The notes beneath the pieces are model-generated. The model saw only the letters and a list, made by a program, of their open reading frames with translations. It ran no database searches and had not been told where the DNA came from. Source: Narcine bancroftii (lineage: Eukaryota). Taken from it: DNA of 64,000 nucleotides. Positions 1-64,000 of this stretch are shown here, one piece after another. The translations under genes were made by a program, and so were the position numbers. Positions within the stretch are counted from its first letter, which is position 1, and each line of letters begins with the position of its first letter. The DNA is taken from positions 250,976,001 through 251,040,000 of the forward strand of contig NC_091473.1 of NCBI RefSeq assembly GCF_036971445.1. Direction: 5' to 3'.

Positions 1-200
1 CTAGGACACTGCGATCTCTCTGTAACTCACTCACTCATGAGCAGCCTCACTCTGTTAAGACAATAATCTGCCATATTTTCGCCACAATCATTCCATTCAC
101 ATCAACGTTCTCGTCTTGATGTGCTCTTCCATCCACCCTCACCTCATTGGCACACTTAGGTTGTAAACAATTTAGGGCCAAGGAGCAATTCCTTGGATAT

Positions 201-361
201 TCCAAAACTTGCATCCTCTCAGCCGGAAATGGTATCCTTCATTCTAGCTCCATATTTTCCATGTGACGGCCACTCTTCATTCTCCAAAACTTGCATCCTC
301 TCAGCCAGAAAACGTCCCCTTCATTCTAGCTCCATATTTTCCATGTGACGGCCAGTCTTCA
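201..361. repeat. Tandem duplication, two copies of about 82 bp
   Basis: tccaaaacttgcatcctctcagcc...ccatgtgacggcca starts at 201 and again at 283. Confidence 0.9.
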
Positions 362-1245
362 ATCCGTGCCGGGACACTTGCTCAGTATCTCAAGGTTCAA
401 GCTTCCTTTTGTCGTCATAGTAACACATAAAAATATAATTGACAGGATATGTTTCCATTTTTGTTGGCTGCAAGGTAAACAAATAGTTGCCACGAGCCTT
501 GCCCAGCTCCCCTAAAGAGAAGCAAAAGAGAATTCCTTCAGACACACCGAGTGGCCGTGGATTCGCCTCCCGTGCTCCCACAACTTCTGCCATCACACAG
601 GACTCCTGCCTGATTCATCAACAACCCGAGCCCAGATCCAAACCTCCAATACGATCAGGAAGCTGTAAGTGCCTCAGGCCCTTCTATCCTCAGCACCATC
701 TCAAATCCCGGTTCGAATACCTGGTGCCCCTGAGCCGGTGTCCAGCAGCCCACAGCCTATGTGGATCTCCCAGTGGTCAACCACTTCAATTCTGCATCCC
801 ATCCCCATGCTGACATGACCATGGTCTCGTGCTGTCAAACAAGTCCATCAGTCAACTGGTGAAACAACACTCAATTTTCCATCTCCAACCAGATGGCATT
901 AACGACTTCTCCAGTTTCCGCTTGCCCACTCCCCGCTCTCCCTCCCTTCCTTTTCACCTCATCTTCTTTCCTCCATTTCCCCACCCTTCCCTCTCTATTC
1001 ACAGACCCATCCCTCCTCCCCACGTTAGCTGCTCTGCCCTCCCTCCCTTATATCTTATGCCTGTGGGGCTGTGCTCCTCCCATTGCCCCTGCCCTTCCCC
1101 CATCACTTTATTGAGGCGCCTGCTTACATTTTGTCATCTCTTGATGCTGGGCTCAAGAGATACATTGGCGATGTATCTTTATCCTTACTCTAAAAGGGAT
1201 CTATTTGACCTTTTGAGTTTCTCCAGCTTTGTGTTTTGACCTTAG

Positions 1246-1351
1246 ATTCTTCATCCATTGTAACCTCTGGGCCGAGCACATTCAGCATGAAAACAGCAGG
1301 TGCTGAGACCTCCACAGCAGCCTTGCAGACCTCTTCATCGCCTCAAACCTG
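1246..1351 (+). CDS. Receptor gene A, Ser/Thr-rich stalk exon (DSSSIVTSGPSTFSMKTAGAETSTAALQTSSSPQT-W)
   Basis: cttag acceptor and gtcagt donor; phase 1 start, typical after an Ig exon; phase 2 end joins the TM exon in frame (TG+G=Trp); mucin-like composition. Confidence 0.7.
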
Positions 1352-1729
1352 GTCAGTCACTCTAAGCCACAACTCTTCATTGCACAGGTTAATCACTGAA
1401 TTAGGGCCATCTGAAAATGACTCAGAATCCGAATTCATTGACATGAAATTTGTTGTTTTACTGCAGAGTCACAGGGCAAAATAAATAAAAATAGTGCAGG
1501 AAAAAGCCAGTCAGGCAGTATCTGTGGTTCATTGTTTATTCAGGAATCTGATGGCAGAGGGGAAGAAGCTGAGTGCTTGTCTTCAGGCTCCTGTGCCTTT
1601 TATTTCCAATGTTCAGAGCATGATCTTCCAATTCTGGAAGGTTTGACACTCAAAGGAATGGCCAATTGGAGTCCTTCTTCCAAAACTGCTCTTTGCCTAT
1701 ATCTGCAGACACTCGGGTCTGATCCTGAC

Positions 1730-1910
1730 TTCCGATACTGACTCAGACAGACTGTGGTCTTTCCTTCAGGAAGTCCAGAATCCATTTACCAAGAGGGGTG
1801 CTGAGTCCCAGCGAGGACAGCTTCTCTACCAGCCACTGGGGAATGACTGTGTAAAACGCTGAGCTGAAATCAATGAACAGCAGCCTGGCATATGAAGAGT
1901 CGTTCTGCAG
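1730..1910 (-). mobile_element. Rex1/Babar-type LINE RT fragment
   Basis: Minus frame [25 protein letters not shown]....WILDFL.ERPQSV; related 3' pieces near 41600-41900, 44230-44710 and 56150-56470. Confidence 0.7.
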
Positions 1911-2214
1911 GCATATAGCCTACTAACCAGAGGACCCAGAGGAAATTCAGTCACTGAGAGAATGTGCAAACACCACGCAAACAGTATCGGAGGTCAGGAT
2001 CAGACCAGAGTTCCATTTATGCCAAATTCTTATTTTAACAGAAGCATTCATTTTTTTTGGTAGTAGACTTATAGAACTGGCAAAGCTGGATAGCAGGAAA
2101 AAATTAGGACATCACACACTCACCTTGTCCTGTTCAACTCCATTGCGTTCTCTTAAATACCAGTGGGATAGCTTGTACATTTCTAGAATTTAAATGAATT
2201 TTATTTTAAAATTT

Positions 2215-2440
2215 AAAAGTACAGCATGGTAACAGCCCCCTTGCTGTAACAGCCCATTATGCCCAATCACACTCAATTGACCTACATCCCCCAGTACGTT
2301 TTTGAAAGATGGGACGAAACCAGAGCACCGGAGGCAACCCATGCAGACACGGGGAGGATGTACCAATGCCTTACAGCCAGCGCGGGATTCGAACCCGGAT
2401 CGCTGGCGCTCTAACAGGGTTGCGCTGACAGCTACACTAA
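2215..2440 (-). mobile_element. tRNA-derived HE1-like SINE
   Basis: Reverse complement of the family seen at 46808-47055, with B-box GGTTCGAATCC and shared core. Confidence 0.75.
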
Positions 2441-2717
2441 TTGGGCCATGCGTACACTGTGTTCATATGTACTTCACAGTTATACTCTTCAGATCAAAGG
2501 TACATTAGAATTTATTGCCATGAGCATGCCACAAAATTTGTTGTTTTGCAGCACCATCACAGTCCAAATATTGCTATAAAATTACATTTAGAAATGAATT
2601 CATTAGTGCAAAAAGAAAAGAAAGTGAGGTAGCATCTGTGGTTCATTGTCCAGTAGATTGGAGAGGAAGGAATTCCAGCGCACCCATAACTGCCAATGTC
2701 TTACTTGCATTCTGCAG

Positions 2718-2836
2718 GAATCAACATTCTTTTCCATATCCTACTGTTCTCTCAGTGGTCTTGTCAGTTTTCTTCCTGCTATTCATCGCTGCCACCATTA
2801 CTTGTATCAAAATAAAATGGCAGAAGAAGAAAAATG
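2718..2836 (+). CDS. Receptor gene A, transmembrane exon (NQHSFPYPTVLSVVLSVFFLLFIAATITCIKIKWQKKKN)
   Basis: tctgcag acceptor, G|gtaagt donor; uncharged hydrophobic stretch of about 20 aa followed by a basic stop-transfer KIKWQKKK. Confidence 0.85.
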
Positions 2837-3324
2837 GTAAGTTCAGTTCAATGTCAACTTTGAGAGGTGAGCGTAAATTGTTATTTGAAATGTTTGTACT
2901 TTAATGAAGGGCCTTTTACCTCATGTAGAAACTCTCAATGGGTACTCAGCACTGGTTCAGCAAGAATTAGAAGGGGTATTCATATCAATTTGCCTTAGCT
3001 TTAGAAGGATGCAAAGATTCTGTAGGAGGATCCCAAAAGGTTTAATTGAATGTTTCCAGAGATGAAGGATTTTACTCATCAACTTAAACGTTCAAAGCCG
3101 TTGGTACCTTTGAGCTTCGATGGCTCAGGTAGGGTAGGTGGATGGTAACTGTTCTCCTCAAACAATCACTCATGGACCAGCTCTCCAAGAATGATGAAAT
3201 GAAACATGAAAGTCTGCAGATGCCGTAATTGTGTAGTTAAAAAAAAATGCTGGAGGTGCTCAGAAGGTCTCATAGAATCCATGTTTCGGGCCCTTCTTCA
3301 AGCTAATGTGCACAAAGTTACTGG

Positions 3325-3658
3325 TGTTACAAACCAGCAACCACAAAGAAGGCATATCACCCGGGTAAAGATGAACAATTACTTTATTAACAAAAAAATT
3401 CACCTTCAAAAGTTAATTCAAAATCCCCTCTTTTATAACAATGCCCACTGGTTACTATGCAAATCTCTATAACAGTGTAAAACTAATAAATTCCCCAGCC
3501 TAAATATAACTTACGTAATCAAAGTCTAAGCTACACTTCCAACCAGCTCACAGAAAAACTTAGACACAAAACACACAAGACTCACAAAACTTCGATCTCA
3601 ACCGAAGTAAAGATCATGAATAAAATTCAGTTTGTTAGGTAAATTGAAGCCAAAGATC

Positions 3659-3714
<56 letters not shown>

Positions 3715-4049
3715 GTCTTGTGTTGCTTGTAGAGAGAGGAACCGCTGGCTTGGTCTGGATCCTTCTGGCTGCCTTCGGAATATTCATCCATTTTGAAATG
3801 CCCAACATTCTAAACTGTCCTCCAGACCATGACTCATGCTCCGGGCCTTCTGCCACTCCACAGCACCACCCAGTGGTGGTTTATCATCCAAGTCCAGAAT
3901 TTTTTTTAGATTATTTTCTGCACATGCTCAGTCCATCTCCCACTCTCTCAGCAGTCCACCTTCACCTTGGCTCTCTAAGGCAAACTGTCACTTTTTAACA
4001 TAAAACCACACAACACATAGGCCAATATACAATACAGAACTCTGTAACT
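3325..4049 (-). mobile_element. Solo LTR (Gypsy-type) with internal (GA)n
   Basis: Termini tgttac...gtaact, 4-bp TSD ctgg (3321-3324, 4050-4053); splits an older repeat. Confidence 0.8.
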
Positions 4050-4209
4050 CTGGGAAAACTCAGCAGGTCTCGCACCATCTCAGCAAGTCTCTTCTCCCTT
4101 CTGGTCTTCAGTCTTAATCTGATACCTTCCTGATCTTTATTTATACCTTGAAGAAGGGCTTAGGGCCAAAACATCAGTAATGTATCTTTAACTCTTATGG
4201 ATTCCACAG

Positions 4210-7200
4210 TGAATATGGCCATTAGGTCTCTGGCACGGAGTCTGGTACTGCGGCTAAGAAGGGAAGGGAGGAGAAGAGGTGAGCTGTAGTGATAGGGGAT
4301 TCCATAGTTAGGAGAACAGACAAGAGGTTCTGTGGAAGAGATCGAGTATCCTGGATGGTACGTTGCCTCCCTGGTGCCAGAGTCTGAGATATCTCACATC
4401 GAGTTCACAGCATTCTCAGGAGGGAGGGTGAGCAACCAGATGTCATGGTCCATGTAGGTAAGAAGGGTAAGGATGTCCTGCAAGGAGAATTCAGGGAGTT
4501 AGGCACTAGGTTGAAGGACAGAACCTCCAATGTCGTGATCGCAGGATTGCCACCCGTGCCACGTGTGAGTAAGGTTAGAAATAGGAGGATAATGCAGTTT
4601 AACACGTGGCTATAGACATGGTGCAGGAGGGAGGGCTTCATGTTTCTAGATCATTGGGCTTTCTTCCAGGGAAGGTGGGTCCTGTTATGATGTGATGATA
4701 TGCATCTGAACTGGAAGGGGACTTGTATCCTTCTGGGAAGATTTGCAAGGGCTGCTCCAGTGGGTTTAAATTAGATTTGCAGGGGGAGGGGAACCAGAGT
4801 GCCAGAGCAGTTAGAGGAGTAGGGGAAGGAAAAGAGGATGTGAAAATTTCATGCACCATTAGAAATTAATTGGTTTAATGTGGTGGAAATGTTCGCAGAT
4901 GCATCTATTTCAATGCAAGGAGTGTTGTAGGAAAGGCAGACAAGCTTAGAGCATGGATTAGCATGTGGAATTATGACATTGTGGCCATTAGTGAAACTTG
5001 GTTCCAAGAAGGGCAGGACTGGCAGATCAATAATCTGGGCTTCTGTTGTTTTAAACATAATAGAATAGGGGGGGAGAAATGAAAGGGGGAGGAGTGGCAT
5101 TGCTCATCAGAGAAAAAAAATCACAGCTGTGCTCAGGTAGGACAGAGCAGAGTGCTCATCTACTGAGGCTATATAGGTGGAGCTGAGGAATGGGAAAGGT
5201 GTGATCACATTCATGGGGTTATATTATAGACCGCCCAATAGTCAGTGAGAATTGGAGGAGCAAATCTGTGGAGAGATAGCAGTCAACAGCAGGAAATAAG
5301 TTTGTGAAGGTCAGAGATTTTAACTTTCTACATATTGACTGGGACTCCCATACTGTAAAAGGGCTGGATGGCTTGGAGTTTGTTAAATGTGCTCAGGAAA
5401 ATTTTCTAAATCGATATATAGAGGTACCAACTAGAGAGAGCACAATACTGGATCTCCTGTTAGGGAACGAGACAGGTAACAGAAGTATGTTTAAAGGAAC
5501 ATTTTGTGTCCAGTGATCAGTTTCAAGTTAATTATGGAGAAGGATAGGTCTGAGCCTTAGATTGAGGTTCTAAATTGGAGAAAGACCAATTTTGAGGAAA
5601 TGTGAAAGGATCTAGAATGTGTGGATTGGGATAAATTGTTTTCGGGCAAGGATGTGCAAAGTAATGGAGAACCTTCAAAAGTGAAATTTTGAGAGTTCAG
5701 AGTTTGTCTGTTCCTGTCAAGATCAAAGGTAAGGTTAGAAGGCACAGGGAATTTTGGTTTTCGAGGGATATTGGGGATCTGGTTCAAAAGAAGAGATGTG
5801 TATAACAGGTAGAGGCAATGTGGAGCAAATTAGGTTCTTGAGGAGTATAAAAAATGCAAGTTAAACCTAAAGAAAGAAATCAGGAAGACTAAAAGAAGAT
5901 ATGAGGTTGCTTTGGAAACAATGCGAAGGAAAATCCTACGGGTTTTCTAGGCATATTAACAGCAAAATGATAATAAGGGACAAAATGGGTCCCCTTGAAG
6001 ATCAGAGTGGTCAGCTTCGTATGGAGCCAAAAGAGATGGGGGAGGATTTAAATGTTTTTTCCATCAGTATTCACTCAGGAAACAGGCACAGATCATGGGA
6101 AATAAGCATGGAAACTAAACAGATTAAAGAGGAGGAAGTGCTGGCTGTCTTAAAGCAAATATAGGTGGATAAATCCCCAGAGATAGTTCCTCAGACCTTG
6201 AGGGAGGCTAGTGTGGAAATTGAAGGGACTCTGGCAGAAATATTTAAAATGTCCTTAGCCACGGGTGAGGTGCCAGAGGATTGGAGGGTAGCTCATGTTG
6301 TACCATTGTTTAAAAAAGGCTCTAAAAGTAAACCAGGAAATTATAAGCCGGTGAGCCTGATGTCAGTAGGGTAAATTATTGGAGGGTGTTCTGAGAGATT
6401 GGACAGCCAAGGGATGATTAAGAATAGTCAGCAGGGCTTTGTGTGTCATCGGTCGTGTTTAACAAATCTTATAGGGTTTTTCAAGAAGATTACCAAGAAA
6501 GTAGATGAAGGAAAGACTGTGGATGTTATCTATATGGACTTTAGTAAGGTCTTTGACAAGGTCCCACATGGGAGGCTAGATCAGAAGGTTCAGACACTAG
6601 GTATCCATGGAGATGTTGTAAACTGGATTAGAAATTGGCTGAATGGGAGAAGACAGAGTGGTAGTGGATGGTTGCTTCTCAGACTGGAGGCCTGTGATCA
6701 GTGGTCAGGGATTGGTGCTGGGACCATTGTTGTTTGTGGTCTATATCAATGATCTGGATGATAACGTGGGAAATTGGATCAGCAAATTTGCTGATGACAC
6801 TAAGATTGGAGACGTTGTGGACAGCGAGGAAGGGTTTCAATGCTTGCAGAGGGATCTGGGCCAACTGGAAAAATGGGACAGAAAATGGCAGATGAAATGT
6901 AAATGTAGACAAGTGTGAGGTGTCTGCATTTTGGAAAGACAAACCATGGGTGGTCATACACAGTAAATGGTCGGGTACTGAGGAGTGTAGAGGAACAAAG
7001 GGATCTGGGAGTACAGATACATAATTCCATGAAAGTGGCGTCACAGGTAGACAGGGTTGTAAAGAAAGCTTTTGGCATCTTGGCCTTCATAAATCAAAGT
7101 ATTGAGTATAGGAGTTGGGATGTTATGGTGAGGTTGTATAAAACATTGGTGAGCCCAAATTTAGAGTATTATATGCAGTTCTGGTCGCCAAACTACAGGA

Positions 7201-7695
7201 AGGATATCAGTAAGATTGAGAGAGTGCAGATAAGATTTACTAGGATGTTGACGGGTCTTCAGGAGTTGAGTTACAGGGAAAGATTAAGCAGGTTAGGACT
7301 TTATTCCTTGGAGCATAGAAGAATGAGGGGAGATTTGATAGAGGTTTACAAAATTAAGAGGTGTATAGACAGAGTAAATGTGAGTAGGCTCTTTCTATTT
7401 AGATTAGGAGAGATAAATACAAGAGATCATGGGTTTAGGGTGAATGGAGAAAGGTTTAAGGGGAACATTAGGGGGAACTTTTTCCTCTCAGAGAGTGGTG
7501 GGAGTGTGGAATGAGTTGACATCTAACATGGTAAATGTGTGCTCACACTTAAATTACAAAAGTAAACTGGATAGATACCTGGATGGGAGAGGTCTGAGGG
7601 GTTATGGAATGGGTGCAGGTCAGTGGGACTAGCAGTATAATGTTTTCGGCACAGACTAGAAGGGCTGAACATACTGTAATGTTTTAAGGGTCTAA
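4210..7695 (+). mobile_element. Near full-length decayed CR1 LINE (SGNH-esterase ORF1, APE endonuclease, RT) in a gene A intron
   Basis: VVIGDSIVR, DFNF..IDW, VPEDWRVAHVVPLFKKG, YMDFSKVFDKVPH, KFADDTK; many frameshifts and stops. Confidence 0.92.
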
Positions 7696-7696
7696 T

Positions 7697-8070
7697 AAGG
7701 GGAGATTTGATAGAGGGAGGTATTTAAAATTATGAGGGGGATAGACAGAGTAAATGTATATAGTCTTTTTCCACTGAAGATAGGTGAGATACATGGGTTT
7801 AGGGTGAAAGGGAAAAGTTTAAGGAGAACATGAGGGGCAACTGCTTCACAGAGAGGGCAGTGGGAGTGTGGAATGAGCTGCCAGCTGAAGTGGTGAATGT
7901 GGGCTCAATTTTAAGTTTTAATAAGAATTTGGTCAGGTACATGGATGGGAGAGGTATGGCGGGCTATGGACTAGGTACAGGCCAGTGGGACTAAGCAAAC
8001 CAAAAATGGTTCAGTACTGACTAGAAGGGCTGAAAGGGCTCATTTGTGTGCTGTAGTGTTCTCTGGTTCT
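7697..8070 (+). mobile_element. Second CR1 3'-end fragment directly behind the first
   Basis: Diverged repeat of the 7325-7690 sequence (aggggagatttgatagagg...gtgggacta). Confidence 0.8.
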
Positions 8071-9552
8071 GCTTCTATGGATGCCGCGAGATCGGCTGAG
8101 TTCCTTCAGCATTTCTGTGTTTTTACAAAGAACGATGAAATCGGATCTAGAATACAAAGTCTTATTATTAAAAGCAACAGCAGGAGAAGGAGGAGTATTA
8201 CAAGCTGATGTGATTTTAAACACACCATTGGAAATTTTCTCTTCAAAAATTTAAAATCTGAGCAAAATCCAAAGTGCCAGAAAAATAATCTGCTGGAGGA
8301 CCTCAGTAGATCAAGCATCATCACTGGGGGAAACAGAACGGTTTAGATTTGGAACCTTTCATCAAAACTGAAACATCAACAGTTCTTTTTCTCTCCCACT
8401 GATGCTGCTCCTCCAACCAGATTGTTTGCTTGCTCCAGATTCCAGTGTCTGCAGCCTCTGGTGTGCCACACAACGTTTATAAGTCTCTGGTTTCACAGAG
8501 GCATTTCTCTAATGCAGTAAGCTCACGGTCAGACTGGAATGTTATAAAGCAGGGGGGAAGGCGAGTCACCAGGATAGGACCCTTTAGACAGGAGAGATGG
8601 GGTTTGTTTTCCCTAAAACATAGGTTATAAAAGATAGAAATGATTGAGGTACAGAGCGGGTTGAGTGCAGGAGAACCTTTCTCCATATCGGAGGTAGGTA
8701 AAACATGGTCATGGATTGGAGATAAATGGTATGAGATTTAGAGAGGATTTGAGAGGAACCTTCCTCACCCAGAGAGCGTCTGAGGGAGTGGTGCAAACAG
8801 TCACTGATAACATTTAAGACATGTTTCGACAAGCACTTGAATCACCTCCTGATGAGCAAGGCGTGTTTCCAAAGCGAATGAATGTGAAAGAATTTGAGTC
8901 AGAACCCAGAAATTTTGCAAACAAAATTGACCAAATTTGACACTGACAAGGAAGTCCAAAACCCAATCAGGGTAGCTCTGTGACTCAGCTCCAGCAAGTC
9001 GGGTTTGATGGAGACCTCCAGTGCTGCCTGTGTGGAATTTGCTGGAGACCAAGTAAATGTCCTCTGATTTTTGTCCTATTTCCCATGGACCAATGGGCTG
9101 GTTGTTGATGACGAGACGGATGCATCCTGAGGACGGTGACAGCAAATCAAATGGAATTAGCATAAATGAGAGTGAATGGGCAATTGATGGCCAGTGCAGT
9201 CTTAGTGGGCCAAATGGTCTCCTTTCATGCTGACCAACTCTATAGATGGTGCCTCTGCAGCCCCTGCATCCAGAACCCAATGAGCTTTTGCAAGAGATTT
9301 AACAGTGCTGCAATAGATAAACTTGTGAATCAAATATGATATACAGATGACCCTCTTATGACCTTTCATGTGACAGAAGTTTGTCTTTCCAGAATTTGTG
9401 TGGGGTGGGGGGTGGGGGGGAAAGGGGTAAAATTTATTTATTTTCCTACGTTTCTTGACGTTTGTTGATAACACAGCTTCTAGGACCACTCCCACCCCAT
9501 AATGCATGGGTCATCTGCAATGTAGTGGAACCTTTTTTAAAAAGGATTTTAC

Positions 9553-9783
9553 ATTTAGACATATAGCACGGTAACAGACCATTTTGGCCCACGAGTCTGC
9601 GCTGCCAAATTAACCTACACCCCCAATACATTTCGAACAGTGGGAGGAAACCAGAGCTCCCCAGGGAAACCCCACACAGACAGGGGGAGAACGTAGAAAC
9701 TCCTTACAGACAGTGCGGGATTGGAACACCGATCACTAGCACTGTAAAGGTATTGCGCTAACCGCTACATCAACCGTGCCACC
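9553..9783 (-). mobile_element. HE1-like SINE
   Basis: Same family as 46808-47055; another minus copy at about 37405-37634 and a plus copy at about 45010-45205. Confidence 0.75.
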
Positions 9784-9973
9784 CTTGTGAATATGTCATG
9801 AGGTGCTACATAAATACAACTTCTCACCAGGGTTTCAGATGAAAAATAAATTTTCTTGAATGTTTTAATATTTCATAAATATGATGCCAGTGAAAACAAC
9901 TCAACAGAAACCTTCAGGTGTTCGGGCATAATGATGTCCACATTTAATCACTAACAATCATTATATTTTCCAG

Positions 9974-10020
9974 ACACAAATAGAAAGAGGAATGAGGAAA
10001 ATCTATCAGGAAGCTCCACG
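9974..10020 (+). CDS. Receptor gene A, first cytoplasmic exon (DTNRKRNEENLSGSST)
   Basis: ttttccag acceptor, ACG|gtaagg donor; 47 nt, phase 1 to 0, linking the TM exon and the ITIM exon in frame. Confidence 0.75.
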
Positions 10021-10429
10021 GTAAGGCCATGGGAAAGATATGGGGGAAGTGTAGGAAACCCTGCTTGGAGGCATTCACGGAGGGTCACATGATCAACTGA
10101 TCACATTATATGCCAATTATATGATACATTGATCATAAGACAGGAATTCATCATACACTGCCTGTCCTTGACCTCTTCGCAGCCTCAGTGAGGTCATATT
10201 CAAACGAAGAACCAAGCCTTCACTTGGATAGCTCACAACAGTGGCAAGAACATTGAATATGCCCAAATCTGATGACCTACACCCCGCTCATGTATCTTTC
10301 CCACTCCAAATGGCTCTCTCCCCCTAGTTCACCATTTCCCATTTCCATCTTCTATAATCCACATACCTGTCTACGTGGGTTACTCCTTCCCCTGGCCTAC
10401 TCTCCGGAACCTAATAAAAACAACGTAGG

Positions 10430-12060
10430 ATCCATAAGTAATTGAATCTTTAACACCTTCTCTAAAAGTTCCTTACGTCGTGTCCAAAAAACCTTAACTT
10501 TCTCACAGAACAAAGTGAAATGAATAAACGTACTGACATCTTTAGAACAATGAAAGCCTAAATCTGAAGAAATCAAATTATATCTTTAATTTCTGAGGAG
10601 TTAAATATAATTGATGTAAAAAATTATAATGAATGAATCCATACGTAACATTAATAATCTTCGTCATACTATCCTTACATATAGATCTCCAATCATCTTG
10701 CTCCATTACAATACCCAGATCACTTCCACATTTTAATCTCGATTTATGGATATCTAACTTAGGCATCTTATTTTGCAATTATTTATACATTTCAGAAATA
10801 ATTTCTTTAATACCTTCCGTAAATAAAATTTCAAAATTAGACTTTCTTGGTAATCGTAAAGTACAGGTACACCCAAAATCATCCAATAATAAGGCTTTAA
10901 CTTGATAATAAGCAAAAAGAGTATTATTTGGAATTTCATATTTCTCCTTCATATAAAATAACCAGATTCATTATCATCTTGAACAGCTTTAATTCCTTTT
11001 TGATACCCTATTTTCAAAAACTGATTAATAAAGGTGAAGGGAAAAAGTTTATTTTGATATAAAGGTGTCTTAACCAAAATGTTCCCTTGTGTACCTACCT
11101 CATCATTCAACCTATTCCACAATTCAAATAAATGTCTCAAAATAGGTGGATTTTTATTAACAATTAATAACTTAATTTTCCATTTATAAATAAACTGGGT
11201 AATATCCTTCACACCAATAATATCTAACTCAATATTAGCCCACTTGGGTGGATGTTCCAAATCAAACATTCTATTAATATACCTCAATTGTGCTGCTTTT
11301 TTAATAATTTTGAAAATTCGGAAGTTGCAAACTTCCTAATTCATATTTCCAAGTAAACTTTAGTAAAGATACCCTAACCATTTTACCTCCCCATAAAAAA
11401 ACTTCCTAATTATAGAATTGAAATCTTTAAAAAAAAACCTTTGAGGAAACTTACAGATTGAAATAACTATTGAATCCTAGGAAAAACATTCATCCTGATA
11501 CAATTGACTCTACCTATTAGAGGTAAATCCTTCCATCTATTTAAGTCCTCTGATTTTATGAAATAAAAGTAAGTAATTTAACTTGTATAATTGATCTAAA
11601 TCTTTATTAATTTTAATAACTAAATATTTGATCTGATTTGACCATTTAAATTGAGCTATTTTCCCACATTGAGTATAATCAGCTGCAATTAAAGGCAGCT
11701 CTTATCCCAACCTGATACTTGACCATAATGTTTCAATCTTTTCTGCAAAAAAAATACAACGAAGTTTGTGGTTCTGTTAAATAAATTAAAACATTATCAG
11801 CAAACAAACTAATTTTAAATTCCTCAGAATTAACTTTAATACCTTTAATATTACTGTCTTGTCTTAATAATTGTGCTAAAGATTCAATAGTTAATACAAA
11901 CAATGCAGAGCATCCTTGTCTCGTAGATCTCTCTAATTAAAATGCTGATAATACTTGGCCATTTATCACTACTCTAGCAGAAGGATTTTTATTTAGAGAT
12001 TTAATCCAACTAATAAAATTTGGTCCGAATTTAAATTTTTCCAATGCTTTAAATTTAAAA
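10430..12060 (-). mobile_element. L1-clade ORF2 C-terminal fragment
   Basis: Minus frames with RSTRQGC, LFADNVL, IHYNFLHQLYLTPQKL. Confidence 0.8.
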
Positions 12061-12367
12061 AAAATCTTTTCTCCCACATACCACCTTAAGCAATCCCTTA
12101 CTATCACAGAGCACCTATGGCAATAGGGAATACTTAGAGTGGTACGTAAGTGGAAAGAAAAAGGTTGAGTACCACTGCTTTAAGGCTTCTCTTCCATTCC
12201 ACATACTTAAAGAAGCCCTTACCATCTGTTTTTATATTGTGCTGGTTTTCCCTCTTAGTTTATTTTTTCCTCTCTCTTTGCAAACGTTTATGGCATCTTC
12301 TATTGATTTCTAAATTCGTCCGTTCCTTGGATTCATTACTAATGGTGCTTCTCACTTCTCTTCAAAG

Positions 12368-12523
12368 GAGATCCCAATAGTCTATACCACTATAAACTTC
12401 TGCCCCAAAGATAATGTGGAAAATACCTACATGAATCTTCAGAGCCTGAATGTACAAGAAGCCAGGAGTCAAAATGACTCGGAAAATGTCACGTATTCAG
12501 CAGTGGCTCACAAAAGCCAATAA
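12368..12523 (+). CDS. Receptor gene A (probably CD300/pIgR-like inhibitory receptor), terminal exon with two ITIMs
   Basis: Pyrimidine tract plus ttcaaag acceptor; reads EIPIVYTTINFCPKDNVENTYMNLQSLNVQEARSQNDSENVTYSAVAHKSQ*; ITIMs IVYTTI (12377-12394) and VTYSAV (12488-12505), plus YMNL. Confidence 0.85.
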   Translation, partial: EIPIVYTTINFCPKDNVENTYMNLQSLNVQEARSQNDSENVTYSAVAHKSQ

Positions 12524-12629
12524 ATTCAAGCACTGAAGAACACCAAGAATGCTTCACTGAAAGATTGTCGGGTGAACCTTTCTTTGTTTTAATGGAAGCT
12601 CATCCCCTCAAACTCACAACAGCAATGAA

Positions 12630-13390
12630 AAGTTCAAGTTTCAATTTATTGTCATGTGATAAAGACAGTGTCATATTACATGAAATTGCTTTTGCCTGCT
12701 GCAAGGCAGACAGATTCGCCATTGGCAGAAATTGCCTGAAGCGCCTCTTACATTCAGAGAAAAAGAAGCAAAAGAGTGTTCCCCCCCCCCCCACCAAGTC
12801 ACTGAGTATCGATAGATTCGCCTCCAGCACTCCCACAGCCTCACAGAGTCCAGTCCAAACTAACGGCAACCTAAGCTCCAGATCCCAACCTCCAATATGA
12901 TATGGAGCCCTTCAGTGCCCTTGCCACCCTCTCACATCCCAATTCAGATACCTGGTACCCCTTCAGCCAGTCTTGTGTGAGTCCCTTGACCGCAGTCTCC
13001 CGCAGCCTCCATGGGTTCCTCGCCTCAAGTCACCAACAGCCCCGCTGCCTGTGTGGGTTATTCAGCCACAGAACCCCTCACTGGGTCCGCTGCCATGGTC
13101 ACCATCCCTTGGGTCATCTCCTCTGCTTTTCCTTCTCAGACAGAGGGTGGTCTCCCTGTTTTCTGGTGCCCTGCGCCAATCCTCTGCTCCCCTGGAGTAT
13201 GAAACCCCTCGTGGCCGCTGCTGATCATAGTTGTCACCGACTTGGGCACAGACCCCCGCGGTCACTGACGGAGCTGTACAGTGCTGACGGCAGTCAGATC
13301 CCACATGGGAGCTGTGTCTCTGCTCCCTGTGGATCTGCACCAGTGCTGCCCTTGCAGCCGCTCCGGCCGCACCACCATTTCCACTAGTGC
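12630..13390 (-). repeat. Unclassified interspersed repeat with a non-LTR-like tail (aataaattgaaacttgaac on minus)
   Basis: Homologous copies at about 393-770 and 17970-18680 sharing agagaa..aagcaaaagag...gattcgcctcc. Confidence 0.7.
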
Positions 13391-14049
13391 CGCGGAAACC
13401 AACCCACAGCCACATCAGTCTTCACTCAGTCCAAGGCATCTCTTCCTCGGCCTCGAGTCTGCCCGGGAGTTCCAAGATTTGGAAACAGTTTCATGATTGC
13501 AAAGTTGACACCCGACAAAAAGCATCAAACTGAATTTTCTCAGCGAAGCGTACTCATTTATCATCATACTTCCCTGGAGAAAAAACTATTTTCCGTTGGA
13601 CAACTCTGAGACGCACAGAGTTCTGTGATTGCATTTTCAGAGATTTTTTTAAATATTTTATTTTTGATTTTTCAAACAAGTCCAAATAAATAATACATTT
13701 TTCCACAACAAAACTCATACAGAGTTTTAACTAACTGCAGTCAGTGTCCTTAACCACAGGTGAGGTGCCAGAGGATTGGAGGGTAGTTCATGTTGCTTGC
13801 TTTAAAAAAGGCTCCAAATGTCAGTGGGGCCAATGACCCCCTACAGAAACCCAGGAAGAAGGAAAACATGACAAAGTAACAAAGATGATAAACTGAAAAG
13901 AAACTCAAAATAAAACCCAAAAAAAGACTGAAAATGCTCGTCATCTGCACCATGTCCTGTTTCATTGGGCCACACTCATTTCCCTGCTGGGGATGGATTG
14001 TCACAGTGTCCCTATTTCAAAGGGGTGGGGGGGGGGGGGTAGTGGCAAT

Positions 14050-15215
14050 ATATTTCAGGTAAGGTTGCCACACTCTAACAAATGTGTTGTGTTTCTTCCA
14101 TATGATTTTTCTCGAGGGGAATGTAACTCTGCATTTCCACATTCCATCGTGTGGTATTTAATTGGGAGTCAGACTTCCACAAAACCGCTACACACTTCCT
14201 GGCTACTGCCAAGGCGACCTTCACGGCATAAATTTGGTATTTGGACTGTCTAAACTTCCCCAATATCTCCCAGAAGGTACAACTCCAGATCCTGTGGAAA
14301 ATCCACTTTGTAATTTGTTTCAGAATGTCCCCCAGGTCTTCCCAGAAGGGTCTCACTTTTCTACGTAGCCAGATGGAGTGAACAAAAGTTCCAACCTCCA
14401 CATCACACCTAAAGCACATTTCCGAAATTTCAACCTTTGATTTATGTAATTTTTGCGGTGTGAGATACAATAGAATAAGAAATTGTACTGCACCAACCTG
14501 GATTGATGACTCCAGTCACACTGTCCAGACACAGGTCTTGCCACCACTCTTCATTGATTGTGGTACCCAAGTCCAACTCCCATCTCTCCCTTGGCTTCAG
14601 GCCCTCACTTTGGAATATGTAGAACATCTTAGAGATAATAGAAAAAAAAACAGTCGAATTAGAATCTCCACTTTCCAACATCTAGGTTGGGTCATAGATG
14701 GTCCCTTAAGAAACATCTTATTTGCAGATACCAGAAGAATGTTCTGTTAGACAAATCATATTGAACTGTTCAAATGACATGAGCTTCCCCCATTTGTAAT
14801 AATCCTTAATACACCTGATCCCATTCTGACACCAGGTGTATAGGATTTTATAATCCAGAGTCAAGGGTATTAAATCATTCTGAGTCAAGGACATTTTTGG
14901 GGGACATCCTCACCTTCCATCATACACTGTTTTACTCTTTGCCATGTTGGAAGTACCTGCTTTAGAATGGGACTATCAAGTTTCTTTGCAAGTAATTTGG
15001 TATCCCATTTATATATGAATTCTTCGGCTATCTCCTCATCTCTTCACCGAGTGTAGTCCAATTTGTGCCAACGAGGGGGTGGATCCCTCCCTCAAAGAGT
15101 GAGGCAAGAAACCTCGCCTGGGCTGCCCAGTAATACTTTTTGAAATCGGCTCATTTTAAGACCCCCAAGTTATAATCCCAAGTCAACCTTTCCTAGCCAC
15201 TTTCCCATTCTACAC
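14050..15215 (-). mobile_element. L1-clade ORF2 C-terminal fragment (second family)
   Basis: YLTPQKLHK..CFRC...GTFVHSIW zinc-knuckle region; WELDLG...WQDLC. Confidence 0.8.
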
Positions 15216-15219
15216 TTTC

Positions 15220-17907
15220 TGACACATTTGTTAAGTCAAACCCTTGATATTCCCGATGACCGACACCATGGGGTTACCGAGGCCCAATATTGCAGGAGGG
15301 TAAACGAAATCTAGGCCAGGCACCTCCTGGCCACCAGAAAGCAGTGACCTGGTGAGTCAACCGCTGAGTACCTGCGGGCCCTCTGGAACCTATGTAGAGT
15401 GTGCAACTGGAAGGCCGTGACAGCCACCCAGAACACTGAGGACCTCATCTGGCTTGCTTACATGGTAGGCATCTGCTCCAGGTACATAAAACAGAGGTTC
15501 CTAAAAAAAAAGGTACTTGATCTACAGAGACGCAGGAGGTGGCCCTCCAAAACTCAGAAATTACTCACCTGGGGCGCCACTATCTTGCAGGTGTGGATCA
15601 TCCTGCACCGTGAGCGACTGGTCACTGATACCATCCTCTAGTGACTTGACCTTGGCCACCGTTGCAGGTGCTCACTCCAAATGCTACTTCTGCAGGTAGG
15701 GTAAAGCACCCAAGGAAATGCTGCCCTACCACAGAGGCGATATGCACTAGGTGCATGAAAAAGGGATATTGTGCCAAAGTTTAACGGCCCAAACCATCCC
15801 CAAAAACTAGCAGTGCCATTGGAAGCATAGTTTACAAACATGTCAGGCTACCTCATCCTACAGTTCTGTGCCCCCTTGCTCCTGGGGCAGGACTTACAGT
15901 ACCAACTTCAGAAAGTTACATTGAAATTGATGGGCCCAATTTGCCCCCCCCCCCCCCCCCCCACCAACGTTTGCTATGAACAGTTCATAGACACCCTCTG
16001 TGTACAACCTGTGGCCTCTCAAGTCTCAAGGTTGACCCCCCCTCCCCAGCTGTTGCCACCCGACTGCAAGCCAGTGGCCACCAGGAGCAGATAATACTGT
16101 GCCACAGACAGGGCACTCATAAGTCTGAGGTTGAGCATTTGTTGGGCAAGAGCATCATCAAGGTGAGCGATAGCCCTTGGAGGGCCCAGGTGGTTGTGGT
16201 AAATGGGGAAAATAATAGGATGGTCATATATTATAGCCAGACTATTATCTGGTACACACAGCTCGATGCATAACCCTTTCCCTCATATCCAATATGGTCA
16301 ACCAGATTGTGCAATATCAGCTATCCTCCACGATCGACCTGAAGTCAGCCTATCACCAGCTCCCGATCTGCTTGGAGAACTGCCAGTGTAACACATTTGA
16401 GTTGGATGGCCGCCTCTGTCATTTCCTCCAGGTGCCTTTCAACATCACCAATAAGGACTCAGTTTTCCACTGGGAGATTGACTGCATGGTGGACCACTAT
16501 AATCTGCAGGTCACCTTCCCATATCGAGACAATGTGACCATCTGTGGCCACGACCTGCAAGATCACGATGCAAATCTCAGTAAATTCATCCAGACAGCAA
16601 ACCTCCTGAACCTTATTTATAACAAGGACAAATGCGTGTTCCGGACAGCATGACTAGCCATCCTCAGCCGTGTGGTCAAGAACGATGTCATAGGTACTCT
16701 GTCCGCATGCGTCCATTGCTGGAGCTACCTCTCCCAAATACTTTCAAGCACTGAAGAGATGCCTCAGGTTCTTCTCACACTACTCAATGGGTCCTCAACT
16801 ATTCAGACAAAGTTCACCCATTGGTCAAAGCCACCACGTTTCCCCTGCCAGCAGAGGCCAAAACAGCATTGACCATATCAAGGCATCCATGCGTGCTATA
16901 GACGAGTCCACACCATTCCAAGTGGAGAGCGATGAGCTTGACTTTGACCTGGCTGCCACACTCAACCAAGCGGGAAGACCTGTTGCCTTCTTCTCACGCA
17001 CTCTCCAAGGCCCTGAAGTTCACCGCTCCTCAGTTGAAAAGGATGCCCAGGCCATCATGTAGGCAGTACGCCACTGGAAAACCATCCTCCTGGCACTGAA
17101 ATCACTCGGCCTCCCCATCTCCTAGTGGCAAGAAGTTCTCCCAGACATTCTTCACTTCATCCAGTCACTTTTATGTACAGCCAATAACAACACACCTCAT
17201 GAATTGCATTGACCACCTGGCTGACCTCCCCAGGACTGGTCCTGCTTCAAAAGCACGCCAGACAATCTGAGACCAATCCACTGGTCAAGAGGTTCCACCT
17301 TCTCCGCTCAAACCCCCAGTACGTCTATGTTGTCTTCCCTGATGGGCACAAGGACAGTCTCGATCCAGGATCTGACACCATCGGGCGTCTCCCCGACCAC
17401 CAACAGACACTCTGCTCCACTGCTAACTTCGAAGTCTCTGAGCCTGTGGCTGACAACGCTCTATCCCTAGCTACTGTTGTCACCCATGGTGCACCAGCAC
17501 CATATTCTCTTATCCCCTCACCCATTCCCTGCCTTCCTTTCTCCCCCCCCCCCCCCCCCCACGCCCGACAAACTATAACCAGTGACAACAGGCCAACCTC
17601 ACAAGCTGCTCAGGGAGCTACAGCAGTGCCGCAACCCTTACCACCTCATTCACTACGGCAGACGAGACCCCCTGGCAGACTTAATCTGTAAAATGTATAT
17701 ACGTTACATTTTCTTTTCTTCTCACCCCACAGGACTCTTCTTAAAAAGGAGGGGTGACTGTGGTAAACCACTGTTAGGCTATGATTGGCTGCTGCCGGCT
17801 GGACACGCCTCCCGAGACCGACCCTTTGCATGCTCCCCATTCCACTCTGCCTTGATCAGCCAATGACTCTCACAACTTCAGCCTTTTGTGATAATTGATG
17901 GTGCACC
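15220..17907 (+). mobile_element. Decayed Gypsy LTR retrotransposon (RT, RNase H, partial integrase, PPT, 3' LTR 17759 to about 17907)
   Basis: STIDLKSAYHQLPI, FPYRDNVTICG, FQVESD..LAATLNQAGRPVAFFSRTL; PPT aaaaggaggggtgac then TG. Confidence 0.88.
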
Positions 17908-20900
17908 TGTCCTAAAACACCTCGATCCTGTGCAGTCGTCACTATAGTTTTGACAACACACAAGGAAGGAATTCAATTTATTGCCACATCATAAAAATGG
18001 TGTCATATTGCTCGCTATCGCTTTTGCCTGGTGCAAGACAGAGAGATTCGCCGTCAGAAAAATTGCCACAAGTGCCTCTTCCAGTAAGAGAAAGTGAAGC
18101 AAAAGAGAGTCCCCTCAGAGTCACCAAGTGTCCGTGGATTCGCCTCCAGCGCTTCTGTAGCCACAAGGAGTTCAGTCCAAACTAACAGCCAGTGAGCTTC
18201 AGATCCCAACCTCCAACATGATTAGAAAAGATTCAGCGCCATCTTGCATCCTGGTTCTGATACCTGGTACTCTGGCCAATTTTGAGACAGTTTCCGACAG
18301 TCTGCAGCCTGGTGCGAGTCCCTTGACCGCAGACTCCAGCAGCCCACACCTTGAGTGGGTTCCTCACCTTGTGTCAGCAATAGCCCTCTGTCTGTGTGGG
18401 TCCTTCAGCTGCAGAGCCCCTCCACTGATCCACCGCCATGGTCAGCATCCCGTGGGTAATCTCTTCTGCTTCTTCTCAGATAGGTTGGGGGGGGTGGATC
18501 CTGGTTCCCTGCGCCAGTCCTCCATTTCCCCGGAGTCTGCAACCCCTCGTGGCTGCTGTTGGTCATAGGCGGCACCATCTTGGGCGCAGACCCAAGCACA
18601 GAGCTGAGGGCAGTAGGACTGGGTCTTTGCACCCCACGGGAGCCCTGTGACATCACTCCCTGCAGGACCACACCAGCACTTCCATTACAGCAGCTCTGGC
18701 ATTTTTTAAGTTTTAATCAATTTATTGTCATGAACATGTCATGAAGCAATTTGTTGTTTCATGGCAGTACCACAGTGCAAACATTTATTTAAACCACCTT
18801 ACAAAGTCAATAAAAATAGTCCAAGGCAGTGTCTGTGGTTTATTGTTCGTTCAGGAATCTGATGACAGAGGGGAAGAAACTGTCTTTCTGCCACTGACCA
18901 CTCGTCTCCAGGCTCCTGTATCTTTATCCTGATGGTAGCAGAGTGAAGAGGGCCTGGCCTGGATGGTGTCTTTCTTAAGACACCACGTCCTGTAGAGTGA
19001 ATTGGTTCACTACAAGCTTCCAAATGCAACAAGACTAATTCTGGAGATAATGATCTTGAAACTCTGCGGGTTGGCAGTTTTGTGCAATGGTATTCGGTTT
19101 CCTTTTTACTCTGAATGTGCAATCCTCCAGATTTGACATTAATCAAGTAATTCCAAAATAAGGTTGACCAACAGAAATAGCTCCAGAACAAATTCATTGC
19201 AGAGCAACACAGTTTTGAAAAGCCCAGATGGGAGATTGTCTCAAACGTTGCCAATATCTGTACTGGAAGAGGAGAGAAAGCAGGAAGATGATTGACACAA
19301 AGTAAAAACGCAAAGCTGGAGAAATTCACCAGGTCAAACAGTGTAAAGATACATAACCGACGTTTCAGGCTTGAGCCCTTCATCAAGGTTCAAGCAAAAT
19401 GTCGGCAGGTGCCTGAACATATCAAAGTGCAAGGCAAAATTTAACTTGCCTTCTACCAGGAGCCACACGACAGAGTGATGTTGGAGATCTACTGGGAATA
19501 CTGCTGTAGAAAATACGGAAGTGGTGGGACATTCAGTGTCTCTGAAGGGACTCTCCTTTTCTTCTCTCTCTTGCCTTGACCCTGGGGCTGGACTAATAGA
19601 GCCCATTTGGCATGCCTTTTTTTCAGACTAAACAAAGGACACGACAATAAACAGAATTTGAATCTAGTAAGTGACTAATGTGGATTCTGGATTCTGGGTA
19701 TTTGGTGCCAGGTCTCTCAATCAATGAGTTCAAGGTGGGATCGGCTGCACGGTTCACAGGAAAGAAAACTCGAATCTCCACAGCAACAGCCCCCCAGTCA
19801 GAGCAGGATCATTTCTGCAGGAAAATGCAGCAAGTGAAAATTGGTTCTGTCTCAGTGATAAAGGAATAAACAACCCTGTCACGCACTGTGAGGCAGAGCA
19901 AGTACCAAGCTTGATTGACAGAAGAACTATCCAATCATTTCCACCCTAACATTACCATTTGCATTCTCATTGATTCTAATGAATTTCTAAATGCAGAACA
20001 CCAAATCCGTAGCAGAACATATAAAAAACATGGCCAGAATAATCTGTGGAGAGTACAAATGTTTTGAGAGAAGATGTGAACCTAACTAGTAAAGCAGATG
20101 CTGTGAATTTTCTCATTGAGAAAGTAATTTGCAGCATAGGGATAGAGGAACCTCTGATTCAACCCATTCCTCAAGCATATGGTTCAAAAACAAAAAAAAA
20201 GTCTATTGAAAGTGAAAGGGAGAAAATTTAAAGGAAACATGCTAGGTTTTTGATATAAGGTGGTGGGGTTCATGAAGAGGAAGTGGTCAAGGCAAGAACA
20301 ATTGTGACATTGAAAAGTCATTCAGGGATAGGAGGGCTAGGGATAGGCAGGCAAATGGAAACCTTTCAGGAAAACACTTTGGTCAGCATGGACAAGTTGG
20401 GCTGAATGGCCTGATTCTCTGCAACACAACTCTTGTGATTCTAATGCGTCAATGCAGAAAACAATATTAGAACAGCAAATTGAATCTATTTCCCCATTCG
20501 AGCCTCTGGATTGGACAATGCTGCGTGCAAAGCCCCCGTCAAACGTCAGCCAACTGCGGCTGATGTCCTCAAACTGGAATCTTTGACAACTCCCTTACAG
20601 CAAGTTGGGAAACTCGAGATTTGTCAACTTCTCTTATTTATATTTCATCTAGATTTGTCAATTTGCGAGAAAGAGAATGATTCAAAGCAGTTCTTTAACC
20701 AAACAAGGATTCAACATCACTGGTGCAATCTGTCGATACTTCCTTTGGAAACCGAGAACCAACAAAATTCTCTTCTTTAATACTGCCAACGAAGCAGTAG
20801 ATACTGCCTCATTAAATGCATTTCATACCCAGGCTGATAGATTTTTGAATAGTGGGAGAAATAAAGGTTATGGGGATCAGGAAAGAGAGTGGTGCTGAGT

Positions 20901-21139
20901 CCATGACTATATCAGCCATGATCTTACTGAATCACCAAGCCAACTCCTGCTCCTATTTCTTATGTTCACGTTTATTTCAAGTAAGATATTATCGACTCAT
21001 AACAATGGAACCATCGTGGAAAATGACAGAGTTTTTAAGATGCAAAAATAGTTGTGGATCATGGAATGGGCAAGGAAAAATAAGTTGTGAGTCTGTGGAA
21101 GAAACTTTTTGAAGATTGACACTGTCACTCTGTAAAAGA

Positions 21140-22700
21140 AAGTTCATGCTGCAGCCTTGACATTGACACTAACTGAATTTAAGACCAGTGAATCATTATA
21201 AATACATGGTATTAATCCATCATGAAAATAAAATTGTCTATTAAAAACAGATCAAGAGACATAGTTAGAAATTTGTGGAAAATCTGAAAGCTTGGACTGA
21301 ACAAAATGCCTAATTTGTAAATATCTTTAAAAAAGCCTTTTGGAAAGATTACATTTGGCTGATAATTGTTCGAAAGAGGCAAAATTATTCTGAATAAAAA
21401 AGATCCTTGAAACTTTGAATATCTTTCGATGCTATTCCTTGCATCCAGTAAAGGCGGCTGAAAAAGATGGTAATCGATAAATGGACGAGCCAGTGAAAAA
21501 TTAATTTCCTAAACTGAGCCCAAATTCTCAATCTATTTTTCATCAATGGATTATTTGTTAATTTGTTAAAGGAAAATGGTAAAAAGGATCCTAAAATTTA
21601 TTGGTCTAAAATTCAGTCCCAATGGCTGGGATCAAAAGAGATTGGGAAAGAGAACATTTTCTGATGAAGATTGGGTCTCTACTCCCAGCTTGATTAATGA
21701 TTCCTCATTCTGTGCAATTACAATTTAAACTTAAACCGTGCATCTTGGCGCCTCACAGTTCGGCGGGCAGCAACCTCCTTTGAAGAAGACCGCAGAGCCC
21801 ACCTCACTGACAAAAGACAAAGGAGGAATAAACTTAAGTTATCATGTTTATATGCAGATATTGATCCTTTTTTGTGAGAAATGTTTGAAGCCTCTCTGAT
21901 TTATAGGTTCTGGGAATGCCCAAATTTAGAGATTTTGGAAAGAGATTTTTCAAATTCTTATCAACAATTTTCAAGTTTAACTTGGAACCCTTATGGTATC
22001 TGCTATTGCACCACTATGGAATTGAGAGATGTCCACACGGTGCGAGAGTGAACCAGTAACTGACCATATAGTTTGCATTTCTCGTGCTGCGCCCAGGGTA
22101 ACACCCACTTCCAGCGATGTGTCGTTAATCATAGGCTTCTCCTCAGGAGTGAAGGGTGACCCATGCCATTTTGAGTCAGACGACTGGGGCAGCAATTCGA
22201 CCCATCTAACTGCGCGGTCTCTCGGCCCGCTACACCCTGCCTGTTAATTTCTCGGTTTGGTTTTTCTCGTGACTCAGGTGAACCTTTATCGGCATCTCAA
22301 AAAAGGTCTTAGCTTTCACTACATTGATAGCCAGATGAGCTATTTTATTGAAATGGAAAGGAGATTTATCCCCTACTTATCCACAGCAGCAAGATAATAA
22401 TAATGTCCTATTTAAGTTTAGAGAAAATGAGATATAATATTACAGATTGAAAATTTCAATTTATGAAATTGTGGGACCCATTTCTTAGAATCTTTTTATA
22501 ATTGGAAGAGTCAATAATACCTTCCAGGAATTCTTTGTTTGTTCTTCGAGGGTCGCCAGTGATTTCACATCATTATTGATTTTTTTCCTCTTCAAAGAAG
22601 GTCACCTTGATTAAAGGAAGGGGACAGATTAGATTAGTTTAGCCCAGAGATTTTAGGTATTTTTTTTCTCTTTTATTAATCTTTATTATTTTAATATAAC
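21140..22700 (+). mobile_element. Old L1 ORF2 3' fragment with two internal insertions
   Basis: Degenerate L1 C-terminal motifs (WDQK, LQFKL, FWECPNL, LLKWK, LSLEKMRY). Confidence 0.65.
21735..21828 (+). mobile_element. 94-bp internal RTE fragment with 9-bp TSD
   Basis: Matches the reverse complement of about 24045-24137; flanked by taaacttaa at 21726-21734 and 21829-21837. Confidence 0.85.
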
Positions 22701-23868
22701 AGTCAAATAAATGGGTCTGACCTGGTTGCCTACATTATGTTTATTACTAGATTGAGTAACTGTTGTTTTATCTTGTATTCGTGTGTGTGAGTTCTTAGAC
22801 AACACATGGATGAAGGAAAAAATTCTTTACTTTAACTTGGTGTTATTACCAGCACCGAGGCAGGCCATGAGGTTGCAAACCTCCATTACAGATACAGCAT
22901 AACGTGTGTCAGCCACCTGCTGGCAGACAAGTCTAATCAAACAGTAAGGCATTGCTAGTTGCTTTGCAACCACGATCACTATCATTACATCTTCCTTTCT
23001 TAAAACAAAAATAGTTTACTTTTAACTAACATGTTTTCTTTGGATAACTCTGCAATTTTAATTTTAACATCAGGAACTTACTTTTTGCCACCATCAGTAA
23101 GTAGAATTTCAAATTTAGAGAACCTGGGTAGTTGTAACGTACACCCAAAATTATCCAAAAATAGGGCTTTAATTTGATAATAAGAAAAATGAGACTTTGA
23201 AGATATTTCATATTTCTCTTTCATTCTTTGGAATTAAATTAAAAAATCCTGCTTCATAACAATCTTCCACTAATTTAATGCCTTTCTGTTCCCACAACTT
23301 CAAAAGTTGATTAAGTGTAAAAGGTAAAAGCTTATTTTTAAGCAAAGGAGTTATACCTGAAATTTTACCTTGAGTACCTATAATTTCATTTTTTTATTCC
23401 ATAATTTCATTAAATGATTCAACAAAGGATAATTATAATTATAATTACTTAATAACTGAGAATTCCATCTATAAATAAACTGACCCATCTTCTTCTCACA
23501 AATCTAATTCAATATCAGCCCATATCAAAAGTTTATCCTGTTAATAAATTTCAACTGTGCTGATTCATAATAATCTGAAATTTAGGAAGCTGCAAACCTT
23601 CTAATGAAGTTAATTTCTGTAATGACACCCTCACCATTTTATTTTCCCACAAAAACCTCCTCACTAGAGCATCCAGATCTTTAAAAACATTTTGAGGAAT
23701 CTTGCAAGGAATAGATTGAAAAAGATATTAAATTGGAGGAAACATATTCATTTTAATACAATTAACATGTCCTATAAATGGTATAGGCTAATCTTGCTAC
23801 CGATTCAAAACATTTTTAAATTTAGACAGTGAAGATAGATAGTTCAGTTCATATAAATGATTATAATT

Positions 23869-26800
23869 CTTTTCTTTCTTCTTTGTTTCTTTGGCTTGGC
23901 TTCGCAGACGAAGATTTATGGAGGGGTAATGTCCACGTCAGCTGCAGGCTCGTTTGTGGCTGACAAGTCCGATGCGGGACAGGCAGACACGGTTGCAGCG
24001 GTTGCGGGGGAAAATTGGATAGTTGGGGTTGGGTGTTGGGTTATTCCTCCTTTGTCTTTTGTCAGTGAGGTGGGCTCTGCGGTCTTCTTCAAAGGAGGTT
24101 GCTGCCCGTCGAACTGTGAGGCGCCAAGATGCACGGTTTGAGGCGATATCAGCCCACTGGCGGTGGTCAGTGTGGCAGGCACCAAGAGATTTCTTTAGGC
24201 AGTCCTTGTACCTCTTCTTTGGTGCACCTCTGTCATGGTTGTCAGTGGAGAGCTCACCAAATAACACGATCTTGGGAAGGCGATGGTCCTCCATTCTGGA
24301 GACGTGACCTACCCAGCACAGTTGGATCTTCAGCAGCGTGGATTCGATGCTGTCGGCCTCTGCCAGCTCGAGTACTTCGATGTTAGGGATGAAGTCACTC
24401 CAATGAATGTTGAGGATGGAGCGGAGACAACGCTGGTGGAAGCGTTCTAGGAGCCGTAGGTGATGCCGGTAGAGGACCCATGATTCAGAGCTGAACAGGA
24501 GTGTGGGTATGACAACGGCTCTGTATACGCTAATCTTTGTGAGTTTTTCAGTTGGTTGTTTTTCCAGACTCTTTTGTGTAGTCTTCCGAAGGCGCTATTT
24601 GCCTTGGCGAGACTGTTTTCTATCTCGTTGTCGATCCTTGCATCCGATGAAATGGTGCAGCCGAGGTAGGTAAACTGGTTGACCGTTTTGAGTTTTGTGT
24701 GCCCGATGGAGATGTGGGGGTAGCTGGTAGTTATGGTGCGGAGCTAGCTGATGGAGGACCTCAGTTTTCTTCAGGCTGACTTCCAGGCCAAACACTTTGG
24801 CAGTTTCCGCAAAACAGGACGTCAAGCGCTGAAGAGCTGGCTCTGAATGGGCAACTAAAGCGGCATCATCTGCAAAGAGTAGTTCATGGACAAGTTGCTC
24901 TTGTGTCTTGGTGTGAGCTTGCAGGCGCCTCAGATTGAAGAGACTGCCATCCATGCGGTACCGGACGTAAACAGCATCTTCATTGTTGAGGTCTTTCATG
25001 GCTTGGTTCAGCATCATGCTGAAGAAGATTGAAAAGAGGGTTGGTGCGGGGGGGTGTGGCAAGATGGCGTAAGGATCAGACGTGCCTTCCAGTCCTCTCC
25101 TGACTCTATCTTATTGTTTTGTCTAGAAATGCCCGTTAAAATTCTTTAAAAGTTTAGATCATTTCAGTGCTGTTAATTTAACTTATGATGGTACAATTGG
25201 TGAAAAAGAGCAAAAAAAAAACGACAACAGATCATCAAAAAACATTTTCCAAAAGTTCAAGTTTTGGAGCCTACCTGCAGGAAAGACACCAGGACTCAGC
25301 GTGAAATGGATCCCAGGAGAGAGGTACAGTGTTCGGTAGAGCCCCCTAAAGAGGGCGCCAAACAGCCTTTAGAACAAAGAGTTACTCAAAGGCATTTGTC
25401 AGCTGTAGAGGTGGCGCTGCAAACTGCATCTCTTGAGATAGAAGAACCAATACAACTTGATGTACTGGGAGAACTTAATACATTATGGACTGGGGAAAAC
25501 CCCAGCCAGTGTCCTCCAGTCTCTGCTGGAGAGGCTGTGGCTGGGGTTTCCACACGCAGTCATACTACAAGGAAGGCAACCAGAATGAAGGAAGGAACAG
25601 AAGATCCTTTGGTTATGCAGAAGAAGCAGGAATCTGTTGAGCCAAAATCTCTTCCTATTGAAAAGATTTTTGTGAATCTTGAATCTAAATGATCTTATAC
25701 AATGCAGGGATTATCCAAGATTATGACTGAACTTGGTACTAGGTTTAATACTCTGGTGAAAATACATTCTCAACAGATGGCTGAGTTTGGAGCTTTTAAG
25801 CTTGAAGTGAGAGGTAAATTTAATTCGTGTGAAGAAGATATAGATGAAATATGGGATCAAGTTTTTGATGTGACCAAAATGGTCGAAGACTTACAAACTC
25901 AAAATAAAAATTTGGTGAAAAAGATTGATTATTTGGAAAACCAATTCAGACGGAACAATATAAAGATTATTGGTTTGCCGGAAGGTATGGAGGGACCAGA
26001 CCCAAGAAAAAATTTTTTTACTGAATGGATTCCGCAGGTGCTGGGTCAAGAACATTTTCCGGAAGGTATAATACTGGAACGTGCTCACAGAGCCTTGCGT
26101 AGAAGACCTATTTCAGGTCAAAGTCCAAGACCTGTTTTGGTTCGTTGCTTGAATTATTATGACAGAGAAATAATTTTACGAGTGGCTATTAGAAATGCAC
26201 AACAGAGAAAATCACCCTTGATGATTCAAAATAATCGAGTTTTCTTCTATGCGGATTTGAGTCAAGAAGTTATGTTCCAACGACGGGAATTCAATCCTGC
26301 TGAAGAGTTGTTGTGGAAGAAAGGTTACAAGGCAACCTTTAGATATCCAGCTGTTTTGAAGGTTTTTCAAGATGGTTACCAACCAAAGTTCTTTGATTCT
26401 CCAAAGGCAGCTATAGCATTTGCTCAAGAGCTGCCAATTACTCAGTTTCAACAGAGACATAGTCCGCCGCGATCTCTAAGGAGACAAGAGATGGAAGAAA
26501 GGAACCGCGCTCCAAGAAGGAATGGTTGCAATGGTGACTCGGCAGTTGGAGCTGATTAAAAGAAGAGTTGTCCTTTTTTTTTCTAATTTTTTTTTAAAAA
26601 AGGGATATTAAGTAATGATGATGTTAGTTTAAGATGAAGTGAGAGTTGGGGGAGAGAACTGGATAGGCACTATTTCCTGAAAGTCATCTGCTATGTGTGA
26701 GTTATCTCACACCCATTTTTTTGGGGGGAGTTACCGCATTGCGCAGTTTAGACGGGAGGGGGTATTTTTAACCTCCAACCCGTTTTTTTTCCTTTTTTTT

Positions 26801-27941
26801 TGTATTATTAGATTAAAGAGTGAAGGGGTTTTTTTTTGTTTAAATATTTAAAAAAAAACATAAGCAAGTATTTGATTGTTTAAAAAACTAAAAATTGATG
26901 TGGTTTTTTTTGTAAAGTTTATTCAGTAGATAAGGAATATCTGAAATTTAAATGTGAATGGGATGGATAAGTTTTTTTTTTATATATTTTTTCTTTAACT
27001 TTAAGGTGAAAGGAGTGGTAATTCTGGTGTATATTATTTTGCTATTTTAGTTATAGAACGAAGGGAATAATGGTGAAAGTTATAAATTGAATTGTACAAT
27101 TCTTAATGAGGCTTGAATTTTGTTTGTGGTTTATGCTCCATTTGTTGAAGATATAGATTTCGTTGTAGTTTTGTTTTTATTATTTGGATATCTGAATTTT
27201 AACGTAATGATTGGGGATATTTAAATGTGGTATTGGAGCTTTTATTGGATAACTATTCAAGAGTAAAAGGGAAAAATGGTGGAAGAGTACTAAAATTGAA
27301 TTGTACAATGTTTAATGAGGTTTGAATTTTGTTTTAAGATGGTGGTTTATGTGACTAATATGATGATAGATGTGAAGTTAGTTGATATTTGGTGAAGGTT
27401 TATCTCTATAGAGAAAGGTTTTTTTTCGTTTTTTTTCATGCTACCATTTTTTTTTAAGAATTGATTATTGTTTAAGAAATTTTGATAGATAATGTTACTA
27501 ACTTTACTAATTTTTTATATTGTTTGAGTTAAATATGTTTCATCTTAACTCCGTTTGTTAAATATATGCATTTAAGTTTGATTTAAATATGTTTTTTAAG
27601 TCTGATATCTTAGTATTAATTACTTTTCTTTTTGTTAGTATTTTAATCGGTTATGTTTTTGTTTTTTTTGTAAGTGGGTTTTTTTTCTCACATATATTAT
27701 TAACTTTATTAATTCTTCACTCTTTATTTTGGGGGGAAAGGGGGGTTGGACTAATTTGAGTTGGGTTATTAATGTGTAATAATTATTGGGGAGGGTATAG
27801 TTTATTTAGATTACTGCTACTGTATTGTAATTTTATTATTTTATTCTTAATGTTTTTTTAATGTAATCCTATATGTTATTCATGTTATAAAATCTTAAAT
27901 AAAGTTTTTAAAAAAAAAGAAAAGAGGGTTGGTGCGAGAAC
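23869..27941 (-). mobile_element. 5'-truncated RTE-clade LINE, interrupted by the HAL1-like element
   Basis: LAPTLFSIFF, ELLFADDAAL, MEDHRLPKIVLFGEL; AAAG-type tail; TSD ataatt at 23863-23868 and 27942-27947. Confidence 0.92.
25049..27918 (+). mobile_element. ORF1-only L1 derivative (HAL1-like), complete from 5' end to poly(A)
   Basis: 18-bp TSD gaaaagagggttggtgcg (25031-25048, 27919-27936); 5' G-run plus CAAGATGGCG; L1 ORF1p motifs RRNNIKIIGLPEG, ERAHR, FYADLS, RYPA; AATAAA and A-tail; no RT. Confidence 0.9.
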
Positions 27942-29199
27942 ATAATTACTATCTATCTTAATACCTAAAAACTTAATCCGATCTGACCACTTAAATTTGA
28001 CAATAGGCCTGCACAGAGAATAATCCATTTCAGCGAAAGGCATAATCTCACTCTTTTCCCAGTTGATTTTATAACCTGATACTTCACCGTATACTGCTCC
28101 AATCAATCATGAAAACTACTCAAAAATTTCAAAGGTTGCACTAAATTTATCAAAACTTCATCTGAAAACAAGGATATCAATTTTTAATAAAACCTGCTTA
28201 ATCTACATGAATTAAATCTGGTAAAAAATTTAGTTAATCTATTAGCCAGAACCTTGGCAACAATTTTATAATCTACATTCAATAAAGAAATAGGTCTATA
28301 AGACCCAGCTTTTAATGGCTCCCTATCCTTCTTAAGAATAACTGTAATAATTGCTTTAGGAAAAGATTCCAGAAAAGAACAAATCTCTGTCGCATGTTTC
28401 AATACACCCATCAATAAAGGAATTAATAGGTCTTGAAATTCTTTATAAAATTCAGAAGTAAAACCATCATCTCCTGGAGAATTCCCACTAGCCATAGATC
28501 GAAGTGCATCTATTAGTTCTTTAACAGTAAAGGAAGCATCTAAATCCTTGATATCTTTATCCTTCAAAAAAGAAAAAGCTAAATCAGATTTTAAAAAATG
28601 ATCAGTTTTAGCTTCATCTTCCTATACTTCAGAAGTATACCAATTTCTCATAAAATTTATGAAAATCATTATTAATTTCCTGAGGTTTATATGTAATCAT
28701 TGAATCAGATCTAATAGCATTTATTGTTCTTGAAGTTTGTTCTGTTTTCAACTGCCAAGCTAAAACTTTATGGGCTCTCTCGCCCAACTCATATCGCCAT
28801 TTAGTTCTCTGTAATAATTTCTCAAATTTATAAGTTTGTAATGAATTATACCGTAAATTCATATTAACTAAGTGTCTTTCTTAACTTCCATAGAATATCA
28901 TTGCAAATCCTTTTCCAAAATTTCTATCTCCTTCTCCAATTTACTAACCTCAGCCATATGTTGTTTCTTAATTTTAGTAGTATAATTTGTCCCCGTAAGT
29001 TGGCTTTTAAGGCATCCCATAAAAACAAATTTTCTATCTACTGAACCTATATTTACTTTCAAAAAAAGCTGTATTTGATTCCTTATAAATTCAGGATTTT
29101 TCAACAATAAAGAATTAAATCTCCAACGATAAACATTCTCAATTCTCTCCGAATCTGTACACGTAATTAACAACAAAGAACGATCAGACAAAATACAGT

Positions 29200-29775
29200 T
29201 CCCTTCTGAGTCCATAAATTTGTTTTGTCTTTTAGCCTTACTTGGTCACCGGTGTAGATTTCAGGTAGGTTTTTTTTCCCTCTGTCAAAGTAATAGTTTT
29301 GCTTTTCTTTCAGTTTTTCTTTGAACTTACTCACTTTCTCCCCCTCTGTTTTTAGGAGATTCTCCTGAATAGGTAGGTTTGATCTTAGCCTACGTCCCAT
29401 AAGGAGTTGTGCTGGTGTCAGGCAACACTTGAGCAGCATTGTGCAGTATACTCTCGTAGAAGTCTGTTCCACTGTCTTTTGCCTTGTACATCAGTCTTTT
29501 CACTGTCTGTACTGATTTTTCCACTAGACCATTGGACTGTGGAAAATGGGAACTTGACATGAAGTGTACAAAGTCCCACTCTTTGGCAAACTGTCGGAAC
29601 TCTAAATTGCAAATCTGGGATCCATGGTGCTGGGTGTGGCTTTAGTGTTTCTGCAAGAATGCTTGCTTTATATTTCTGGCATATTTACAGTCTGACACTT
29701 CATTTGTTACATCATTGATGATTCCTGGCCAGTACATCACCTCTTGTGCTCTTTTCTTACACTTTTCGATTCTGA
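29200..29775 (-). mobile_element. Gypsy integrase fragment
   Basis: RAQEVMYWPG, EFRQFAKEWDF, FPQSNGLVEK, TPAQLLMGRRLRSNLP in minus frames. Confidence 0.8.
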
Positions 29776-30107
29776 ATCTCCTCGACATGACACTAATCAT
29801 GGACGGATCCAACACCAAAGGAACGTCTTTACTCTTGCTGTCACTTTTTTTTAAAAACTTGGATAAGTGAGTATTTTTTTTTTGGTCTATTTTTAATCCA
29901 ACTCAACGTTACTCGAGGTCTCTGAATCAGTTAATTTCATTGAGAGAGATCTGGCGTCGTCAGCAAAAGATCCCTATTAAAACAGGATCCAAACATCCAA
30001 ACGATAAAAGGGAAATGAAACAGAATTTGGACAGATTGGTGTAGATGGACAGTGATTATTGGCTCCTTTGGCTCTGTAAACCCATTTTTATTTCTCTCTG
30101 ATTCTAT

Positions 30108-30750
30108 TGTTGAGCCAAGAGAACCCCAAAACCCAGCAGCAATAGAAATTCACCAAGACAAATGGTTACTTAAATAAAAGTTGCTTTTAATTATCTTTAA
30201 ACATGAAAAAAGAATCAAACTTTAACTTATCTCTATACTTAACTAACCCCCTTCTAATTCTAAGCGCAAATGTTTGTAATGTGTGTGTAAATTTAAGAAA
30301 AGTTCTTTGGTTCACAGTTCAATCTCACTTCTATTCTTCCAAGTTCACTGGTTGCAGGCAATTCTTATACCGTGCACAGAATTTAACGTGTATAAAGTTC
30401 ACCAGGCTTCGGTGCTTAAAAGGTAAATGTTTACCGCTCAGGTAGTTCTTGAAGGGTTTGCAGAGAGAGATTTGTTGTTCCAGGATTTCCACAACTGAGG
30501 TACCAATATTAGTCACCTCAATGTCTCACTGATGAAACTTGCCCCATCAGGGTTCTCCAGATGATAGCCTCTTTCTTTCAGGCTATCAAAGAGTTCCTTT
30601 CTGTTCCACTTATTCCAAGAGAAACATCAGACAGATAGCACTTCCAGCCATCCACTGCTCTGGAGCTTTCCGTTTCAACAAGCTTTCTGGCTTGCACTGT
30701 TCAGCTGCTTTCAACGTCAGACACACACTGGCTGAGAGAGCTTGGTCTCA

Positions 30751-30788
<38 letters not shown>

Positions 30789-31148
30789 TATCTGCCAACT
30801 GCTTGAAAGCCCATGTGACTCTCTCACTTGCAAAAAACCCCACCTTCTTCAGCAAACAACAGGAGTTCTCCCTCTTGGTCAAGCTGTTGTCTTAGGTAAA
30901 CAAAACCCAGGAGTGACCTTTCTGTGAGCTCTCTGTAGGTACTTGCAAACACCCAGTTTGTCTCCTCCAAGACAATGATCTATTCATTTCAATTAGCACC
31001 TACTTGCGAAATGTACATATCATTCTCCAAAGTTTCTGCAGTGTTATTGAATATGAATTCTTAGTATTTCAAATAAGATCTCTTTTAAAATGTATGTATG
31101 TAACCTAATTTAATCTTACCAAATTCTTCCCAATATTTATCCATTACA
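30108..31148 (-). mobile_element. Solo LTR, about 1.04 kb
   Basis: TG...CA termini, near-TSD ctat/gtat; same family as 42012-42980 (opposite orientation) and 55197-55870. Confidence 0.75.
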
Positions 31149-31444
31149 GTATCTACTAGCAGGAAATAAAACACTCCGTTGTTGACTACATGATTGAAAC
31201 AAAATATTCCATGGTAATTCTGCATAAATATATTTTTTCACGAGGATAACTAATTTTTTTTGTATTTTTGACTCTCATCAATCCAATCCAATTAAGTACA
31301 CTATTGTGGTGGTTTTTGGCTGCTTTTGTAGTTCATTTCCTTACAAGGTTTCTGTTCCACTGCAGCGAGTAGGAATTTTGGGGCACGTGTACATTGTACA
31401 ATGTGTATGACAATAAACATGATCACAAGAGGCTACTTTAGGTG

Positions 31445-31875
31445 ATGGTGAAGGAAGTGAACAATTCTTGTGTATGTAGAGCACATGGATCAGTGACTGA
31501 GTATGTCCCATCCTACCTTTGAAAGCACGAGGATGCAGATCGTGCTACTTTTTCCTCCAACCCACCCCTCCGTCAAAAAAGAGAATGCCCCCCTTTCCTC
31601 TTTGTGAGCTGATTCAGCTTGGCCACAGAGGATGCACAGCCTAGCCACAGAGGGGCGGGGTCTCTTGAACATCAACATTTAATATCCTCAAACAGGATAA
31701 TATTCACGCTGCATGTTGTGAAACTGCTGTGTGCCAATGTTCCTTATTCTGTTATTTTGCAAAGATATGTACCAATTTGTGAGGAAGTTTGTGACCCAGA
31801 TCAATTTTTTTGTAAAATAGACTGGAAAGGAACTCATCAGTGCAAATAAGAGCTGCCTTTAGAGACTGAAAGACA
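31445..31875 (+). promoter_or_regulatory. Putative proximal promoter / 5' UTR of receptor gene B
   Basis: Repeat-free island upstream of the leader ATG, with GGAAGTGAAC (~31453, ETS-IRF-like), GC box GGGGCGGGG (~31652), C/EBP-like TTTTGCAA (~31755) and PU.1/ETS GAGGAAGT (31781-31788). Confidence 0.45.
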
Positions 31876-31915
31876 ATGAAGTTAATTGCTCTACTGTTGC
31901 TCACTGTCATTTCAA
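31876..31915 (+). CDS. Receptor gene B, signal peptide exon (MKLIALLLLTVIS)
   Basis: acaATG with A at -3, basic then hydrophobic leader, phase 1 donor A|gtaaga in frame with the Ig1 exon. Confidence 0.8.
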
Positions 31916-31974
31916 GTAAGATTTTTTATTCTAACAACATTAAATATCTGACTTAATAACAATCTATCTTTTGT

Positions 31975-32690
31975 ACAGTTATGCATTTTGGTCGAGGAAA
32001 TAAATGGTCGGATTATTATTTGGATGGGGAGAAAATTCAAACCTCAGAAGTACAAAGGGTCTTGGGGTCCTCATGCAGGATACCCTGAAAATTGACAGGC
32101 AGGTTGGATCAACGGTAAAGAATGTGAATGCTATGTTGGCGTTTGTTTCAAACAGGATTGTGTACAAGAATAAGCAGGTGTTGATGAGACTCTATGGGGC
32201 ACTGGTACAGAGGAGGTTTACCAGAATGATTCCAGGAATGAGAATGATAACATATGAGGAACACTTAGCGGCTCTTGGACTCTATTCATTCAAATATTGA
32301 AGAATGAGAGGGGATCTCATAGAAACCTTTCGAATAATGAATGGATTGGACAGAGAGGATGTAAATAAGATGTTTCCCCTGTTGGGTGATTCCAGGACAA
32401 GAGGGCACGGTCCTAGAATTTAAAAAGTAACAATTTACAACAGAGATGAGGAGAAATTTCTTTAGCCAGAGGGTCGTGGATTTGTGGGATTCATTGCCAC
32501 AAGCAGCTGTGGAGCCCGGATCACTGGGAAAATTTAAAGGGGAAATTGATAGGTATCCAATTAGTCAGGGTGTCATGGGATTATAGGGACAAGGCCAGAA
32601 CGGATCTAGATGCGAAAACAGTTTCGCTCAGGGAGGTTTCACAGAACAGATTCGATGGGCCAAATGGCCTGCTTCTGCACCTTTTTCTTG
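31975..32690 (+). mobile_element. CR1-type LINE 3' fragment in gene B intron 1
   Basis: LGVLMQDTLK, QRRFTRMIPGM, RMRGDLIETF. Confidence 0.8.
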
Positions 32691-32853
32691 TGATCTCATG
32701 AACACTGCTTGACTTGCCAACTCCAGCTCAGATTATGATTTACTGATCATCTGTTTTTAAGTTAATGTTTACTATTTCAGTTTTTTTTTCCCCCATGAAG
32801 TGTCTGTTCAAGCAAAGGTTTTGGTGCTTATGTACATTTTGCCAATAAATTCA

Positions 32854-33819
32854 TTTTTTTTTTTTTTTTTTTTCTTTTTCTTTGGCTTGGCTTCGCGGAC
32901 GAAGATTTATGGAGGGGGTAAAAAAGTCCACGTCAGCTGCAGGCTCGTTTGTGGCTGACCAGTCCGATGCGGGACAGGCAGACACGATTGCAGCGGTTGC
33001 AAGGGAAAATTGGTTGGTTGGGGTTGGGTGTTGGGTTTTTCCTCCTTTGCCTTTTGTCAGTGAGGTGGGCTCTGCGGTCTTCTTCAAAGGAGGTTGCTGC
33101 CCGCCAAACTGTGAGGCGCCAAGATGCACGGTTTGAGGCGTTATCAGCCCACTGGCGGTGGTCAATGTGGCAGGCACCAAGAGATTTCTTTAGGCAGTCC
33201 TTGTACCTTTTCTTTGGTGCACCTCTGTCACGGTGGCCAGTGGAGAGCTCGCCATATAATACGATCTTGGGAAGGCGATGGTCCTCCATTCTGGAGACGT
33301 GACCCATCCAGCGCAGCTGGATCTTCAGCAGCGTGGACTCGATGCTGTCGACCTCTGCCATCTCGAGTACCTCGACGTTAGGGGTGTGAGCGCTCCAATG
33401 GATGTTGAGGATGGAGCGGAGACAACGCTGGTGGAAGCGTTCTAGGAGCCGTAGGTGGTGCCGGTAGAGGACCCATGATTCGGAGCCGAACAGGAGTGTG
33501 GGTATGACAACGGCTCTGTATACGCTTATCTTTGTGAGGTTTTTCAGTTGGTTGTTTTTCCAGACTCTTTTGTGTAGTCTTCCAAAGGCGCTATTTGCCT
33601 TGGCGAGTCTGTTGTCTATCTCATTGTCGATCCTTGCATCTGATGAAATGGTGCAGCCGAGATAGGTAAACTGGTTGACCGTTTTGAGTTTTGTGTGCCC
33701 GATGGAGATGTGGGGGGGCTGGTAGTCATGGTGGGGAGCTGGCTGATGGAGGACCTCAGTTTTCTTCAGGCTGACTTCCAGGCCAAACATTTTGGCAGTT
33801 TCCGCAAAGCAGGACGTCA
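32854..33819 (-). mobile_element. Young 5'-truncated RTE LINE in gene B intron 1
   Basis: Uninterrupted 295-aa ORF (FTYLGCTIS, LLFGSESW, RWMGHVSRM), A-rich tail, very similar to the copy at 23869-25048. Confidence 0.92.
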
Positions 33820-33854
33820 CAGCACAAAACTATATGAGCAGAGAAAAGACCCAC

Positions 33855-34210
33855 CACCAGACACATTTTTCCATCTTCTCCCCTCTCAGCCTTTCATAGG
33901 GATCTCTCCCTCCGTGACTCCCTTATGTACTCTTCCCTCCCCACCCATCGTCACCCCCCCAGCACCTTCCACTGTGGTCAAAAGAGGTGTAATACCTGCA
34001 CCCACACGTCCTCCTTCACCACGGTCCGAAGTCCAAAACAGACCTTTCAGGTGAAGCAACACTTCATCTGTACCTCCAAATAACTCATTTACTGCATCCG
34101 GTGCATCCTCTGTGGCCTTCTCTACATTGCAGAGACTGGTCCCAGATTAGGAGATTGCTTGGCCCAACATCTCCTCTCCATCCGCAACAAAAGCGACCTC
34201 CCCGTGGACA
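33855..34210 (+). mobile_element. Penelope-like element, GIY-YIG endonuclease fragment
   Basis: QVKQHFICTS..LIYCIRCILCGLLYIAET..RLGDCLAQHL; related tails near 770-1235, 39990-40445 and 47330-47615. Confidence 0.75.
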
Positions 34211-34505
34211 AGCAGCACCATTTTCCTGGGGTGAGAGTAGCAAACATCAGGGGAGGAAAGGTTAGGGGAGACTATCATACACACAGAGAAGTGGGTTCCT
34301 GGAATGTGTTGCCAGGAGTGCTGGTGGAGTCTGGCACAACAGAGACATTTAAAAGACCCTTAGGCGCATGGATGAAAGAAAAATAAAGGGTTATGGGGTA
34401 GAGAAGGTTTTCAGCAGGTTTAAATAGGTCGTACAACATTATGTGCCGAAGGGCCTGTTCTGTGCTGGAATATTCTATACCTTGATCATTAATTTCACCC
34501 AACAG

Positions 34506-34814
34506 ATACAGTGGCCTTTCACTCGATGGTGATCAGAGCTGAAGTAGGAGAAACAATGACGGTAGAATGTCCTCACACAGAGAAATATGGACGTGCAGGC
34601 TGGTGTAAAACATATCTCCCAGAAATGTGCAAAGTGGTGGTGAGCACCAATGGAGAAGACCACAATGGAAGAACATCAATCAGAAGGAAAAAAGGGTCTG
34701 TTTTTGTAACCATATTTGAAGTTGAGACAATCGACTCGGGGATATATTGGTGTGGACTCAGACAGGCAGATTTTATCCACATTTCAGATACCATCATGCT
34801 GGAAGTTTTCACAG
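34506..34814 (+). CDS. Receptor gene B, Ig-V domain 1, CD300/pIgR/TREM type
   Basis: caacag acceptor, G|gtagga donor, phase 1-1; VECP...WCKTYLPEMC (extra Cx7C pair)...GRTSI...DSGIYWCG. Confidence 0.92.
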
Positions 34815-35142
34815 GTAGGAAGTTTTCTGAAGACTATAGGACATAATATGCTTGAGGCAGTGACACAAGGCCTGGTGTCAAATTAGGAGCTCATTACACG
34901 AGCTTCGCCTCTGCAGATAATATTGCATCACCTACTGTACTCAAGAACAGGTTGACTTGCCTAGACGGCAGGTTTATCAGCATCTGGGTGTCAGTCGGAT
35001 CGAGATCCTATGTCAGGACTCTGAGGCTGCGTTATCCTATGGGGCCCGCGTTATCCTGCAGTTGGCTTCTCCATCGTCAGACATTTTGCCACTTCAGTTT
35101 CTTGTTGTTTCTAACCTCGTGACTTTTCTCATCCACAAGCAG

Positions 35143-35436
35143 ATTCATGGCAGCCAAACAAAACCACAGTCAATGGTGAAATGGGAAAAGCCATCAATAT
35201 ACATTGCCAGTACAAGAAGCAACATGCAAGCTACAAGAAATTCCTGTGTAAAGTAGCTTCCGTGAACAGATGTCGCATCATAGCTAGCTCCAGTCCGAGT
35301 AAAAACAGAAAGTATGATTATAACCTGGTGGTCACCTTGCATAGAATTGATGAAGGAGATGAAGGAGAGTATTGGTGTGGAGCCACAGACACTGTTCACT
35401 TTGAGATTGGACAGGTTAAAATCCTAGAGGTCGAAG
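35143..35436 (+). CDS. Receptor gene B, Ig-V domain 2, CD300/pIgR type
   Basis: aagcag acceptor, G|gtatga donor, phase 1-1; IHCQY...YKKFLCKVASVNRC (Cx7C)...DEGEYWCG. Confidence 0.92.
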
Positions 35437-36296
35437 GTATGAATTAACATAAAATAATTTAAAAATTGTCTTCAAGAAGTTTATATTCCATATTTCAGGC
35501 CGAAGCCCAAAGCATCAGGAATAGGTCTTTTTCTCCTTTGGACTCTGCAAGACTTGTTGAGTTCCTGCAGCATTTCTGTGTGTTTTTAACTAAAATCTCA
35601 GAATCTGCTGACTTTCGTGTTTCATCCTGCTCAGGGAATTCCTTGTGGAATATTCCAGTCAAGGGCACAGTTACATAGCTCCATGCTAGCAGTGATACAG
35701 GTTGACAAGGGGAGGGGGAGGGGTGAAGGTGATGTTTGACGCACATCGGTCAGGGCACTGAGTGCAGGATCAGGGGCGACGCGTTACCGTTAGACAAGAT
35801 GTTTGTGAGATTACACTTGGAGAACTGTGCACAGTTTCGGTCTCTCAGCTCCAGGGCTGGAAGGAATGGAGTAAAGATTCACAAGAATGTTCCCAGGACT
35901 GGTGGCTTGAATTACAAGACCGGATAGGGTTGGACTTTGCTTACTTGAGGTCAGGAGGCTGAGGGTGACCTATTAAAGATTTATAAAATGATGAGGGACA
36001 CAAGTTGGGTTCATTGCAAGTCTTTTCCCCTTGTTAGAGGGCATAGGTTTAAGGTGAAAGATTTAAAAAGGTACGGGAAATTCACTTTCCTCATTCCGAG
36101 ATTGATAAATGGAACAACCTGCTGGAGGAAGTGGAAGAGGCAGGTACAATTGTCATATTTAACAGATGTTTAGGCAGATACATTGATAGGAAAGGTTCAG
36201 AGCAGCCAAATCTCTCAACAGGGGCCCCCCGCATACCCCCTCCCCCCCCCCCCCACCCCCAGCTCAGTGATCACAGCACATTCGAGTAGGAGCCTT

Positions 36297-36504
36297 TGTA
36301 ATGAATTGCGATTCACTAGAAGTGTGCTGTACTGATGACTGGTCCTGCCTCCCAGCCCCTCCTCCGGGGGCCTATATATAACCCTGGTTTCCCGCCTAAA
36401 ACCAGAACCTCTCTGAAGCCTGTTCGTGAACCCTACCTGGGTTATAAACTAATAAAAGTGTTAGTTCTCCCTCTAGTTGAGTGTGAGCTTTTATCGATGC
36501 TACA
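36297..36504 (+). mobile_element. Intact 208-bp solo LTR
   Basis: TGTA...TACA termini, perfect 5-bp TSD gcctt, TATATATAA at 36373 and AATAAA at 36451. Confidence 0.9.
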
Positions 36505-38595
36505 GCCTTGTTTTCTTTTCACCTCATGATACAAATACCCCACCTGCCCCTTCCCCTTGTGTTTCCTTGTACTTGGTAGGAGAGAAGTACGGAAGAAACC
36601 AAAACTTGACTGACTCACAGCGAAGGGGACCATAAACTTAGGGCAGAGTCCCAAGGGTACCATAGCCGCACAAAGGTTGAGAATGGCTGATTTAGAGAGA
36701 TATGGGGTTGACTGCAGGCAAGCGGGATGAGGCCAGAATACTAGGTTAAGTTAGCATAGGTTCAATGGGTCAAAGGGTCAGTCAAAGGATTTGGGGAGAA
36801 GGCAGGAACTGGGTACTGATGGTGGATGATCAGCCACGATCACAGTGAATGGCGGGGCTGGCTCAAAGGGCCAAATGGCCTACTTCTGCACCTATTGTCC
36901 ATTCTGTGCTGTCTATTTCGAATCGGCTCAAACATCTCGTTTGGCTGGAACTCCCCATATCGCTTGGTTAAATACATAATGTATTGTTCGGAGGGAGTTG
37001 GCCGCAACCCAGTGAGGTAGCCAGAAGAACTTCTCTCATGGTCCAATGACTTGGAATTCATCCTGATCCTCACTCATGTGCAGAGTTTTGTTTCTTGTGG
37101 TTCCCCCCCCCCACCCCACACCCCAAATCACATGCCAAAGATGTAGGATTGCAAGAGGTCAATTTGCCATGGTAAACTGCCCCCTGTGTGCAGGCAGCAA
37201 GCAAGAGGTAGAATCCTGGGAAGGGGGCTGGAGTGATGGAGAAGATGAAATGGGATTAGGGTCAATGCATTTTTACACTGAAAATGCCCACAGGCAAGTC
37301 CCGTCTCTGACGGATGACATCCCGAATCTTGATTTAAAGACTTCAGTAAATTTAAGAACAGAAGATGGAGATGTGAAGGACTCTTTTCAAATTTTTTTAA
37401 TTAAAGTTTAGACATAAAGCACGGTAACTGGCCATTTCGGCCCACGAGTCTGCATTGCCCAATTTACACCCAATTAACCTACTCCTCCAGCACATTTCGA
37501 ACAATACAAGAAAACCAGAGCCCCCAGGGAAAACCCACACAGACCCAGGGAGAATGTACAAGCTGCTTACAGACAGCGCGGGATTCGAACTGGCGCTGTA
37601 AAGGTGTTGCACTAATCACTACACCAACCGTAGCGCTCTTGTCAGCCAGAGAGCGGTGAATCTCAGGTATTTGCTCCCATGGGCAGCTGAGGAGGTATTT
37701 AACCCGGAGAATCATAGGTATCTGAATAGTCAGGGTATGGGAGAAGCCAGGGAAGTGGGGCTGAGTGGGTGAATGGAATGGCAGAGCAGACTCGATGGGC
37801 CGAATAGCCCTCTTCTAGTAAAGGTTCCATTATTGTTACATTTAGAATGTTACATGCATTAAATTCTTTAACTTTTGTCTACCATAAGGCAGACAGAGTT
37901 GCCATTTTATCCAGTGCCCTTCACAGAAACCTACAGCACCTGGCCGTCTCCCCTCCAAGTACTGACCAGTCCTGAGCCTGCTTCACTTCTGAGATCAGAC
38001 AATCCCAGGTGTATTCAGGCTATTGGGTGCTGGTCTTATAAAAAACAGAAAGAATCAGCTGAAAACCAATTTCTGGAGGAACTCAAGGGGTCAGGCTGCA
38101 TCTGGGGAGGATGGCTAGTATCTCAGGTCGAGACCCCACCTCAGGATAGGGAAGAGAGATGGGGTGGAGTCAGTCAGTGACCAAGGAGGTGTGAAGAGTG
38201 ACTGACTGATGGAGCCAGGTTTTGACAGGATGGTGATGGGGGTTCAATTGGGAGACAGAGGCAGCAGATTGGTAGGTGGAAGCAGATAAAGTTGAGGGGA
38301 GCGGGACAGAATATGAAAAGGTGAATGGTAGGAAAAAGAGCAAAGGTGGAGACACAGGCTGAAGGGAGGAGATTGGCAGAACCAAATTAGGAAGGACAGT
38401 GGTCAGGTGCCACACAAATCCTTATACTTCCTGTATCAAAAAAAAATATGCTGACCATTGATGTTTTGCCTTTCTGCTGCACCCCACAACCAATCGGTTT
38501 ACAAAACTTTCAGGGCTTTTGTGTCATAATGTATCATCTATTTATTTATTTGTTTGTTGGTTTGTTTGTTTGTTTATTTCAACAATCCGTCCCAG

Positions 38596-38632
38596 GAACT
38601 TCGAGTCAAAACATAACCAACATCAATAAAAG
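38596..38632 (+). CDS. Receptor gene B, short stalk exon (GTSSQNITNINK)
   Basis: cccag acceptor after a T-rich tract, AG|gtgaga donor; phase 1 to 2 like the gene A stalk exon; NIT sequon. Confidence 0.65.
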
Positions 38633-39364
38633 GTGAGAATATGACTGTGATCTTCAAACTCAATTATTGACGAACTGAAGTCATGATTAGATGGTTCCGC
38701 TGTTCTAATGGGACAATATATTGTATGTGCCATTGTACAAGACGATCTGAAAATTTTACTTTTAAAAAAAAAAATCAGGGTCATCCCACACAGAGTCTAA
38801 AATTCTTACCTTGATGACAGTCTTCCCGCCAGCTCCAAGGCAATCTCGTTCCCCCATTTAGTCACTTGGAAAGTCTCAGCACTCCTCCGTGGGGTCCGTC
38901 CGCCCACTCCACCCGCTCTCAACACTGTACAGCCTTTAAACGGCCTGTTAATGACAGTGATTGGTTTTAAAATATCCAAATAAAATTTAAATGATCAATT
39001 GTTATTAAAATGTTGTAATTGGCTTATAACAGCATTCACTGGGCAGCGATAATAGCCATATTTTGTGGATGGGGGGGGGGGGGGGGGGAGTCGTCTTCTT
39101 CAAAGTTTCTCATTCAAAATATGCATTTTAGGTGAAAATTCCAGGGTCTTCCAATACAGAGTTGCCCTATACAACGGCATATAGGGTATGTGTCCTTAAT
39201 GTCACACTCCTCTATTTAATCCTCCCTTCAAACTTAACTTGAGGAAGGGCTCAAGCCCAAAATGTCAGTCATATATCTTTATCTCGTACGGATGCTGAGA
39301 AACTAGCCGTTCCTCCAGCTTTTCTGTGTTTTTACACTTATTTAATCTTCCCATTTATTTAATC

Positions 39365-39737
39365 CAGTGATTTTTGAACTTTTTCTTTCCACTCATATTC
39401 CACTTTAAGTAATCTCTATGCCATCAGTGCTCAGTGATTAGTAAGGGATTGCTTAAGGTGGGATGTGAGTGGGAAGAACAAGTTTGAAAACCACTGTTTG
39501 TATCGTCCCTAATTGACTCGTTATGTGCACGGTTTCAGAACTCCAAAGGAAATGGACCAATGACAATTTTTCTCAAGAAAAATATTTCAGTAACAATTGG
39601 GTCTAGAGCAGTGATTCTCAACCTTCCCTTCCCACCCACATCCCACCTTAAGCAATCCCTTACTAATCAGAGCCCCGATGGCCTAGGGATTACTTAAAGT
39701 GGTATGTGAGTGGAAAGAAAAAGGTTGAGAACCACTG
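39365..39737. mobile_element. Composite hAT (Charlie-like) MITE: two ~130-bp units plus a spacer
   Basis: CAGTG..CACTG termini at 39365-39496 and 39609-39737; outer flanks atttaatc/ctttaatc; single units at 52320-52441 and about 12066-12177. Confidence 0.8.
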
Positions 39738-41092
39738 CTTTAATCGATGTAGAAGTCAGAGAGCAAGACTCTGTCAATTGGGGACATTCCATGAGCTCCT
39801 CATTCGATTTCTTTCTGATTCCCTTCCATCGTCAGAAGGGATGATTGTCAGCAAGGTCAGAATTCAATGCCCTACTTGGAGCTGTCCATGATGCTGAGCA
39901 ATCCCAGGGGTGAAGGTCCTTCCAACCATGTTACTGGGAGAGGAACCCAAAAGGATAAATTCATTGCTCCTCAGCTCTGACCATCCCAATAGAGTGGATC
40001 TCCCAGTGGCCACCCATTCCAACTCCCCATCCCATTTCCCTTGCTGACATGTCTGTCTATAGTCTCCTGCATTGCTAGACTGAGACCACCCACAAATTGG
40101 AGGAACGGCACCTCATCTTCTGACTGGGTGTCCTCCCACTGGATGGCATTAATATCAACTTCTCGGGCTTTGGTTAAAAACCTCCCCATAACCTCTCCCC
40201 CCTCCACTTCTTCCCCCAGCTCTGTCTCTCCCTTTCGCACAGACATGATGAATTCTCACCTCTCCCTTTACCATATCCAACTAACACCTTCTGTTGGTCC
40301 AGAATCCTCCTCCAGCCAGCGCTGTATGATTTCTGAGATTTCTTGCTTCTGGCTTATTCCTTGAAGAAAGGCCCAGACCCAAAATGTTGGCAACATATCT
40401 TTGTCTCCTATACACATTGAAAAGACCCACCATCTCCAGACTTTTGTATTACACTCTGTCACATGTGCCCAGGTGTGGTGAGAAAGTTTCTTTCGCAACC
40501 AATCCAGCGAGACATCCCATACCTAGTGCAGCAAGCAAGTCACAGTACTGATGTGCAGTTAGAGGCATCAGTGAGGAAAAAAGTAATGTTATTTTATAAG
40601 TGTAAGGTCCCTTCAGGAAAATAGTGAGAAAGAAACAGTCCTCGAATCAGGCAGTGCGTAATCTCACACTCCCGAATCTTCTCCCCACCACCCAGGGATG
40701 GGGTGAGGGTGACAAGAGCATGGCCAGGGCGGGGTTCATCTTTTAATGTGTTGCCTGCTTTCCCAAGGCAGTGGGAGGTATCGAAGGAGGGGAAAGAGGA
40801 TGGTGTGATGGCTTGAGATCCATTTATCTCGCTCTGGAGTTTCTAGCAGTGTTGAACGAAGTAGTTCCCTCACCACAAAGTGATGTGTCCTCTCAGGATA
40901 TATTCCATGCTAAGTCTATTTAAGATGACAACTTAGTATGGTACATCCTCAAGAGGTTCCGGTGAGACATCTCTCAGCAGCTGTGTTTAAGACTAAAACT
41001 GCCTCCTGCTTCAATTGACAAACTGTTATTTCATTTGGCCGGTGTTTTCCACAAAGCCTCAATCTCATTCAATCTATTTCAATTGTTTATAG

Positions 41093-41206
41093 TAGCAGCG
41101 TGCCAATAGGGTACTTCCTGCTTCCGGCTGTGTTGGTAATACTGCTCATAATCCTGATACCCACCCTTGTCAAGAAATGGAGACAGATGTGCAATATTTC
41201 ACAAAC
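41093..41206 (+). CDS. Receptor gene B, transmembrane exon (SSVPIGYFLLPAVLVILLIILIPTLVKKWRQMCNISQ)
   Basis: tttatag acceptor, gtaagt donor; phase 2 start matches the stalk exon; uncharged TM followed by KKWR. Confidence 0.85.
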
Positions 41207-42011
41207 GTAAGTAGATCAAAATATTTCTTCCGCTATTAGAATAATAACAAAACAGCAACCATTTTGTGTGATAGCACAATAAATATATTGTCACACAAAG
41301 ATGGGTAGTGGGGCAGGTTGCGGGAAGGAAGCAGAGAGACTTAGGTAGATTAGGAGAATGGGCAAAGTAGTGCCAAATGGAATAAAATATTGGAGAGTGT
41401 ACAGTCATGCATGTTAGTTTCCAACTGTTGGAACGATGTCAATAGAGAAATGCAAAACTGGCAATGGCAGACAAATAATCACTGGAGGAAATCCTCATAT
41501 GGGTAGAAATGGTTAGTCAACCTTTTCTGATCCTGGTCCCTATATCAATGTTAGAGGGAAGGGGGTAATATTTCAATTATTCCTACCCTTTGTACCATTC
41601 AGAACATACTATCCTACAGCATCTCAGTGTGGAGCAGCAATGGTCTTGTATCGGACTGTACAGCACTTCAGTGGACAGTGAAAACTGCCCAGCTGATTAT
41701 TGGCATGTAATTGCACACCACTGAGACATCCATCAGGAACACTGTCTGGGCAGGGTGAAGAGTATCATCAAGGATGAATCTCACCCTAACTATGGACTTT
41801 CTACTCTCCTTCCATCCAATAGGCATTACAGGAGCCTTTGGTTTCAAACCAGCAGGTTTAAGAAGAGCTCCCCCCCAACCCGAGGCTGTGACCCTGCTGA
41901 ACCTTAAGTCACAGTGCTGAATGGTGCTGCACTCGCATTGCACTGTCAGTACTTTTATAATTGTTTGCTTGCTGAATGCATTTGTTTTTATTCACACATA
42001 GTTATTTGTAT

Positions 42012-42327
42012 TGTGAGAGATTATATCATATTTTATATTGTGTATAGATATGCTTTTGAAGGAGATAGATTGTGGGGGTTTAGTGTAGGTTACAAACAAA
42101 CACTTCACAAAACAGATCTCATTTAAAATACCAGTGCTCTGCACAAACCAGACAGTCCAGGCTCCGCATGCCTTTGCAAAAACTTTGAAGGATGCCTATC
42201 GAGACTTCACAAGTAGGTGTTAATTGGACATGCTGTGGAGTAATAGATTATTGTTTTGGAAAGCAACAAATGAATGGACTCAGAAGATTGCTTTTCTAAG
42301 AGGGTCATGTGGCTTTCTCTCAGAGAA

Positions 42328-42380
<53 letters not shown>

Positions 42381-42980
42381 TGCTTCCTGCAGCATGGCAA
42401 GCTGGAATCTTTTTTAAATACCATTTTGAAGACAGATTGTGAGTTCTGAGTTCAGCCTGTTGAAAACCCTTGTGGTCCATAGAAGAGGAAATGGGTGGCT
42501 CGAGTATTTCACCTGAAATAAGGGAAACAAAAAGGAGCTCTGTGGTGACCTGCAGAAAAGGTGATCAATTGGAAAACCCTGATGGGGCAAGTTTCTTTGG
42601 TAAGACATTGAAGTGGCTGATCGGAGGGAATCAGTGTGCGTCCAACGAGCAATCTCTCTGAAACCAAAGAGAACCTTCCTGAGCGGTAACCACTTACTTT
42701 TAAACACCAGCACTTGGTGAAAATTCAGAGAAGTTAAATTCTGTGCACAGCATAAGAATTGCCTGATATTGGTGAACATGGAGGAGTGAGAAGTGAGATT
42801 GGACTGAACTTATACACATTACATACATGTGCTCTTAGAATGAGAAGGGGGTTAAGTTGATAGTAATAAGTCAAATTTTGATCCCATTTTTATGTTTAAA
42901 GAAAATTAAAAGTAATTTGTGATTAAGTAACCATTTGTCTTGGTGAATTTTTATTGCTGCTGGGTTTTGGGGCCCGAGCA
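42012..42980 (+). mobile_element. LTR-family copy with (GA)n
   Basis: Reverse-complement homologue of 30108-31148 (ttggtgaattt.tattgctgctgggttttgggg). Confidence 0.75.
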
Positions 42981-45600
42981 CCATTTTTAAAAAATTTCCA
43001 AATTGGTTGCTCGTTTGTATCTGATTGCTTTCATACTTAACTTGGCTCAAAGACAATAAAGTTGAATCTAATCTAATAAAGGGTTAGGGTTAGGGACTGA
43101 GCATTTCCATTCATGGATGCTGTCTGGCCTATTGAGTTTCTCCAGAAATTCTTTACCTGCAGAGGAAAGGATGTCATTAAACTGGAAAGGATTTGGAAAA
43201 AATTTGCAAAGATATGATTGAGCTACAAAAATAGTTGGTTAGGTTGGGATGTTTCTCCTTGAACCATAGGAGGCTAATTGGTGGACTGAAAAAGGACATA
43301 AATTAGGCAAATAGTCCTCATCTTTTCCACAGGGAAGGCAAGTCTAAAACTAGATGACGTGGATTTAAAGTTGGGAGAGATTTGAAAGGGAAATTGGCAG
43401 CCTGAACAGAGTAAATAAGCTCGCTGATTGGAAACAGCCTTGGGTTGAACTGAGACCATGACAGACACCATATAAAATGCTCAATAGTCAAGAAAGTAGG
43501 CCATTTAGTTTTGACCAATAAAGCAGCCTTTCCTTTCTTGGTGAAAAGTTCTGGTCCGAAACTTTGGCAGTTTTTTTTCTCCCCCTGATGCTGCTCAATC
43601 CACTGAGTTCCTCTCGCGGATTAGTTATTTTTTGGCTCCAGATTTCAGCATCTGCAGTCTCTTGTGCATCTTCAGGTTTTCCTTCCCATTCCGTGGAGTG
43701 GAAGAGGAATCACAGTAATAATCCCCAAAAGGGACGTTTTATGCGTGATCCTGAGGCATCTCCTAACATCAGCCACTGCTCACAGAACGTTCCAGAATTC
43801 AATGCAGCAGAAAGAATTACAGGCATTCAAACTTGCCCTCATGCTCAGTGTTGTCAATAAGGGATGGGAAAAGCTCGTATGAGCCTCTGCATTATACAGT
43901 TGTTCATTTTTGCCCTCACCCCCAGTGAAGTTAGAAACCTATTGCTGGCATTGAGGTACAGCACAGCTGCCTGACTGTCAATCAACTGCTTCTTTCATCT
44001 GGGTTAAATTAGTCAAGATTCGTCGATTATTCAACTGGAGACGTTGAAGACCCTTTCTGTACCCAATATAGCCCTGCCAGTGGATGACACTTCTAAGAAG
44101 GAACCCTGCCAATCTTTCCCTGCACTTGGACATAGTAGCTGTTGGTGAAACCAGCCAGCTCTTTCCCCACCCCTTTAATCACAGTCCCTCAGCATGGATC
44201 TTGCCTTGGGAACCAGGGAGAGGTGAAGTCAAATTTATTATCATTTGATTGTATAAGTACAACCTGATGAACCAGCGTTCTCCAGCCCTCAGTGCAAAAC
44301 ACGCAGACAAATAATACATATGCAGGACAAGTATTTCATCTATATAAATAAATATTGTTTTGTAAATATTAGAGTCTCGGAGGGTCAGTGTGAGTGGTCG
44401 TTCTGCATTCTCACTGCCTGTGAGAAGAAGCTGTTCCTCAGCCTGGTGGTGTTGGCTCTGATCCTCCTGCATCTCTTCCCTGATTGGGAGATGCTGTGTG
44501 CAGGGTGGAAGGGGTCCTCAATGATTTTGTGAACCCTGATGATCCCGGTAGACTGCATCAATGGTGGGGGGGTTTCACATAACGGTGGCCGGTAGTCTAG
44601 CCCACTTCACTGTTGCGCCTTCTGCCAAATGGGATGTTGGGTGTCCACAATAGGTCACTAGTTCAGCGAACTCCAAGGAACATGGTGCTCTCCACCCGCT
44701 CAACTACTGAGTTGAAGCATGATGGTCGGAGGCAACCGATTCATAGATCTGCATCCCACATGGGTCCCTGTCCAACCCCTCCACCCTGTCATCCTTCTCT
44801 TCTCTACATTCCCATCAAGATAGAAGATTTTGTTCAAAATGTTGACCACTGATGGTGTTAGAACCACTGCCTCATGGGTAGTTTATAATCACAGCATTTG
44901 CAGTCTCCTGCACCTCCCCAACTCCTATATCTCCTCCCTTTATATACTTTCTATCGCCCTTTAAATACTTTTTAATCGCCCTTTCCCACTTAAGAATCAA
45001 CAGGACCACACCAGCAATCAGGGGACCGGGGTTCGAATCCCGTGCTGGAAGGAGTTTGCTCTCTCTCCCTGTGTCTGCATGTCTTTTCCCTGGGGCTCCA
45101 GTTTCCTCCCACCGTTCGAAACCTACCAGGGGTTGTAGGTCAATGGGGTGTAATTGGGTGGCACGGGCTCATGGGCCAGAAGGGCCTTTTACCTTGCAGC
45201 ATGTTTAAATTAATGTAATAAATTAAATACCGTGCAGCATGTTTAAATTAAAGCCTGAAAGACTGACTGAGCATTTCTCTCCACGGATACTACCTGGACT
45301 ACATCTCCTCAGGATTCCGGCAACTCCCTCATCTTTTGTTCAAACCCCAGTGGTGGGTCTAGGACTCGTGGCTACTGGAATCAGCCCTCTGTGGTTTAAC
45401 GCTCAAAATGAAGTGGTTTTCTGTTGGTGAGACAGGCAAGTAGCAAGTGGTTGCAGCCTCCTGTAGGAAGTTTGGCTCAGTCTGTGAGTACAAAGTGAGA
45501 GAGTGGAACTTGGGATAAAAGTTGAAGCTGCAGACAAGGGGGGAAAGGAATAGAAGACCGTGCTTCTGGAACGTGACATGGTGTTTTTTTTCCTCCCTAG

Positions 45601-45638
45601 TTAATAACGAAATGTGAGGAACATGTCTTCCGACCAAG
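45601..45638 (+). other. Receptor gene B, small post-TM exon beginning with in-frame TAA TAA (relic cytoplasmic exon)
   Basis: Strong acceptor tttttttcctccctag and donor AAG|gtaaga; joined to the TM exon it gives AC+T (Thr) then TAA at 45602-45604. Confidence 0.6.
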
Positions 45639-45769
45639 GTAAGAATGCAGTGAGTGTGAAATTGCACATTGTTCCTCTACTTAATCCTTTAAAACAATGG
45701 AAAAATTACAAATATTGTTTAGTTCATTTACCTCAGTTGACAATACAATTTGGAAAACATGCTTCTCAG

Positions 45770-46650
45770 ACCAGAAGCCTGTGACTAGTGGCTTTTCACA
45801 GGAATCAGTGCTGGGACTATTGTTGTTTGTGGTCTATATCAATGATCTGGAATGATAATGTGGGAAAATGGATTGGCGTTTGTTGATGACACTAAGATTG
45901 GAGGCGTTGTGGACAGCGGGGAAGGCTTTCAAATCTTGCAGAGGGATTTGGACCAACTGGATCAATGAGCTAGAAAGTGGCAGAAGGAATTTAATGCAGA
46001 AAAGTGTGAGATGTTGCATTTTGGAAGAACAAACCAAGGTAGGACATACACAGTAAATGGTCGGGCACTGAGAAGTGCGGAGGAACAAAGGGATCTGGCG
46101 ATACAGATACATAATTCCCTGAAAGTGGCGTCACAGATAGACAGGTTTGTAAAGAAAGCTTTTGGCATCTTGGTCTTCATAAATCAAAATATTGAATACA
46201 GGAGTTAGGATGTAATGGTGAGGTTGTACAAGACATTGGAGAGGCCAAATTTGGAGTATTGTGTGCAGCTTTGGTCGCTAAACTACAGGAGGAAGAATAT
46301 CAGTAAAATTGAAAGAGTGCAGAGAAGATTTACTAGGATGTTGATGGGTCTTCAGTTGACTTACAGGGAAATGAGAGCATAGAAGAATGAGGGGAGATTT
46401 GATAGAAATATACAACATTATAAGGGGTATAGACAAGTAAATGTGAGTAGGCTCTTTCCACTTAGGAGAGATAAATGCAAGAGGACACAGCTTTGAAGGA
46501 AAGGTTTAAGGAGAACATTAGGGGAAACGTTTTCACTCAGAGAGTGGTGGAGGTGTGGAATAAGCTGACATCTGACGTGGTAAATGCGGACTCACTCTTA
46601 AGTTATAAAAATAAACTGGATAGGCACATGGATGGGAGAGGTCTGGATGG
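45770..46650 (+). mobile_element. CR1 3' fragment
   Basis: Closely matches 6670-7595 (LHFGRTNQGRTYTVNGRALRSAEEQRDL). Confidence 0.88.
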
Positions 46651-46807
46651 GGGATCACACTGACCTAAAACAATATCCTGCGAGGGTATGTTTGATTTCC
46701 TATTTAATTTCCTTATCCTATTGATCCAAAAGATGGAAAACACTTCTCTGCAGGCCCCTCAGTTCTGGATCAACCTCACTGTGGCCTAGATTAAAGCTTT
46801 GTCCGAA

Positions 46808-47055
46808 GGGCAGCACAATTAGCTTGGCGATTAGCGCAACCCCTTCACAGCACCAGTGATCGGGACCGGGGTTCGATTCCCACACTCTGAAAGGAGTTTG
46901 TACCTTCTACCGGTGTTTGCATGGGTTTTCCCCAGAGGCTCCAGTTTCCTCCCACCGTTCGAAATGTACTGGGGGTTATAGCTTCATTGGGTGTAAATTG
47001 GGTGACACGGACTCGTGGCCCGAAATTGCCTGTTACCGTGCTGTACGTCTAAATT
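46808..47055 (+). mobile_element. Full-length HE1-like tRNA-derived SINE
   Basis: gggcagcac 5' end, GGTTCGATTCC B-box, core ggtttt...gctccagtttcctccca, tail cctgttaccgtgctgta..tctaaa. Confidence 0.8.
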
Positions 47056-47627
47056 TAAATTTTTAATTTAATTTCCACGCATTAGGGAGGCTGACCTACA
47101 TTCATTCAGCTGTCTGCTAAGAAGCAAACATGGCATTGCCTGGGTCAAGTCCAATATGTCCTTTTGATTCGGGTACTATCATCTCCTTTGCAGTCTGACC
47201 CGTTGACCATTTTCTTTTTGACCTTCTCTTTCTCTCTCTCATATTTTAACAGTATTTACCTTGTCATTTAAATATTGAATTGACTTGTTTTAGTTGGAGA
47301 TGTCCCGAAGAATCAATTGCATATCCTGATTTCTGCTTAAATACTTCCCATTCTCCACCTCTTCCCCATCCCTCTCCATTCAGAGCAAACCCCCTCCCCC
47401 CTCCCCCTCCTCCACTGCCTGCTGGTGTGCCTTCCCTCCCTGACCTACCATTTAGCTCCTACCTGTGGGACCATGCTCCTCCTCATGCCCCTCCCCTCCC
47501 CCATTTTATTCAGGAGTTTTGCTCATACCTTAATGAAAAGCTCAGACCTGAATTGTTGGTGATACACCTTTATCTTTGCTGTTTGACCTGCTGAGTTTCT
47601 CCAGCGTTGAGTTTTCACATTTTACAG

Positions 47628-48040
47628 ATTCCACTGTGACCAACTGCCTTCCTCACCGAAGCAGGTCTGGGAACTTCCTCCAGTCTGAAGGATATGAAAG
47701 AACAAAATGGAGACATCAAGGTCCATTCATCAGAATCACAGGAACATTTTACCAGAAAAGGGCTCAGGCCCGAATCGTCAACAGCTTTGCATCGATGTTG
47801 TGTGACCTGCCATGTTTCTCCAGCACTTTGGCGCGTTACACTTGCTCCCAAGCATCTGAAGACTCCTGTCACTCCCCTGTCGTTCACATCCCAGTGCAAT
47901 TGCCTTCTGCTGTTCTAAACAAAGGTGCTCCCCTACTTTCGAAGGTCCTGCATACGGTTTTTTGAAGTTATGATGGTACAATAACAAGACTGTTGTTATT
48001 TACTTTCATGTAATACATTAAATTAAGTTCATCTCATGCA
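47628..48040 (+). other. Possible terminal untranslated exon of gene B
   Basis: ttttacag acceptor and ATTAAA at 48017-48022; weak because the acceptor abuts a repeat tail and a repeat fragment lies inside. Confidence 0.3.
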
Positions 48041-48123
48041 TCATTGATTTTATTCAATAGACATTGACAATTCTTCGAAGGTGAATTCTCTGTAGCCTTC
48101 ATGGTCAATCAGTCGGAAAGCTT

Positions 48124-49820
48124 GAAGGGACTGATACTGTGCTGAGGGGAGAGAGCGGGGCAGTGGGATCAGTGTGGGGACTGACATGAGGCTGTGGGGA
48201 GAGTGGGGCAGTGGGATCAGTGAGGGGACTGAGACTGAGCTGTGGGGAGAGAGCGGGGCAGTGTGATCAGTGTGGGGACTGACATGAGGCTGTGGGGAGA
48301 GTGGGGCAGTGGGATCAGTGAGGGGACTGAGACTGGGCTGTGGGGAGAGAGTGGGGCAGTGTGATCAGTGTGGGGACTGACATGAGGCTGTGGGGAGAGT
48401 GGGGCAGTGGGATCAGTGAGGGGACTGAGACTGGGCTGTGGGGAGAGAGTGGGGCAGTGGAATCAGTGAGGGGACTGAGACTGGGCTGTGGGGAGAGAGC
48501 GGGGCAGTGGGATCAGTGAGGGAACTGAGACTGGGCTCTGGGGAGAGAGTGGGGCAGTGGGATCAGTGAAGGGACTGAGACTGGGCTGTGGGGAGAGAGC
48601 GGGGCAGTGGGATCAGTGAAGGGACTGAGACTGGGCTGTGGGGAGAGAGCGGGGCAGTGGGATCAGTGAGGGAACTGAGACTGGGCTCTGGGGAGAGAGT
48701 GGGGCAGTGGGATCAGTGAAGGGACTGAGACTGGGCTCTGGGGAGAGAGCGGGGCAGTGGGATCAGTGTGGGGACTGAGACTGGGCTGTGGGGAGAGAGC
48801 GGGGCAGTGGGATCAGTGTGGGGACTGAGACTGGGCTGTGGGGAGAGAGCGGGGCAGTGGGATCAGTGTGGGGACTGAGACTGGGCTGTGGGGAGAGAGC
48901 GGGGCAGTGGGATCAGTGAGGGAACTGAGACTGGGCTCTGGGGAGAGAGTGGGGCAGTGGGATCAGTGAAGGGACTGAGACTGGGCTCTGGGGAGAGAGC
49001 GGGGCAGTGGGATCAGTGTGGGGACTGAGACTGGGCTGTGGGGAGAGAGCGGGGCAGTGGGATCAGTGTGGGGACTGAGACAGGGCTGTGGGGAGAGAGC
49101 GGGGCAGTGGGATCAGTGTGGGGACTGAGACTGGGCTGTGGGGAGAGAGCGGGGCAGTGGGATCAGTGTGGGGACTGAGACTGGGCTGTGGGGAGAGAGG
49201 GGGGCAGTGTGATCAGTGTGGGGACTGACATGAGGCTGTGGGGAGAGTGGGGCAGTGGGATCAGTGAGGGGACTGAGACTGGGCTGTGGGGAGAGAGGGG
49301 GGCAGTGTGATCAGTGTGGGGACTGACATGAGGCTGTGGGGAGAGTGGGGCAGTGGGATCAGTGAGGGGACTGAGACTGGGCTGTGGGGAGAGAGGGGGG
49401 CAGTGGAATCAGTGAGGGGACTGAGACTGGGCTGTGGGGAGAGAGTGGGGAAGTGGGATCAGTGAGGGAACTGAGACTGGGCTCTGGGGAGAGAGTGGGG
49501 CAGTGGGATCAGTGAAGGGACTGAGACTGGGCTGTGGGGAGAGAGCGGGGCAGTGGGATCAGTGTGGGGACTGAGACTGGGCTGTGGGGAGAGAGCGGGG
49601 CAGTGGGATCAGTGTGGGGACTGAGACTGGGCTGTGGGGAGAGAGTGGGGCAGTGTGATCAGTGTGGGGACTGAGACTGGGCTGTGGGGAGAGAGCGGGG
49701 CAGTGGGATCAGTGTGGGGACTGAGACTGGGCTGTGGGGAGAGAGCGGGGCAGTGGGATCAGTGTGGGGACTGAGACTGGGCTGTGGGGAGAGAGCGGGG
49801 CAGTGGGATCAGTGTGGGGA
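48124..49820 (+). repeat. G-rich minisatellite, 50-bp unit, about 34 copies
   Basis: Unit gggagagagcggggcagtgggatcagtgtggggactgagactgggctgtg with 48-49-bp variants. Confidence 0.97.
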
Positions 49821-50984
49821 CCTTATCTCGGTGTTAGATAAGGTATACTTGTATTCTTTTTCAACTTACTATAGTGATAGATCTTTACCTCCCATGGACG
49901 CCGACACGTGCAGAGTACTCCACCATTTCTGTGTTTTCAAACAGAAATATGACAGCAGACCTGATGCAAAACCCCAGTTTAGTGTTTTTGTTGTTTTCAA
50001 AATATTTTCCTTTCATCCCAAACCCTTTCTCTCCTGATGGTGCCAATTCTTACCAAAATTTCAACCCTGCAGCAACCAATTAAAGGACACGCTGAATCGT
50101 TGACCCCCTCCACCCCCACCCACTGTAGACAATGAGTTGAAAGGCTTCCTTCTGCACTTCATGTTCCGAAGATTTCATGTTTAAACTGTCACTGCCCAAG
50201 GGCAAGAGAATGGCCCAGAAAAACTAACTTTCTGAGTCTTCTGCTGCAGACCCGACAGCTCCGTTCGGGTGCTAAACAGTGTTTGTAAGTAAAAAGTTTG
50301 CAACCATGGGCCTGTGCCCAAGGTGGCGGCACCTGCGCTCGGCCCCAAAGATTCGGTGCACCAGAAATGAGGATGGCACGCCCCCACCCCCGACATTGAG
50401 AAGGTGAAGTAAAGGAGTTGGCGAAGTAGAGGAGTTGGCCCTACAGGACTGTAACCACGATGGCGGGCCAGCCAGGGGCTCAGCGGCTGAGGGACACTCA
50501 CAGGCTGTGGGCAACTTGCACGCGGGGCGTAGGCTGCTGGAGACTGGCTGATGGCAATCAGGTATTGGAGTTTGGATTCGAGAGGGTGCCAAGAGCAAGA
50601 AAAATCTTCTGAACGGCCGCAGGTGCTGAATGGTTCTTGAACGTATCGGAGGTTTGGATCTGGAGCTTGCGTTGCTGATGGTTTGAGGGATTTTCCTGGA
50701 ATCTGCTCAGATAATAGTGGGATCAAGTTCAAGATTCGCAAAATAATGTTGCCCTTCTATAAAACTCTGGTTCAATTGCATTTTGCCTAATGTGTTCAGT
50801 TCTGGTTGCCTCATTACCGGAAGGACGCTTTGGAGAGGGTACAGAGATTTACCAGGATTGGAGGACGTGTTTTACAAGGCAAAGTTAGCACTAGTAGGGG
50901 CTTTCCTCTTTGGAGCAAAGAAGGATGAGAGGTGACTTAATAGTGGTGCAAAAGATATGTGTTAATAGTGATATTTAGGTAAAG

Positions 50985-51093
50985 TGTCTGCCTGTCCCGC
51001 ATCGGACTTGTCAGCCACAAACGAGCCTGCAGCTGACATGGACATTTACCCCCTCCATAAATCTTCGTCTGCGAAGCCAAGCCAAAGAAGAAG
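50985..51093 (+). mobile_element. 109-bp RTE 3'-end insertion
   Basis: RTE 3' end with GAA tail, 8-bp TSD aggtaaag (50977-50984, 51094-51101), inside an LTR-like repeat at about 50960-52315. Confidence 0.88.
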
Positions 51094-52781
51094 AGGTAAA
51101 GGTTTAGTTCTATTTCTTAATAAAAAATGTCTCAGTAAATTATAGAGTTAAAATATTGTATATGTATTCTTAGTAAGTTAGTTGTGGGCTGGTACAGGGT
51201 CACACGCAGGTCACCACATTTACAGATAGGCCATTAAACTCAGAAAGACTGTTTATTTTTAAAGTTGACGTATCTTGGAAAGACAGAGCTAATGGAATTG
51301 AAGTGGGTCTTAATTATTCAAGAACAATGGAGTGTTTGCTTTATTAAAAATAGAAGCATGTAAATACTCATTAAGAACTGCTGAAGGAAGCCATCTGTTT
51401 TTAAATTAAACCACTAAAGGCCTCTTGAACAAGAGAAATGAAATTCAGAGCCATGTGCTTAAACCTTTGAAAAAAAGTGAGGCAAACTTTTGGAGTCATG
51501 TCATCTACAAGACAGAGGTGTGAAGATCACATGGTTTACAAGAAACTGCGGTTTGCAACTGTTTAAAATTCCAATAACTGTCATGTGATTTCAAAGAATT
51601 GGAACTGAGTCATTGATGATGTAAATGGTCATATGATTTGGAGAAATATATTGTCAAATTCAGTCATTTTGAATGAAAAGATTGCAAAAGTTGATAAGTC
51701 AAGACATCCTGGAAAGACAGGAGTAAAACAGCAATCTCTAGGAAGAGAAGGAGATACTGGTCGGTACTATCTCAATAGCCAGAACACCACTGTTAAGACC
51801 TTTGTGAATCAAAGGGTTGAATTACAGTAACCAGAATAGGTGCTGTTATGTGACTCCTAAAAGTGACCTACAGAAATAAGTGGATTTTGAAAGAGGTACC
51901 ACTTCTCGACTGCTCTTTTGAAAATAAAGGGTGCAGCCTCAGCTTGGAAGGAACTCCAGAATTCTCAAGAAGTTAAAAGGAAGTTAAAGCTTTACAATGT
52001 GAAAGTTAAAGAAACCTCTTCCCGAGAAAATGAGATTTGAGAGATTGAACAGTCTAAGGACTAAATCAATGTTAATAAACACTTCATTATTGCCTTAGGA
52101 ACCAATTTAAAAGAACTTGATGTTTCATAATCACCTCTGAAGTGCAATTTAACAGAACATCAAGTTCAACAAGACTTTAAAATACTGGCCCTTTTTACTT
52201 TTCAAACTCAAGTTTAAACTGAAATAGTTTGTACTTCAATACACACACACACACACACACTCTTATTCAATTACACTTGTGCATCATGGGGTTAAGCTTA
52301 GAGTTAAATTAGTTTAGAGCAGTGGTTTCAACCTTTTTCTTTCCACTCACATACCACCTTAAGTATTCCCTATACCATCGGTGCTCTGTGGTGTGATGCT
52401 CGGTGGGATGTGAGTGGGAAGAAAAAGTTTGAAAACCACTGGTCTAGCAGTTCATTGCCTGCACTGGAGCTTGTTATGTCAGGTGATGGTAAAAAACAGA
52501 ATTGATCAGGAACTTCAAAGGAAAATTGGATGGGCTGTCAATATATGTAACTTGATTTTTTTTTTGGTTAAAACTTGATAAGAGTTGAACGCCCCACAAG
52601 GGTAAAATGGAATTAAATTTTACTAAAAGGGTATTTCCTTGTTGGCAATTCTTGGAACTTCTCTATCTTCATATAAATTAATGGACAACCTGATCATTAA
52701 ACACAATTTGAGAATATGGGGACAATTTAGAAGGTTTTTTGGATTTCAGAATTTTTCTCTTATTTTCCCAATTACATCTGT

Positions 52782-53015
52782 AAGGGATACTGGAATGTGA
52801 GGAGTCAAGCAAGTGCTCATTAGAGATGAAGTATTATGGGTTAAATTAGGGTGAAGGGATGCTGGAATGGGAGGAGTCAAGTGCTCATTAGAGATGAAGT
52901 ATTATGGGTGAAATCAGGGTGAAGGGATGCTGGAATGGGAGGAGTCAAGCAAGTGCTCATTAGAAATGAAGTATTATGGGTTAAATCAGGGTGAAGGGAT
53001 GCTGGAATGGGAGGA
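52782..53015. repeat. Tandem repeat, about 3.3 copies of 68-72 bp
   Basis: aagggat.ctggaatg.gaggagtcaag...gtattatggg repeats at 52782, 52854, 52922 and 52994. Confidence 0.9.
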
Positions 53016-53842
53016 AGGGTTATAAAAGTATAATAAAATAAGGATCTTCAAAACAGGATAGCAAGTAGATAGCTTTAGCAAGTCTTGGGGATTGATTAAT
53101 GAGTGAAGAACAAAGACATGATATTTCCTGGCTAACAATTTTGCAGGAAGGCACATAAACTGATAAGAAGTTAGAATCCACGTGGGCAGAATTACCTAAT
53201 GCTAAACCAATCCAGGAGGCAGAAGAATGTTGGGGGGAAGGTATCTCTGTACTGAAATGAAATGTATAAAAGTTGGGTCAGCCTCAGTATCAGTGCGTAT
53301 TCCCAGGGTAAGGGGAAGCACCCAACTTTGCATTGTTGTAATAGTATAATTTTGTCTTGAGCAAATTCTGTGAAGGTACTTCTGTTTCTCACACATCCAA
53401 TCATCTTTTTCAACCTTCTTTGTAAGACACAGCTTTTAATGAGTGGCATAGATTGGGTATTAAATGTTTTAAAGACCCTTTTATTGTCAACAATTTTACA
53501 CCTTTTGAATAATTGGTTATAAAATTTAATTGACCTAACGTTCTTTTTATTTTGAAAAGATATTTACAAATTAGGCATTTTCCTCTATTCCAGATTCCTA
53601 ATTTTCCTGGCATTCCCATGGCAAATATTCTTTTAATACATTTTTTTGAACTACAATCTCCTTATAAAGGCTTAATATCTCTTATTTATGACAAAGTGGC
53701 TAATTTAAGACAAGGCCTCATTAATTAAAATCAAGAACACCTGGGAGCAAGATTTGAATGAATGCAGTGTGGAATGCTGTTCTTCAACTAATCCTTTTGT
53801 GCACGGCATTGTCTGTTACAATTTAGTGGTTCATAAAGCATA

Positions 53843-54393
53843 TACCATATATTTTGGCGTATAGGTTTTTTTTAAGCCTCATTTTAATGGTTTTTTGCTT
53901 ATATCCAGTGTGTAAGCCAACCCCCATTTTTTGGGCTGGCTGGGCCTCCCAGGAACAACCATATTTCTTTTTTTTTTAAAAAACACCCCAATTACAAGTA
54001 ACAAACCGTAAATTAAGTTTTTTAAAAAACCCTCGGCCTACCAGACAGAAACAGCAAAGGCCCACAGAGCTGGAGCGGCAACATCACGCTCCTGGCAATG
54101 ACAGAAACTTCGGCCAACCAGGCAGGAGTGGCGACAGCAACGTCAGGGTCTCAGGTAGGAGCGGTTATGGTAGCTCCCAGTGGTGGGGAGGTGTTGGGTA
54201 GCAGCAGTGCCGGCGGTGGGGAGGTGCTTCCAGGATTCATTTACATATTGAATCAAAGTCAATCTGTTTTTTTTCAATAAATTTAAGGTCTCAAAAGTAT
54301 TTTCAGCATATAAGTCACCCCCCCGCCCCCCCCCCCCAACACCGAGAAATTTTTAAGGGTTTCATGAGTTTATTTATACACCAAAATATATAT
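53843..54393. mobile_element. Non-autonomous TIR element (Tc1/mariner-like) inserted in L1
   Basis: taccatatattttggcgtata and inverted tatacaccaaaatata; the L1 frame VHKAY-MS resumes after it. Confidence 0.6.
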
Positions 54394-55196
54394 GTCTTAA
54401 GTTAAATGGTCTCATTTTTATCCGGACATTCATCCTCGATGTGACAAATGTAAAACAGGTGATGCCCTCTTTAATTCATACGTTCTGGACCTGCCCGCAC
54501 TTAGAAACATTCTGGAAGGAAGTTTTTCAAACTCTACTGGTTATTTGTAAATTAAAATTGGAACCTAACCCTCTCATAGCTCATTTTGGAATATCTTGTG
54601 ACAATGTTAGACTAACTTCAATGATGCATTTTATCCTTTTCTTTGTGAATGGCCAGATGTGCAATTTTGATTAAATGCAAATGTTCCACCTACACCTGCA
54701 CAATAGTTAAGGGACATTAAACCTGGAATAAATTAGGTATGCTATTGATTCAAACATCAAATTCCAAGGTTTAAGGACGACTACTATAACCTTAATAGTG
54801 TTGATCTGGAACTTTGGTACGGTGATCTCTCGCTCCAAGATTATGCCGCTTGAATTTTTTAAAATGTCAACCTTGCTGAGGGGAAGGGGTTCAGAATTTT
54901 TTTTTCTTTGTTACTTCTTGTTGTAACATCAAGTTTGTGCTACTCTACTTGTGAATTTTTGCATCTGATCACTATTGTAACATTTTTACTAGTTCTGTAG
55001 CACATATCATAATTGTATTGATCATTATTTTTCAATGTACAAATCAATAAAATAGATTAAAAATAAACCAACATTAAAAAGATTGCAACAAAAAAAAAAT
55101 CAATCCCATATGTACACCACATGTGTAGATGTCTGAAACAGATCATCTTCAGCTAATTTGGAAATTAAATAATTATGCCCCAAAATGGTTAGCTAC

Positions 55197-55870
55197 TGTT
55201 ATGAGCCCAGAGGACCCCAAAACCCAGCAGCAATAGATATTCACCAAGACAAATGGTTACTTAAACAAAAGTTGCTTTTAATTATCTTTAAACATGAAAA
55301 TAGAATCACACTTCAACTTATCACTATCAACTCAACTAACCCAACTTCGCCCCCTTCTAATTCTAAGTACACATGCATGTTATGTGTGTGTGTGTGTAAG
55401 CTCAGAAAAGTTTTTTGATTCACAATCCAATCTCACTTCTTATTCCTCCAAGTTCACTGGTTGCAGGCATTTCTTATACTGTGCACAGAATTTAACATTT
55501 ATAAAGTTCACGGCTTTAGTGCTTGAAAGGTAAATGGTTACCACTCAAGAAGGTTCTTGTCGGTTTTCAAAGAGAGATTTGTTGTAAGCTGGACACCCAC
55601 AACTGATTCTTTTTTTCAGCCACTTCAGTGTCTTGCTTAAGAAACTTTCCCCCTCAGGTTTCTCCAGATGATAACCTCTTTCTTTCAGGTCACCACAAAG
55701 TGCCTTTTTGTTTCTCTTATTTCAAGTGAAACATTAGTCAGGCAGTCCTCGCCTCTTGTATGGACCACAAGAGCTTTGACCAGGTACTCACAACCTGTCT
55801 TCCAAATGAGGTTTTCCACAAGCTTGTCCTGTTCCAGCCCCAGCTGTTTTGATTATTTAAAGTTTTGGCA
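55197..55870 (-). mobile_element. Partial LTR-family copy
   Basis: Direct homologue of 30108-30700 (ccccaaaacccagcagcaataga.attcaccaagac). Confidence 0.75.
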
Positions 55871-55956
55871 CCAACTTATGGAATGAAACAAAAAAGTCTG
55901 CAGTCGCTGTGATTGTCAAAAAGAGAACTCTCCCCATATCTTCCAATATTCCTGAT

Positions 55957-56145
55957 TGTACTGACAATAACCACACCAGCAGTGCGAGTGTAAGACAGCT
56001 TTAATAAACTAATATGGACACTAAGAGGGTCTTGTCTCTCTGCAAGACGAACCTGGAAGGCTAGACTGTAGCTCTGGACGGCTTTGTATACAAGGTCACC
56101 GGGATGACCCCTGGTGACCTAGTGGTGTAATTACATATCACCACA
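55957..56145 (-). mobile_element. 189-bp solo LTR
   Basis: TGT...ACA termini, near-TSD ctgat/ctgac, minus-strand ATTAAA. Confidence 0.7.
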
Positions 56146-56479
56146 CTGACCAAATGCTGTTGGTACACACGAGATAAAATCTTTCAGCTGCTCCCATGGG
56201 GGAAGAGGTACAGGAGTATCAGAGCAAGCACCACCAGGCTGAAGATCAGCTTCTTTCCCACAGGCAGTGAGAATGACCAAAGGAACTGCTCACACTGACC
56301 ATCCGAGATTCTCATTTGCACAAAGCAAAATCTATTTATTTATTTATTTGTACAGATAAAATACGCGTCCTGCCAATGTATTGTCTATCGGTTGTGAGTC
56401 TGCACATTTTGGACTGAGGACCGGAGAACGCTGTTTCGTCGGGTTGTATAATCACATGACATTAAACTTGATAAATTAC

Positions 56480-59222
56480 CATATTCGGGAGGTGATGCAC
56501 AAACACTACATGATCACACAATAATATAAAGAGAGGTGATCCGGGCTGACTATCACCAACTGTGTAAATACAGAGAAATTAAATCAATGGCGATGTCCAC
56601 TTCAGGGAACTATTGACCACCATGGACGCTCAAAGATGTTATTTACAGCTATATCCAATCTCTGGTCATATTTACAACATTAGCAGTAATCAGAATTGTA
56701 CATCAATTAATACTGGGTCAGAATTTGATTGCTAGCTGGTAAAATGTCACAGATAATTATTCATTTGAAGTAGATACACTGCAATAGGCTCAAGGCTACC
56801 GAGGAACTTGTACAATGGGGTTAGGGTAGAATGGATCGAGATTTTGATAATTCTCTGCAACAAAATATAGAAAAGAAAGATGCCAACAATTCAAATGGTG
56901 CAGTCTTCAAAGCAAGGTGGACCAACAACTGGCAATGCTCAGTTTGCTGTTTACCTTCATCAAAATAGCTGAAGCATGAGTGGTTCAGTAGTGTCCGATG
57001 CAACACCCTTCTCCCCTCTCCCCTCAAAAACTAATGTCCCATCAACAACAGCAAAAAAAATGTACACAGCAGCCTAGGCAAAGTTTGGAACTTCACTGGT
57101 CAAAGGACAGATGGAGGGGATGGTGGCAGAAATATCCTACTGTTGAATTTGTACACTCAAGATTCCTCAATCCGCCTGCATACAGCATGAATAACCCTAT
57201 TTCACCACCAGTTTCAATATGGACTTGTGTGCATGCAACAGGGAGGTGAAATCTGAATGGTTAATGGGCTCATTACATTTCAGTCATTTAGCACTGTAGA
57301 TCTAAGAACGCCTGGTCTGAAGCTCACTGGTGGCTGTATCTAATTCTCCATGCCTCTCCCTTCCCTTTTGCCTCCTTCTCCAGACAGGCTCAGGTCAACA
57401 TCCAGTGGTGCCACCTTTGGACTTGACCCTTATTCCATCAGCCTTTCTAATTTTATATCTCCCATTTGCAGCATCCTGGTTTTAAAAATTAAAAAAGGGT
57501 TTTAAAAAAGATTTGTCATCTATTTATAACTCCCACCAATACAGCTTTTGCTGCTCATCACCCTCTCCCTCTGTAGTGGGTATCACCATCACTGGTGTCA
57601 TTCAATCTCATCTGATCTCCACCTTGAAGGCTTCTGACCTGAAACAACGACCATTTTTTTTCCCCCACTGATGCGGCTCGACCCCAAGTACCTCCAGCAG
57701 ATCGTGCTTCGCTCCTTCATTCCCATTTTATCATGTGTCCTTTTTTTGTTCTGTTCACCCCTTTCTCTCTGCAAGTTCAACATATGGTCTTCTTTTTTTA
57801 AAGTAAACTTTTTCTCATTACAAATGAGACCTTTTTTCCTTCTTCACAAATAATATTGAGCTTTTTCGGTACATTCAGTTTTCATTCTAATGAAAATTGC
57901 TTCAGTTCAAGATGTTCCAAAATTGAGACAAGGGCAGTCCTAAAAATATTGCACGAATAATTTTCCTTCTATATTCAATAATTAACCTTAACCAAATTAA
58001 TAAGAATTACACATAAAGGTTTCTTGATTATGCATTCTCATTACAGTCCACGCTCACTCATTCAAGGTTACAGAGGCATTTTTGACTTTAAAGAAGTTCA
58101 CATTTGCATCATGATTTTAAAATTTTTTTATTATTATTTTAAAATATATATATTTTCATGTAACTGGAGTGAAAGTACTTTCTGGTCCCACTATTGGATA
58201 TACAACCTCAGAGGCTCAAAGACATAACACCCTTATCATTAAGAATCCAGTGCTCAGCTTATGGTCCTGAAAATGCACCAAGATGTATTTTGTTTTTTAA
58301 AAAAAAAGCTCTACCACAAACAGTATGTAATCTCTGAAATGTTCTGTGTGTTTGTATACAAGTGGAACCAAAAGCCATCAGGACTCAACAGAGGTTACCA
58401 ACTCCATATGGCACGAACCTTGTTCTAGTTTGATTCTGTCAAAATTTAACTGCCGAAAACTCAAATACCGACTCTTTGAAATTATTTTCCCTATTGAATC
58501 AATAGATGCAAGCTTTGATTTTCTTTGCCTGATTGGTAATGATTCACGATCTGACGTGTAGCATTTGATGGCGACAATTTATTTCAGCGCACGGTCTGAA
58601 GAGGGGGAAGCCAACTGAAGTTCTCCAACAAAATCATTTCACATTTTGTTAACACAGTGATATTTACAGCCGCTTTAGCACTGAATCTGGTTTGTTTAAA
58701 ACTCTCTACTCATCACTTATTAGAGTCAACGCTAATTCCGAAGATGAGTATCGTGTACCTACGCTGGCAATTGCCAAGATAGGATTCAATGATCACCATG
58801 GACAGGTTTTTTTTAAAAAACAGTTAAAAACAAGAGCATCTTTTGAAAAAGGTTGAACTGAGCTTTAAGCTCAGGTTGGAGACTAAAACAGGAAAACAAA
58901 GCAAACAAACTTTTAAATTATTACAGTACAATCATATACAGGTTCAAGTGATTTCACAGAGAATGTGCTGTAGCAACGTAAGGAGACAATTACATCTCTC
59001 GGCAGTAAATTAGATATCAAAACACTCTATAATTAGGATAGAAAAGAAAATACAAGCAAAAAGACCAGGCTGTTAAAGAAATAAGATACCTAGATGTGCA
59101 GAAATGCTCTTCAATTACATTTAGCGAGCATTTAAACAGCTAGGCTGGCTCCTACTATACATTCTTCTACTGAGGCTTCGGACAACCTGGTCCTGTTTTC
59201 AATCATTCGGTTTCTGGTCGAT
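56480..59222 (-). other. Probable long 3' UTR of AHCYL (3' end uncertain)
   Basis: About 2.7 kb of nearly repeat-free AT-rich sequence after the stop; minus-strand AATAAA near 58580 and 58130. Confidence 0.45.
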
Positions 59223-59229
59223 CTAATAC
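59223..59229 (-). CDS. AHCYL1: AHCYL last coding bases (R-Y-stop)
   Basis: Minus strand ttttccccctgctttctccag|G TAT TAG completes the conserved ...PNYYRY* terminus. Confidence 0.88.
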
Positions 59230-59965
59230 CTGGAGAAAGCAGGGGGAAAAATATTATGCATTAAAGAGGATTCTCCTGAGTTCCAACAATTAGCGTTGAT
59301 GAGTCCAAGGCAACTCAATACTACTCCATCCTTCCCACAAAGGTGTTCCTGTACTCACTACGCTATGCTGAACTCAAAAGCTTCAAAGAATTATTGACCA
59401 CCAGACTATTAATAGATCTGAGGCGTGCTACATAAATGTGAGGGAACTAGTAACTAGTAACATGAGGGGGAACTTCTTTACTCAGAGAGTGGTTACTATG
59501 TGGGATGGGCTTCCAGGAAAGGTGGTGGAGGCAGGGTCAATTTTGAAATTTAAGAAAGTTGGATAAGTATATGGATGGGAGGGGGATGGAGGGATATGGG
59601 CAGAGAGCTGGTAAGTGGGATTAGAGGAGGGTACTTGGATCAGTGCAGACAAGAAGGGCCAAATTGGCCTGTTTCTGTGCTGTAATTGTTATATGGTTAT
59701 ATGTCGGACTCGTGCCCATGGGGAAATTATCTTATTATTTTATATTGTCCATCCTTTGGCCTTTTCCAGAACTTGTTCACTGAATGCTTGTTTTAATAGT
59801 TCACCTTTTCCACCACAGAATTCTTTCAAAGAAACTAAGAAACAATTCCCTCTCACAGTGCTATAAATTACTAAATGAAGACACTAAAGAAATTTTCACG
59901 ATTACAACAGCTGCAGATTGTAAAGGCGGCGGGAGGAGGGGAAGTTACATATAGTGTGATGTAAA

Positions 59966-60141
59966 CAGGGGTGGCCAACCTTTTCATTTTTAATTTAGAT
60001 ATACAGCACGGTAACAGGCCACTTTGGCCCACGAGTAAGTATCGGGGATGGAGGTTAACTGGGTGGCACAGACGTGTGGGATGAAGTGGCCTGATTCGTG
60101 CTGCATGTCTAAATTAAAAATGAAAAGGTTGCCCACCCCGA
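59966..60141. mobile_element. Foldback MITE-like element: hAT-type ends plus inverted SINE tails
   Basis: caggggtggccaaccttttcatttttaatttaga... pairs with ...tctaaattaaaaatgaaaaggttgcccacccc. Confidence 0.7.
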
Positions 60142-60980
60142 TAATGGAAGAAGAGGAACAAGATAAATGTGTGCAGAGAGCTCCCTCTGATGGTTTTGTA
60201 GGCAAAGGGCAGTGTGCAACCTAACCACATAATTTATAACGATCATAAACTAACCAGTCGCTAAACAATAATGACTTATTGTCATTTACATTGTACAAAT
60301 ACAAATGCACAACCCTAGGCGTGTTCTTAGATTTTTTTTCATGCAGAATAGCGGCGGTGATAATTATATCAGAGCTAAAGACTGGGAGGCAGTGCAAGAA
60401 CATTGAGTTCTCAACAACTTATATAGGTACACCTTTGAAAGCATCCTGTCAGAGCGCATCATTGTGGGGAGTGGGAACTGCTCTGCTCAAGACCATAAGA
60501 CACTGTTGACATTTGCAAGCATGGCTCAGGCTATCACACAAACCCTGCTCCTCACTGACAAGGATGCGTACTTAGCCCACGTACTTTGACAATAGACTGA
60601 ACTTTGAACAAGGAGGGGCAGGAGATGGCACAATGTCATTCACTACGTGGAAGCTGCTGATATTCACCTCAATTTCAAATTCGATATCCACGAGGTACTC
60701 TGACCTTCTTGTTGCTTTACAGGCAGGGACCCCCCCACCCCACCCTGGACACAGTGTGAATTCTAAAACAGCTCTTTAACTGTTAAATTGTCACAATTAA
60801 ACAGCATACATTGGATAAACTCCTAATGATCCCATTTCATACCAGAAATGTTTGAACGATGACAATAACTAAAGGGTTACATTCTCAAAGACTTCCTCAG
60901 AGTCATATTTAATATTACTGTCTTCATTTGGGAAACCTTAAACAAAACTCAAAGACTGGCATAGACAATATGATCCCTTA

Positions 60981-61250
<270 letters not shown>

Positions 61251-61270
61251 CTACACTTGCCACTAGTTTA

Positions 61271-61399
<129 letters not shown>

Positions 61400-62934
61400 T
61401 CACTCGCAAGTGCAATAAGTAAGTGCAACACAAAGCCAATTATTTTCCTGGGAATTTCATATTGTATTTTGGCTTAAATTGTTGTTTATATTTCAGCATT
61501 ATTGTGTTGAAAATTTAATTTCACATATGCATCAAAACTTGTACATTAATTTCTTGTTCAAAAACACTAAAAATTAATACATAGTGATTTTTTTTTAATG
61601 TTTTCCACACCACCCCCCCCCCCCAACAGCCCAATACAAAAGTAAAAAAGGAAGATAAAGAGAACATCTGGATATTATTTAATTTAAAAATTACTAAAAC
61701 AATCAAATAAAATCTAACACACCTTAATTTTAACAGTCAGTAGATTCAGGTTGGATGATTACAACCTAATTCCTACAGTTTGAAAATATGGTTTCCAAAT
61801 CTTTTGAAAAACTTCAAATTTATTGTGTGAAATAGATGTAATCTTTTCAAGTGGTAAACAACTCCCTATTTCAGTCCGGCCATCTACTTATTCCCAAATA
61901 CACATCAGACTTCCAAGTTACTGCCACACATTTTCTAGCTATCACACAGGCTTTTTTAATAATTTTTTTAATATTTATTCAATTTCCATTCAATGTCAAA
62001 AATATTGACATTGAGGAAACAACTTCTGTAACTCTTTCCAGCTTTATCTTTTAAATAAATTTACTGGTTTGGCAGCTGCAATAACTCTGCAAGTTGTGGC
62101 CTGGGAAACCGAGACCTGCCTGCTTTAACAATCTTTGCTTAAAGCAGATTGGACTTGTCTGGGCAGCTGCTGAATGAGTTTTGTGTGTCCACTGCCAGTT
62201 GCAACATTTCAGGGATTTTGTTCATCATCATTAACCAGAGAAATGCTGGCTAGAAGAAAGAAAGAAACTGGCTGGTCTTGCAGCACATGACAATGGCATT
62301 ATGAAAGAAAATTAATGGAGAAAGACAGATAGCACGTGACACTGAATTCGTAAACATCACAAGAATTTGCATTGTTTGCTCGATCCATCTATTCAGATAA
62401 TGGAGTGACATGTGCCACAAAGCATTTCACCTGAGTGACACATGGCATCAAGTATTCAATCCGATCGATACAAGAGTGCTCAAAGGAGGTGCTTAACTAT
62501 GATTCCAGGAATGAAAGGATTATCATACAAGGAATGTTTGACAGCTTTTTATCTGTACTCCTTGGGATTTAAGAGAATGGTGGTGGTTGGCGGGGGTGGG
62601 GAAAATCTCATTGAAATAGTTCAAATGTTGAAAGGCATGGACAGGGTAGGGAGATGTAGAAAGGTTGCTTCCCACGGACGAAGAGTCTAGGCACAACAGG
62701 ATTGAAGGATGTCCATTTGGAACAGAACGTGGTGTATCTATGGGTGCATTTAAGGGAGCAATTAGATTAGCCAGGGCATCAAAGGTTATAGGGAGAAGGC
62801 CGGTCGTTGCGGATGAGTGGGAAATGGATCAGCTCATGATTAAATGGCAGGGCACACTTGATGGGCTAAATAGCCTATTTCTGTTCCTGTCTTATGACAT
62901 CACTAGTCATTGTATTACTTTCTTGACCCATCTA

Positions 62935-63069
<135 letters not shown>

Positions 63070-64000
63070 TTAATTGCTTTTCAGTGTTTAGGTAGTTAAG
63101 CTAATAACACACATGCCCAATCCAGAAACACGTTCAAAACGTACCGAGCAGCTATGAAGTGAAGGGTCATTACTGAACTGCAGCAGGAATCTGTAGCCAA
63201 GCCCATCACTCCTTCCTTTCCTCATTATCTGGTGTCCACTGCTGCATTATTTTGTCATTTTCTTACACAGCTGTAAAAGGTGTAATCTGGCTAGTCAGGT
63301 TTTTCCCCCCCTCATTAATCTGTTGCTCAGAAGACTCTGGAATGTGAAACACTACTCCACATGGGATAAATGCAAAGAAAATTACAGCACAGAATACAAC
63401 CACACACAGAAGAGGCCTTTTGGCCCACAATGTTGTGCTGACTGATGTAAACCTATTCCACAACAATCTAATTCCCACCTCGGATCCATAACGCTCTATT
63501 TTCTTTATGTTCATGTACCTGTCTAAATCGTCCCTGTGGTACCAGCGTCCCACCACCCCCAGCAAAGCATTCCAACACCCACTACTCTGTGTTTAAAAAA
63601 AACCTCTGATATCTCCTCCAAAATTTCCTCCACTCACCTTCAACAATGTCCTCTGGTATTTGCCATTGTCACCCTGAGGAAAAAGTACTGGCTATCCACA
63701 CTATGTCTCTCAGAAGACAGAAGCCCTACTGTAAGTCAACCTTGCTTCACAAGTCTTGTTCTCCATTCCAGACAACGTCCTGGTAAATCTCCTCTGCACC
63801 TTCTCGAGATCATTCCTGCTCTGAGACAGCTAGAACTGAACGCAATTCTCCAAGTATGGTCTAACCAGGGTTTTATAAAGCTGCATCATTACCTCTCACA
63901 GCTCTTGAAATCAATCCCTCAGTGAATGAAGGCCAGCACTTGCAGGCTTTCATCTTCCAAGGACATTGAAACAAAATCAAGGACCAGCAAACTGAATTAT

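Follow-up and report, generated by a model that had tools for sequence, protein, structure and literature searches.

The 64,000-nucleotide stretch of Narcine bancroftii DNA analysed here, referred to as the window, hosts the 3' part of an inhibitory receptor gene (gene A) and the whole of a two-domain receptor gene (gene B), which lies about 19 kb downstream on the same (+) strand. The window probably covers a portion of a gene cluster encoding CD300/pIgR-type immune receptors that resemble the skate MDIRs, in which A is inhibitory, a gene upstream of the window (gene U) is the partner of A by RefSeq models, and B is a two-V-domain member of a separate, old subfamily with a decayed tail. Both genes are already found in the public RefSeq annotation under the name 'polymeric immunoglobulin receptor-like': the gene A exons within the window exactly match XP_069798184-190, and gene B, extending over 31876-41206 with alternative 3' exons, corresponds to XP_069798205-210.

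A preliminary description of this DNA had proposed two type I receptor genes on one strand, with Ig domains of the CD300/pIgR/FCMR/TREM group. All exons were recovered on the + strand and are identical to those of RefSeq, and membership of the CD300/pIgR/FCMR/NKp44 V-set group is borne out for B by Pfam V-set matches, the C-x7-C motif and PDB matches, and for A and U by products carrying PF07686. The same description had considered the locus a little-described chondrichthyan cluster, a view that has to be given up, both genes being RefSeq models and the family matching skate MDIRs as these are characterised in PMC3031540. Searches employed single exons instead of joined spliced models, with database proteins standing in for the products, and junction codons were computed.

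The exons of gene A within the window are as follows.

1246-1351, + strand: stalk exon rich in Ser and Thr, phase 1 to 2 (tblastn 100% to residues 384-419 of database protein P0158; RNA contigs).
2718-2836, + strand: transmembrane (TM) exon, uncharged TM, ending ...KWQKKKN, phase 2 to 1 (100% to P0158 residues 420-458; RNA contigs).
9974-10020, + strand: short cytoplasmic exon of 47 nt, phase 1 to 0 (RNA, splice sites, P0158 match).
12368-12523, + strand: last coding exon, with ITIM IVYTTI, YMNL, ITIM VTYSAV and the stop (coding part equal to the P0158 C-terminus).

RNA contigs span 1244-1352 in four runs, and contigs covering the TM exon (2717-2836) likewise occur in four runs, with no mismatches. 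The RNA check of splice junctions that had been proposed was run for gene A, and it recovered the stalk-to-TM junction 1351>2718 (GT..AG) in all four runs and the step from 2836 into 9974 in one contig, from run X2, in which the 29 letters past 2836 occur only once in the window, at 9974. Upstream of 1246 the RNA reads ...KISFYLQVSE, which is how the last V domain of P0244 and P0248 ends. A contig over 1244-1352 has one mismatch, and might derive from gene U. A second phase-2 GT at 1388 was rejected as the stalk donor of gene A, the RNA placing the donor at 1351, as was a post-TM exon at 3303-3364 suggested by a rule-based scan, the RNA pointing to 9974-10020.

The two ITIMs originally ascribed to gene A are present in its last exon, where IVYTTI and VTYSAV lie 37 residues apart, and the TM contains no charged residue. 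The expectation that its Ig exons would lie upstream of the window also held, RefSeq isoform X1 having four V domains. With four tandem V domains in the RefSeq model, a Ser/Thr stalk, an uncharged TM and a two-ITIM tail, gene A would encode an inhibitory receptor, and the ITIMs, when phosphorylated, would be expected to recruit SH2 phosphatases. The tail is homologous to those of Hemitrygon P0047 (E 7e-7) and Heptranchias P0079 (E 1e-5); aligning P0047 with the gene A TM and tail exons as query recovered the gene A product, and a search with the P0047 tail region alone did not reach it.

The real partner of gene A appears, from RefSeq protein models, to be the upstream gene U. Both this gene and the V exons of gene A lie upstream of the window and are described here from those models, in which the V domains of U are 100% identical to those of A, a figure that could partly reflect how the models were built. 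The TM of U contains Arg and Lys, and Tyr is absent from its tail, as would be consistent with the classic adaptor-coupled activating form. The leaders of A and U differ at four positions and their stalks by one residue, and A has four V modules where U has five, in a different order; the number of modules varies among RefSeq isoforms, and isoform X5 of gene A is soluble. In both genes the second Cys of C-x7-C is replaced by Ser. Near-identical ectodomains joined to opposite signalling modules are found, in the RefSeq models, in the U/A pair and not in A and B. The same models of A and U display the features typical of MDIRs, in that their tandem CD300-like V modules vary in number and that forms of activating, inhibitory and secreted type all occur.

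An alternative is that U and A are a single gene, with common V exons that could be joined to either of two cassettes, an activating TM cassette lying about 31 kb upstream of the window and the inhibitory one inside it. The complete identity of the V domains in the two sets of RefSeq products and the one-residue difference between the stalks would accord with this, but it is unlikely, as RefSeq gives two genes, each with its own series of isoforms, the leaders differ, as do the number and order of the domains, and the window holds the stalk exon as a separate copy.

Gene B comprises the following exons.

31876-31915, + strand: leader exon, MKLIALLLLTVIS, phase-1 donor (equal to the N-terminus of P0001/P0153).
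34506-34814, + strand: V-set domain 1 (D1) exon with C-x7-C, phase 1 to 1 (Pfam V-set E 6.5e-9; 100% to P0001).
35140-35436, + strand: V-set domain 2 (D2) exon with C-x7-C, phase 1 to 1, tandem acceptor at 35140 or 35143 (Pfam V-set E 3.1e-6).
38596-38632, + strand: stalk exon of 37 nt, two N-glycosylation sequons, phase 1 to 2.
41093-41206, + strand: TM exon, uncharged, starting in phase 2, tandem acceptor at 41093 or 41096.
41823-41907, + strand: alternative last coding exon of RefSeq X1-X3, tail ...THYRSLWFQ... (tblastn to P0001 residues 263-292; splice sites).
45601-45638, + strand: short post-TM exon, giving Thr then TAA (sequence and splice sites).
47628-47753, + strand: relic ITIM tail exon, out of frame in RefSeq X4 (tblastn to P0006 and P0106; frame analysis).

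Canonical AG/GT sites are present at all of these exons, and the tandem acceptor of D2 is reflected in RefSeq isoforms with and without an extra Ala. The product of about 265 aa predicted from the DNA (leader, two Ig-V domains, stalk, TM and short tail) proved to be RefSeq isoform X5, of 266 aa. Its 12-aa tail can be produced by way of 45601-45638, and RefSeq gives gene B three alternative 3' ends and not one; read-through at the TM donor also yields Thr then TAA. No other copies of the alternative exons, sought as repeats, were found within the window. With regard to the expression of gene B, across the stretch from Ig1 through the intron to Ig2, of which exons make up 0.62, between 0.61 and 0.95 of sampled words were found in the four runs, which are RNA because spliced gene A contigs occur in them. 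Read mapping covered gene A, and the splice junctions and 3' ends of gene B are taken from the sequence and the RefSeq models. The THYRSL of the X1-X3 tail loosely fits the ITIM/ITSM pattern, such that gene B may not be signal-dead.

Comparison with its relatives suggests that gene B is tail-less through the decay of an ancestral three-tyrosine ITIM exon. The closest named relative is the 'CMRF35-like molecule 8 / pIgR-like' protein of Pristis pectinata (XP_051890302-04; P0006), with 60% identity, rising to 65% in D2. Gene B has the same uncharged type of TM as P0006 and P0030, both of which bear ITIMs, and the P0006 tail is an intact version of the relic exon at 47628-47753. The relic is 80% identical to the P0006 tail over 25 aa (tblastn, E 1.9e-7), these residues lying between the second and third motifs, and it also matches P0106 (tblastn, E 4.8e-6). 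Whereas P0006 keeps three tyrosine motifs, ITYSTV, VIYSNL and VEYSTL, all three tyrosines have been replaced in gene B, by Asp, Ser and His, and the exon has acquired a frame break and an in-frame stop. RefSeq X4 splices to the relic out of frame, and its tail, FHCDQLPSSPKQVWELPPV, could be reproduced from 47628; the first of the tyrosine substitutions (TAT-like to GAT) itself contributes the G to the AG acceptor by which the dead exon can be spliced out of frame. Relics of the ancestor's middle cytoplasmic exons were sought between 41.2 and 47.6 kb, where nothing rose above noise (scores <=30).

The products of gene B would thus end 12-39 residues past the membrane, as the RefSeq isoforms do, because the three-tyrosine tail exon has decayed, the TM remaining uncharged, as in the inhibitory form. 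The relic tail stretch is more conserved than the ectodomain, and the loss may therefore have been either recent or selected. Gene B is most likely to be displayed at the cell surface, where it would bind ligand without signalling of its own, and it could serve either as a decoy or, by associating with relatives, in a modulating role. A wider reading, plausible but offered tentatively, is that gene B is an inhibitory receptor caught turning into a signal-less, decoy-like receptor, at a locus where U and A, as modelled in RefSeq, also show identical ectodomains on swapped TM/tail cassettes.

It might instead be supposed that gene B still signals through the exon at 41823-41907, the junction of which would create a new ITIM/ITSM-like motif, THYRSL, in place of the dead tail. 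RefSeq isoforms X1-X3 use this exon and the motif fits [SIVLT]xYxx[ILV], but it contains a lone tyrosine, 14 residues from the membrane, with Thr at -2 and Leu at +3 it is no clean match for the consensus of either ITIM or ITSM, and such a tail is absent from all the relatives compared, which makes signalling by this route improbable. Loss of signalling through decay of the ITIM exon remains the preferred interpretation.

The V domains of gene B point to an old two-V-domain subfamily distinct from that of gene A. D1 and D2 score 36.4 and 27.8 bits against the Pfam V-set model (cut-off 26), both contain C-x7-C (WCKTYLPEMC and LCKVASVNRC), and their lists of PDB matches are headed by pIgR, CD300A, CD300C, CD300F, NKp44, FCMR and TLT-1. 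The Ig-domain phylogeny that had been recommended was run with domains of elasmobranch receptors and of teleost pIgR. It resolves three clades, one for B-D1, one for B-D2 and one for the A/U type, all supported at 99-100 and all comprising sharks as well as batoids. Modules cluster by species within the tree, and homologues from Leucoraja erinacea and Amblyraja sit in the A/U clade; teleost pIgR D1 and D2 form clades of their own, and the deeper forks are unresolved. Among B-type relatives in other elasmobranchs, some have ITIM tails, some charged TM segments and some are tail-less, the Leucoraja orthologue P0005 among the last; a word-index search with the whole of gene B returned three relatives, a count uninformative on absence.

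Similarity between A and B themselves is limited. Identity to the V domains of A is 31-37% for B D1 and 26-29% for B D2, at a BLASTP E of about 1e-12. The paralogy first proposed for these genes consequently stands in the broad sense, but it is not recent, given this degree of identity and the separate clades. Of the exon layout said to be common to both, the stalk phases (1 to 2) and the start of the TM exon (phase 2) agree, but the TM exon ends in phase 1 in A and phase 2 in B, and no sequence similarity was found between the short post-TM exons. A blastn comparison of the A and B regions at word size 9 detected common transposon fragments only and no exon similarity. A and B are distant paralogues from two old elasmobranch subfamilies.

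These observations largely refute the possibility that A and B are a paired couple, formed by local duplication into an inhibitory gene and a tail-less paralogue recognising the same ligands. Such a couple would be in keeping with their proximity on one strand, with the exon phases that they share and with V domains of one broad type, but it is now very unlikely: the V domains are only 26-37% identical, the well-supported clades that separate them predate the split of sharks and batoids, and the stalk, TM and post-TM exons are without DNA similarity. Furthermore, the tails are of different types, that of A resembling P0047 and P0079 and the relic of B resembling P0006 and P0030, and gene A already has in U a partner of identical ectodomain by RefSeq models.

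A reading of gene B as the equivalent, in cartilaginous fish, of the two-domain pIgR of teleosts, carrying polymeric IgM across epithelia, is highly improbable. In its favour are the RefSeq name, the two V domains, the top PDB scores going to pIgR and a role left unfilled, since no pIgR has been reported from sharks in the literature (PMC4016189). Against it, the pIgR E-values are inflated because each chain contributes five domains, and CD300A and CD300C, with one domain each, score equal to the two-domain teleost pIgR entry 5f1s. The tree holds no supported grouping of B-D1/B-D2 with teleost pIgR D1/D2, the close relatives have ITIMs or charged TMs in the manner of leukocyte receptors, and a tail of 12 aa is too short to accommodate sorting signals.

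With this locus, a torpediniform ray is added to the annotated, RNA-supported examples of CD300/MDIR-like receptors. At least two old subfamilies of such receptors are present in elasmobranchs, with signalling modules swapped or lost within each. Caution is also advisable when the question of pIgR in cartilaginous fish is addressed, as the automatic name 'pIgR-like' here designates leukocyte-type paired receptors and no demonstrated transport receptor. These conclusions are unlikely to surprise a specialist in comparative immunology.

Among known systems, pIgR, which has five domains in tetrapods and two in teleosts, gives the best PDB scores, mainly through D5, and the teleost entry 5f1s also matches. 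However, the long sorting and endocytosis tail of pIgR was found in neither gene, A having a tail of the ITIM type and B near-absent tails of 12-39 aa, and the relatives of B are typical paired leukocyte receptors. Mammalian CD300, or CMRF35-like, receptors are similar in that the V-sets of B contain C-x7-C and match the structures of CD300A, CD300C and CD300F at E 1e-8 to 2e-5. The CD300 gene cluster mixes ITIM-bearing, charged-TM and motif-less members. By contrast with the genes described here, CD300 receptors have one V domain, as against two in B, four in A and five in U.

Skate MDIRs are activating and inhibitory receptors encoded by a multigene family and structurally like CD300, TREM and pIgR, according to the account of them in PMC3031540 (citing Cannon et al. 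2006). Although A and U differ in being without the second Cys of C-x7-C, and B in having a constant two-domain layout in which D1 and D2 are of separate lineages, A and U resemble the MDIRs, as far as that family description goes, in possessing four and five near-identical V modules, an ITIM tail in one and an Arg/Lys TM in the other, and a soluble isoform.

The preliminary description of two same-strand receptor genes is confirmed as an observation and partly supported as an interpretation. Both genes are already in RefSeq; the only additions of note are a decayed ITIM exon downstream of the second and the putative pairing of the first with a gene upstream of the window. In a stop-to-stop scan of the + strand, the C-x7-C and YxC motifs were found together in two open frames, at 34.5 and 35.1 kb, which with a hydrophobic segment at 41.1 kb belong to gene B, the two-V-domain receptor gene. 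All exons of both genes were analysed singly. Both Ig exons exceed the Pfam gathering score for V-set, and the top match of the Ig1 exon in a HMMER search of 1.8 billion representatives was P0001, a 292 aa protein whose pieces are 100% identical to the exons listed below by tblastn, except for flanking residues past splice sites. Cluster look-up identified the gene as Narcine bancroftii 'polymeric immunoglobulin receptor-like', isoforms X1-X5 (XP_069798205-210), where 'pIgR-like' is an automatic similarity label.

Exons of gene B, placed by tblastn with P0001
31876-31915, + strand, leader exon
34506-34814, + strand, Ig1 exon (also Pfam V-set)
35140-35436, + strand, Ig2 exon (also Pfam V-set)
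38596-38632, + strand, stalk exon
41093/41096-41206, + strand, TM exon
41823-41907, + strand, last exon of P0001

The splice sites and phases proposed earlier are canonical and in the same phases when read in the DNA, and the gene B model of about 265 aa corresponds to RefSeq isoform X5 (266 aa, two accessions). The RefSeq isoforms have tandem acceptors at the Ig2 and TM exons, each adding or omitting one residue; these are of the NAGNAG type, at 35138-35142 (aag/cag) and 41090-41095 (tag/tag), hence the isoforms differing by a single Ala or Ser. There are three 3' ends: isoforms X1-X3 use 41823-41907, X4 splices the TM exon to 47628, and X5 stops at ...NISQT, with the Thr and subsequent TAA provided by either a 45601-45638 exon or plain read-through of the TM donor.

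The four sequencing runs picked up with the Ig stretch of gene B are RNA. Two shallow runs contained 0.61 of the sampled words of Ig1-intron-Ig2, of which the exon share is 0.62, and two deeper runs contained 0.92-0.95, and therefore included the intron; expression of gene B is supported indirectly. Mapped to 1000-5290, all four runs connect the stalk exon of gene A, the ITIM receptor gene, to its TM exon (1351 to 2718, GT..AG), showing that gene A is expressed and spliced. Contigs over 2717-2836 were clean, and that over the stalk exon (1244-1352) had one mismatch and may derive from gene U, a RefSeq-modelled gene upstream of the window. The 29 letters of a loose RNA end behind 2836 are unique in the window, at 9974, following an AG, and the loose end before 1244 translates to ...KISFYLQVSE, which looks like a V-domain G strand.

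Gene A has a hydrophobic segment at 2.7 kb and, in a frame at 12.3-12.5 kb, two ITIM-like motifs; its TM and last exons are matched by the tails of Hemitrygon P0047, Heptranchias P0079 and Mobula P0100. Searching with P0047 and these two exons, aligned as separate rows, retrieved Narcine P0158 along with P0244, P0243, P0245 and P0247 from its cluster; the C-termini of these proteins are exactly the four gene A exons in the window, so gene A is XP_069798184-190. Isoform X1 (594 aa) comprises a leader, four V domains and a stalk, followed by an uncharged TM and a tail of DTNRKRNEENLSGSST / EIPIVYTTI...YMNL...VTYSAV. Isoform X5 (P0246) terminates directly past the stalk (...SSSPQT), lacks a TM and is predicted to be a soluble version of this inhibitory receptor.

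Gene U is represented by a further series of RefSeq isoforms (XP_069798179-183, including P0248). In these models it has five V domains, each 100% identical to one of gene A's, a stalk differing by one residue, the TM LWAVLRWLLFKALLFCTVSIKC, with Arg and Lys, and a tail with no tyrosine. Genes A and B had been put forward as the receptor pair; judged by the RefSeq models, it is instead U and A that form a textbook pair of activating and inhibitory receptors. Paralogy of A and B is now demonstrated, but is only distant, as B-D1 is 31-37% and B-D2 26-29% identical to the V domains of A.

The V domains of 28 proteins, 61 in all, were placed in a tree (IQ-TREE quick, SH-aLRT support), which resolved three clades, each containing sharks and batoids. 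First domains of two-V proteins from Leucoraja, Pristis, Hemitrygon, Hypanus, Mustelus, Pristiophorus and Hemiscyllium form the B-D1 clade (support 99), and the last domains of the same proteins the B-D2 clade (support 100). The A/U-type clade (support 99) includes 'CMRF35-like' and 'pIgR-like' proteins, their modules clustering by species in a 'modular domain' pattern. This topology indicates that A/U and B are two old subfamilies. The deep forks are open because the alignment has only 118 columns; teleost pIgR D1 and D2 form separate clades of their own, and no support joins them to B. The B-D1 branch of gene B is long (0.71 vs 0.23-0.28 in Leucoraja and Pristis). Both gene B domains (34506-35436) exceed their Pristis counterparts 2-5 times in branch length, and D1 also exceeds that of Leucoraja, which means faster change in the tail-losing ray through relaxed constraint or adaptation.

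The CD300-type C-x7-C pair, proposed as a hallmark, is present in both gene B domains, but in A and U the second Cys is replaced by Ser throughout the V domains, leaving one odd Cys in each; the hallmark therefore holds for gene B only. The second Cys is also absent from several shark relatives of A/U, and the pair is intact in those from Hemitrygon and Mobula. In a search of solved structures, pIgR chains were the best match of both gene B domains, with scores that sum over five domains and D5 as the best-matching stretch, followed by CD300A, CD300C, two-domain teleost pIgR, CD300F, NKp44 and FCMR.

The signalling part of B-type proteins varies among relatives. Three-tyrosine ITIM tails are found in Pristis pectinata P0006, Pristiophorus P0030 and Hemiscyllium P0106. 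Hypanus P0016, Hemitrygon P0250 and Mustelus P0003 have a charged TM segment, and the tails of Narcine gene B and Leucoraja P0005 are short. The gene B TM is uncharged, as in the ITIM-tailed relatives and tail-less P0005, and a relic of an ITIM tail exon lies downstream.

Relic exon and copies of one transposon family
47628-47753, + strand, relic ITIM tail exon, 6.4 kb past the gene B TM exon, matching ITIM tails
1040-1243, transposon copy
47420-47620, transposon copy
19299-19341, - strand, transposon copy
43133-43146, transposon copy

The relic matches the tails of P0006 (20/25 residues, E 1.9e-7) and P0106 (E 4.8e-6). In one frame the ancestral ITYSTVT is now FTDSTVT, and the remainder is in a different frame (...GTSSSLKDMKEQNGDIKVHSSESQEHFT vs VIYSNLKDMKEQNGDIKIHSSESVEYST), with an in-frame TGA near the start of this second frame and the ancestral stop gone; Asp, Ser and His replace all three tyrosines. 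The G of the AG acceptor used by isoform X4 is that of the relic Asp codon, and X4 reads the exon in the third frame, ending 19 residues on. The simplest reading is that gene B descended from an inhibitory receptor the tail exon of which is dead, and the high linker identity suggests that the loss is fairly recent. A transposon 3' end adjoins the acceptor of the relic, and a copy of the same family that of the gene A stalk exon; the copies stop a few bases 5' of both acceptors, each contributing the pyrimidine tract, and both exons start with ATTC. The arrangement may be coincidence or reflect a repeated origin of acceptors from this family.

Immediately downstream of the relic is a minisatellite (48127-49821; 34 copies of a 50-bp G-rich unit, 92% match), which accounts for a peak in GC and GC skew at 48-50 kb. 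Retrotransposon remains with reverse-transcriptase-like frames on both strands occupy the long intron of gene A (5300-7600), the A-B spacer (24000-29500) and the first intron of gene B (32850-33820). On the - strand, an open frame at 60978-61229 corresponds to the C-terminus of S-adenosyl-L-homocysteine hydrolase (Pfam AdoHcyase, E 3.7e-15) and is probably the last exon of an opposite-strand neighbour; its ending, ...KPNYYRY, resembles the AHCYL (IRBIT) type.

The tails and relatives of these receptors point to leukocyte paired receptors. By family knowledge, gene A would damp cell activation via ITIM-bound phosphatases and gene U would activate through an adaptor pairing with its TM Arg or Lys, while gene B would bind its own ligands at the surface with no signal of its own, and may serve as a decoy or work by associating with related receptors. 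One survey reported finding no homologues of pIgR in sharks (PMC4016189). The skate MDIRs are characterised as multigene families that include both activating and inhibitory receptors and resemble CD300, TREM and pIgR (PMC3031540).

What the first reader, a model, noticed from the sequence alone, without database searches (positions are those of the whole stretch)
25049..27918. HAL1-like half-L1 that retrotransposed intact without ORF2
Seen: a 2.87-kb unit with an L1-type 5' end (G-run then CAAGATGGCG at 25060-25069), ORF1, about 1.35 kb of T-rich sequence, AATAAA and an A-tail, bounded by a perfect 18-bp TSD. There is no RT, and this copy's ORF1 has a stop at 25690 and N-terminal frameshifts. 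Known: CAAGATGGC is the YY1 site at mammalian L1 5' ends, and HAL1 elements are ORF1-only L1 derivatives mobilised in trans. Inferred: ORF1 is nearly intact while the ORF2 relic is far more decayed, so ORF2 was lost long before this insertion, implying a non-autonomous family under selection for ORF1p.
Basis: partly seen in the sequence, partly recalled or inferred. Interest (0 to 1): 0.72.

Follow-up and report, generated by a model that had tools for sequence, protein, structure and literature searches.

The report
Ray half-L1 with eroded endonuclease relic
This is a broken copy of an abundant jumping-gene family, likely from an electric ray, that keeps LINE-1's RNA-binding gene and a ruined endonuclease piece but no reverse transcriptase, so it likely spreads by borrowing that enzyme as mammalian half-L1 elements do, and its ruined piece has lost C letters on one strand, which may record the mutations of the copying cycle.

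Summary
Confirmed. 25049-27918 is a 2.87-kb L1 derivative between exact 18-bp target-site duplications: short 5' UTR, ORF1 (human L1 ORF1p match, E 1e-8; 92-96% identical to Narcine bancroftii proteins), spacer, a decayed endonuclease relic, probably the last 12 codons of ORF2, 3' UTR, AATAAA, A-tail. No reverse transcriptase. Contigs of eight public runs show a family: high-depth contigs carry the relic's stop codons unchanged, another copy bridges the deletion junction, and other copies start and end at the same places in other flanks. The ORF1 stop and its single frameshift are absent from most other copies. Contigs that join this 3' UTR to ORF2-like coding sequence point to a candidate partner L1. 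The relic has 5% C on the sense strand and shows C-to-T change against less decayed relatives (10 of 16 C, 2 of 15 G; small, by eye). It is a new, independently born member of the known half-L1 (HAL1) kind; I found none described in cartilaginous fish. The scan noted such elements before in other windows of this genome. Long-term selection on ORF1 is likely but a recent head swap is not excluded.

The parts
25031..25048 (+). Left target-site duplication (18 bp), part of the host RTE copy
25049..25184 (+). 5' UTR, 136 nt: G6, then CAAGATGGCG (25060-25069), the YY1-type motif of mammalian L1 5' ends; length like fish L1 5' UTRs (113-267 nt)
   Evidence: PMC5381506; other copies start at 25049/25050
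25185..26559 (+). ORF1 (N-terminal region, coiled coil, RRM, C-terminal domain); this copy has one frameshift (A-run 25212-25221) and one stop (25690-25692)
26560..26850 (+). Inter-ORF spacer with T-runs and predicted hairpins at 26690-26790 (z -3.56)
   Evidence: right edge approximate
26851..27547 (+). Decayed endonuclease domain of ORF2 (profile positions about 20-208 colinear; 5 stops, about 7 frameshifts; 5% C)
   Evidence: both edges approximate
27061..27351 (+). Internal duplication inside the relic: 27061-27135 and 27267-27351, 80% alike
27548..27586 (+). Probable last 12 codons of ORF2 and stop; deletion junction at 27547/27548
   Evidence: loose ends before 27548 in 4 of 8 runs as listed; not detected by the profile
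27587..27909 (+). T-rich 3' UTR with AATAAA at 27898-27903
27910..27918 (+). A-tail (9 nt)
   Evidence: depth falls from 172,867 to 79 past 27920 in X2
27919..27936 (+). Right target-site duplication (18 bp)
23869..25048 (-). Host: 5'-truncated RTE-type LINE (RT and C-terminal part), 93% identical to a second copy at 32860-33819; five more bases of it lie at 27937-27941
   Evidence: the name RTE is my recall from the protein, not a database label
27942..29194 (-). Older L1 ORF2 fossil into which the RTE inserted (6-bp duplication at 23863-23868 and 27942-27947); it continues at about 22950-23868

Best explanation
This is one dead copy of a young, high-copy LINE-1 derivative that has ORF1 but no reverse transcriptase and likely moves by using its own ORF1 protein on its own RNA while borrowing ORF2 protein from a complete L1. 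Shown: anatomy, family-wide ORF2 decay and deletion, many insertion sites, 5'-truncated copies, 1-2% distance of this copy from the family majority. Inferred steps: (1) an ancestral L1 lost about 3 kb of ORF2 between the end of the endonuclease and the last codons; (2) intact masters are transcribed from the 5' end and make ORF1p, which packs the RNA in cis; (3) ORF2p of a partner L1, probably the family that shares the 3' UTR at about 90%, nicks T-rich DNA and reverse-transcribes from the A-tail, leaving the TSD; (4) the unneeded endonuclease sequence was carried through many cycles and drifted to the C-poor, T-rich state seen at silent sites of L1-type genes in this window; (5) this copy landed 5-6 bases from the truncated end of an RTE copy that sits in an older L1, and most of its lesions arose afterwards.
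For: TSD, A-tail, AATAAA. ORF1p homology. Endonuclease relic above all 40 shuffles, other four ORF2 parts not; hmmsearch E 4.7e-5 over six frames. Family: whole element covered in X1, X5, X7 and the 3' half in X2, X8, X9; X9 records 27027-27161 and 27193-27310 at depth 1,417 and 1,876 with 0 differences, holding stops at 27048, 27054, 27114; X10 contigs tile 26877-27916 with overlaps of 30 nt or more and record 7 bridges 27548 with 61 nt on the short side and another flank after the tail. Single contigs at depth 9-13 join other RTE positions to 25049, 25050, 26841 and 27884. At the ORF1 stop 41,396 of 43,198 depth in X1 read another letter, and P0002, P0003, P0104 are open there and at the frameshift. 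ORF1 against a second ray subfamily: 37-40% identity N-terminal, 43-45% coiled coil, 78-82% RRM-CTD. Loose ends before 27548 (13, 10, 2, 1 contigs in X1, X2, X8, X9) read as F-Y-x-L-K-W in frame with the window's T-P-F-V-K-Y, like ORF2 C-termini (W-x-x-F-type motif in 15 of 27 proteins); such contigs follow the 3' UTR with 9 differences and 6 gaps in 136 nt (X8 record 22, X9 record 29).
Against: No genome was held, so no full-length sister copy was read end to end; contigs are short, none spans the element, and a T-rich gap at 26786-26876 is not tiled in X10. The 5' joints have only 22-24 letters on the short side, which the tool marks as weak. Summed depth is no copy number. The partner is seen only as loose ends of 23-72 letters (medians), so it may be a less deleted half-L1 rather than a complete L1. 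The 12-codon ORF2 scrap is not detected by the profile. The domain-wise test on ORF1 rests on four copies, three of them annotated because they are open. Pfam gave no L1 ORF1 family hit for this ORF1. Need of ORF1p in cis is taken from mammalian HAL1, not tested here.
Confidence: 0.82

Rival explanations
1. Half-L1 family whose intact ORF1 is a recent acquisition: an old ORF2-less element took the 5' UTR, ORF1 and spacer of a complete L1 by template switching, so the contrast between ORF1 and relic says little about long-term selection on ORF1 in the half element.
For: The spacer keeps C-containing hairpins (z -3.56; 19 C in 26649-26748 against 4-8 per 100 nt in the relic) although ORF2 is gone; a sharp fall in C at about 26850; at least two ORF1 subfamilies share the spacer (loose ends at 25788, 26397, 26681). 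An earlier AI note (e1-9191614) claims this for a 2,878-letter element of this genome.
Against: No listed joint or loose end leads from this spacer into an intact endonuclease (tables are cut, 357 and 1,329 loose ends not shown). Within the family the RNA-binding part changes least. Repeated capture of a working ORF1 would itself point to a use of ORF1p in cis, so this rival overlaps the best explanation.
Confidence: 0.3
2. ORF1p is not needed: the RNA is mobilised in trans like a processed pseudogene or SINE through its 3' end, and ORF1 is intact only because the family is young.
For: Copies differ by only 1-2%, too little to break most ORF1s; 3'-end depth is about 2-3 times ORF1 depth in X1.
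Against: The relic, carried in the same RNA, has 5 stops and about 7 frameshifts while the family's ORF1 has none that is shared by most copies; 3' excess is expected from 5' truncation.
Confidence: 0.1
3. An ordinary L1 copy that suffered a deletion and decay after insertion.
For: None beyond the broken ORF1 of this copy.
Against: Relic, stops and junction are shared with high-depth contigs and with another copy in another flank; the TSD is still exact.
Confidence: 0.01
4. For the C loss: selection on the RNA (U-rich, C-poor sequence favoured for export, stability or escape from host sensors) rather than a one-sided mutation process.
For: PMC7140322 and PMC9099904 (passages) argue that selection keeps clade-specific composition; RTE copies of the same window have the opposite skew (C/G 1.46-1.48).
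Against: G is kept while C is lost, in the relic, the 3' UTR and at four-fold sites of ORF1 (7 C, 20 G of 99) alike; places where other copies read T for the window's C are over-represented per base (10 of 106 C, 6 of 282 G in X2, p 0.003; not polarised, homopolymer edges included).
Confidence: 0.3

Closest known systems
HAL1 (half-L1) of placental mammals and marsupials, including rat RNHAL1 (Smit 1999; Bao and Jurka 2010). The 2010 paper is not held; seen only through passages of PMC5753468, PMC3627910, PMC2241872, PMC5786205
   Same: Non-autonomous L1 derivative, ORF1 only, ORF2 lost by deletion, both L1 ends kept, many copies, ORF1 coding capacity kept; the kind arose several times.
   Different: Cartilaginous-fish host and a ray/fish-type ORF1, so a separate birth; keeps a 0.7-kb endonuclease relic eroded far beyond ORF1; short fish-type 5' UTR and long spacer. 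Whether mammalian HAL1s keep such relics I could not read.
HeT-A (Drosophila, Jockey clade) and Ag-Sponge (Anopheles, CR1 clade), named with HAL1 as ORF1-bearing non-autonomous LINEs in a passage of PMC5786205
   Same: Encode only the ORF1-type protein and depend on an autonomous partner.
   Different: Other LINE clades; no telomere targeting is seen here.
Fish L1 families (PMC5381506, section 9 and passages)
   Same: 5' UTR 113-267 nt, long T-rich spacer, T-rich 3' UTR, AATAAA and A-tail.
   Different: Those are ORF2-intact; their 5' ends were given as GGACTTCCGGTT (zebrafish) or GGGGGCGTGGCC (frog), whereas this one has a G-run and the mammalian-type CAAGATGGCG.
APOBEC-edited retroelements (PMC3880073, passages)
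   Same: One-sided transition excess in a retroelement lineage.
   Different: That signature is G-to-A on the positive strand, with C-to-T used as negative control; here the excess is C-to-T on the sense strand.

Membership tests
HAL1-type (ORF1-only L1 derivative) | Encodes an L1 ORF1p | tested here: met
   Human L1 ORF1p PDB match E 1.2e-8; 3,147 relatives at E 0.001; broken in this copy, open in three sister proteins
HAL1-type (ORF1-only L1 derivative) | No ORF2p (no RT, no working endonuclease) | tested here: met
HAL1-type (ORF1-only L1 derivative) | Derived from L1 by deletion in ORF2, both ends kept | tested here: met
   Endonuclease relic; probable C-terminal scrap and 3' UTR shared with ORF2-like contigs
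HAL1-type (ORF1-only L1 derivative) | Multi-copy family that moved in the deleted form | tested here: met
   shared relic and junction, other flanks at both ends; no full-length second copy read
HAL1-type (ORF1-only L1 derivative) | Hallmarks of L1-type insertion (TSD, A-tail, T-rich nick site, 5' truncation) | tested here: met
   bottom strand reads TTTTC/AA at the 5' TSD edge; the TTTT/AA consensus is recalled
HAL1-type (ORF1-only L1 derivative) | ORF1 kept by selection over long times | tested here: inconclusive
   Domain-wise constraint (p 0.036); no dN/dS; head swap not excluded
HAL1-type (ORF1-only L1 derivative) | Mobilised in trans by ORF2p of an autonomous L1 | not testable with these tools
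   Candidate partner seen only as short contigs
Mammalian HAL1 families by descent | ORF1 descends from mammalian L1 | tested here: not met
   Nearest named proteins are from Narcine, Mobula, Hemitrygon, Hypanus and teleosts; no tree was built
Autonomous L1 | Intact ORF2 with EN and RT | tested here: not met
Named Repbase/Dfam family | Match to a deposited consensus | not testable with these tools

The most novel reading that the evidence does not exclude
L1 replication in this ray lineage carries a one-sided mutator that turns C to T on the RNA strand (deamination of the RNA or of the exposed sense DNA strand, or a biased reverse transcriptase), the mirror image of APOBEC3 editing, and the endonuclease relic of this independently born half-L1 is a neutral tape that records it cycle by cycle; this would make the open question of why L1 clades hold strand-biased base compositions directly testable in one genome.
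Probability: 0.35. Interest if true: 0.7.

Novelty: new member of a known kind. Interest (0 to 1): 0.42.

Why it matters
ORF1-only L1 derivatives are described in the passages I could read only from mammals. A young, abundant one born separately in a cartilaginous fish suggests that keeping ORF1 while borrowing ORF2 is a general way of life for vertebrate L1, and gives young natural copies for testing whether ORF1p is needed in cis. The family also carries a dead coding sequence through its cycles; its C loss on the sense strand bears on the unexplained strand bias of L1 composition (PMC9099904 calls the cause unclear). It is not a new kind of element, and this scan has met it in other windows of the same genome.

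Tried and rejected
No whole genome is held, so no BLAST count of copies. No second copy in the 64-kb window at E 0.01, and none of five other L1 3' ends printed from the window looked like the partner. Pfam found no L1 ORF1 family for this ORF1, P0001, P0102 or P0112. Rfam: 0 matches at E 1 in 24900-28100. Folding: only the spacer windows (z -2.42 and -3.56) of six windows chosen by eye beat shuffles; 5' UTR and three 3' windows did not. No RNA holder listed; the runs marked 'RNA?' are guesses and are not used as evidence of expression. Targeting of RTE copies: rejected as unproven, since RTE depth is about 40 times the element's in X1 and only RTE flank was laid. An Hsp90 fragment, reported in earlier notes for other half-L1s of this genome, was not searched for here; the T-rich part is accounted for by L1 pieces. 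Look-ups of earlier findings by sequence gave nothing, so I cannot say which earlier notes concern this same family. Literature searches for a half-L1 in sharks, rays or fish and for sense-strand C-to-T loss in retrotransposons listed no paper that describes either by title or abstract start; most listed papers were not opened, and Repbase, Dfam and subscription journals were not searchable. No supplements were read.
Full report
Observation. The same 18 bases flank it at 25031-25048 and 27919-27936 and occur nowhere else in the window. Inside are six G, CAAGATGGCG at 25060-25069, an ATG at 25185, a stop at 25690-25692, the end of ORF1 at 26559, AATAAA at 27898-27903 and nine A. The 288 codons after the stop match human L1 ORF1p (E 1.2e-8). 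The closest proteins are RefSeq models of the electric ray Narcine bancroftii, 92-96% identical over the shared part, so the host is likely that ray or a near relative. This copy has one frameshift in an A-run, one stop and three small in-frame indels.

Setting. The element lies on the plus strand inside a 5'-truncated RTE-type LINE on the minus strand, five or six bases from that copy's truncated end; the RTE (93% identical to a second copy in the window) carries a 6-bp duplication and splits the RT region of an older L1 fossil. The order is old L1, then RTE, then this element.

What the T-rich part is. I built a profile from the 27 of 88 hits that were 1,230-1,290 residues long (three named as teleost, the rest unnamed). 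A frameshift-aware alignment to 26560-27897 scored 31.1 for the endonuclease part against 15.7 +- 2.0 (maximum 20.8) in 40 dinucleotide shuffles; the four other parts, RT included, scored at shuffle level. hmmsearch placed profile positions 20-144 on one frame (E 4.7e-5, six frames searched) and weaker motifs in order up to position 208. A looser alignment gave 227 codons, 32% identity to the profile consensus, 5 stops and 7 frameshifts; its edges are over-extended. A 75-85 nt duplication sits inside the relic. At 27548 the window reads T-P-F-V-K-Y and a stop six codons later. Contigs that begin to match exactly there (13, 10, 2 and 1 in X1, X2, X8, X9) bring loose letters that read F-Y-x-L-K-W in the same frame (read by eye), the pattern near the end of L1 ORF2 proteins (15 of 27). 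I take 27547/27548 as the deletion junction; about 3 kb of ORF2 is missing. The profile alone does not detect this scrap.

Family. Eleven of 15 listed runs, from five studies and four organism labels, hold the stretch; I laid eight. The element is covered along its length in X1, X5 and X7 (24,000-138,000 summed depth in X1, rising to the 3' end; X11 has gaps), while single junction contigs have depth 9-13. Depth is no copy number, but the ratio suggests a thousand copies or more. Past the tail depth falls from 172,867 to 79 in X2. Two X9 contigs match the relic with no difference at depth 1,417 and 1,876, the first holding three stops of the endonuclease frame. X10 contigs tile 26877-27916, and one of 458 nt bridges the junction and ends in another flank. 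Three X1 contigs join other RTE positions to 25049 or 25050 and two to 26841 and 27884 (short sides of 22-26 letters, weak one by one). The longer contigs differ from this copy by about 1-2% both in ORF1 (8 in 514, 8 in 411, 13 in 594) and in the relic (3 in 325, 3 in 349, 6 in 475). At the ORF1 stop 96% of X1 depth reads another letter, and three sister proteins are open there and at the frameshift. So the family has an open ORF1 and a ruined ORF2. No contig spans the element and no genome was held.

Selection on ORF1. Against a second ray subfamily identity is 37-40% in the N-terminal part, 43-45% in the coiled coil and 78-82% in RRM-CTD. Among four copies of this family there are 26 changes in 596, 8 in 344 and 4 in 314 residue positions in the three parts (p 0.036 for the RRM against the rest). 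This fits constraint, on few and selected sequences. It does not show how long ORF1 has travelled with the relic. The spacer still folds (z -3.56 for 26690-26790, one of six windows chosen by eye) and keeps its C, which could mean a cis role or a recent swap of the front half; the swap idea comes from an earlier AI note and I could not test it.

Partner. Contigs with the ORF2-like loose end follow the 3' UTR with 9 differences and 6 gaps over 136 nt at depth 41-49, and a less decayed endonuclease relative (20 differences in 113 nt, depth 107) is present in X9. These may be one autonomous family or an older half-L1.

C loss. On the sense strand C is 5.3% in the relic (G 19.6%), 6.9% in the 3' UTR, 17% in ORF1, 10-11% in three L1 ORF2 fossil stretches, 17-18% in two others, and 30-31% in the RTE copies. 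Four-fold sites of ORF1 hold 7 C, 47 T, 20 G and 25 A; those of the host L1 ORF2 3 C of 51; those of RTE 67 C of 138. The relic has thus sunk to the level of silent sites. Single-base changes that separate consensus residues from the relic's codons are C-to-T in 27 cases against 13.2 +- 3.3 in shifted controls, G-to-A in 13 against 8.3 +- 2.2; three other L1 fossils show C-to-T 12 against 9.8, 21 against 15.2 and 8 against 5.0. In five short loose ends from less decayed relatives (1-4 contigs each; two compared with the first copy of the duplication), 10 of 16 C correspond to T in the window and 2 of 15 G to A, none at CpG (by eye; p 0.009). Among places listed as varying between copies, C>T outnumbers G>A per base (X2 10 of 106 against 6 of 282; X8 and X9, one study, 9 against 7), unpolarised. 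I saw the low C; earlier notes on other half-L1s of this genome then prompted the direction test. The direction is opposite to APOBEC editing as scored in PMC3880073 (passages). PMC7140322 and PMC9099904 (passages) report A-rich L1 in mammals and lizard, equal A and T in fish, no cartilaginous fish by the word 'shark', and favour selection; mutation and selection are not told apart here.

Mechanism. Most likely an intact master is transcribed from its 5' end, makes ORF1p that binds its own RNA, and recruits ORF2p of a complete L1 for target-primed reverse transcription at a T-rich nick; the TSD, tail and 5'-truncated copies are the traces. Anatomy and family are shown; transcription, need of ORF1p in cis and the partner are inferred from mammalian HAL1.

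Comparison and verdict. HAL1 is a non-autonomous L1 derivative that encodes only ORF1p and arose several times in mammals (passages of PMC5753468, PMC3627910, PMC2241872, PMC5786205; Bao and Jurka 2010 itself not held). This element meets the structural tests and is not descended from the mammalian families. Six searches listed no description in cartilaginous or bony fish, but repeat libraries were not searchable. Earlier notes of this scan report such elements in at least eight other windows of this genome. New member of a known kind; interest 0.42.

Noticed in passing
P0108, P0253, P0254 (proteins): RefSeq models from two stingrays (Hemitrygon akajei, Hypanus sabinus), 94% identical and open in both, join a TRIM RING-B-box N-terminus to a full L1 ORF1-like coiled coil, RRM and C-terminal domain: a candidate domesticated TRIM-ORF1 fusion. 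One search listed PMC12129022 on host-ORF1 fusions in tetrapods; its passages name no TRIM or stingray case. Gene models only, no transcript or locus checked.
   Followed up: partly
P0110, P0256, P0107: Other ray protein models named after host genes (ADAT1, TEFM, TADA1) cluster with or contain L1 ORF1; possibly gene-model run-ins or further fusions.
   Followed up: no
window 26690-26790: Predicted hairpins in the inter-ORF spacer (z -3.56); by eye the letters most other copies read at 26745 and 26777 pair better than this copy's. Kept although ORF2 is gone; a similar 20-nt motif recurs in the 3' UTR (26710-26729 and 27718-27737).
   Followed up: partly
window 22950-29194: Three-level nest: old L1 ORF2, RTE with 6-bp duplication, half-L1 with 18-bp duplication.
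   Followed up: yes
window 48127-49821: G-rich minisatellite, 34 copies of 50 bp, 92% matches.
   Followed up: no
window 39359-39743, related pieces at 12073-12183 and 52314-52447: 385-bp element similar to its own reverse complement, MITE-like, in three places; a second self-complementary stretch at 59968-60139.
   Followed up: no
window 30111-30634, 42422-42975, 55202-55808: Unidentified repeat of 500-600 bp in three copies, 72-82% alike.
   Followed up: no
window 6673-8068, 45760-46646, 59459-59698: Fragments of another LINE (RT C-terminal part, CR1-like by recall), with a local duplication at 7322-8034.
   Followed up: no
window 52782-53015: 72-bp tandem repeat, 3.3 copies, inside an L1 ORF2 fossil.
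   Followed up: no

Follow-up and report, generated by a model that had tools for sequence, protein, structure and literature searches.

Half-L1 elements (HAL1), described from mammals, are L1-derived, ORF1-only retrotransposons that arose repeatedly (PMC5753468, PMC4161310). APOBEC editing of LINE and LTR elements, as described for lizard L1 and mouse IAP, leaves plus-strand G-to-A changes (PMC3880073, PMC4982230), and clusters of plus-strand C-to-T serve as the negative control in PMC3880073; APOBEC1 is described as present in lungfish and tetrapods (PMC5889660). Coronavirus genomes are reported to carry a plus-strand C>U excess with A/U flanks and, in the long term, a U-rich, C-poor composition (PMC7831814), while a preprint on vertebrate histone genes ascribes a C>T excess on the non-transcribed strand to AID/APOBEC (10.64898/2026.06.11.731563). 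Moreover, Ruggiero and Boissinot (2020; PMC7140322) describe LINE clades of a single host that differ in strand composition, and favour selection as the cause; the counts they present are of singletons only, and the hosts they present include no cartilaginous fish.

Here we describe, in a window of 64,000 nucleotides from the ray Narcine bancroftii (NC_091473.1, forward-strand positions 250,976,001 to 251,040,000), a HAL1-like element whose dead endonuclease has lost most of its sense-strand cytosines to thymine. Its family (A), a second family (D) and the recombinant family B2 resemble HAL1, as described, in being L1-derived, ORF1-only and repeatedly arisen; they differ in belonging to a cartilaginous fish, in their recognisable ORF2 relics and, for D, in a captured host exon. 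The cytosine loss shares with APOBEC editing, as reported, its strand specificity and its occurrence outside CpG, but the reported editing is clustered and on the opposite strand, whereas change in families A and D is gradual. With the reported coronavirus pattern it shares a plus-strand C-to-U excess, a U-rich, C-poor end state and, in family A but not in family D, A/U flanks, the difference being a germline retrotransposon and accumulation through source elements. The polarity is also that described for transcription-associated C>T on the non-template strand (PMC10030826, 10.64898/2026.06.11.731563); unlike that process, it amounts to about 2 substitutions per C site versus 0.09-0.15 per G site and is found in one L1 clade. 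Finally, the bias lies in shared variants, a class excluded from the counts presented in PMC7140322. The open literature searched, to which subscription journals, Repbase Reports and supplements do not belong, held no matching report. The element itself is of a known kind, and T-rich HAL1 tails, or these families in repeat libraries, may have been mentioned before; what is new is the C>T pressure, which acts on the plus strand, accumulates over time, is restricted to one clade, exceeds background by an order of magnitude and is seen on a captured host exon. It bears on the question of how the LINE clades of a single genome come to maintain such different strand compositions, and its signature, plus-strand C>T, is the one that editing screens use as a negative control.

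Anatomy and relatives of the element

The element is inserted in what we take to be an RTE-type LINE and comprises the following features:

25032..25048, + strand: left target-site duplication, 17 bp; the identical 17-mer recurs at 27920
25049..27919, + strand: whole element, ORF1-only L1 derivative (family A, HAL1-like), 2.87 kb
25185..26559, + strand: L1-type ORF1; homologues are named L1 ORF1 or L1 RRM protein
26640..26800, + strand: inter-ORF spacer, conserved, with predicted stem-loops; cytosines kept
26840..27460, + strand: dead APE-endonuclease relic; 48 of 60 parental C now T
27061..27126, + strand: duplicated segment, native copy
27267..27335, + strand: duplicated segment, inserted copy (58-nt insertion relative to the parent)
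27453..27590, + strand: junction of a multi-kb internal deletion (RT lost) and last ORF2 codons
27591..27918, + strand: 3' UTR common to families A, B and D; 78% identity to the B 3' end
27898..27903 and 27910..27918, + strand: AATAAA and poly(A), read from the sequence
27920..27936, + strand: right target-site duplication, same 17-mer as at 25032

Two copies of the RTE-type LINE were seen, at 23850-25048 and 32800-33790 (minus strand), the first being the insertion target. In the window copy of family A, two lesions break ORF1, a frameshift in its 5' part (near 25212-25243) and a stop (25690-25692); a frame of at least 400 aa is still open in 10 of 39 copies, the family-majority ORF1 codons include no stop, and 191 of 274 codons give the same residue as family B. 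ORF1 has no Pfam match, and its closest protein matches are Narcine bancroftii entries. A predicted GPCR protein under the same organism name (P0017) is similar to it over about 95 residues, probably through an annotation fusion. The endonuclease relic holds stops and frameshifts, and reverse transcriptase is absent from the element. A genome DNA search with the element gave 1,597 candidates, the 40 that were scored reaching 97-100%, and 78 copies were aligned at 93-97%; these were chosen as the best search matches, so that young copies are favoured. Target-site duplications of 10-18 bp flank 26 of the 28 full-length copies tested. Family A thus shows HAL1-like features: ORF1 is the sole coding frame, ORF2 is lost, and the whole has been amplified as a unit by target-primed reverse transcription.

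Family B is a full-length L1 of the same genome, provisionally assigned to L1 rather than Tx1 on the names of its matches and on its APE endonuclease and RT domains in Pfam (endonuclease, Exo_endo_phos, E=5e-15). As a genome query the relic returned family A alone, and B was reached through relatives of ORF1; genome searches found no autonomous element closer to family A than B. With overall identity of only about 68-78%, B is a sister of family A's true parent and not the parent itself; the relic and the B endonuclease share 68-69% of nucleotides and, over 75 residues, 60% of amino acids. Family A is collinear with B in its 5' end, ORF1, spacer, endonuclease and 3' end, with about 3 kb missing: from element position 2405 onward its match lies some 3 kb farther along B, at the end of ORF2. 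Because the 3' end is common to both, family A would have been mobilised in trans by a B-like ORF2 protein. At third-position purines the relic resembles B more closely than ORF1 does (29/39 G retained and 6/44 A>G in the relic), so comparison of the two halves suggests that family A may be chimeric, its 5' half older and its 3' half B-like. Family C, a distant L1, served as outgroup, with one copy each aligned by codon.

Family D is a second ORF1-only L1 derivative, and B2 a young recombinant with a newly dead endonuclease. The B2 loci (L044, L048-L051, L069-L078) join a B 5' end and a truncated B endonuclease to D-derived sequence (ORF1 tail, spacer, 3' end), a structure that shows repeated template switching among these families. 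The family A tree (73 copies, five short ones excluded) is mostly star-like, with only subfamily A2 well supported, and haplotype groups were therefore used. A pattern designed for older, less converted A copies had one match, L222, 93% identical.

Several anatomical details of the first-pass annotation needed revision. The relic, placed there at 26940, begins near 26840-26860, and NVNG, taken for the APE N-terminal motif, is an off-frame reading of the parental KLKREWVG codons, which give NVNG off-frame in the parent too; the true N-terminal motif was lost at a deletion junction. An internal duplication is indeed present, not of about 42 bp as proposed, but as a 58-nt insertion whose homology extends over about 65-70 nt.

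Sense-strand cytosine loss in the relic and in a captured HSP90 exon

Positions 26940-27475 contain A 29%, C 5.2%, G 21.5% and T 44.2%, compared with 15.7-19.9% C in ORF1, so the C-poor, T-rich character first noticed there, unlike ORF1, is real. Among 635 sliding 536-nt windows, an absolute GC skew of at least 0.6 occurs only at starts 26801-27001 and at a 50-bp array near 48.1-49.8 kb. Column majorities of six A and six B copies, over 533 aligned columns, gave C>T 48/60, G>A 14/112, T>C 14/188 and A>G 16/173. Outside CpG, against this closest L1 found, C>T stood at 43/54 and G>A at 12/105 (P=9e-18), the asymmetry that had been proposed; within the originally annotated coordinates the counts were 42/53 and 11/100. 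At sites where B agrees with outgroup family C they were 21/29 and 4/63 (P=1e-10), and the apparent C-to-T direction was thereby confirmed by the outgroup. CpG decay as the cause of the C loss is ruled out by the non-CpG counts, and symmetric AT drift by likelihood (2dlnL 118, 69 and 20 against k=1).

Thirty-three of the 48 C>T changes are non-synonymous and eight create stops; residue changes include S>F (9), Q>stop (6), T>I (5), H>Y (5) and A>V (4). The S>F, H>Y, R>stop and two A>V changes proposed against typical L1 motifs proved genuine, the parent having SFNSKAKGVAILVH and DIWRR. The R>stop change has no diagnostic value, however, because it lies at a CpG site and also occurs in two of the six aligned parent copies. 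Apart from two transversions among 50 changes of C (P=9e-10), every change was to T; A>T was seen 15 times versus 7 for T>A. Flanks show a mild A/T preference (WCW 28/29 versus 15/23). WRC sites gave 14/18 versus 29/34 and, in a second count, 11/101 versus 20/206, so that an AID-type WRC preference was found in neither. Predicted pairing was 0.67 for converted and 0.58 for retained C (P=0.6). Adjacent TC/CT swaps recur between subfamilies and families (25560-25561, 26295-26296, 27435-27436 and several relic columns), where C appears displaced by one place in T-rich runs.

In its 3' part, family D includes 210 nt captured from a host HSP90 exon. The piece, from the charged linker and now 3' UTR, was located in L083 at about 3255-3465 (G000:C1:197.90 Mb) and in at least 199 search candidates; the intact host gene lies at G000:C5, about 41.59 Mb, with the source segment at L183 1559-1772. 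The majority sequence of 30 D copies, compared with the intact gene, gives C>T 20/23, G>A 4/51, T>C 1/35 and A>G 9/104; other routes to T are rare (A>T 0/104, G>T 1/51), and none of the 20 C changes is a transversion. Dead coding DNA has thus lost 80-87% of its sense-strand C to T, in the relic and in the HSP90 piece. The D ORF2 relic is affected likewise (C>T 10/16 versus G>A 5/36), as are non-synonymous ORF1 sites of D (21/102 versus 7/120). The A/T-flank preference is absent from the HSP90 piece (11/13 versus 9/10) and from the D relics.

In L193, an older D copy with 88% identity to D, only 13 of the 23 HSP90 sites show C>T, compared with 20 in D, which indicates that conversion is cumulative. 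All but one of its converted sites are also converted in D, and one HSP90 site is still polymorphic within D. After the split from L193, the D branch acquired C>T at 18/147 and G>A at 12/306 (P=0.002), and the L193 branch 5/134 and 5/301. In the young dead endonuclease of B2, C>T stands at 3/65 and G>A at 0/121, the changes being shared, while four single-step HSP90 retrocopies (five segments) have 4/181 and 4/216. Two-state distances amount to 2.2 C>T per site in both relic and HSP90 piece, versus 0.15 and 0.09 for G>A, and full-spectrum fits returned C>T excess factors of 10.6 (7.4-14.9), 23.7 (12-47) and 6.9 (3.3-12.8). The change of a dead coding sequence into a U-rich 3' UTR, as originally described, is therefore directional but not special to that UTR.

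Cytosine depletion across the L1 lineage and among copies

Whether an autonomous relative is equally C-poor has a divided answer: fourfold sites of B contain 3.8-5.4% C (A.32-.34, G.11-.14, T.48-.51) and third positions of its ORF2 4%, but its endonuclease about 11%. As full-length B is C-poor at fourfold sites, the pressure is lineage-wide, and the loss of coding constraint merely exposes it; the relic's C content has come down to that of synonymous sites. In ORF1, B and D retain 0.07-0.09 of synonymous pyrimidines, which are thus randomised, and 0.60-0.63 of purines, which are not. The singleton spectrum with only C>T raised 5- to 10-fold predicts A.33, C.03-.055, G.15 and T.46-.49, a one-parameter model that comes close to the synonymous composition of B. 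Third positions with C 4-9% and T 36-47% occur in B, A, D and two other L1 fragments of the window, and are absent from family C (A-rich), a third L1 fragment and the RTE-type element. The RTE-type LINE of this genome shows the opposite bias: its silent or fourfold sites hold 46-50% C.

On the A branch, three-way counts of C>T versus G>A revealed no C>T excess in ORF1 (7/81 versus 27/159), spacer (2/28 versus 9/48) or 5' end (1/32 versus 5/31). Synonymous retention between A and B ORF1 is alike for pyrimidines (0.26) and purines (0.23), values that are near saturation and come from small counts. The spacer has folding z of -1.9 to -3.7 (seven copies, three families), 16 of its 21 invariant C are predicted to be paired, and it has no Rfam match. 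Its conservation in three families and a folding better than that of shuffled sequences make constraint the likely explanation for its kept C, and purifying selection likely protects the cytosines of ORF1 and spacer alike. In families A, B and D the spacer (26640-26800) has predicted stem-loops followed by a U run, possibly a cis element kept after ORF2 loss. A 3' UTR motif at 27712-27745, also conserved in all three, has retained its C; pairing of this motif with a G run is predicted.

The distribution of variants among copies separates shared from private change. Outside CpG, family A variants present in at least four copies are biased (C>T 30/307 versus G>A 12/544, P=5e-6), in keeping with the proposal that changes are common to family copies, and 26 of the 30 have a 5' W; singletons are symmetric (87/307 versus 157/544). 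Biased shared variants together with symmetric singletons indicate that change accrues in source-element lineages. Between subfamilies A1 and A2 there are 24 C/T and 7 A/G differences, and within A1, polarised by A2, we counted C>T 17, T>C 6, G>A 4 and A>G 3. Polarising A variants by B and D proved unreliable, because B and D drift to T themselves. None of the 78 family A copies is hypermutated, the maximum being three private C>T, with variance equal to the mean. Singletons pooled over families A, B and D number 178, compared with 185.7 expected under symmetry, and events in one to three A1 copies give a ratio of 1.20 (0.996-1.45), so the C>T dose per new copy is small and may be zero. The shared-variant excess is not significant alone in D (5/287 versus 3/564) or B (9/223 versus 6/293). 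The earlier view of a directional sense-strand C>T change, cumulative and fixed across family copies, stands, as does its polarity opposite to APOBEC3-type minus-strand cDNA editing (C>T 48/60 versus G>A 14/112). APOBEC3-type editing was rejected as a cause: a plus-strand G-to-A excess is not seen, and single copies hold no clustered hypermutation.

Candidate sources of the bias

A strand-specific mutational process in source lineages is very probably responsible; as fitted, these lineages undergo sense-strand C-to-T about ten times above the genome background, with an excess of 7- to 24-fold. We tentatively place the C-to-U change in RNA, and regard both this substrate and the resulting explanation of the C loss, RNA change fixed by reverse transcription, as falling a little short of an even chance. 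Cytidines in the element RNA would become uridines at a low rate, the uridines would be copied into DNA in each round of retrotransposition, and at most about one change per new copy would add up over hundreds to thousands of cycles. Consistent with an RNA substrate, C goes almost only to T (2/50 and 0/20 transversions), AID-type WRC preference is lacking, and family A has mild A/T flanks like those reported for coronavirus C-to-U (PMC7831814). Yet that flank preference is absent from the HSP90 piece and the D relics, predicted pairing does not separate converted from retained relic C, and a process acting in every cycle should leave an excess of singletons, where fewer than the symmetric expectation were counted (178 versus 185.7). 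An RNA process must also account for ORF1, spacer and 5' end, which lack C>T excess on the A branch and call for the constraint argument, for the similar retention of synonymous pyrimidines and purines between A and B ORF1, and for a shared-variant excess that falls short of significance in D or B alone. Because the RTE-type LINE of this genome is C-rich, general RNA decay would not suffice. The only deaminase found is APOBEC2-like: two AID/APOBEC family searches of the genome yielded a single exon of this type (L171 1480-2034, minus strand, G000:C11:227.49 Mb) and missed AID too, a sign of low sensitivity.

Symmetric singletons beside biased shared variants are fitted best, with no dose per cycle needed, if the non-template DNA strand deaminates, spontaneously or by AID/APOBEC, in a few highly transcribed germline source loci while silent copies change symmetrically. 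Enzymatic deamination of DNA usually adds transversions through uracil excision, but C>G and C>A are almost lacking here, as is WRC preference; the 7- to 24-fold excess is large, and the RTE-type and A-rich L1 families, whose sources must be transcribed too, lack the T-rich, C-poor pattern (their shared-variant counts are low-powered). The polarity matches that described for non-template-strand deamination (PMC10030826), and vertebrate histone genes offer a reported precedent (10.64898/2026.06.11.731563); on the whole we consider deamination at source loci unlikely, if well worth keeping in view. Clade specificity of the third-position composition is best explained by a biased reverse transcriptase of this L1 clade that places T opposite G (second strand) or A opposite C (first strand), a bias that A and D would inherit because they borrow the enzyme; pure transitions would follow and no host deaminase would be necessary. 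The missing singleton excess weighs here too, the single-step HSP90 retrocopies are balanced (4/181 versus 4/216, a single cycle with little power, and mobilised perhaps by another enzyme), and repair should often revert G:T mismatches that remain in DNA, so that we rate an enzyme error as improbable. Selection of source elements for U-rich or C-poor RNA, whether for stability, export, ORF1p binding or escape from silencing, could draw on the shared variants having passed a selective filter, on the relic's A>T count (15 versus 7 T>A) and on the case made for selection on LINE base composition in PMC7140322. It is disfavoured, and very unlikely in our judgement, because other routes to T are not raised in the HSP90 piece (A>T 0/104, G>T 1/51) and C goes only to T, while selection against C would fix about 43% transversions (2/50 observed); C>T, moreover, reaches non-synonymous ORF1 sites of D. 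The first-pass suggestion of selection for U-richness is accordingly dropped. A single burst of hypermutation in one ancestor would suit a near-complete conversion confined to dead coding pieces, but hardly deserves credence: the graded series of 3/65 in B2, 13/23 in L193 and 20/23 in D excludes it (the L193 intermediate refutes it unless recombinant), single-site steps between subfamilies continue, and 0 of 78 copies are hypermutated.

Both RNA deamination and enzyme error would fit a broader proposition, which we hold to be evenly balanced, that the L1 clade of this ray has a sense-strand C-to-U mutator of its own, either an unrecognised RNA deaminase acting on the RNP or its own RT. If so, the mutator would be strong enough to convert any unconstrained cargo, host exons included, in an almost bisulfite-like manner; a mutation bias of the replication cycle would set LINE strand composition, invisibly to singleton-based studies, and captured exons would form a clock of retrotransposition cycles. 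As an internal experiment, these elements combine a known ancestor, the HSP90 exon of the host, with a time series and a mutation model of a single parameter, and the source of the bias is directly testable in them.

Further observations concern the rest of the window. L1-like fragments lie on the minus strand at 27990-29300, 22250-23900, 10500-11500 and 13800-14800, three of them about 60-64% identical to B; third positions are C-poor and T-rich in those at 28-29 kb and 11 kb, and not in the 14 kb fragment. The skewed array at 48127-49821 consists of a 50-bp G-rich unit in tandem (34 copies, 92% matches), and a 72-bp repeat of 3.3 copies occupies 52782-53015. Finally, a short frame at 34526-34846 may represent an immunoglobulin V-type exon, as it seems to resemble CD300/pIgR-like proteins.

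Follow-up and report, generated by a model that had tools for sequence, protein, structure and literature searches.

A predicted two-V-domain pIgR/CD300-like receptor of an electric ray with broken ITIM tail exons

Gene B of the electric ray Narcine bancroftii is, as read from the sequence, a pIgR/CD300-like membrane receptor with two V domains in which the ITIM tail exons are broken. The original prediction had suspected a relic of a longer tail behind the present stop codons, and this is borne out: relics of the tail exons were found in the DNA and relatives carry the tail intact, so the ancestor of gene B appears to have borne a longer ITIM tail. With moderate confidence, we predict that gene B is a disarmed inhibitory receptor retained as a non-signalling ligand binder. 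The gene would thus be an immune receptor that has lost its output and kept its input, with dead ITIM exons that can still be read.

Gene B, its ectodomain and its neighbours

The window is the whole stretch of DNA analysed, 64,000 nucleotides of contig NC_091473.1. The Ig1 exon of gene B matches a Narcine bancroftii RefSeq protein, 'polymeric immunoglobulin receptor-like', with five isoforms, all of them predicted XP models used as protein sequences only. The coding exons are as follows.

31876..31915, + strand: signal-peptide exon with a phase-1 donor, to which the RefSeq isoforms map exactly
34506..34814, + strand: Ig V domain 1 exon (Pfam V-set, E 1e-8)
35140..35436, + strand: Ig V domain 2 exon, with a tandem acceptor at 35143
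38596..38632, + strand: stalk exon of 37 nt, from RefSeq isoform mapping
41093..41206, + strand: TM exon, with a tandem acceptor at 41096, donor GTAAGT and a phase-2 end

Tandem-acceptor variants are present among the five isoforms. A candidate exon at about 39132-39185 was dropped because it is absent from every isoform and its phases are incompatible. The signal exon and a helix at residues 234-265 of the predicted structure give a type I membrane topology. The AlphaFold model has a mean pLDDT of 85. As in pIgR and CD300-like proteins, the V-set domains carry an extra C-C' disulfide pair; in domain 1 the Cys35-96 bridge is joined by Cys47-55. Eight of eight Ig cysteines are retained, and Cys47/55 and Cys153/161 are invariant between gene B and its relatives. 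The second domain is shortened, its C-to-F segment measuring 46 aa vs 51-52 in 11 other ray proteins, which amounts to an in-frame loss of 5-6 aa. The D strand is missing from this domain in the AlphaFold model and present in a skate control model. The shortening and the missing strand may reflect relaxed constraint.

The original prediction described an uncharged TM and a tail free of Tyr, and both descriptions hold: the 21-aa TM contains no K, R, D or E and the 12-aa cytoplasmic tail no Tyr. Gene B accordingly lacks the charged TM residue by which activating receptors engage DAP12 or FcR-gamma. It also lacks the in-frame cytoplasmic ITIMs of inhibitory receptors, which exist here as relics only, and none arises on the two transcript routes that the prediction had named. 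CD300LG, likewise, is not known to have an ITIM or a TM charge. By sequence and by fold, the closest solved relatives are mammalian and teleost pIgR ectodomains (E 1e-27, about 20% identity). The domain-1 loop of pIgR participates in polymeric-Ig binding; the mouse and human loop is not conserved in the gene B alignment, nor is the long basolateral-sorting tail, gene B having 12 residues in its place. Binding of IgM finds no support beyond this distant similarity to pIgR.

Gene B lies in a cluster that also holds an upstream receptor with an Arg/Lys TM and the inhibitory gene A. The part of gene A inside the window (2718..12523) contains no Ig exons and displays the tail phases of the family directly (1, then 0).

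2718-2836, + strand: gene A TM exon
9974-10020, + strand: gene A small tail exon
12368-12523, + strand: gene A terminal exon with an intact three-Tyr tail

A search of 35437-60900 with seven queries for an activating Arg-Trp TM exon near gene B gave best scores of 33-39, no better than on the minus strand, and positive controls scored 68-194. The sole genome match to an Arg-Trp TM query was rejected as a gene B exon since it belongs to the upstream gene. A single IL10-family match lies on the same contig at a distance of 4 Mb, and the otopetrin genes lie on a different contig. Linkage of IL10 and PIGR is the human gene order, and otopetrin genes are neighbours of the CD300 locus.

The presence of inhibitory and Arg/Lys-TM receptors in the same cluster would suit a role in which tailless gene B pairs laterally with gene A or with the upstream receptor as a modulator of signalling, and mammalian CD300 members are reported to form homo- and heterodimers (PMC5648872). 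Ectodomains within the cluster are only 30-38% alike, however, and we regard such pairing as quite improbable.

Relics of the inhibitory tail and the 3' endings of gene B

A search of the whole genome (3.3 Gb) with the sawfish tail returned one clear match, at 47673-47753 of the window (E 6e-4, 74%), 6.5 kb downstream of the gene B TM exon. The second match was weak (E 0.15) and belongs to another cluster gene; no intact B-type tail was found elsewhere in the genome by this search. Frameshift-aware alignment scored 88-103 at the relic vs 45 or less elsewhere in the window. The features downstream of the TM exon are listed below.

41207..41386, + strand: read-through region from sequence, with a stop at 41208-41210 and AATAAA at 41278 and 41381
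41823..41907, + strand: repeat-derived alternative exon of isoforms X1-X3, from RefSeq mapping and a repeat copy search
45601..45638, + strand: putative relic of the first tail exon, 38 nt, in single-copy DNA with splice sites intact
47294..47324, + strand: putative relic of the terminal tail exon, 5' piece, from the ancestral acceptor to the first-ITIM Tyr codon
47351..47619, + strand: repeat splitting the first ITIM, from comparison of repeat copies
47624..47753, + strand: relic of the terminal tail exon, 3' piece, from frameshift-aware alignment to sawfish
47757..47864, + strand: second repeat fragment, standing where the last ITIM would end and the ancestral stop would lie

The 45601 exon, in its ancestral phase-1 frame, reads NNEM*GTCLPTK, contains a TGA and aligns to sawfish NNKIPETPATTK. 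Its length of 38 nt and its phases (1 to 0) agree with the expectation from the sawfish protein. Among the AG-38-GT placements scored with the sawfish query it comes out on top, both in the window (492 placements) and in the relevant interval (28); the rank falls to third with a batoid profile and to second with an all-species profile. By sequence its homology to the tail exon of orthologues is modest, and it becomes persuasive once position is added. The original prediction had placed the relic in the frame RNVRNMSSDQ, and this choice of frame failed. Against six batoid orthologue exons it scored a mean of -8.2 vs +5.8 for NNEM*GTCLPTK, and against the sawfish tail 2 vs 16 for the phase-1 frame. 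The open phase-0 frame (LITKCEEHVFRP) was rejected, as it scored -10.3 and a phase-0 donor is absent from the annotation.

The two pieces of the terminal exon differ in clarity. The 5' piece shares 4 of 11 residues with sawfish, is 2 nt short and is weak taken alone. The 3' piece shares 28 of 45 residues, is frameshifted with a net change of -5 nt, and has Tyr2 changed to Ser and Tyr3 to His. The repeat between them is flanked on both sides by a degenerate duplication, read from the sequence, and its own branch measures about 0.13-0.17 substitutions per site (seven copies), a rough age as the repeat is pyrimidine-rich and the copies are best matches. Lying inside the first ITIM, it sets a minimum age for the loss of the tail. 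A further lesion appears to lie at the TM exon, which ends 38 nt after the start of its last Val codon vs 40 nt inferred from four relatives. The exon would thus stop 2 nt short of its ancestral phase-1 end, thereby cutting off the ITIM tail. The Leucoraja model ends in RESK vs RENG in Amblyraja, a difference that would fit a phase-1 TM-exon donor in the family.

The original prediction held that read-through of the TM exon and splicing to 45601 yield the same C-terminus. The two routes do so. Read-through gives ACG TAA and splicing gives AC+T TAA TAA, and both proteins end in KKWRQMCNISQT*. The coincidence is weaker than it appears, because it is largely dictated by codon structure: AC+N always encodes Thr, and read-through of a phase-2 GTAA donor always gives TAA. 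The sole contingent element is the stop at 45602, and a stop directly follows the acceptor at 23 of 445 AG sites in 41300-47290 (5%). Nor are these the only endings in the annotation. Three of the five RefSeq isoforms splice to 41823, one (X4) uses an acceptor at 47628 with a stop at 47686-47688, and one, under two accessions, ends in NISQT. A shared ending therefore stands for the two named routes and fails for the other two, one of which carries a Tyr motif.

The first stop after 45601 ends 34 nt upstream of the donor at 45638, as had been stated. Escape from NMD had been proposed on this ground, and the proposal fits the apparent homology of the 45601 exon to the stop-bearing exon of the orthologues. 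The AATAAA sequences, 70 and 170 nt 3' of the read-through, could serve as poly(A) signals ending that transcript. Since these signals are present and the 45601 exon is probably such a homologue, both short-tail transcripts likely escape NMD.

The 41823 exon adds 27 aa with HYRSL as its single Tyr motif. It lies wholly within a repeat at about 41591-42012 that has 998 candidate copies; among the best 40 scored, 39 other copies are 81-85% identical. An exon that restores a signalling tail had been named as evidence against the original prediction. Another exon is indeed present in the annotation, at 41823, yet what it adds is not the ancestral tail. It might be a new working tail, with T-H-Y-R-S-L acting as a Yxx-hydrophobic signal for endocytosis or as a weak ITSM-like motif; the motif fits the [SIVLT]xYxx[ILV] pattern used here for ITIM-type motifs, and three of the five isoforms use the exon. 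We consider this improbable, as one such motif in 27 aa easily arises by chance, the repeat that contains the exon has hundreds of candidate copies, and no orthologue carries this tail. Isoform numbers in RefSeq track length rather than abundance, which weakens the count of three in five.

Relatives in cartilaginous fishes

An old family of two-V-domain pIgR-like receptors appears to be represented in the electric ray by gene B, in single copy. Twenty-nine proteins from 18 chondrichthyan species, all of them gene models, were classified by TM and tail. The partial chimaera proteins P0144 and P0148, the near-duplicate stingray protein P0159 and all non-chondrichthyan matches were left out, and longer isoforms replaced three cluster representatives. 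Fifteen proteins, from 14 species, combine a neutral TM with a tail of 73-103 aa bearing two to three ITIM-type motifs; in seven, from 6 species, the TM is of the Arg-Trp type and an ITIM-type tail is missing. Four show no clear TM or an apparent frameshift. A neutral TM with a short tail is confined to three proteins, those of gene B, Leucoraja (skate) and Heterodontus (horn shark). The original prediction had called for a comparison with orthologues from other rays and sharks to see whether they lead to ITIMs. Models from 14 of the 17 other cartilaginous species do have a tail of about 85 aa with two to three [SIVLT]xYxx[ILV] motifs, together with a neutral TM.

In the ectodomain tree gene B falls within the batoids (99/100), and within a species the ITIM and the Arg-Trp forms group together. 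The gene B ectodomain is 62.5% identical to that of sawfish and at most 38% identical to its cluster neighbours. Among the best candidates scored in the genome assembly, which may be incomplete, none that could be a second copy exceeded 38% identity. The two-V pIgR-like and CMRF35-like receptors of sawfish, skates, stingrays, sharks and chimaera (P0006, P0170, P0167, P0018, P0180) resemble gene B in their two V domains, neutral TM type and tail exon layout. Gene B differs in its broken ITIM tail, in the lost D strand of Ig2 and in that no twin with an Arg-Trp TM was found.

The Leucoraja and Heterodontus models, which stop after the TM exon, are possibly annotation artefacts. Their likeness to gene B, and the fact that a single assembly was available, raise the question of whether the truncation itself reflects a fault in the assembly or belongs to a rare allele. 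This is very unlikely indeed: the lesions are many and independent, including two old repeat insertions and the TGA, and the RefSeq isoforms join the same TM-exon donor in phase 2.

Clearnose skate MDIRs and zebrafish PIGRL have been described as CD300/TREM/pIgR-like receptors (PMC3031540; PMC9321927, both second-hand accounts). MDIRs are reported to form, in cartilaginous fish, a multigene set that includes activating as well as inhibitory members, and in this they are like the gene B family (PMC3031540). Named skate MDIR sequences were absent from the matches of the family protein searches. No paper on gene B or its ray family was found in a literature search with thin coverage of subscription papers. 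Gene B draws attention to what seems to be an unstudied family of ITIM/Arg-TM receptors in cartilaginous fishes.

Selection on the remaining exons and possible function

Simulations with substitutions only, indels being ignored, indicate that a neutral CDS of 797 nt comes through a divergence of 0.13-0.17 with start, frame and splice sites intact in 0.09-0.3% of cases, and in 1.1% at 0.10 substitutions per site. The relic has accumulated 2-4 frameshifts in 199 nt; at that rate the coding exons should hold 8-16, and there are none upstream of the end of the TM exon. The ectodomain is 46.0-46.8% identical to four shark outgroups, compared with 41-52.5% for other rays. The tree tool flagged the Narcine end branch as long (0.55), and the root-to-tip distance is no greater than in skates or stingrays. 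Since the exons for the signal peptide, Ig domains, stalk and TM have stayed open and have evolved no faster than in relatives, they would have outlived the tail under selection. The survival and distance tests point to constraint after the loss of the tail and are compatible with a recent release from selection.

Such a release is at the centre of the main, though rather unlikely, alternative that gene B is in late decay, its ectodomain having been kept for a while after the death of the tail and its protein now being near-functionless; the several splice routes would then be the noise of an unconstrained 3' end. The four unrelated 3' endings (one repeat-derived), the D-strand deletion in Ig2, the divergence of TM and stalk from relatives and the failure to find an Arg-Trp-type partner or its relic near gene B all fit this alternative. 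So does human KIR2DL4, in which a one-base loss at the same position of the gene is reported to abolish surface expression (PMC5085992). Late decay accounts poorly for five coding exons that stay open across about 0.15 substitutions per site and for a distance to outgroups that is not in excess. The KIR2DL4 9A allele resembles gene B in that its cytoplasmic tail is cut short by a small deletion in the exon of the TM region; it differs in being a polymorphic allele that loses surface expression, whereas the downstream exons of gene B are long decayed (PMC5085992).

For the preferred reading, a disarmed receptor that still binds ligand, the following course may be proposed. The ancestral receptor would have inhibited through SHP-type phosphatases recruited by its two to three ITIMs, an established pathway that we infer for this family. 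The electric-ray lineage would then have lost the tail by insertion of the repeat into the first ITIM, by the deletion of 2 nt where the TM exon ends, or by both, in either order. Through splicing, the protein would now stop about 12 residues into the cytoplasm or gain short non-homologous tails. Selection would have retained the ectodomain and anchor, and the product would bind ligand at the surface with no signal output, likely as a ligand sink, an adhesion molecule or a pathogen decoy. A paired-receptor decoy would have a signalling partner with a near-identical ectodomain; the best in the assembly is 38% identical, which argues against that form of decoy. A decoy kept at the surface with no partner in electric rays, with the transposon exon as a new endocytic tail, is a speculative extension that we doubt. 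If true, it would have turned inhibitory signalling into the clearance of ligand or pathogen, all in one single-copy gene.

A disarmed receptor, if confirmed, would belong to a family otherwise conserved from chimaeras to rays, and this natural tail knockout could help to define the ligand of the family. Loss of the tail is a known type of event in clusters of paired receptors, and the surprise for specialists is modest. For CEACAM1-like genes of turtles, a preprint has predicted loss of the ITIM exons through read-through of the TM exon (PMC13278318). The likeness to gene B is that an inhibitory receptor is made tailless at the TM exon, both cases being drawn from predictions, and that a decoy role has been proposed there too. 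The turtle genes are duplicates that sit next to an intact CEACAM1 and share near-identical binding domains with it, whereas gene B appears to stand alone in its subfamily within the genome.

Receptors adjoining gene B

Gene A and an upstream receptor, P0164, have the same sequence in the stalk and nearly identical Ig exons in tandem; the two make up a classic paired-receptor set adjoining gene B. Another gene of the cluster has an intact terminal exon with three tyrosines.

Receptor genes on the Narcine contig
window 2718-12523, plus strand: gene A, three-tyrosine tail
NC_091473.1, 250.92-250.97 Mb: P0164, upstream receptor, transmembrane (TM) segment with Arg and Lys
L012 (another stretch of the contig; G000:C11:250845446), 1500-1700: intact three-tyrosine terminal exon, further cluster gene

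Receptor ends in other species

In Mobula birostris (P0172/P0176) and Hypanus sabinus (P0167/P0168), models with a neutral TM and ITIM-type tail and models with an Arg-Trp TM have ectodomains that are identical or near-identical. The two types diverge where the stalk exon or the TM exon is joined on, and the source labels call these models "isoforms". They may represent either homogenised paired genes or a single gene that gains an inhibitory or an activating end by alternative splicing. P0011 (Leucoraja) and P0160 (Heterodontus) have a neutral TM and, as in gene B, end directly after the TM exon; these short ends reflect either annotation gaps or independent tail losses.

Gene B tail and its surroundings

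A splice joining the donor of the gene B TM exon to the acceptor of the ancestral terminal exon (41206 to 47294) is absent from the annotation. It would restore the frame of the first relic tyrosine and end the tail in IAYPDFCLNT*, since skipping the 38-nt exon, together with the two losses of 2 nt each, removes 42 nt in all; such restoration has a one-in-three chance expectation.

Other features of the window
39132-39185: short open stretch with AG...GT bounds, between the gene B stalk and TM exons
about 48130-49820: long GC-rich tandem array, unit ~40 nt, downstream of the gene B relic terminal exon
60981-61140, minus strand: adenosylhomocysteinase-like gene, last exon

The open stretch is used by no RefSeq isoform of gene B and is probably due to chance. 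The adenosylhomocysteinase-like gene bounds the receptor cluster and lies tail to tail with gene B.
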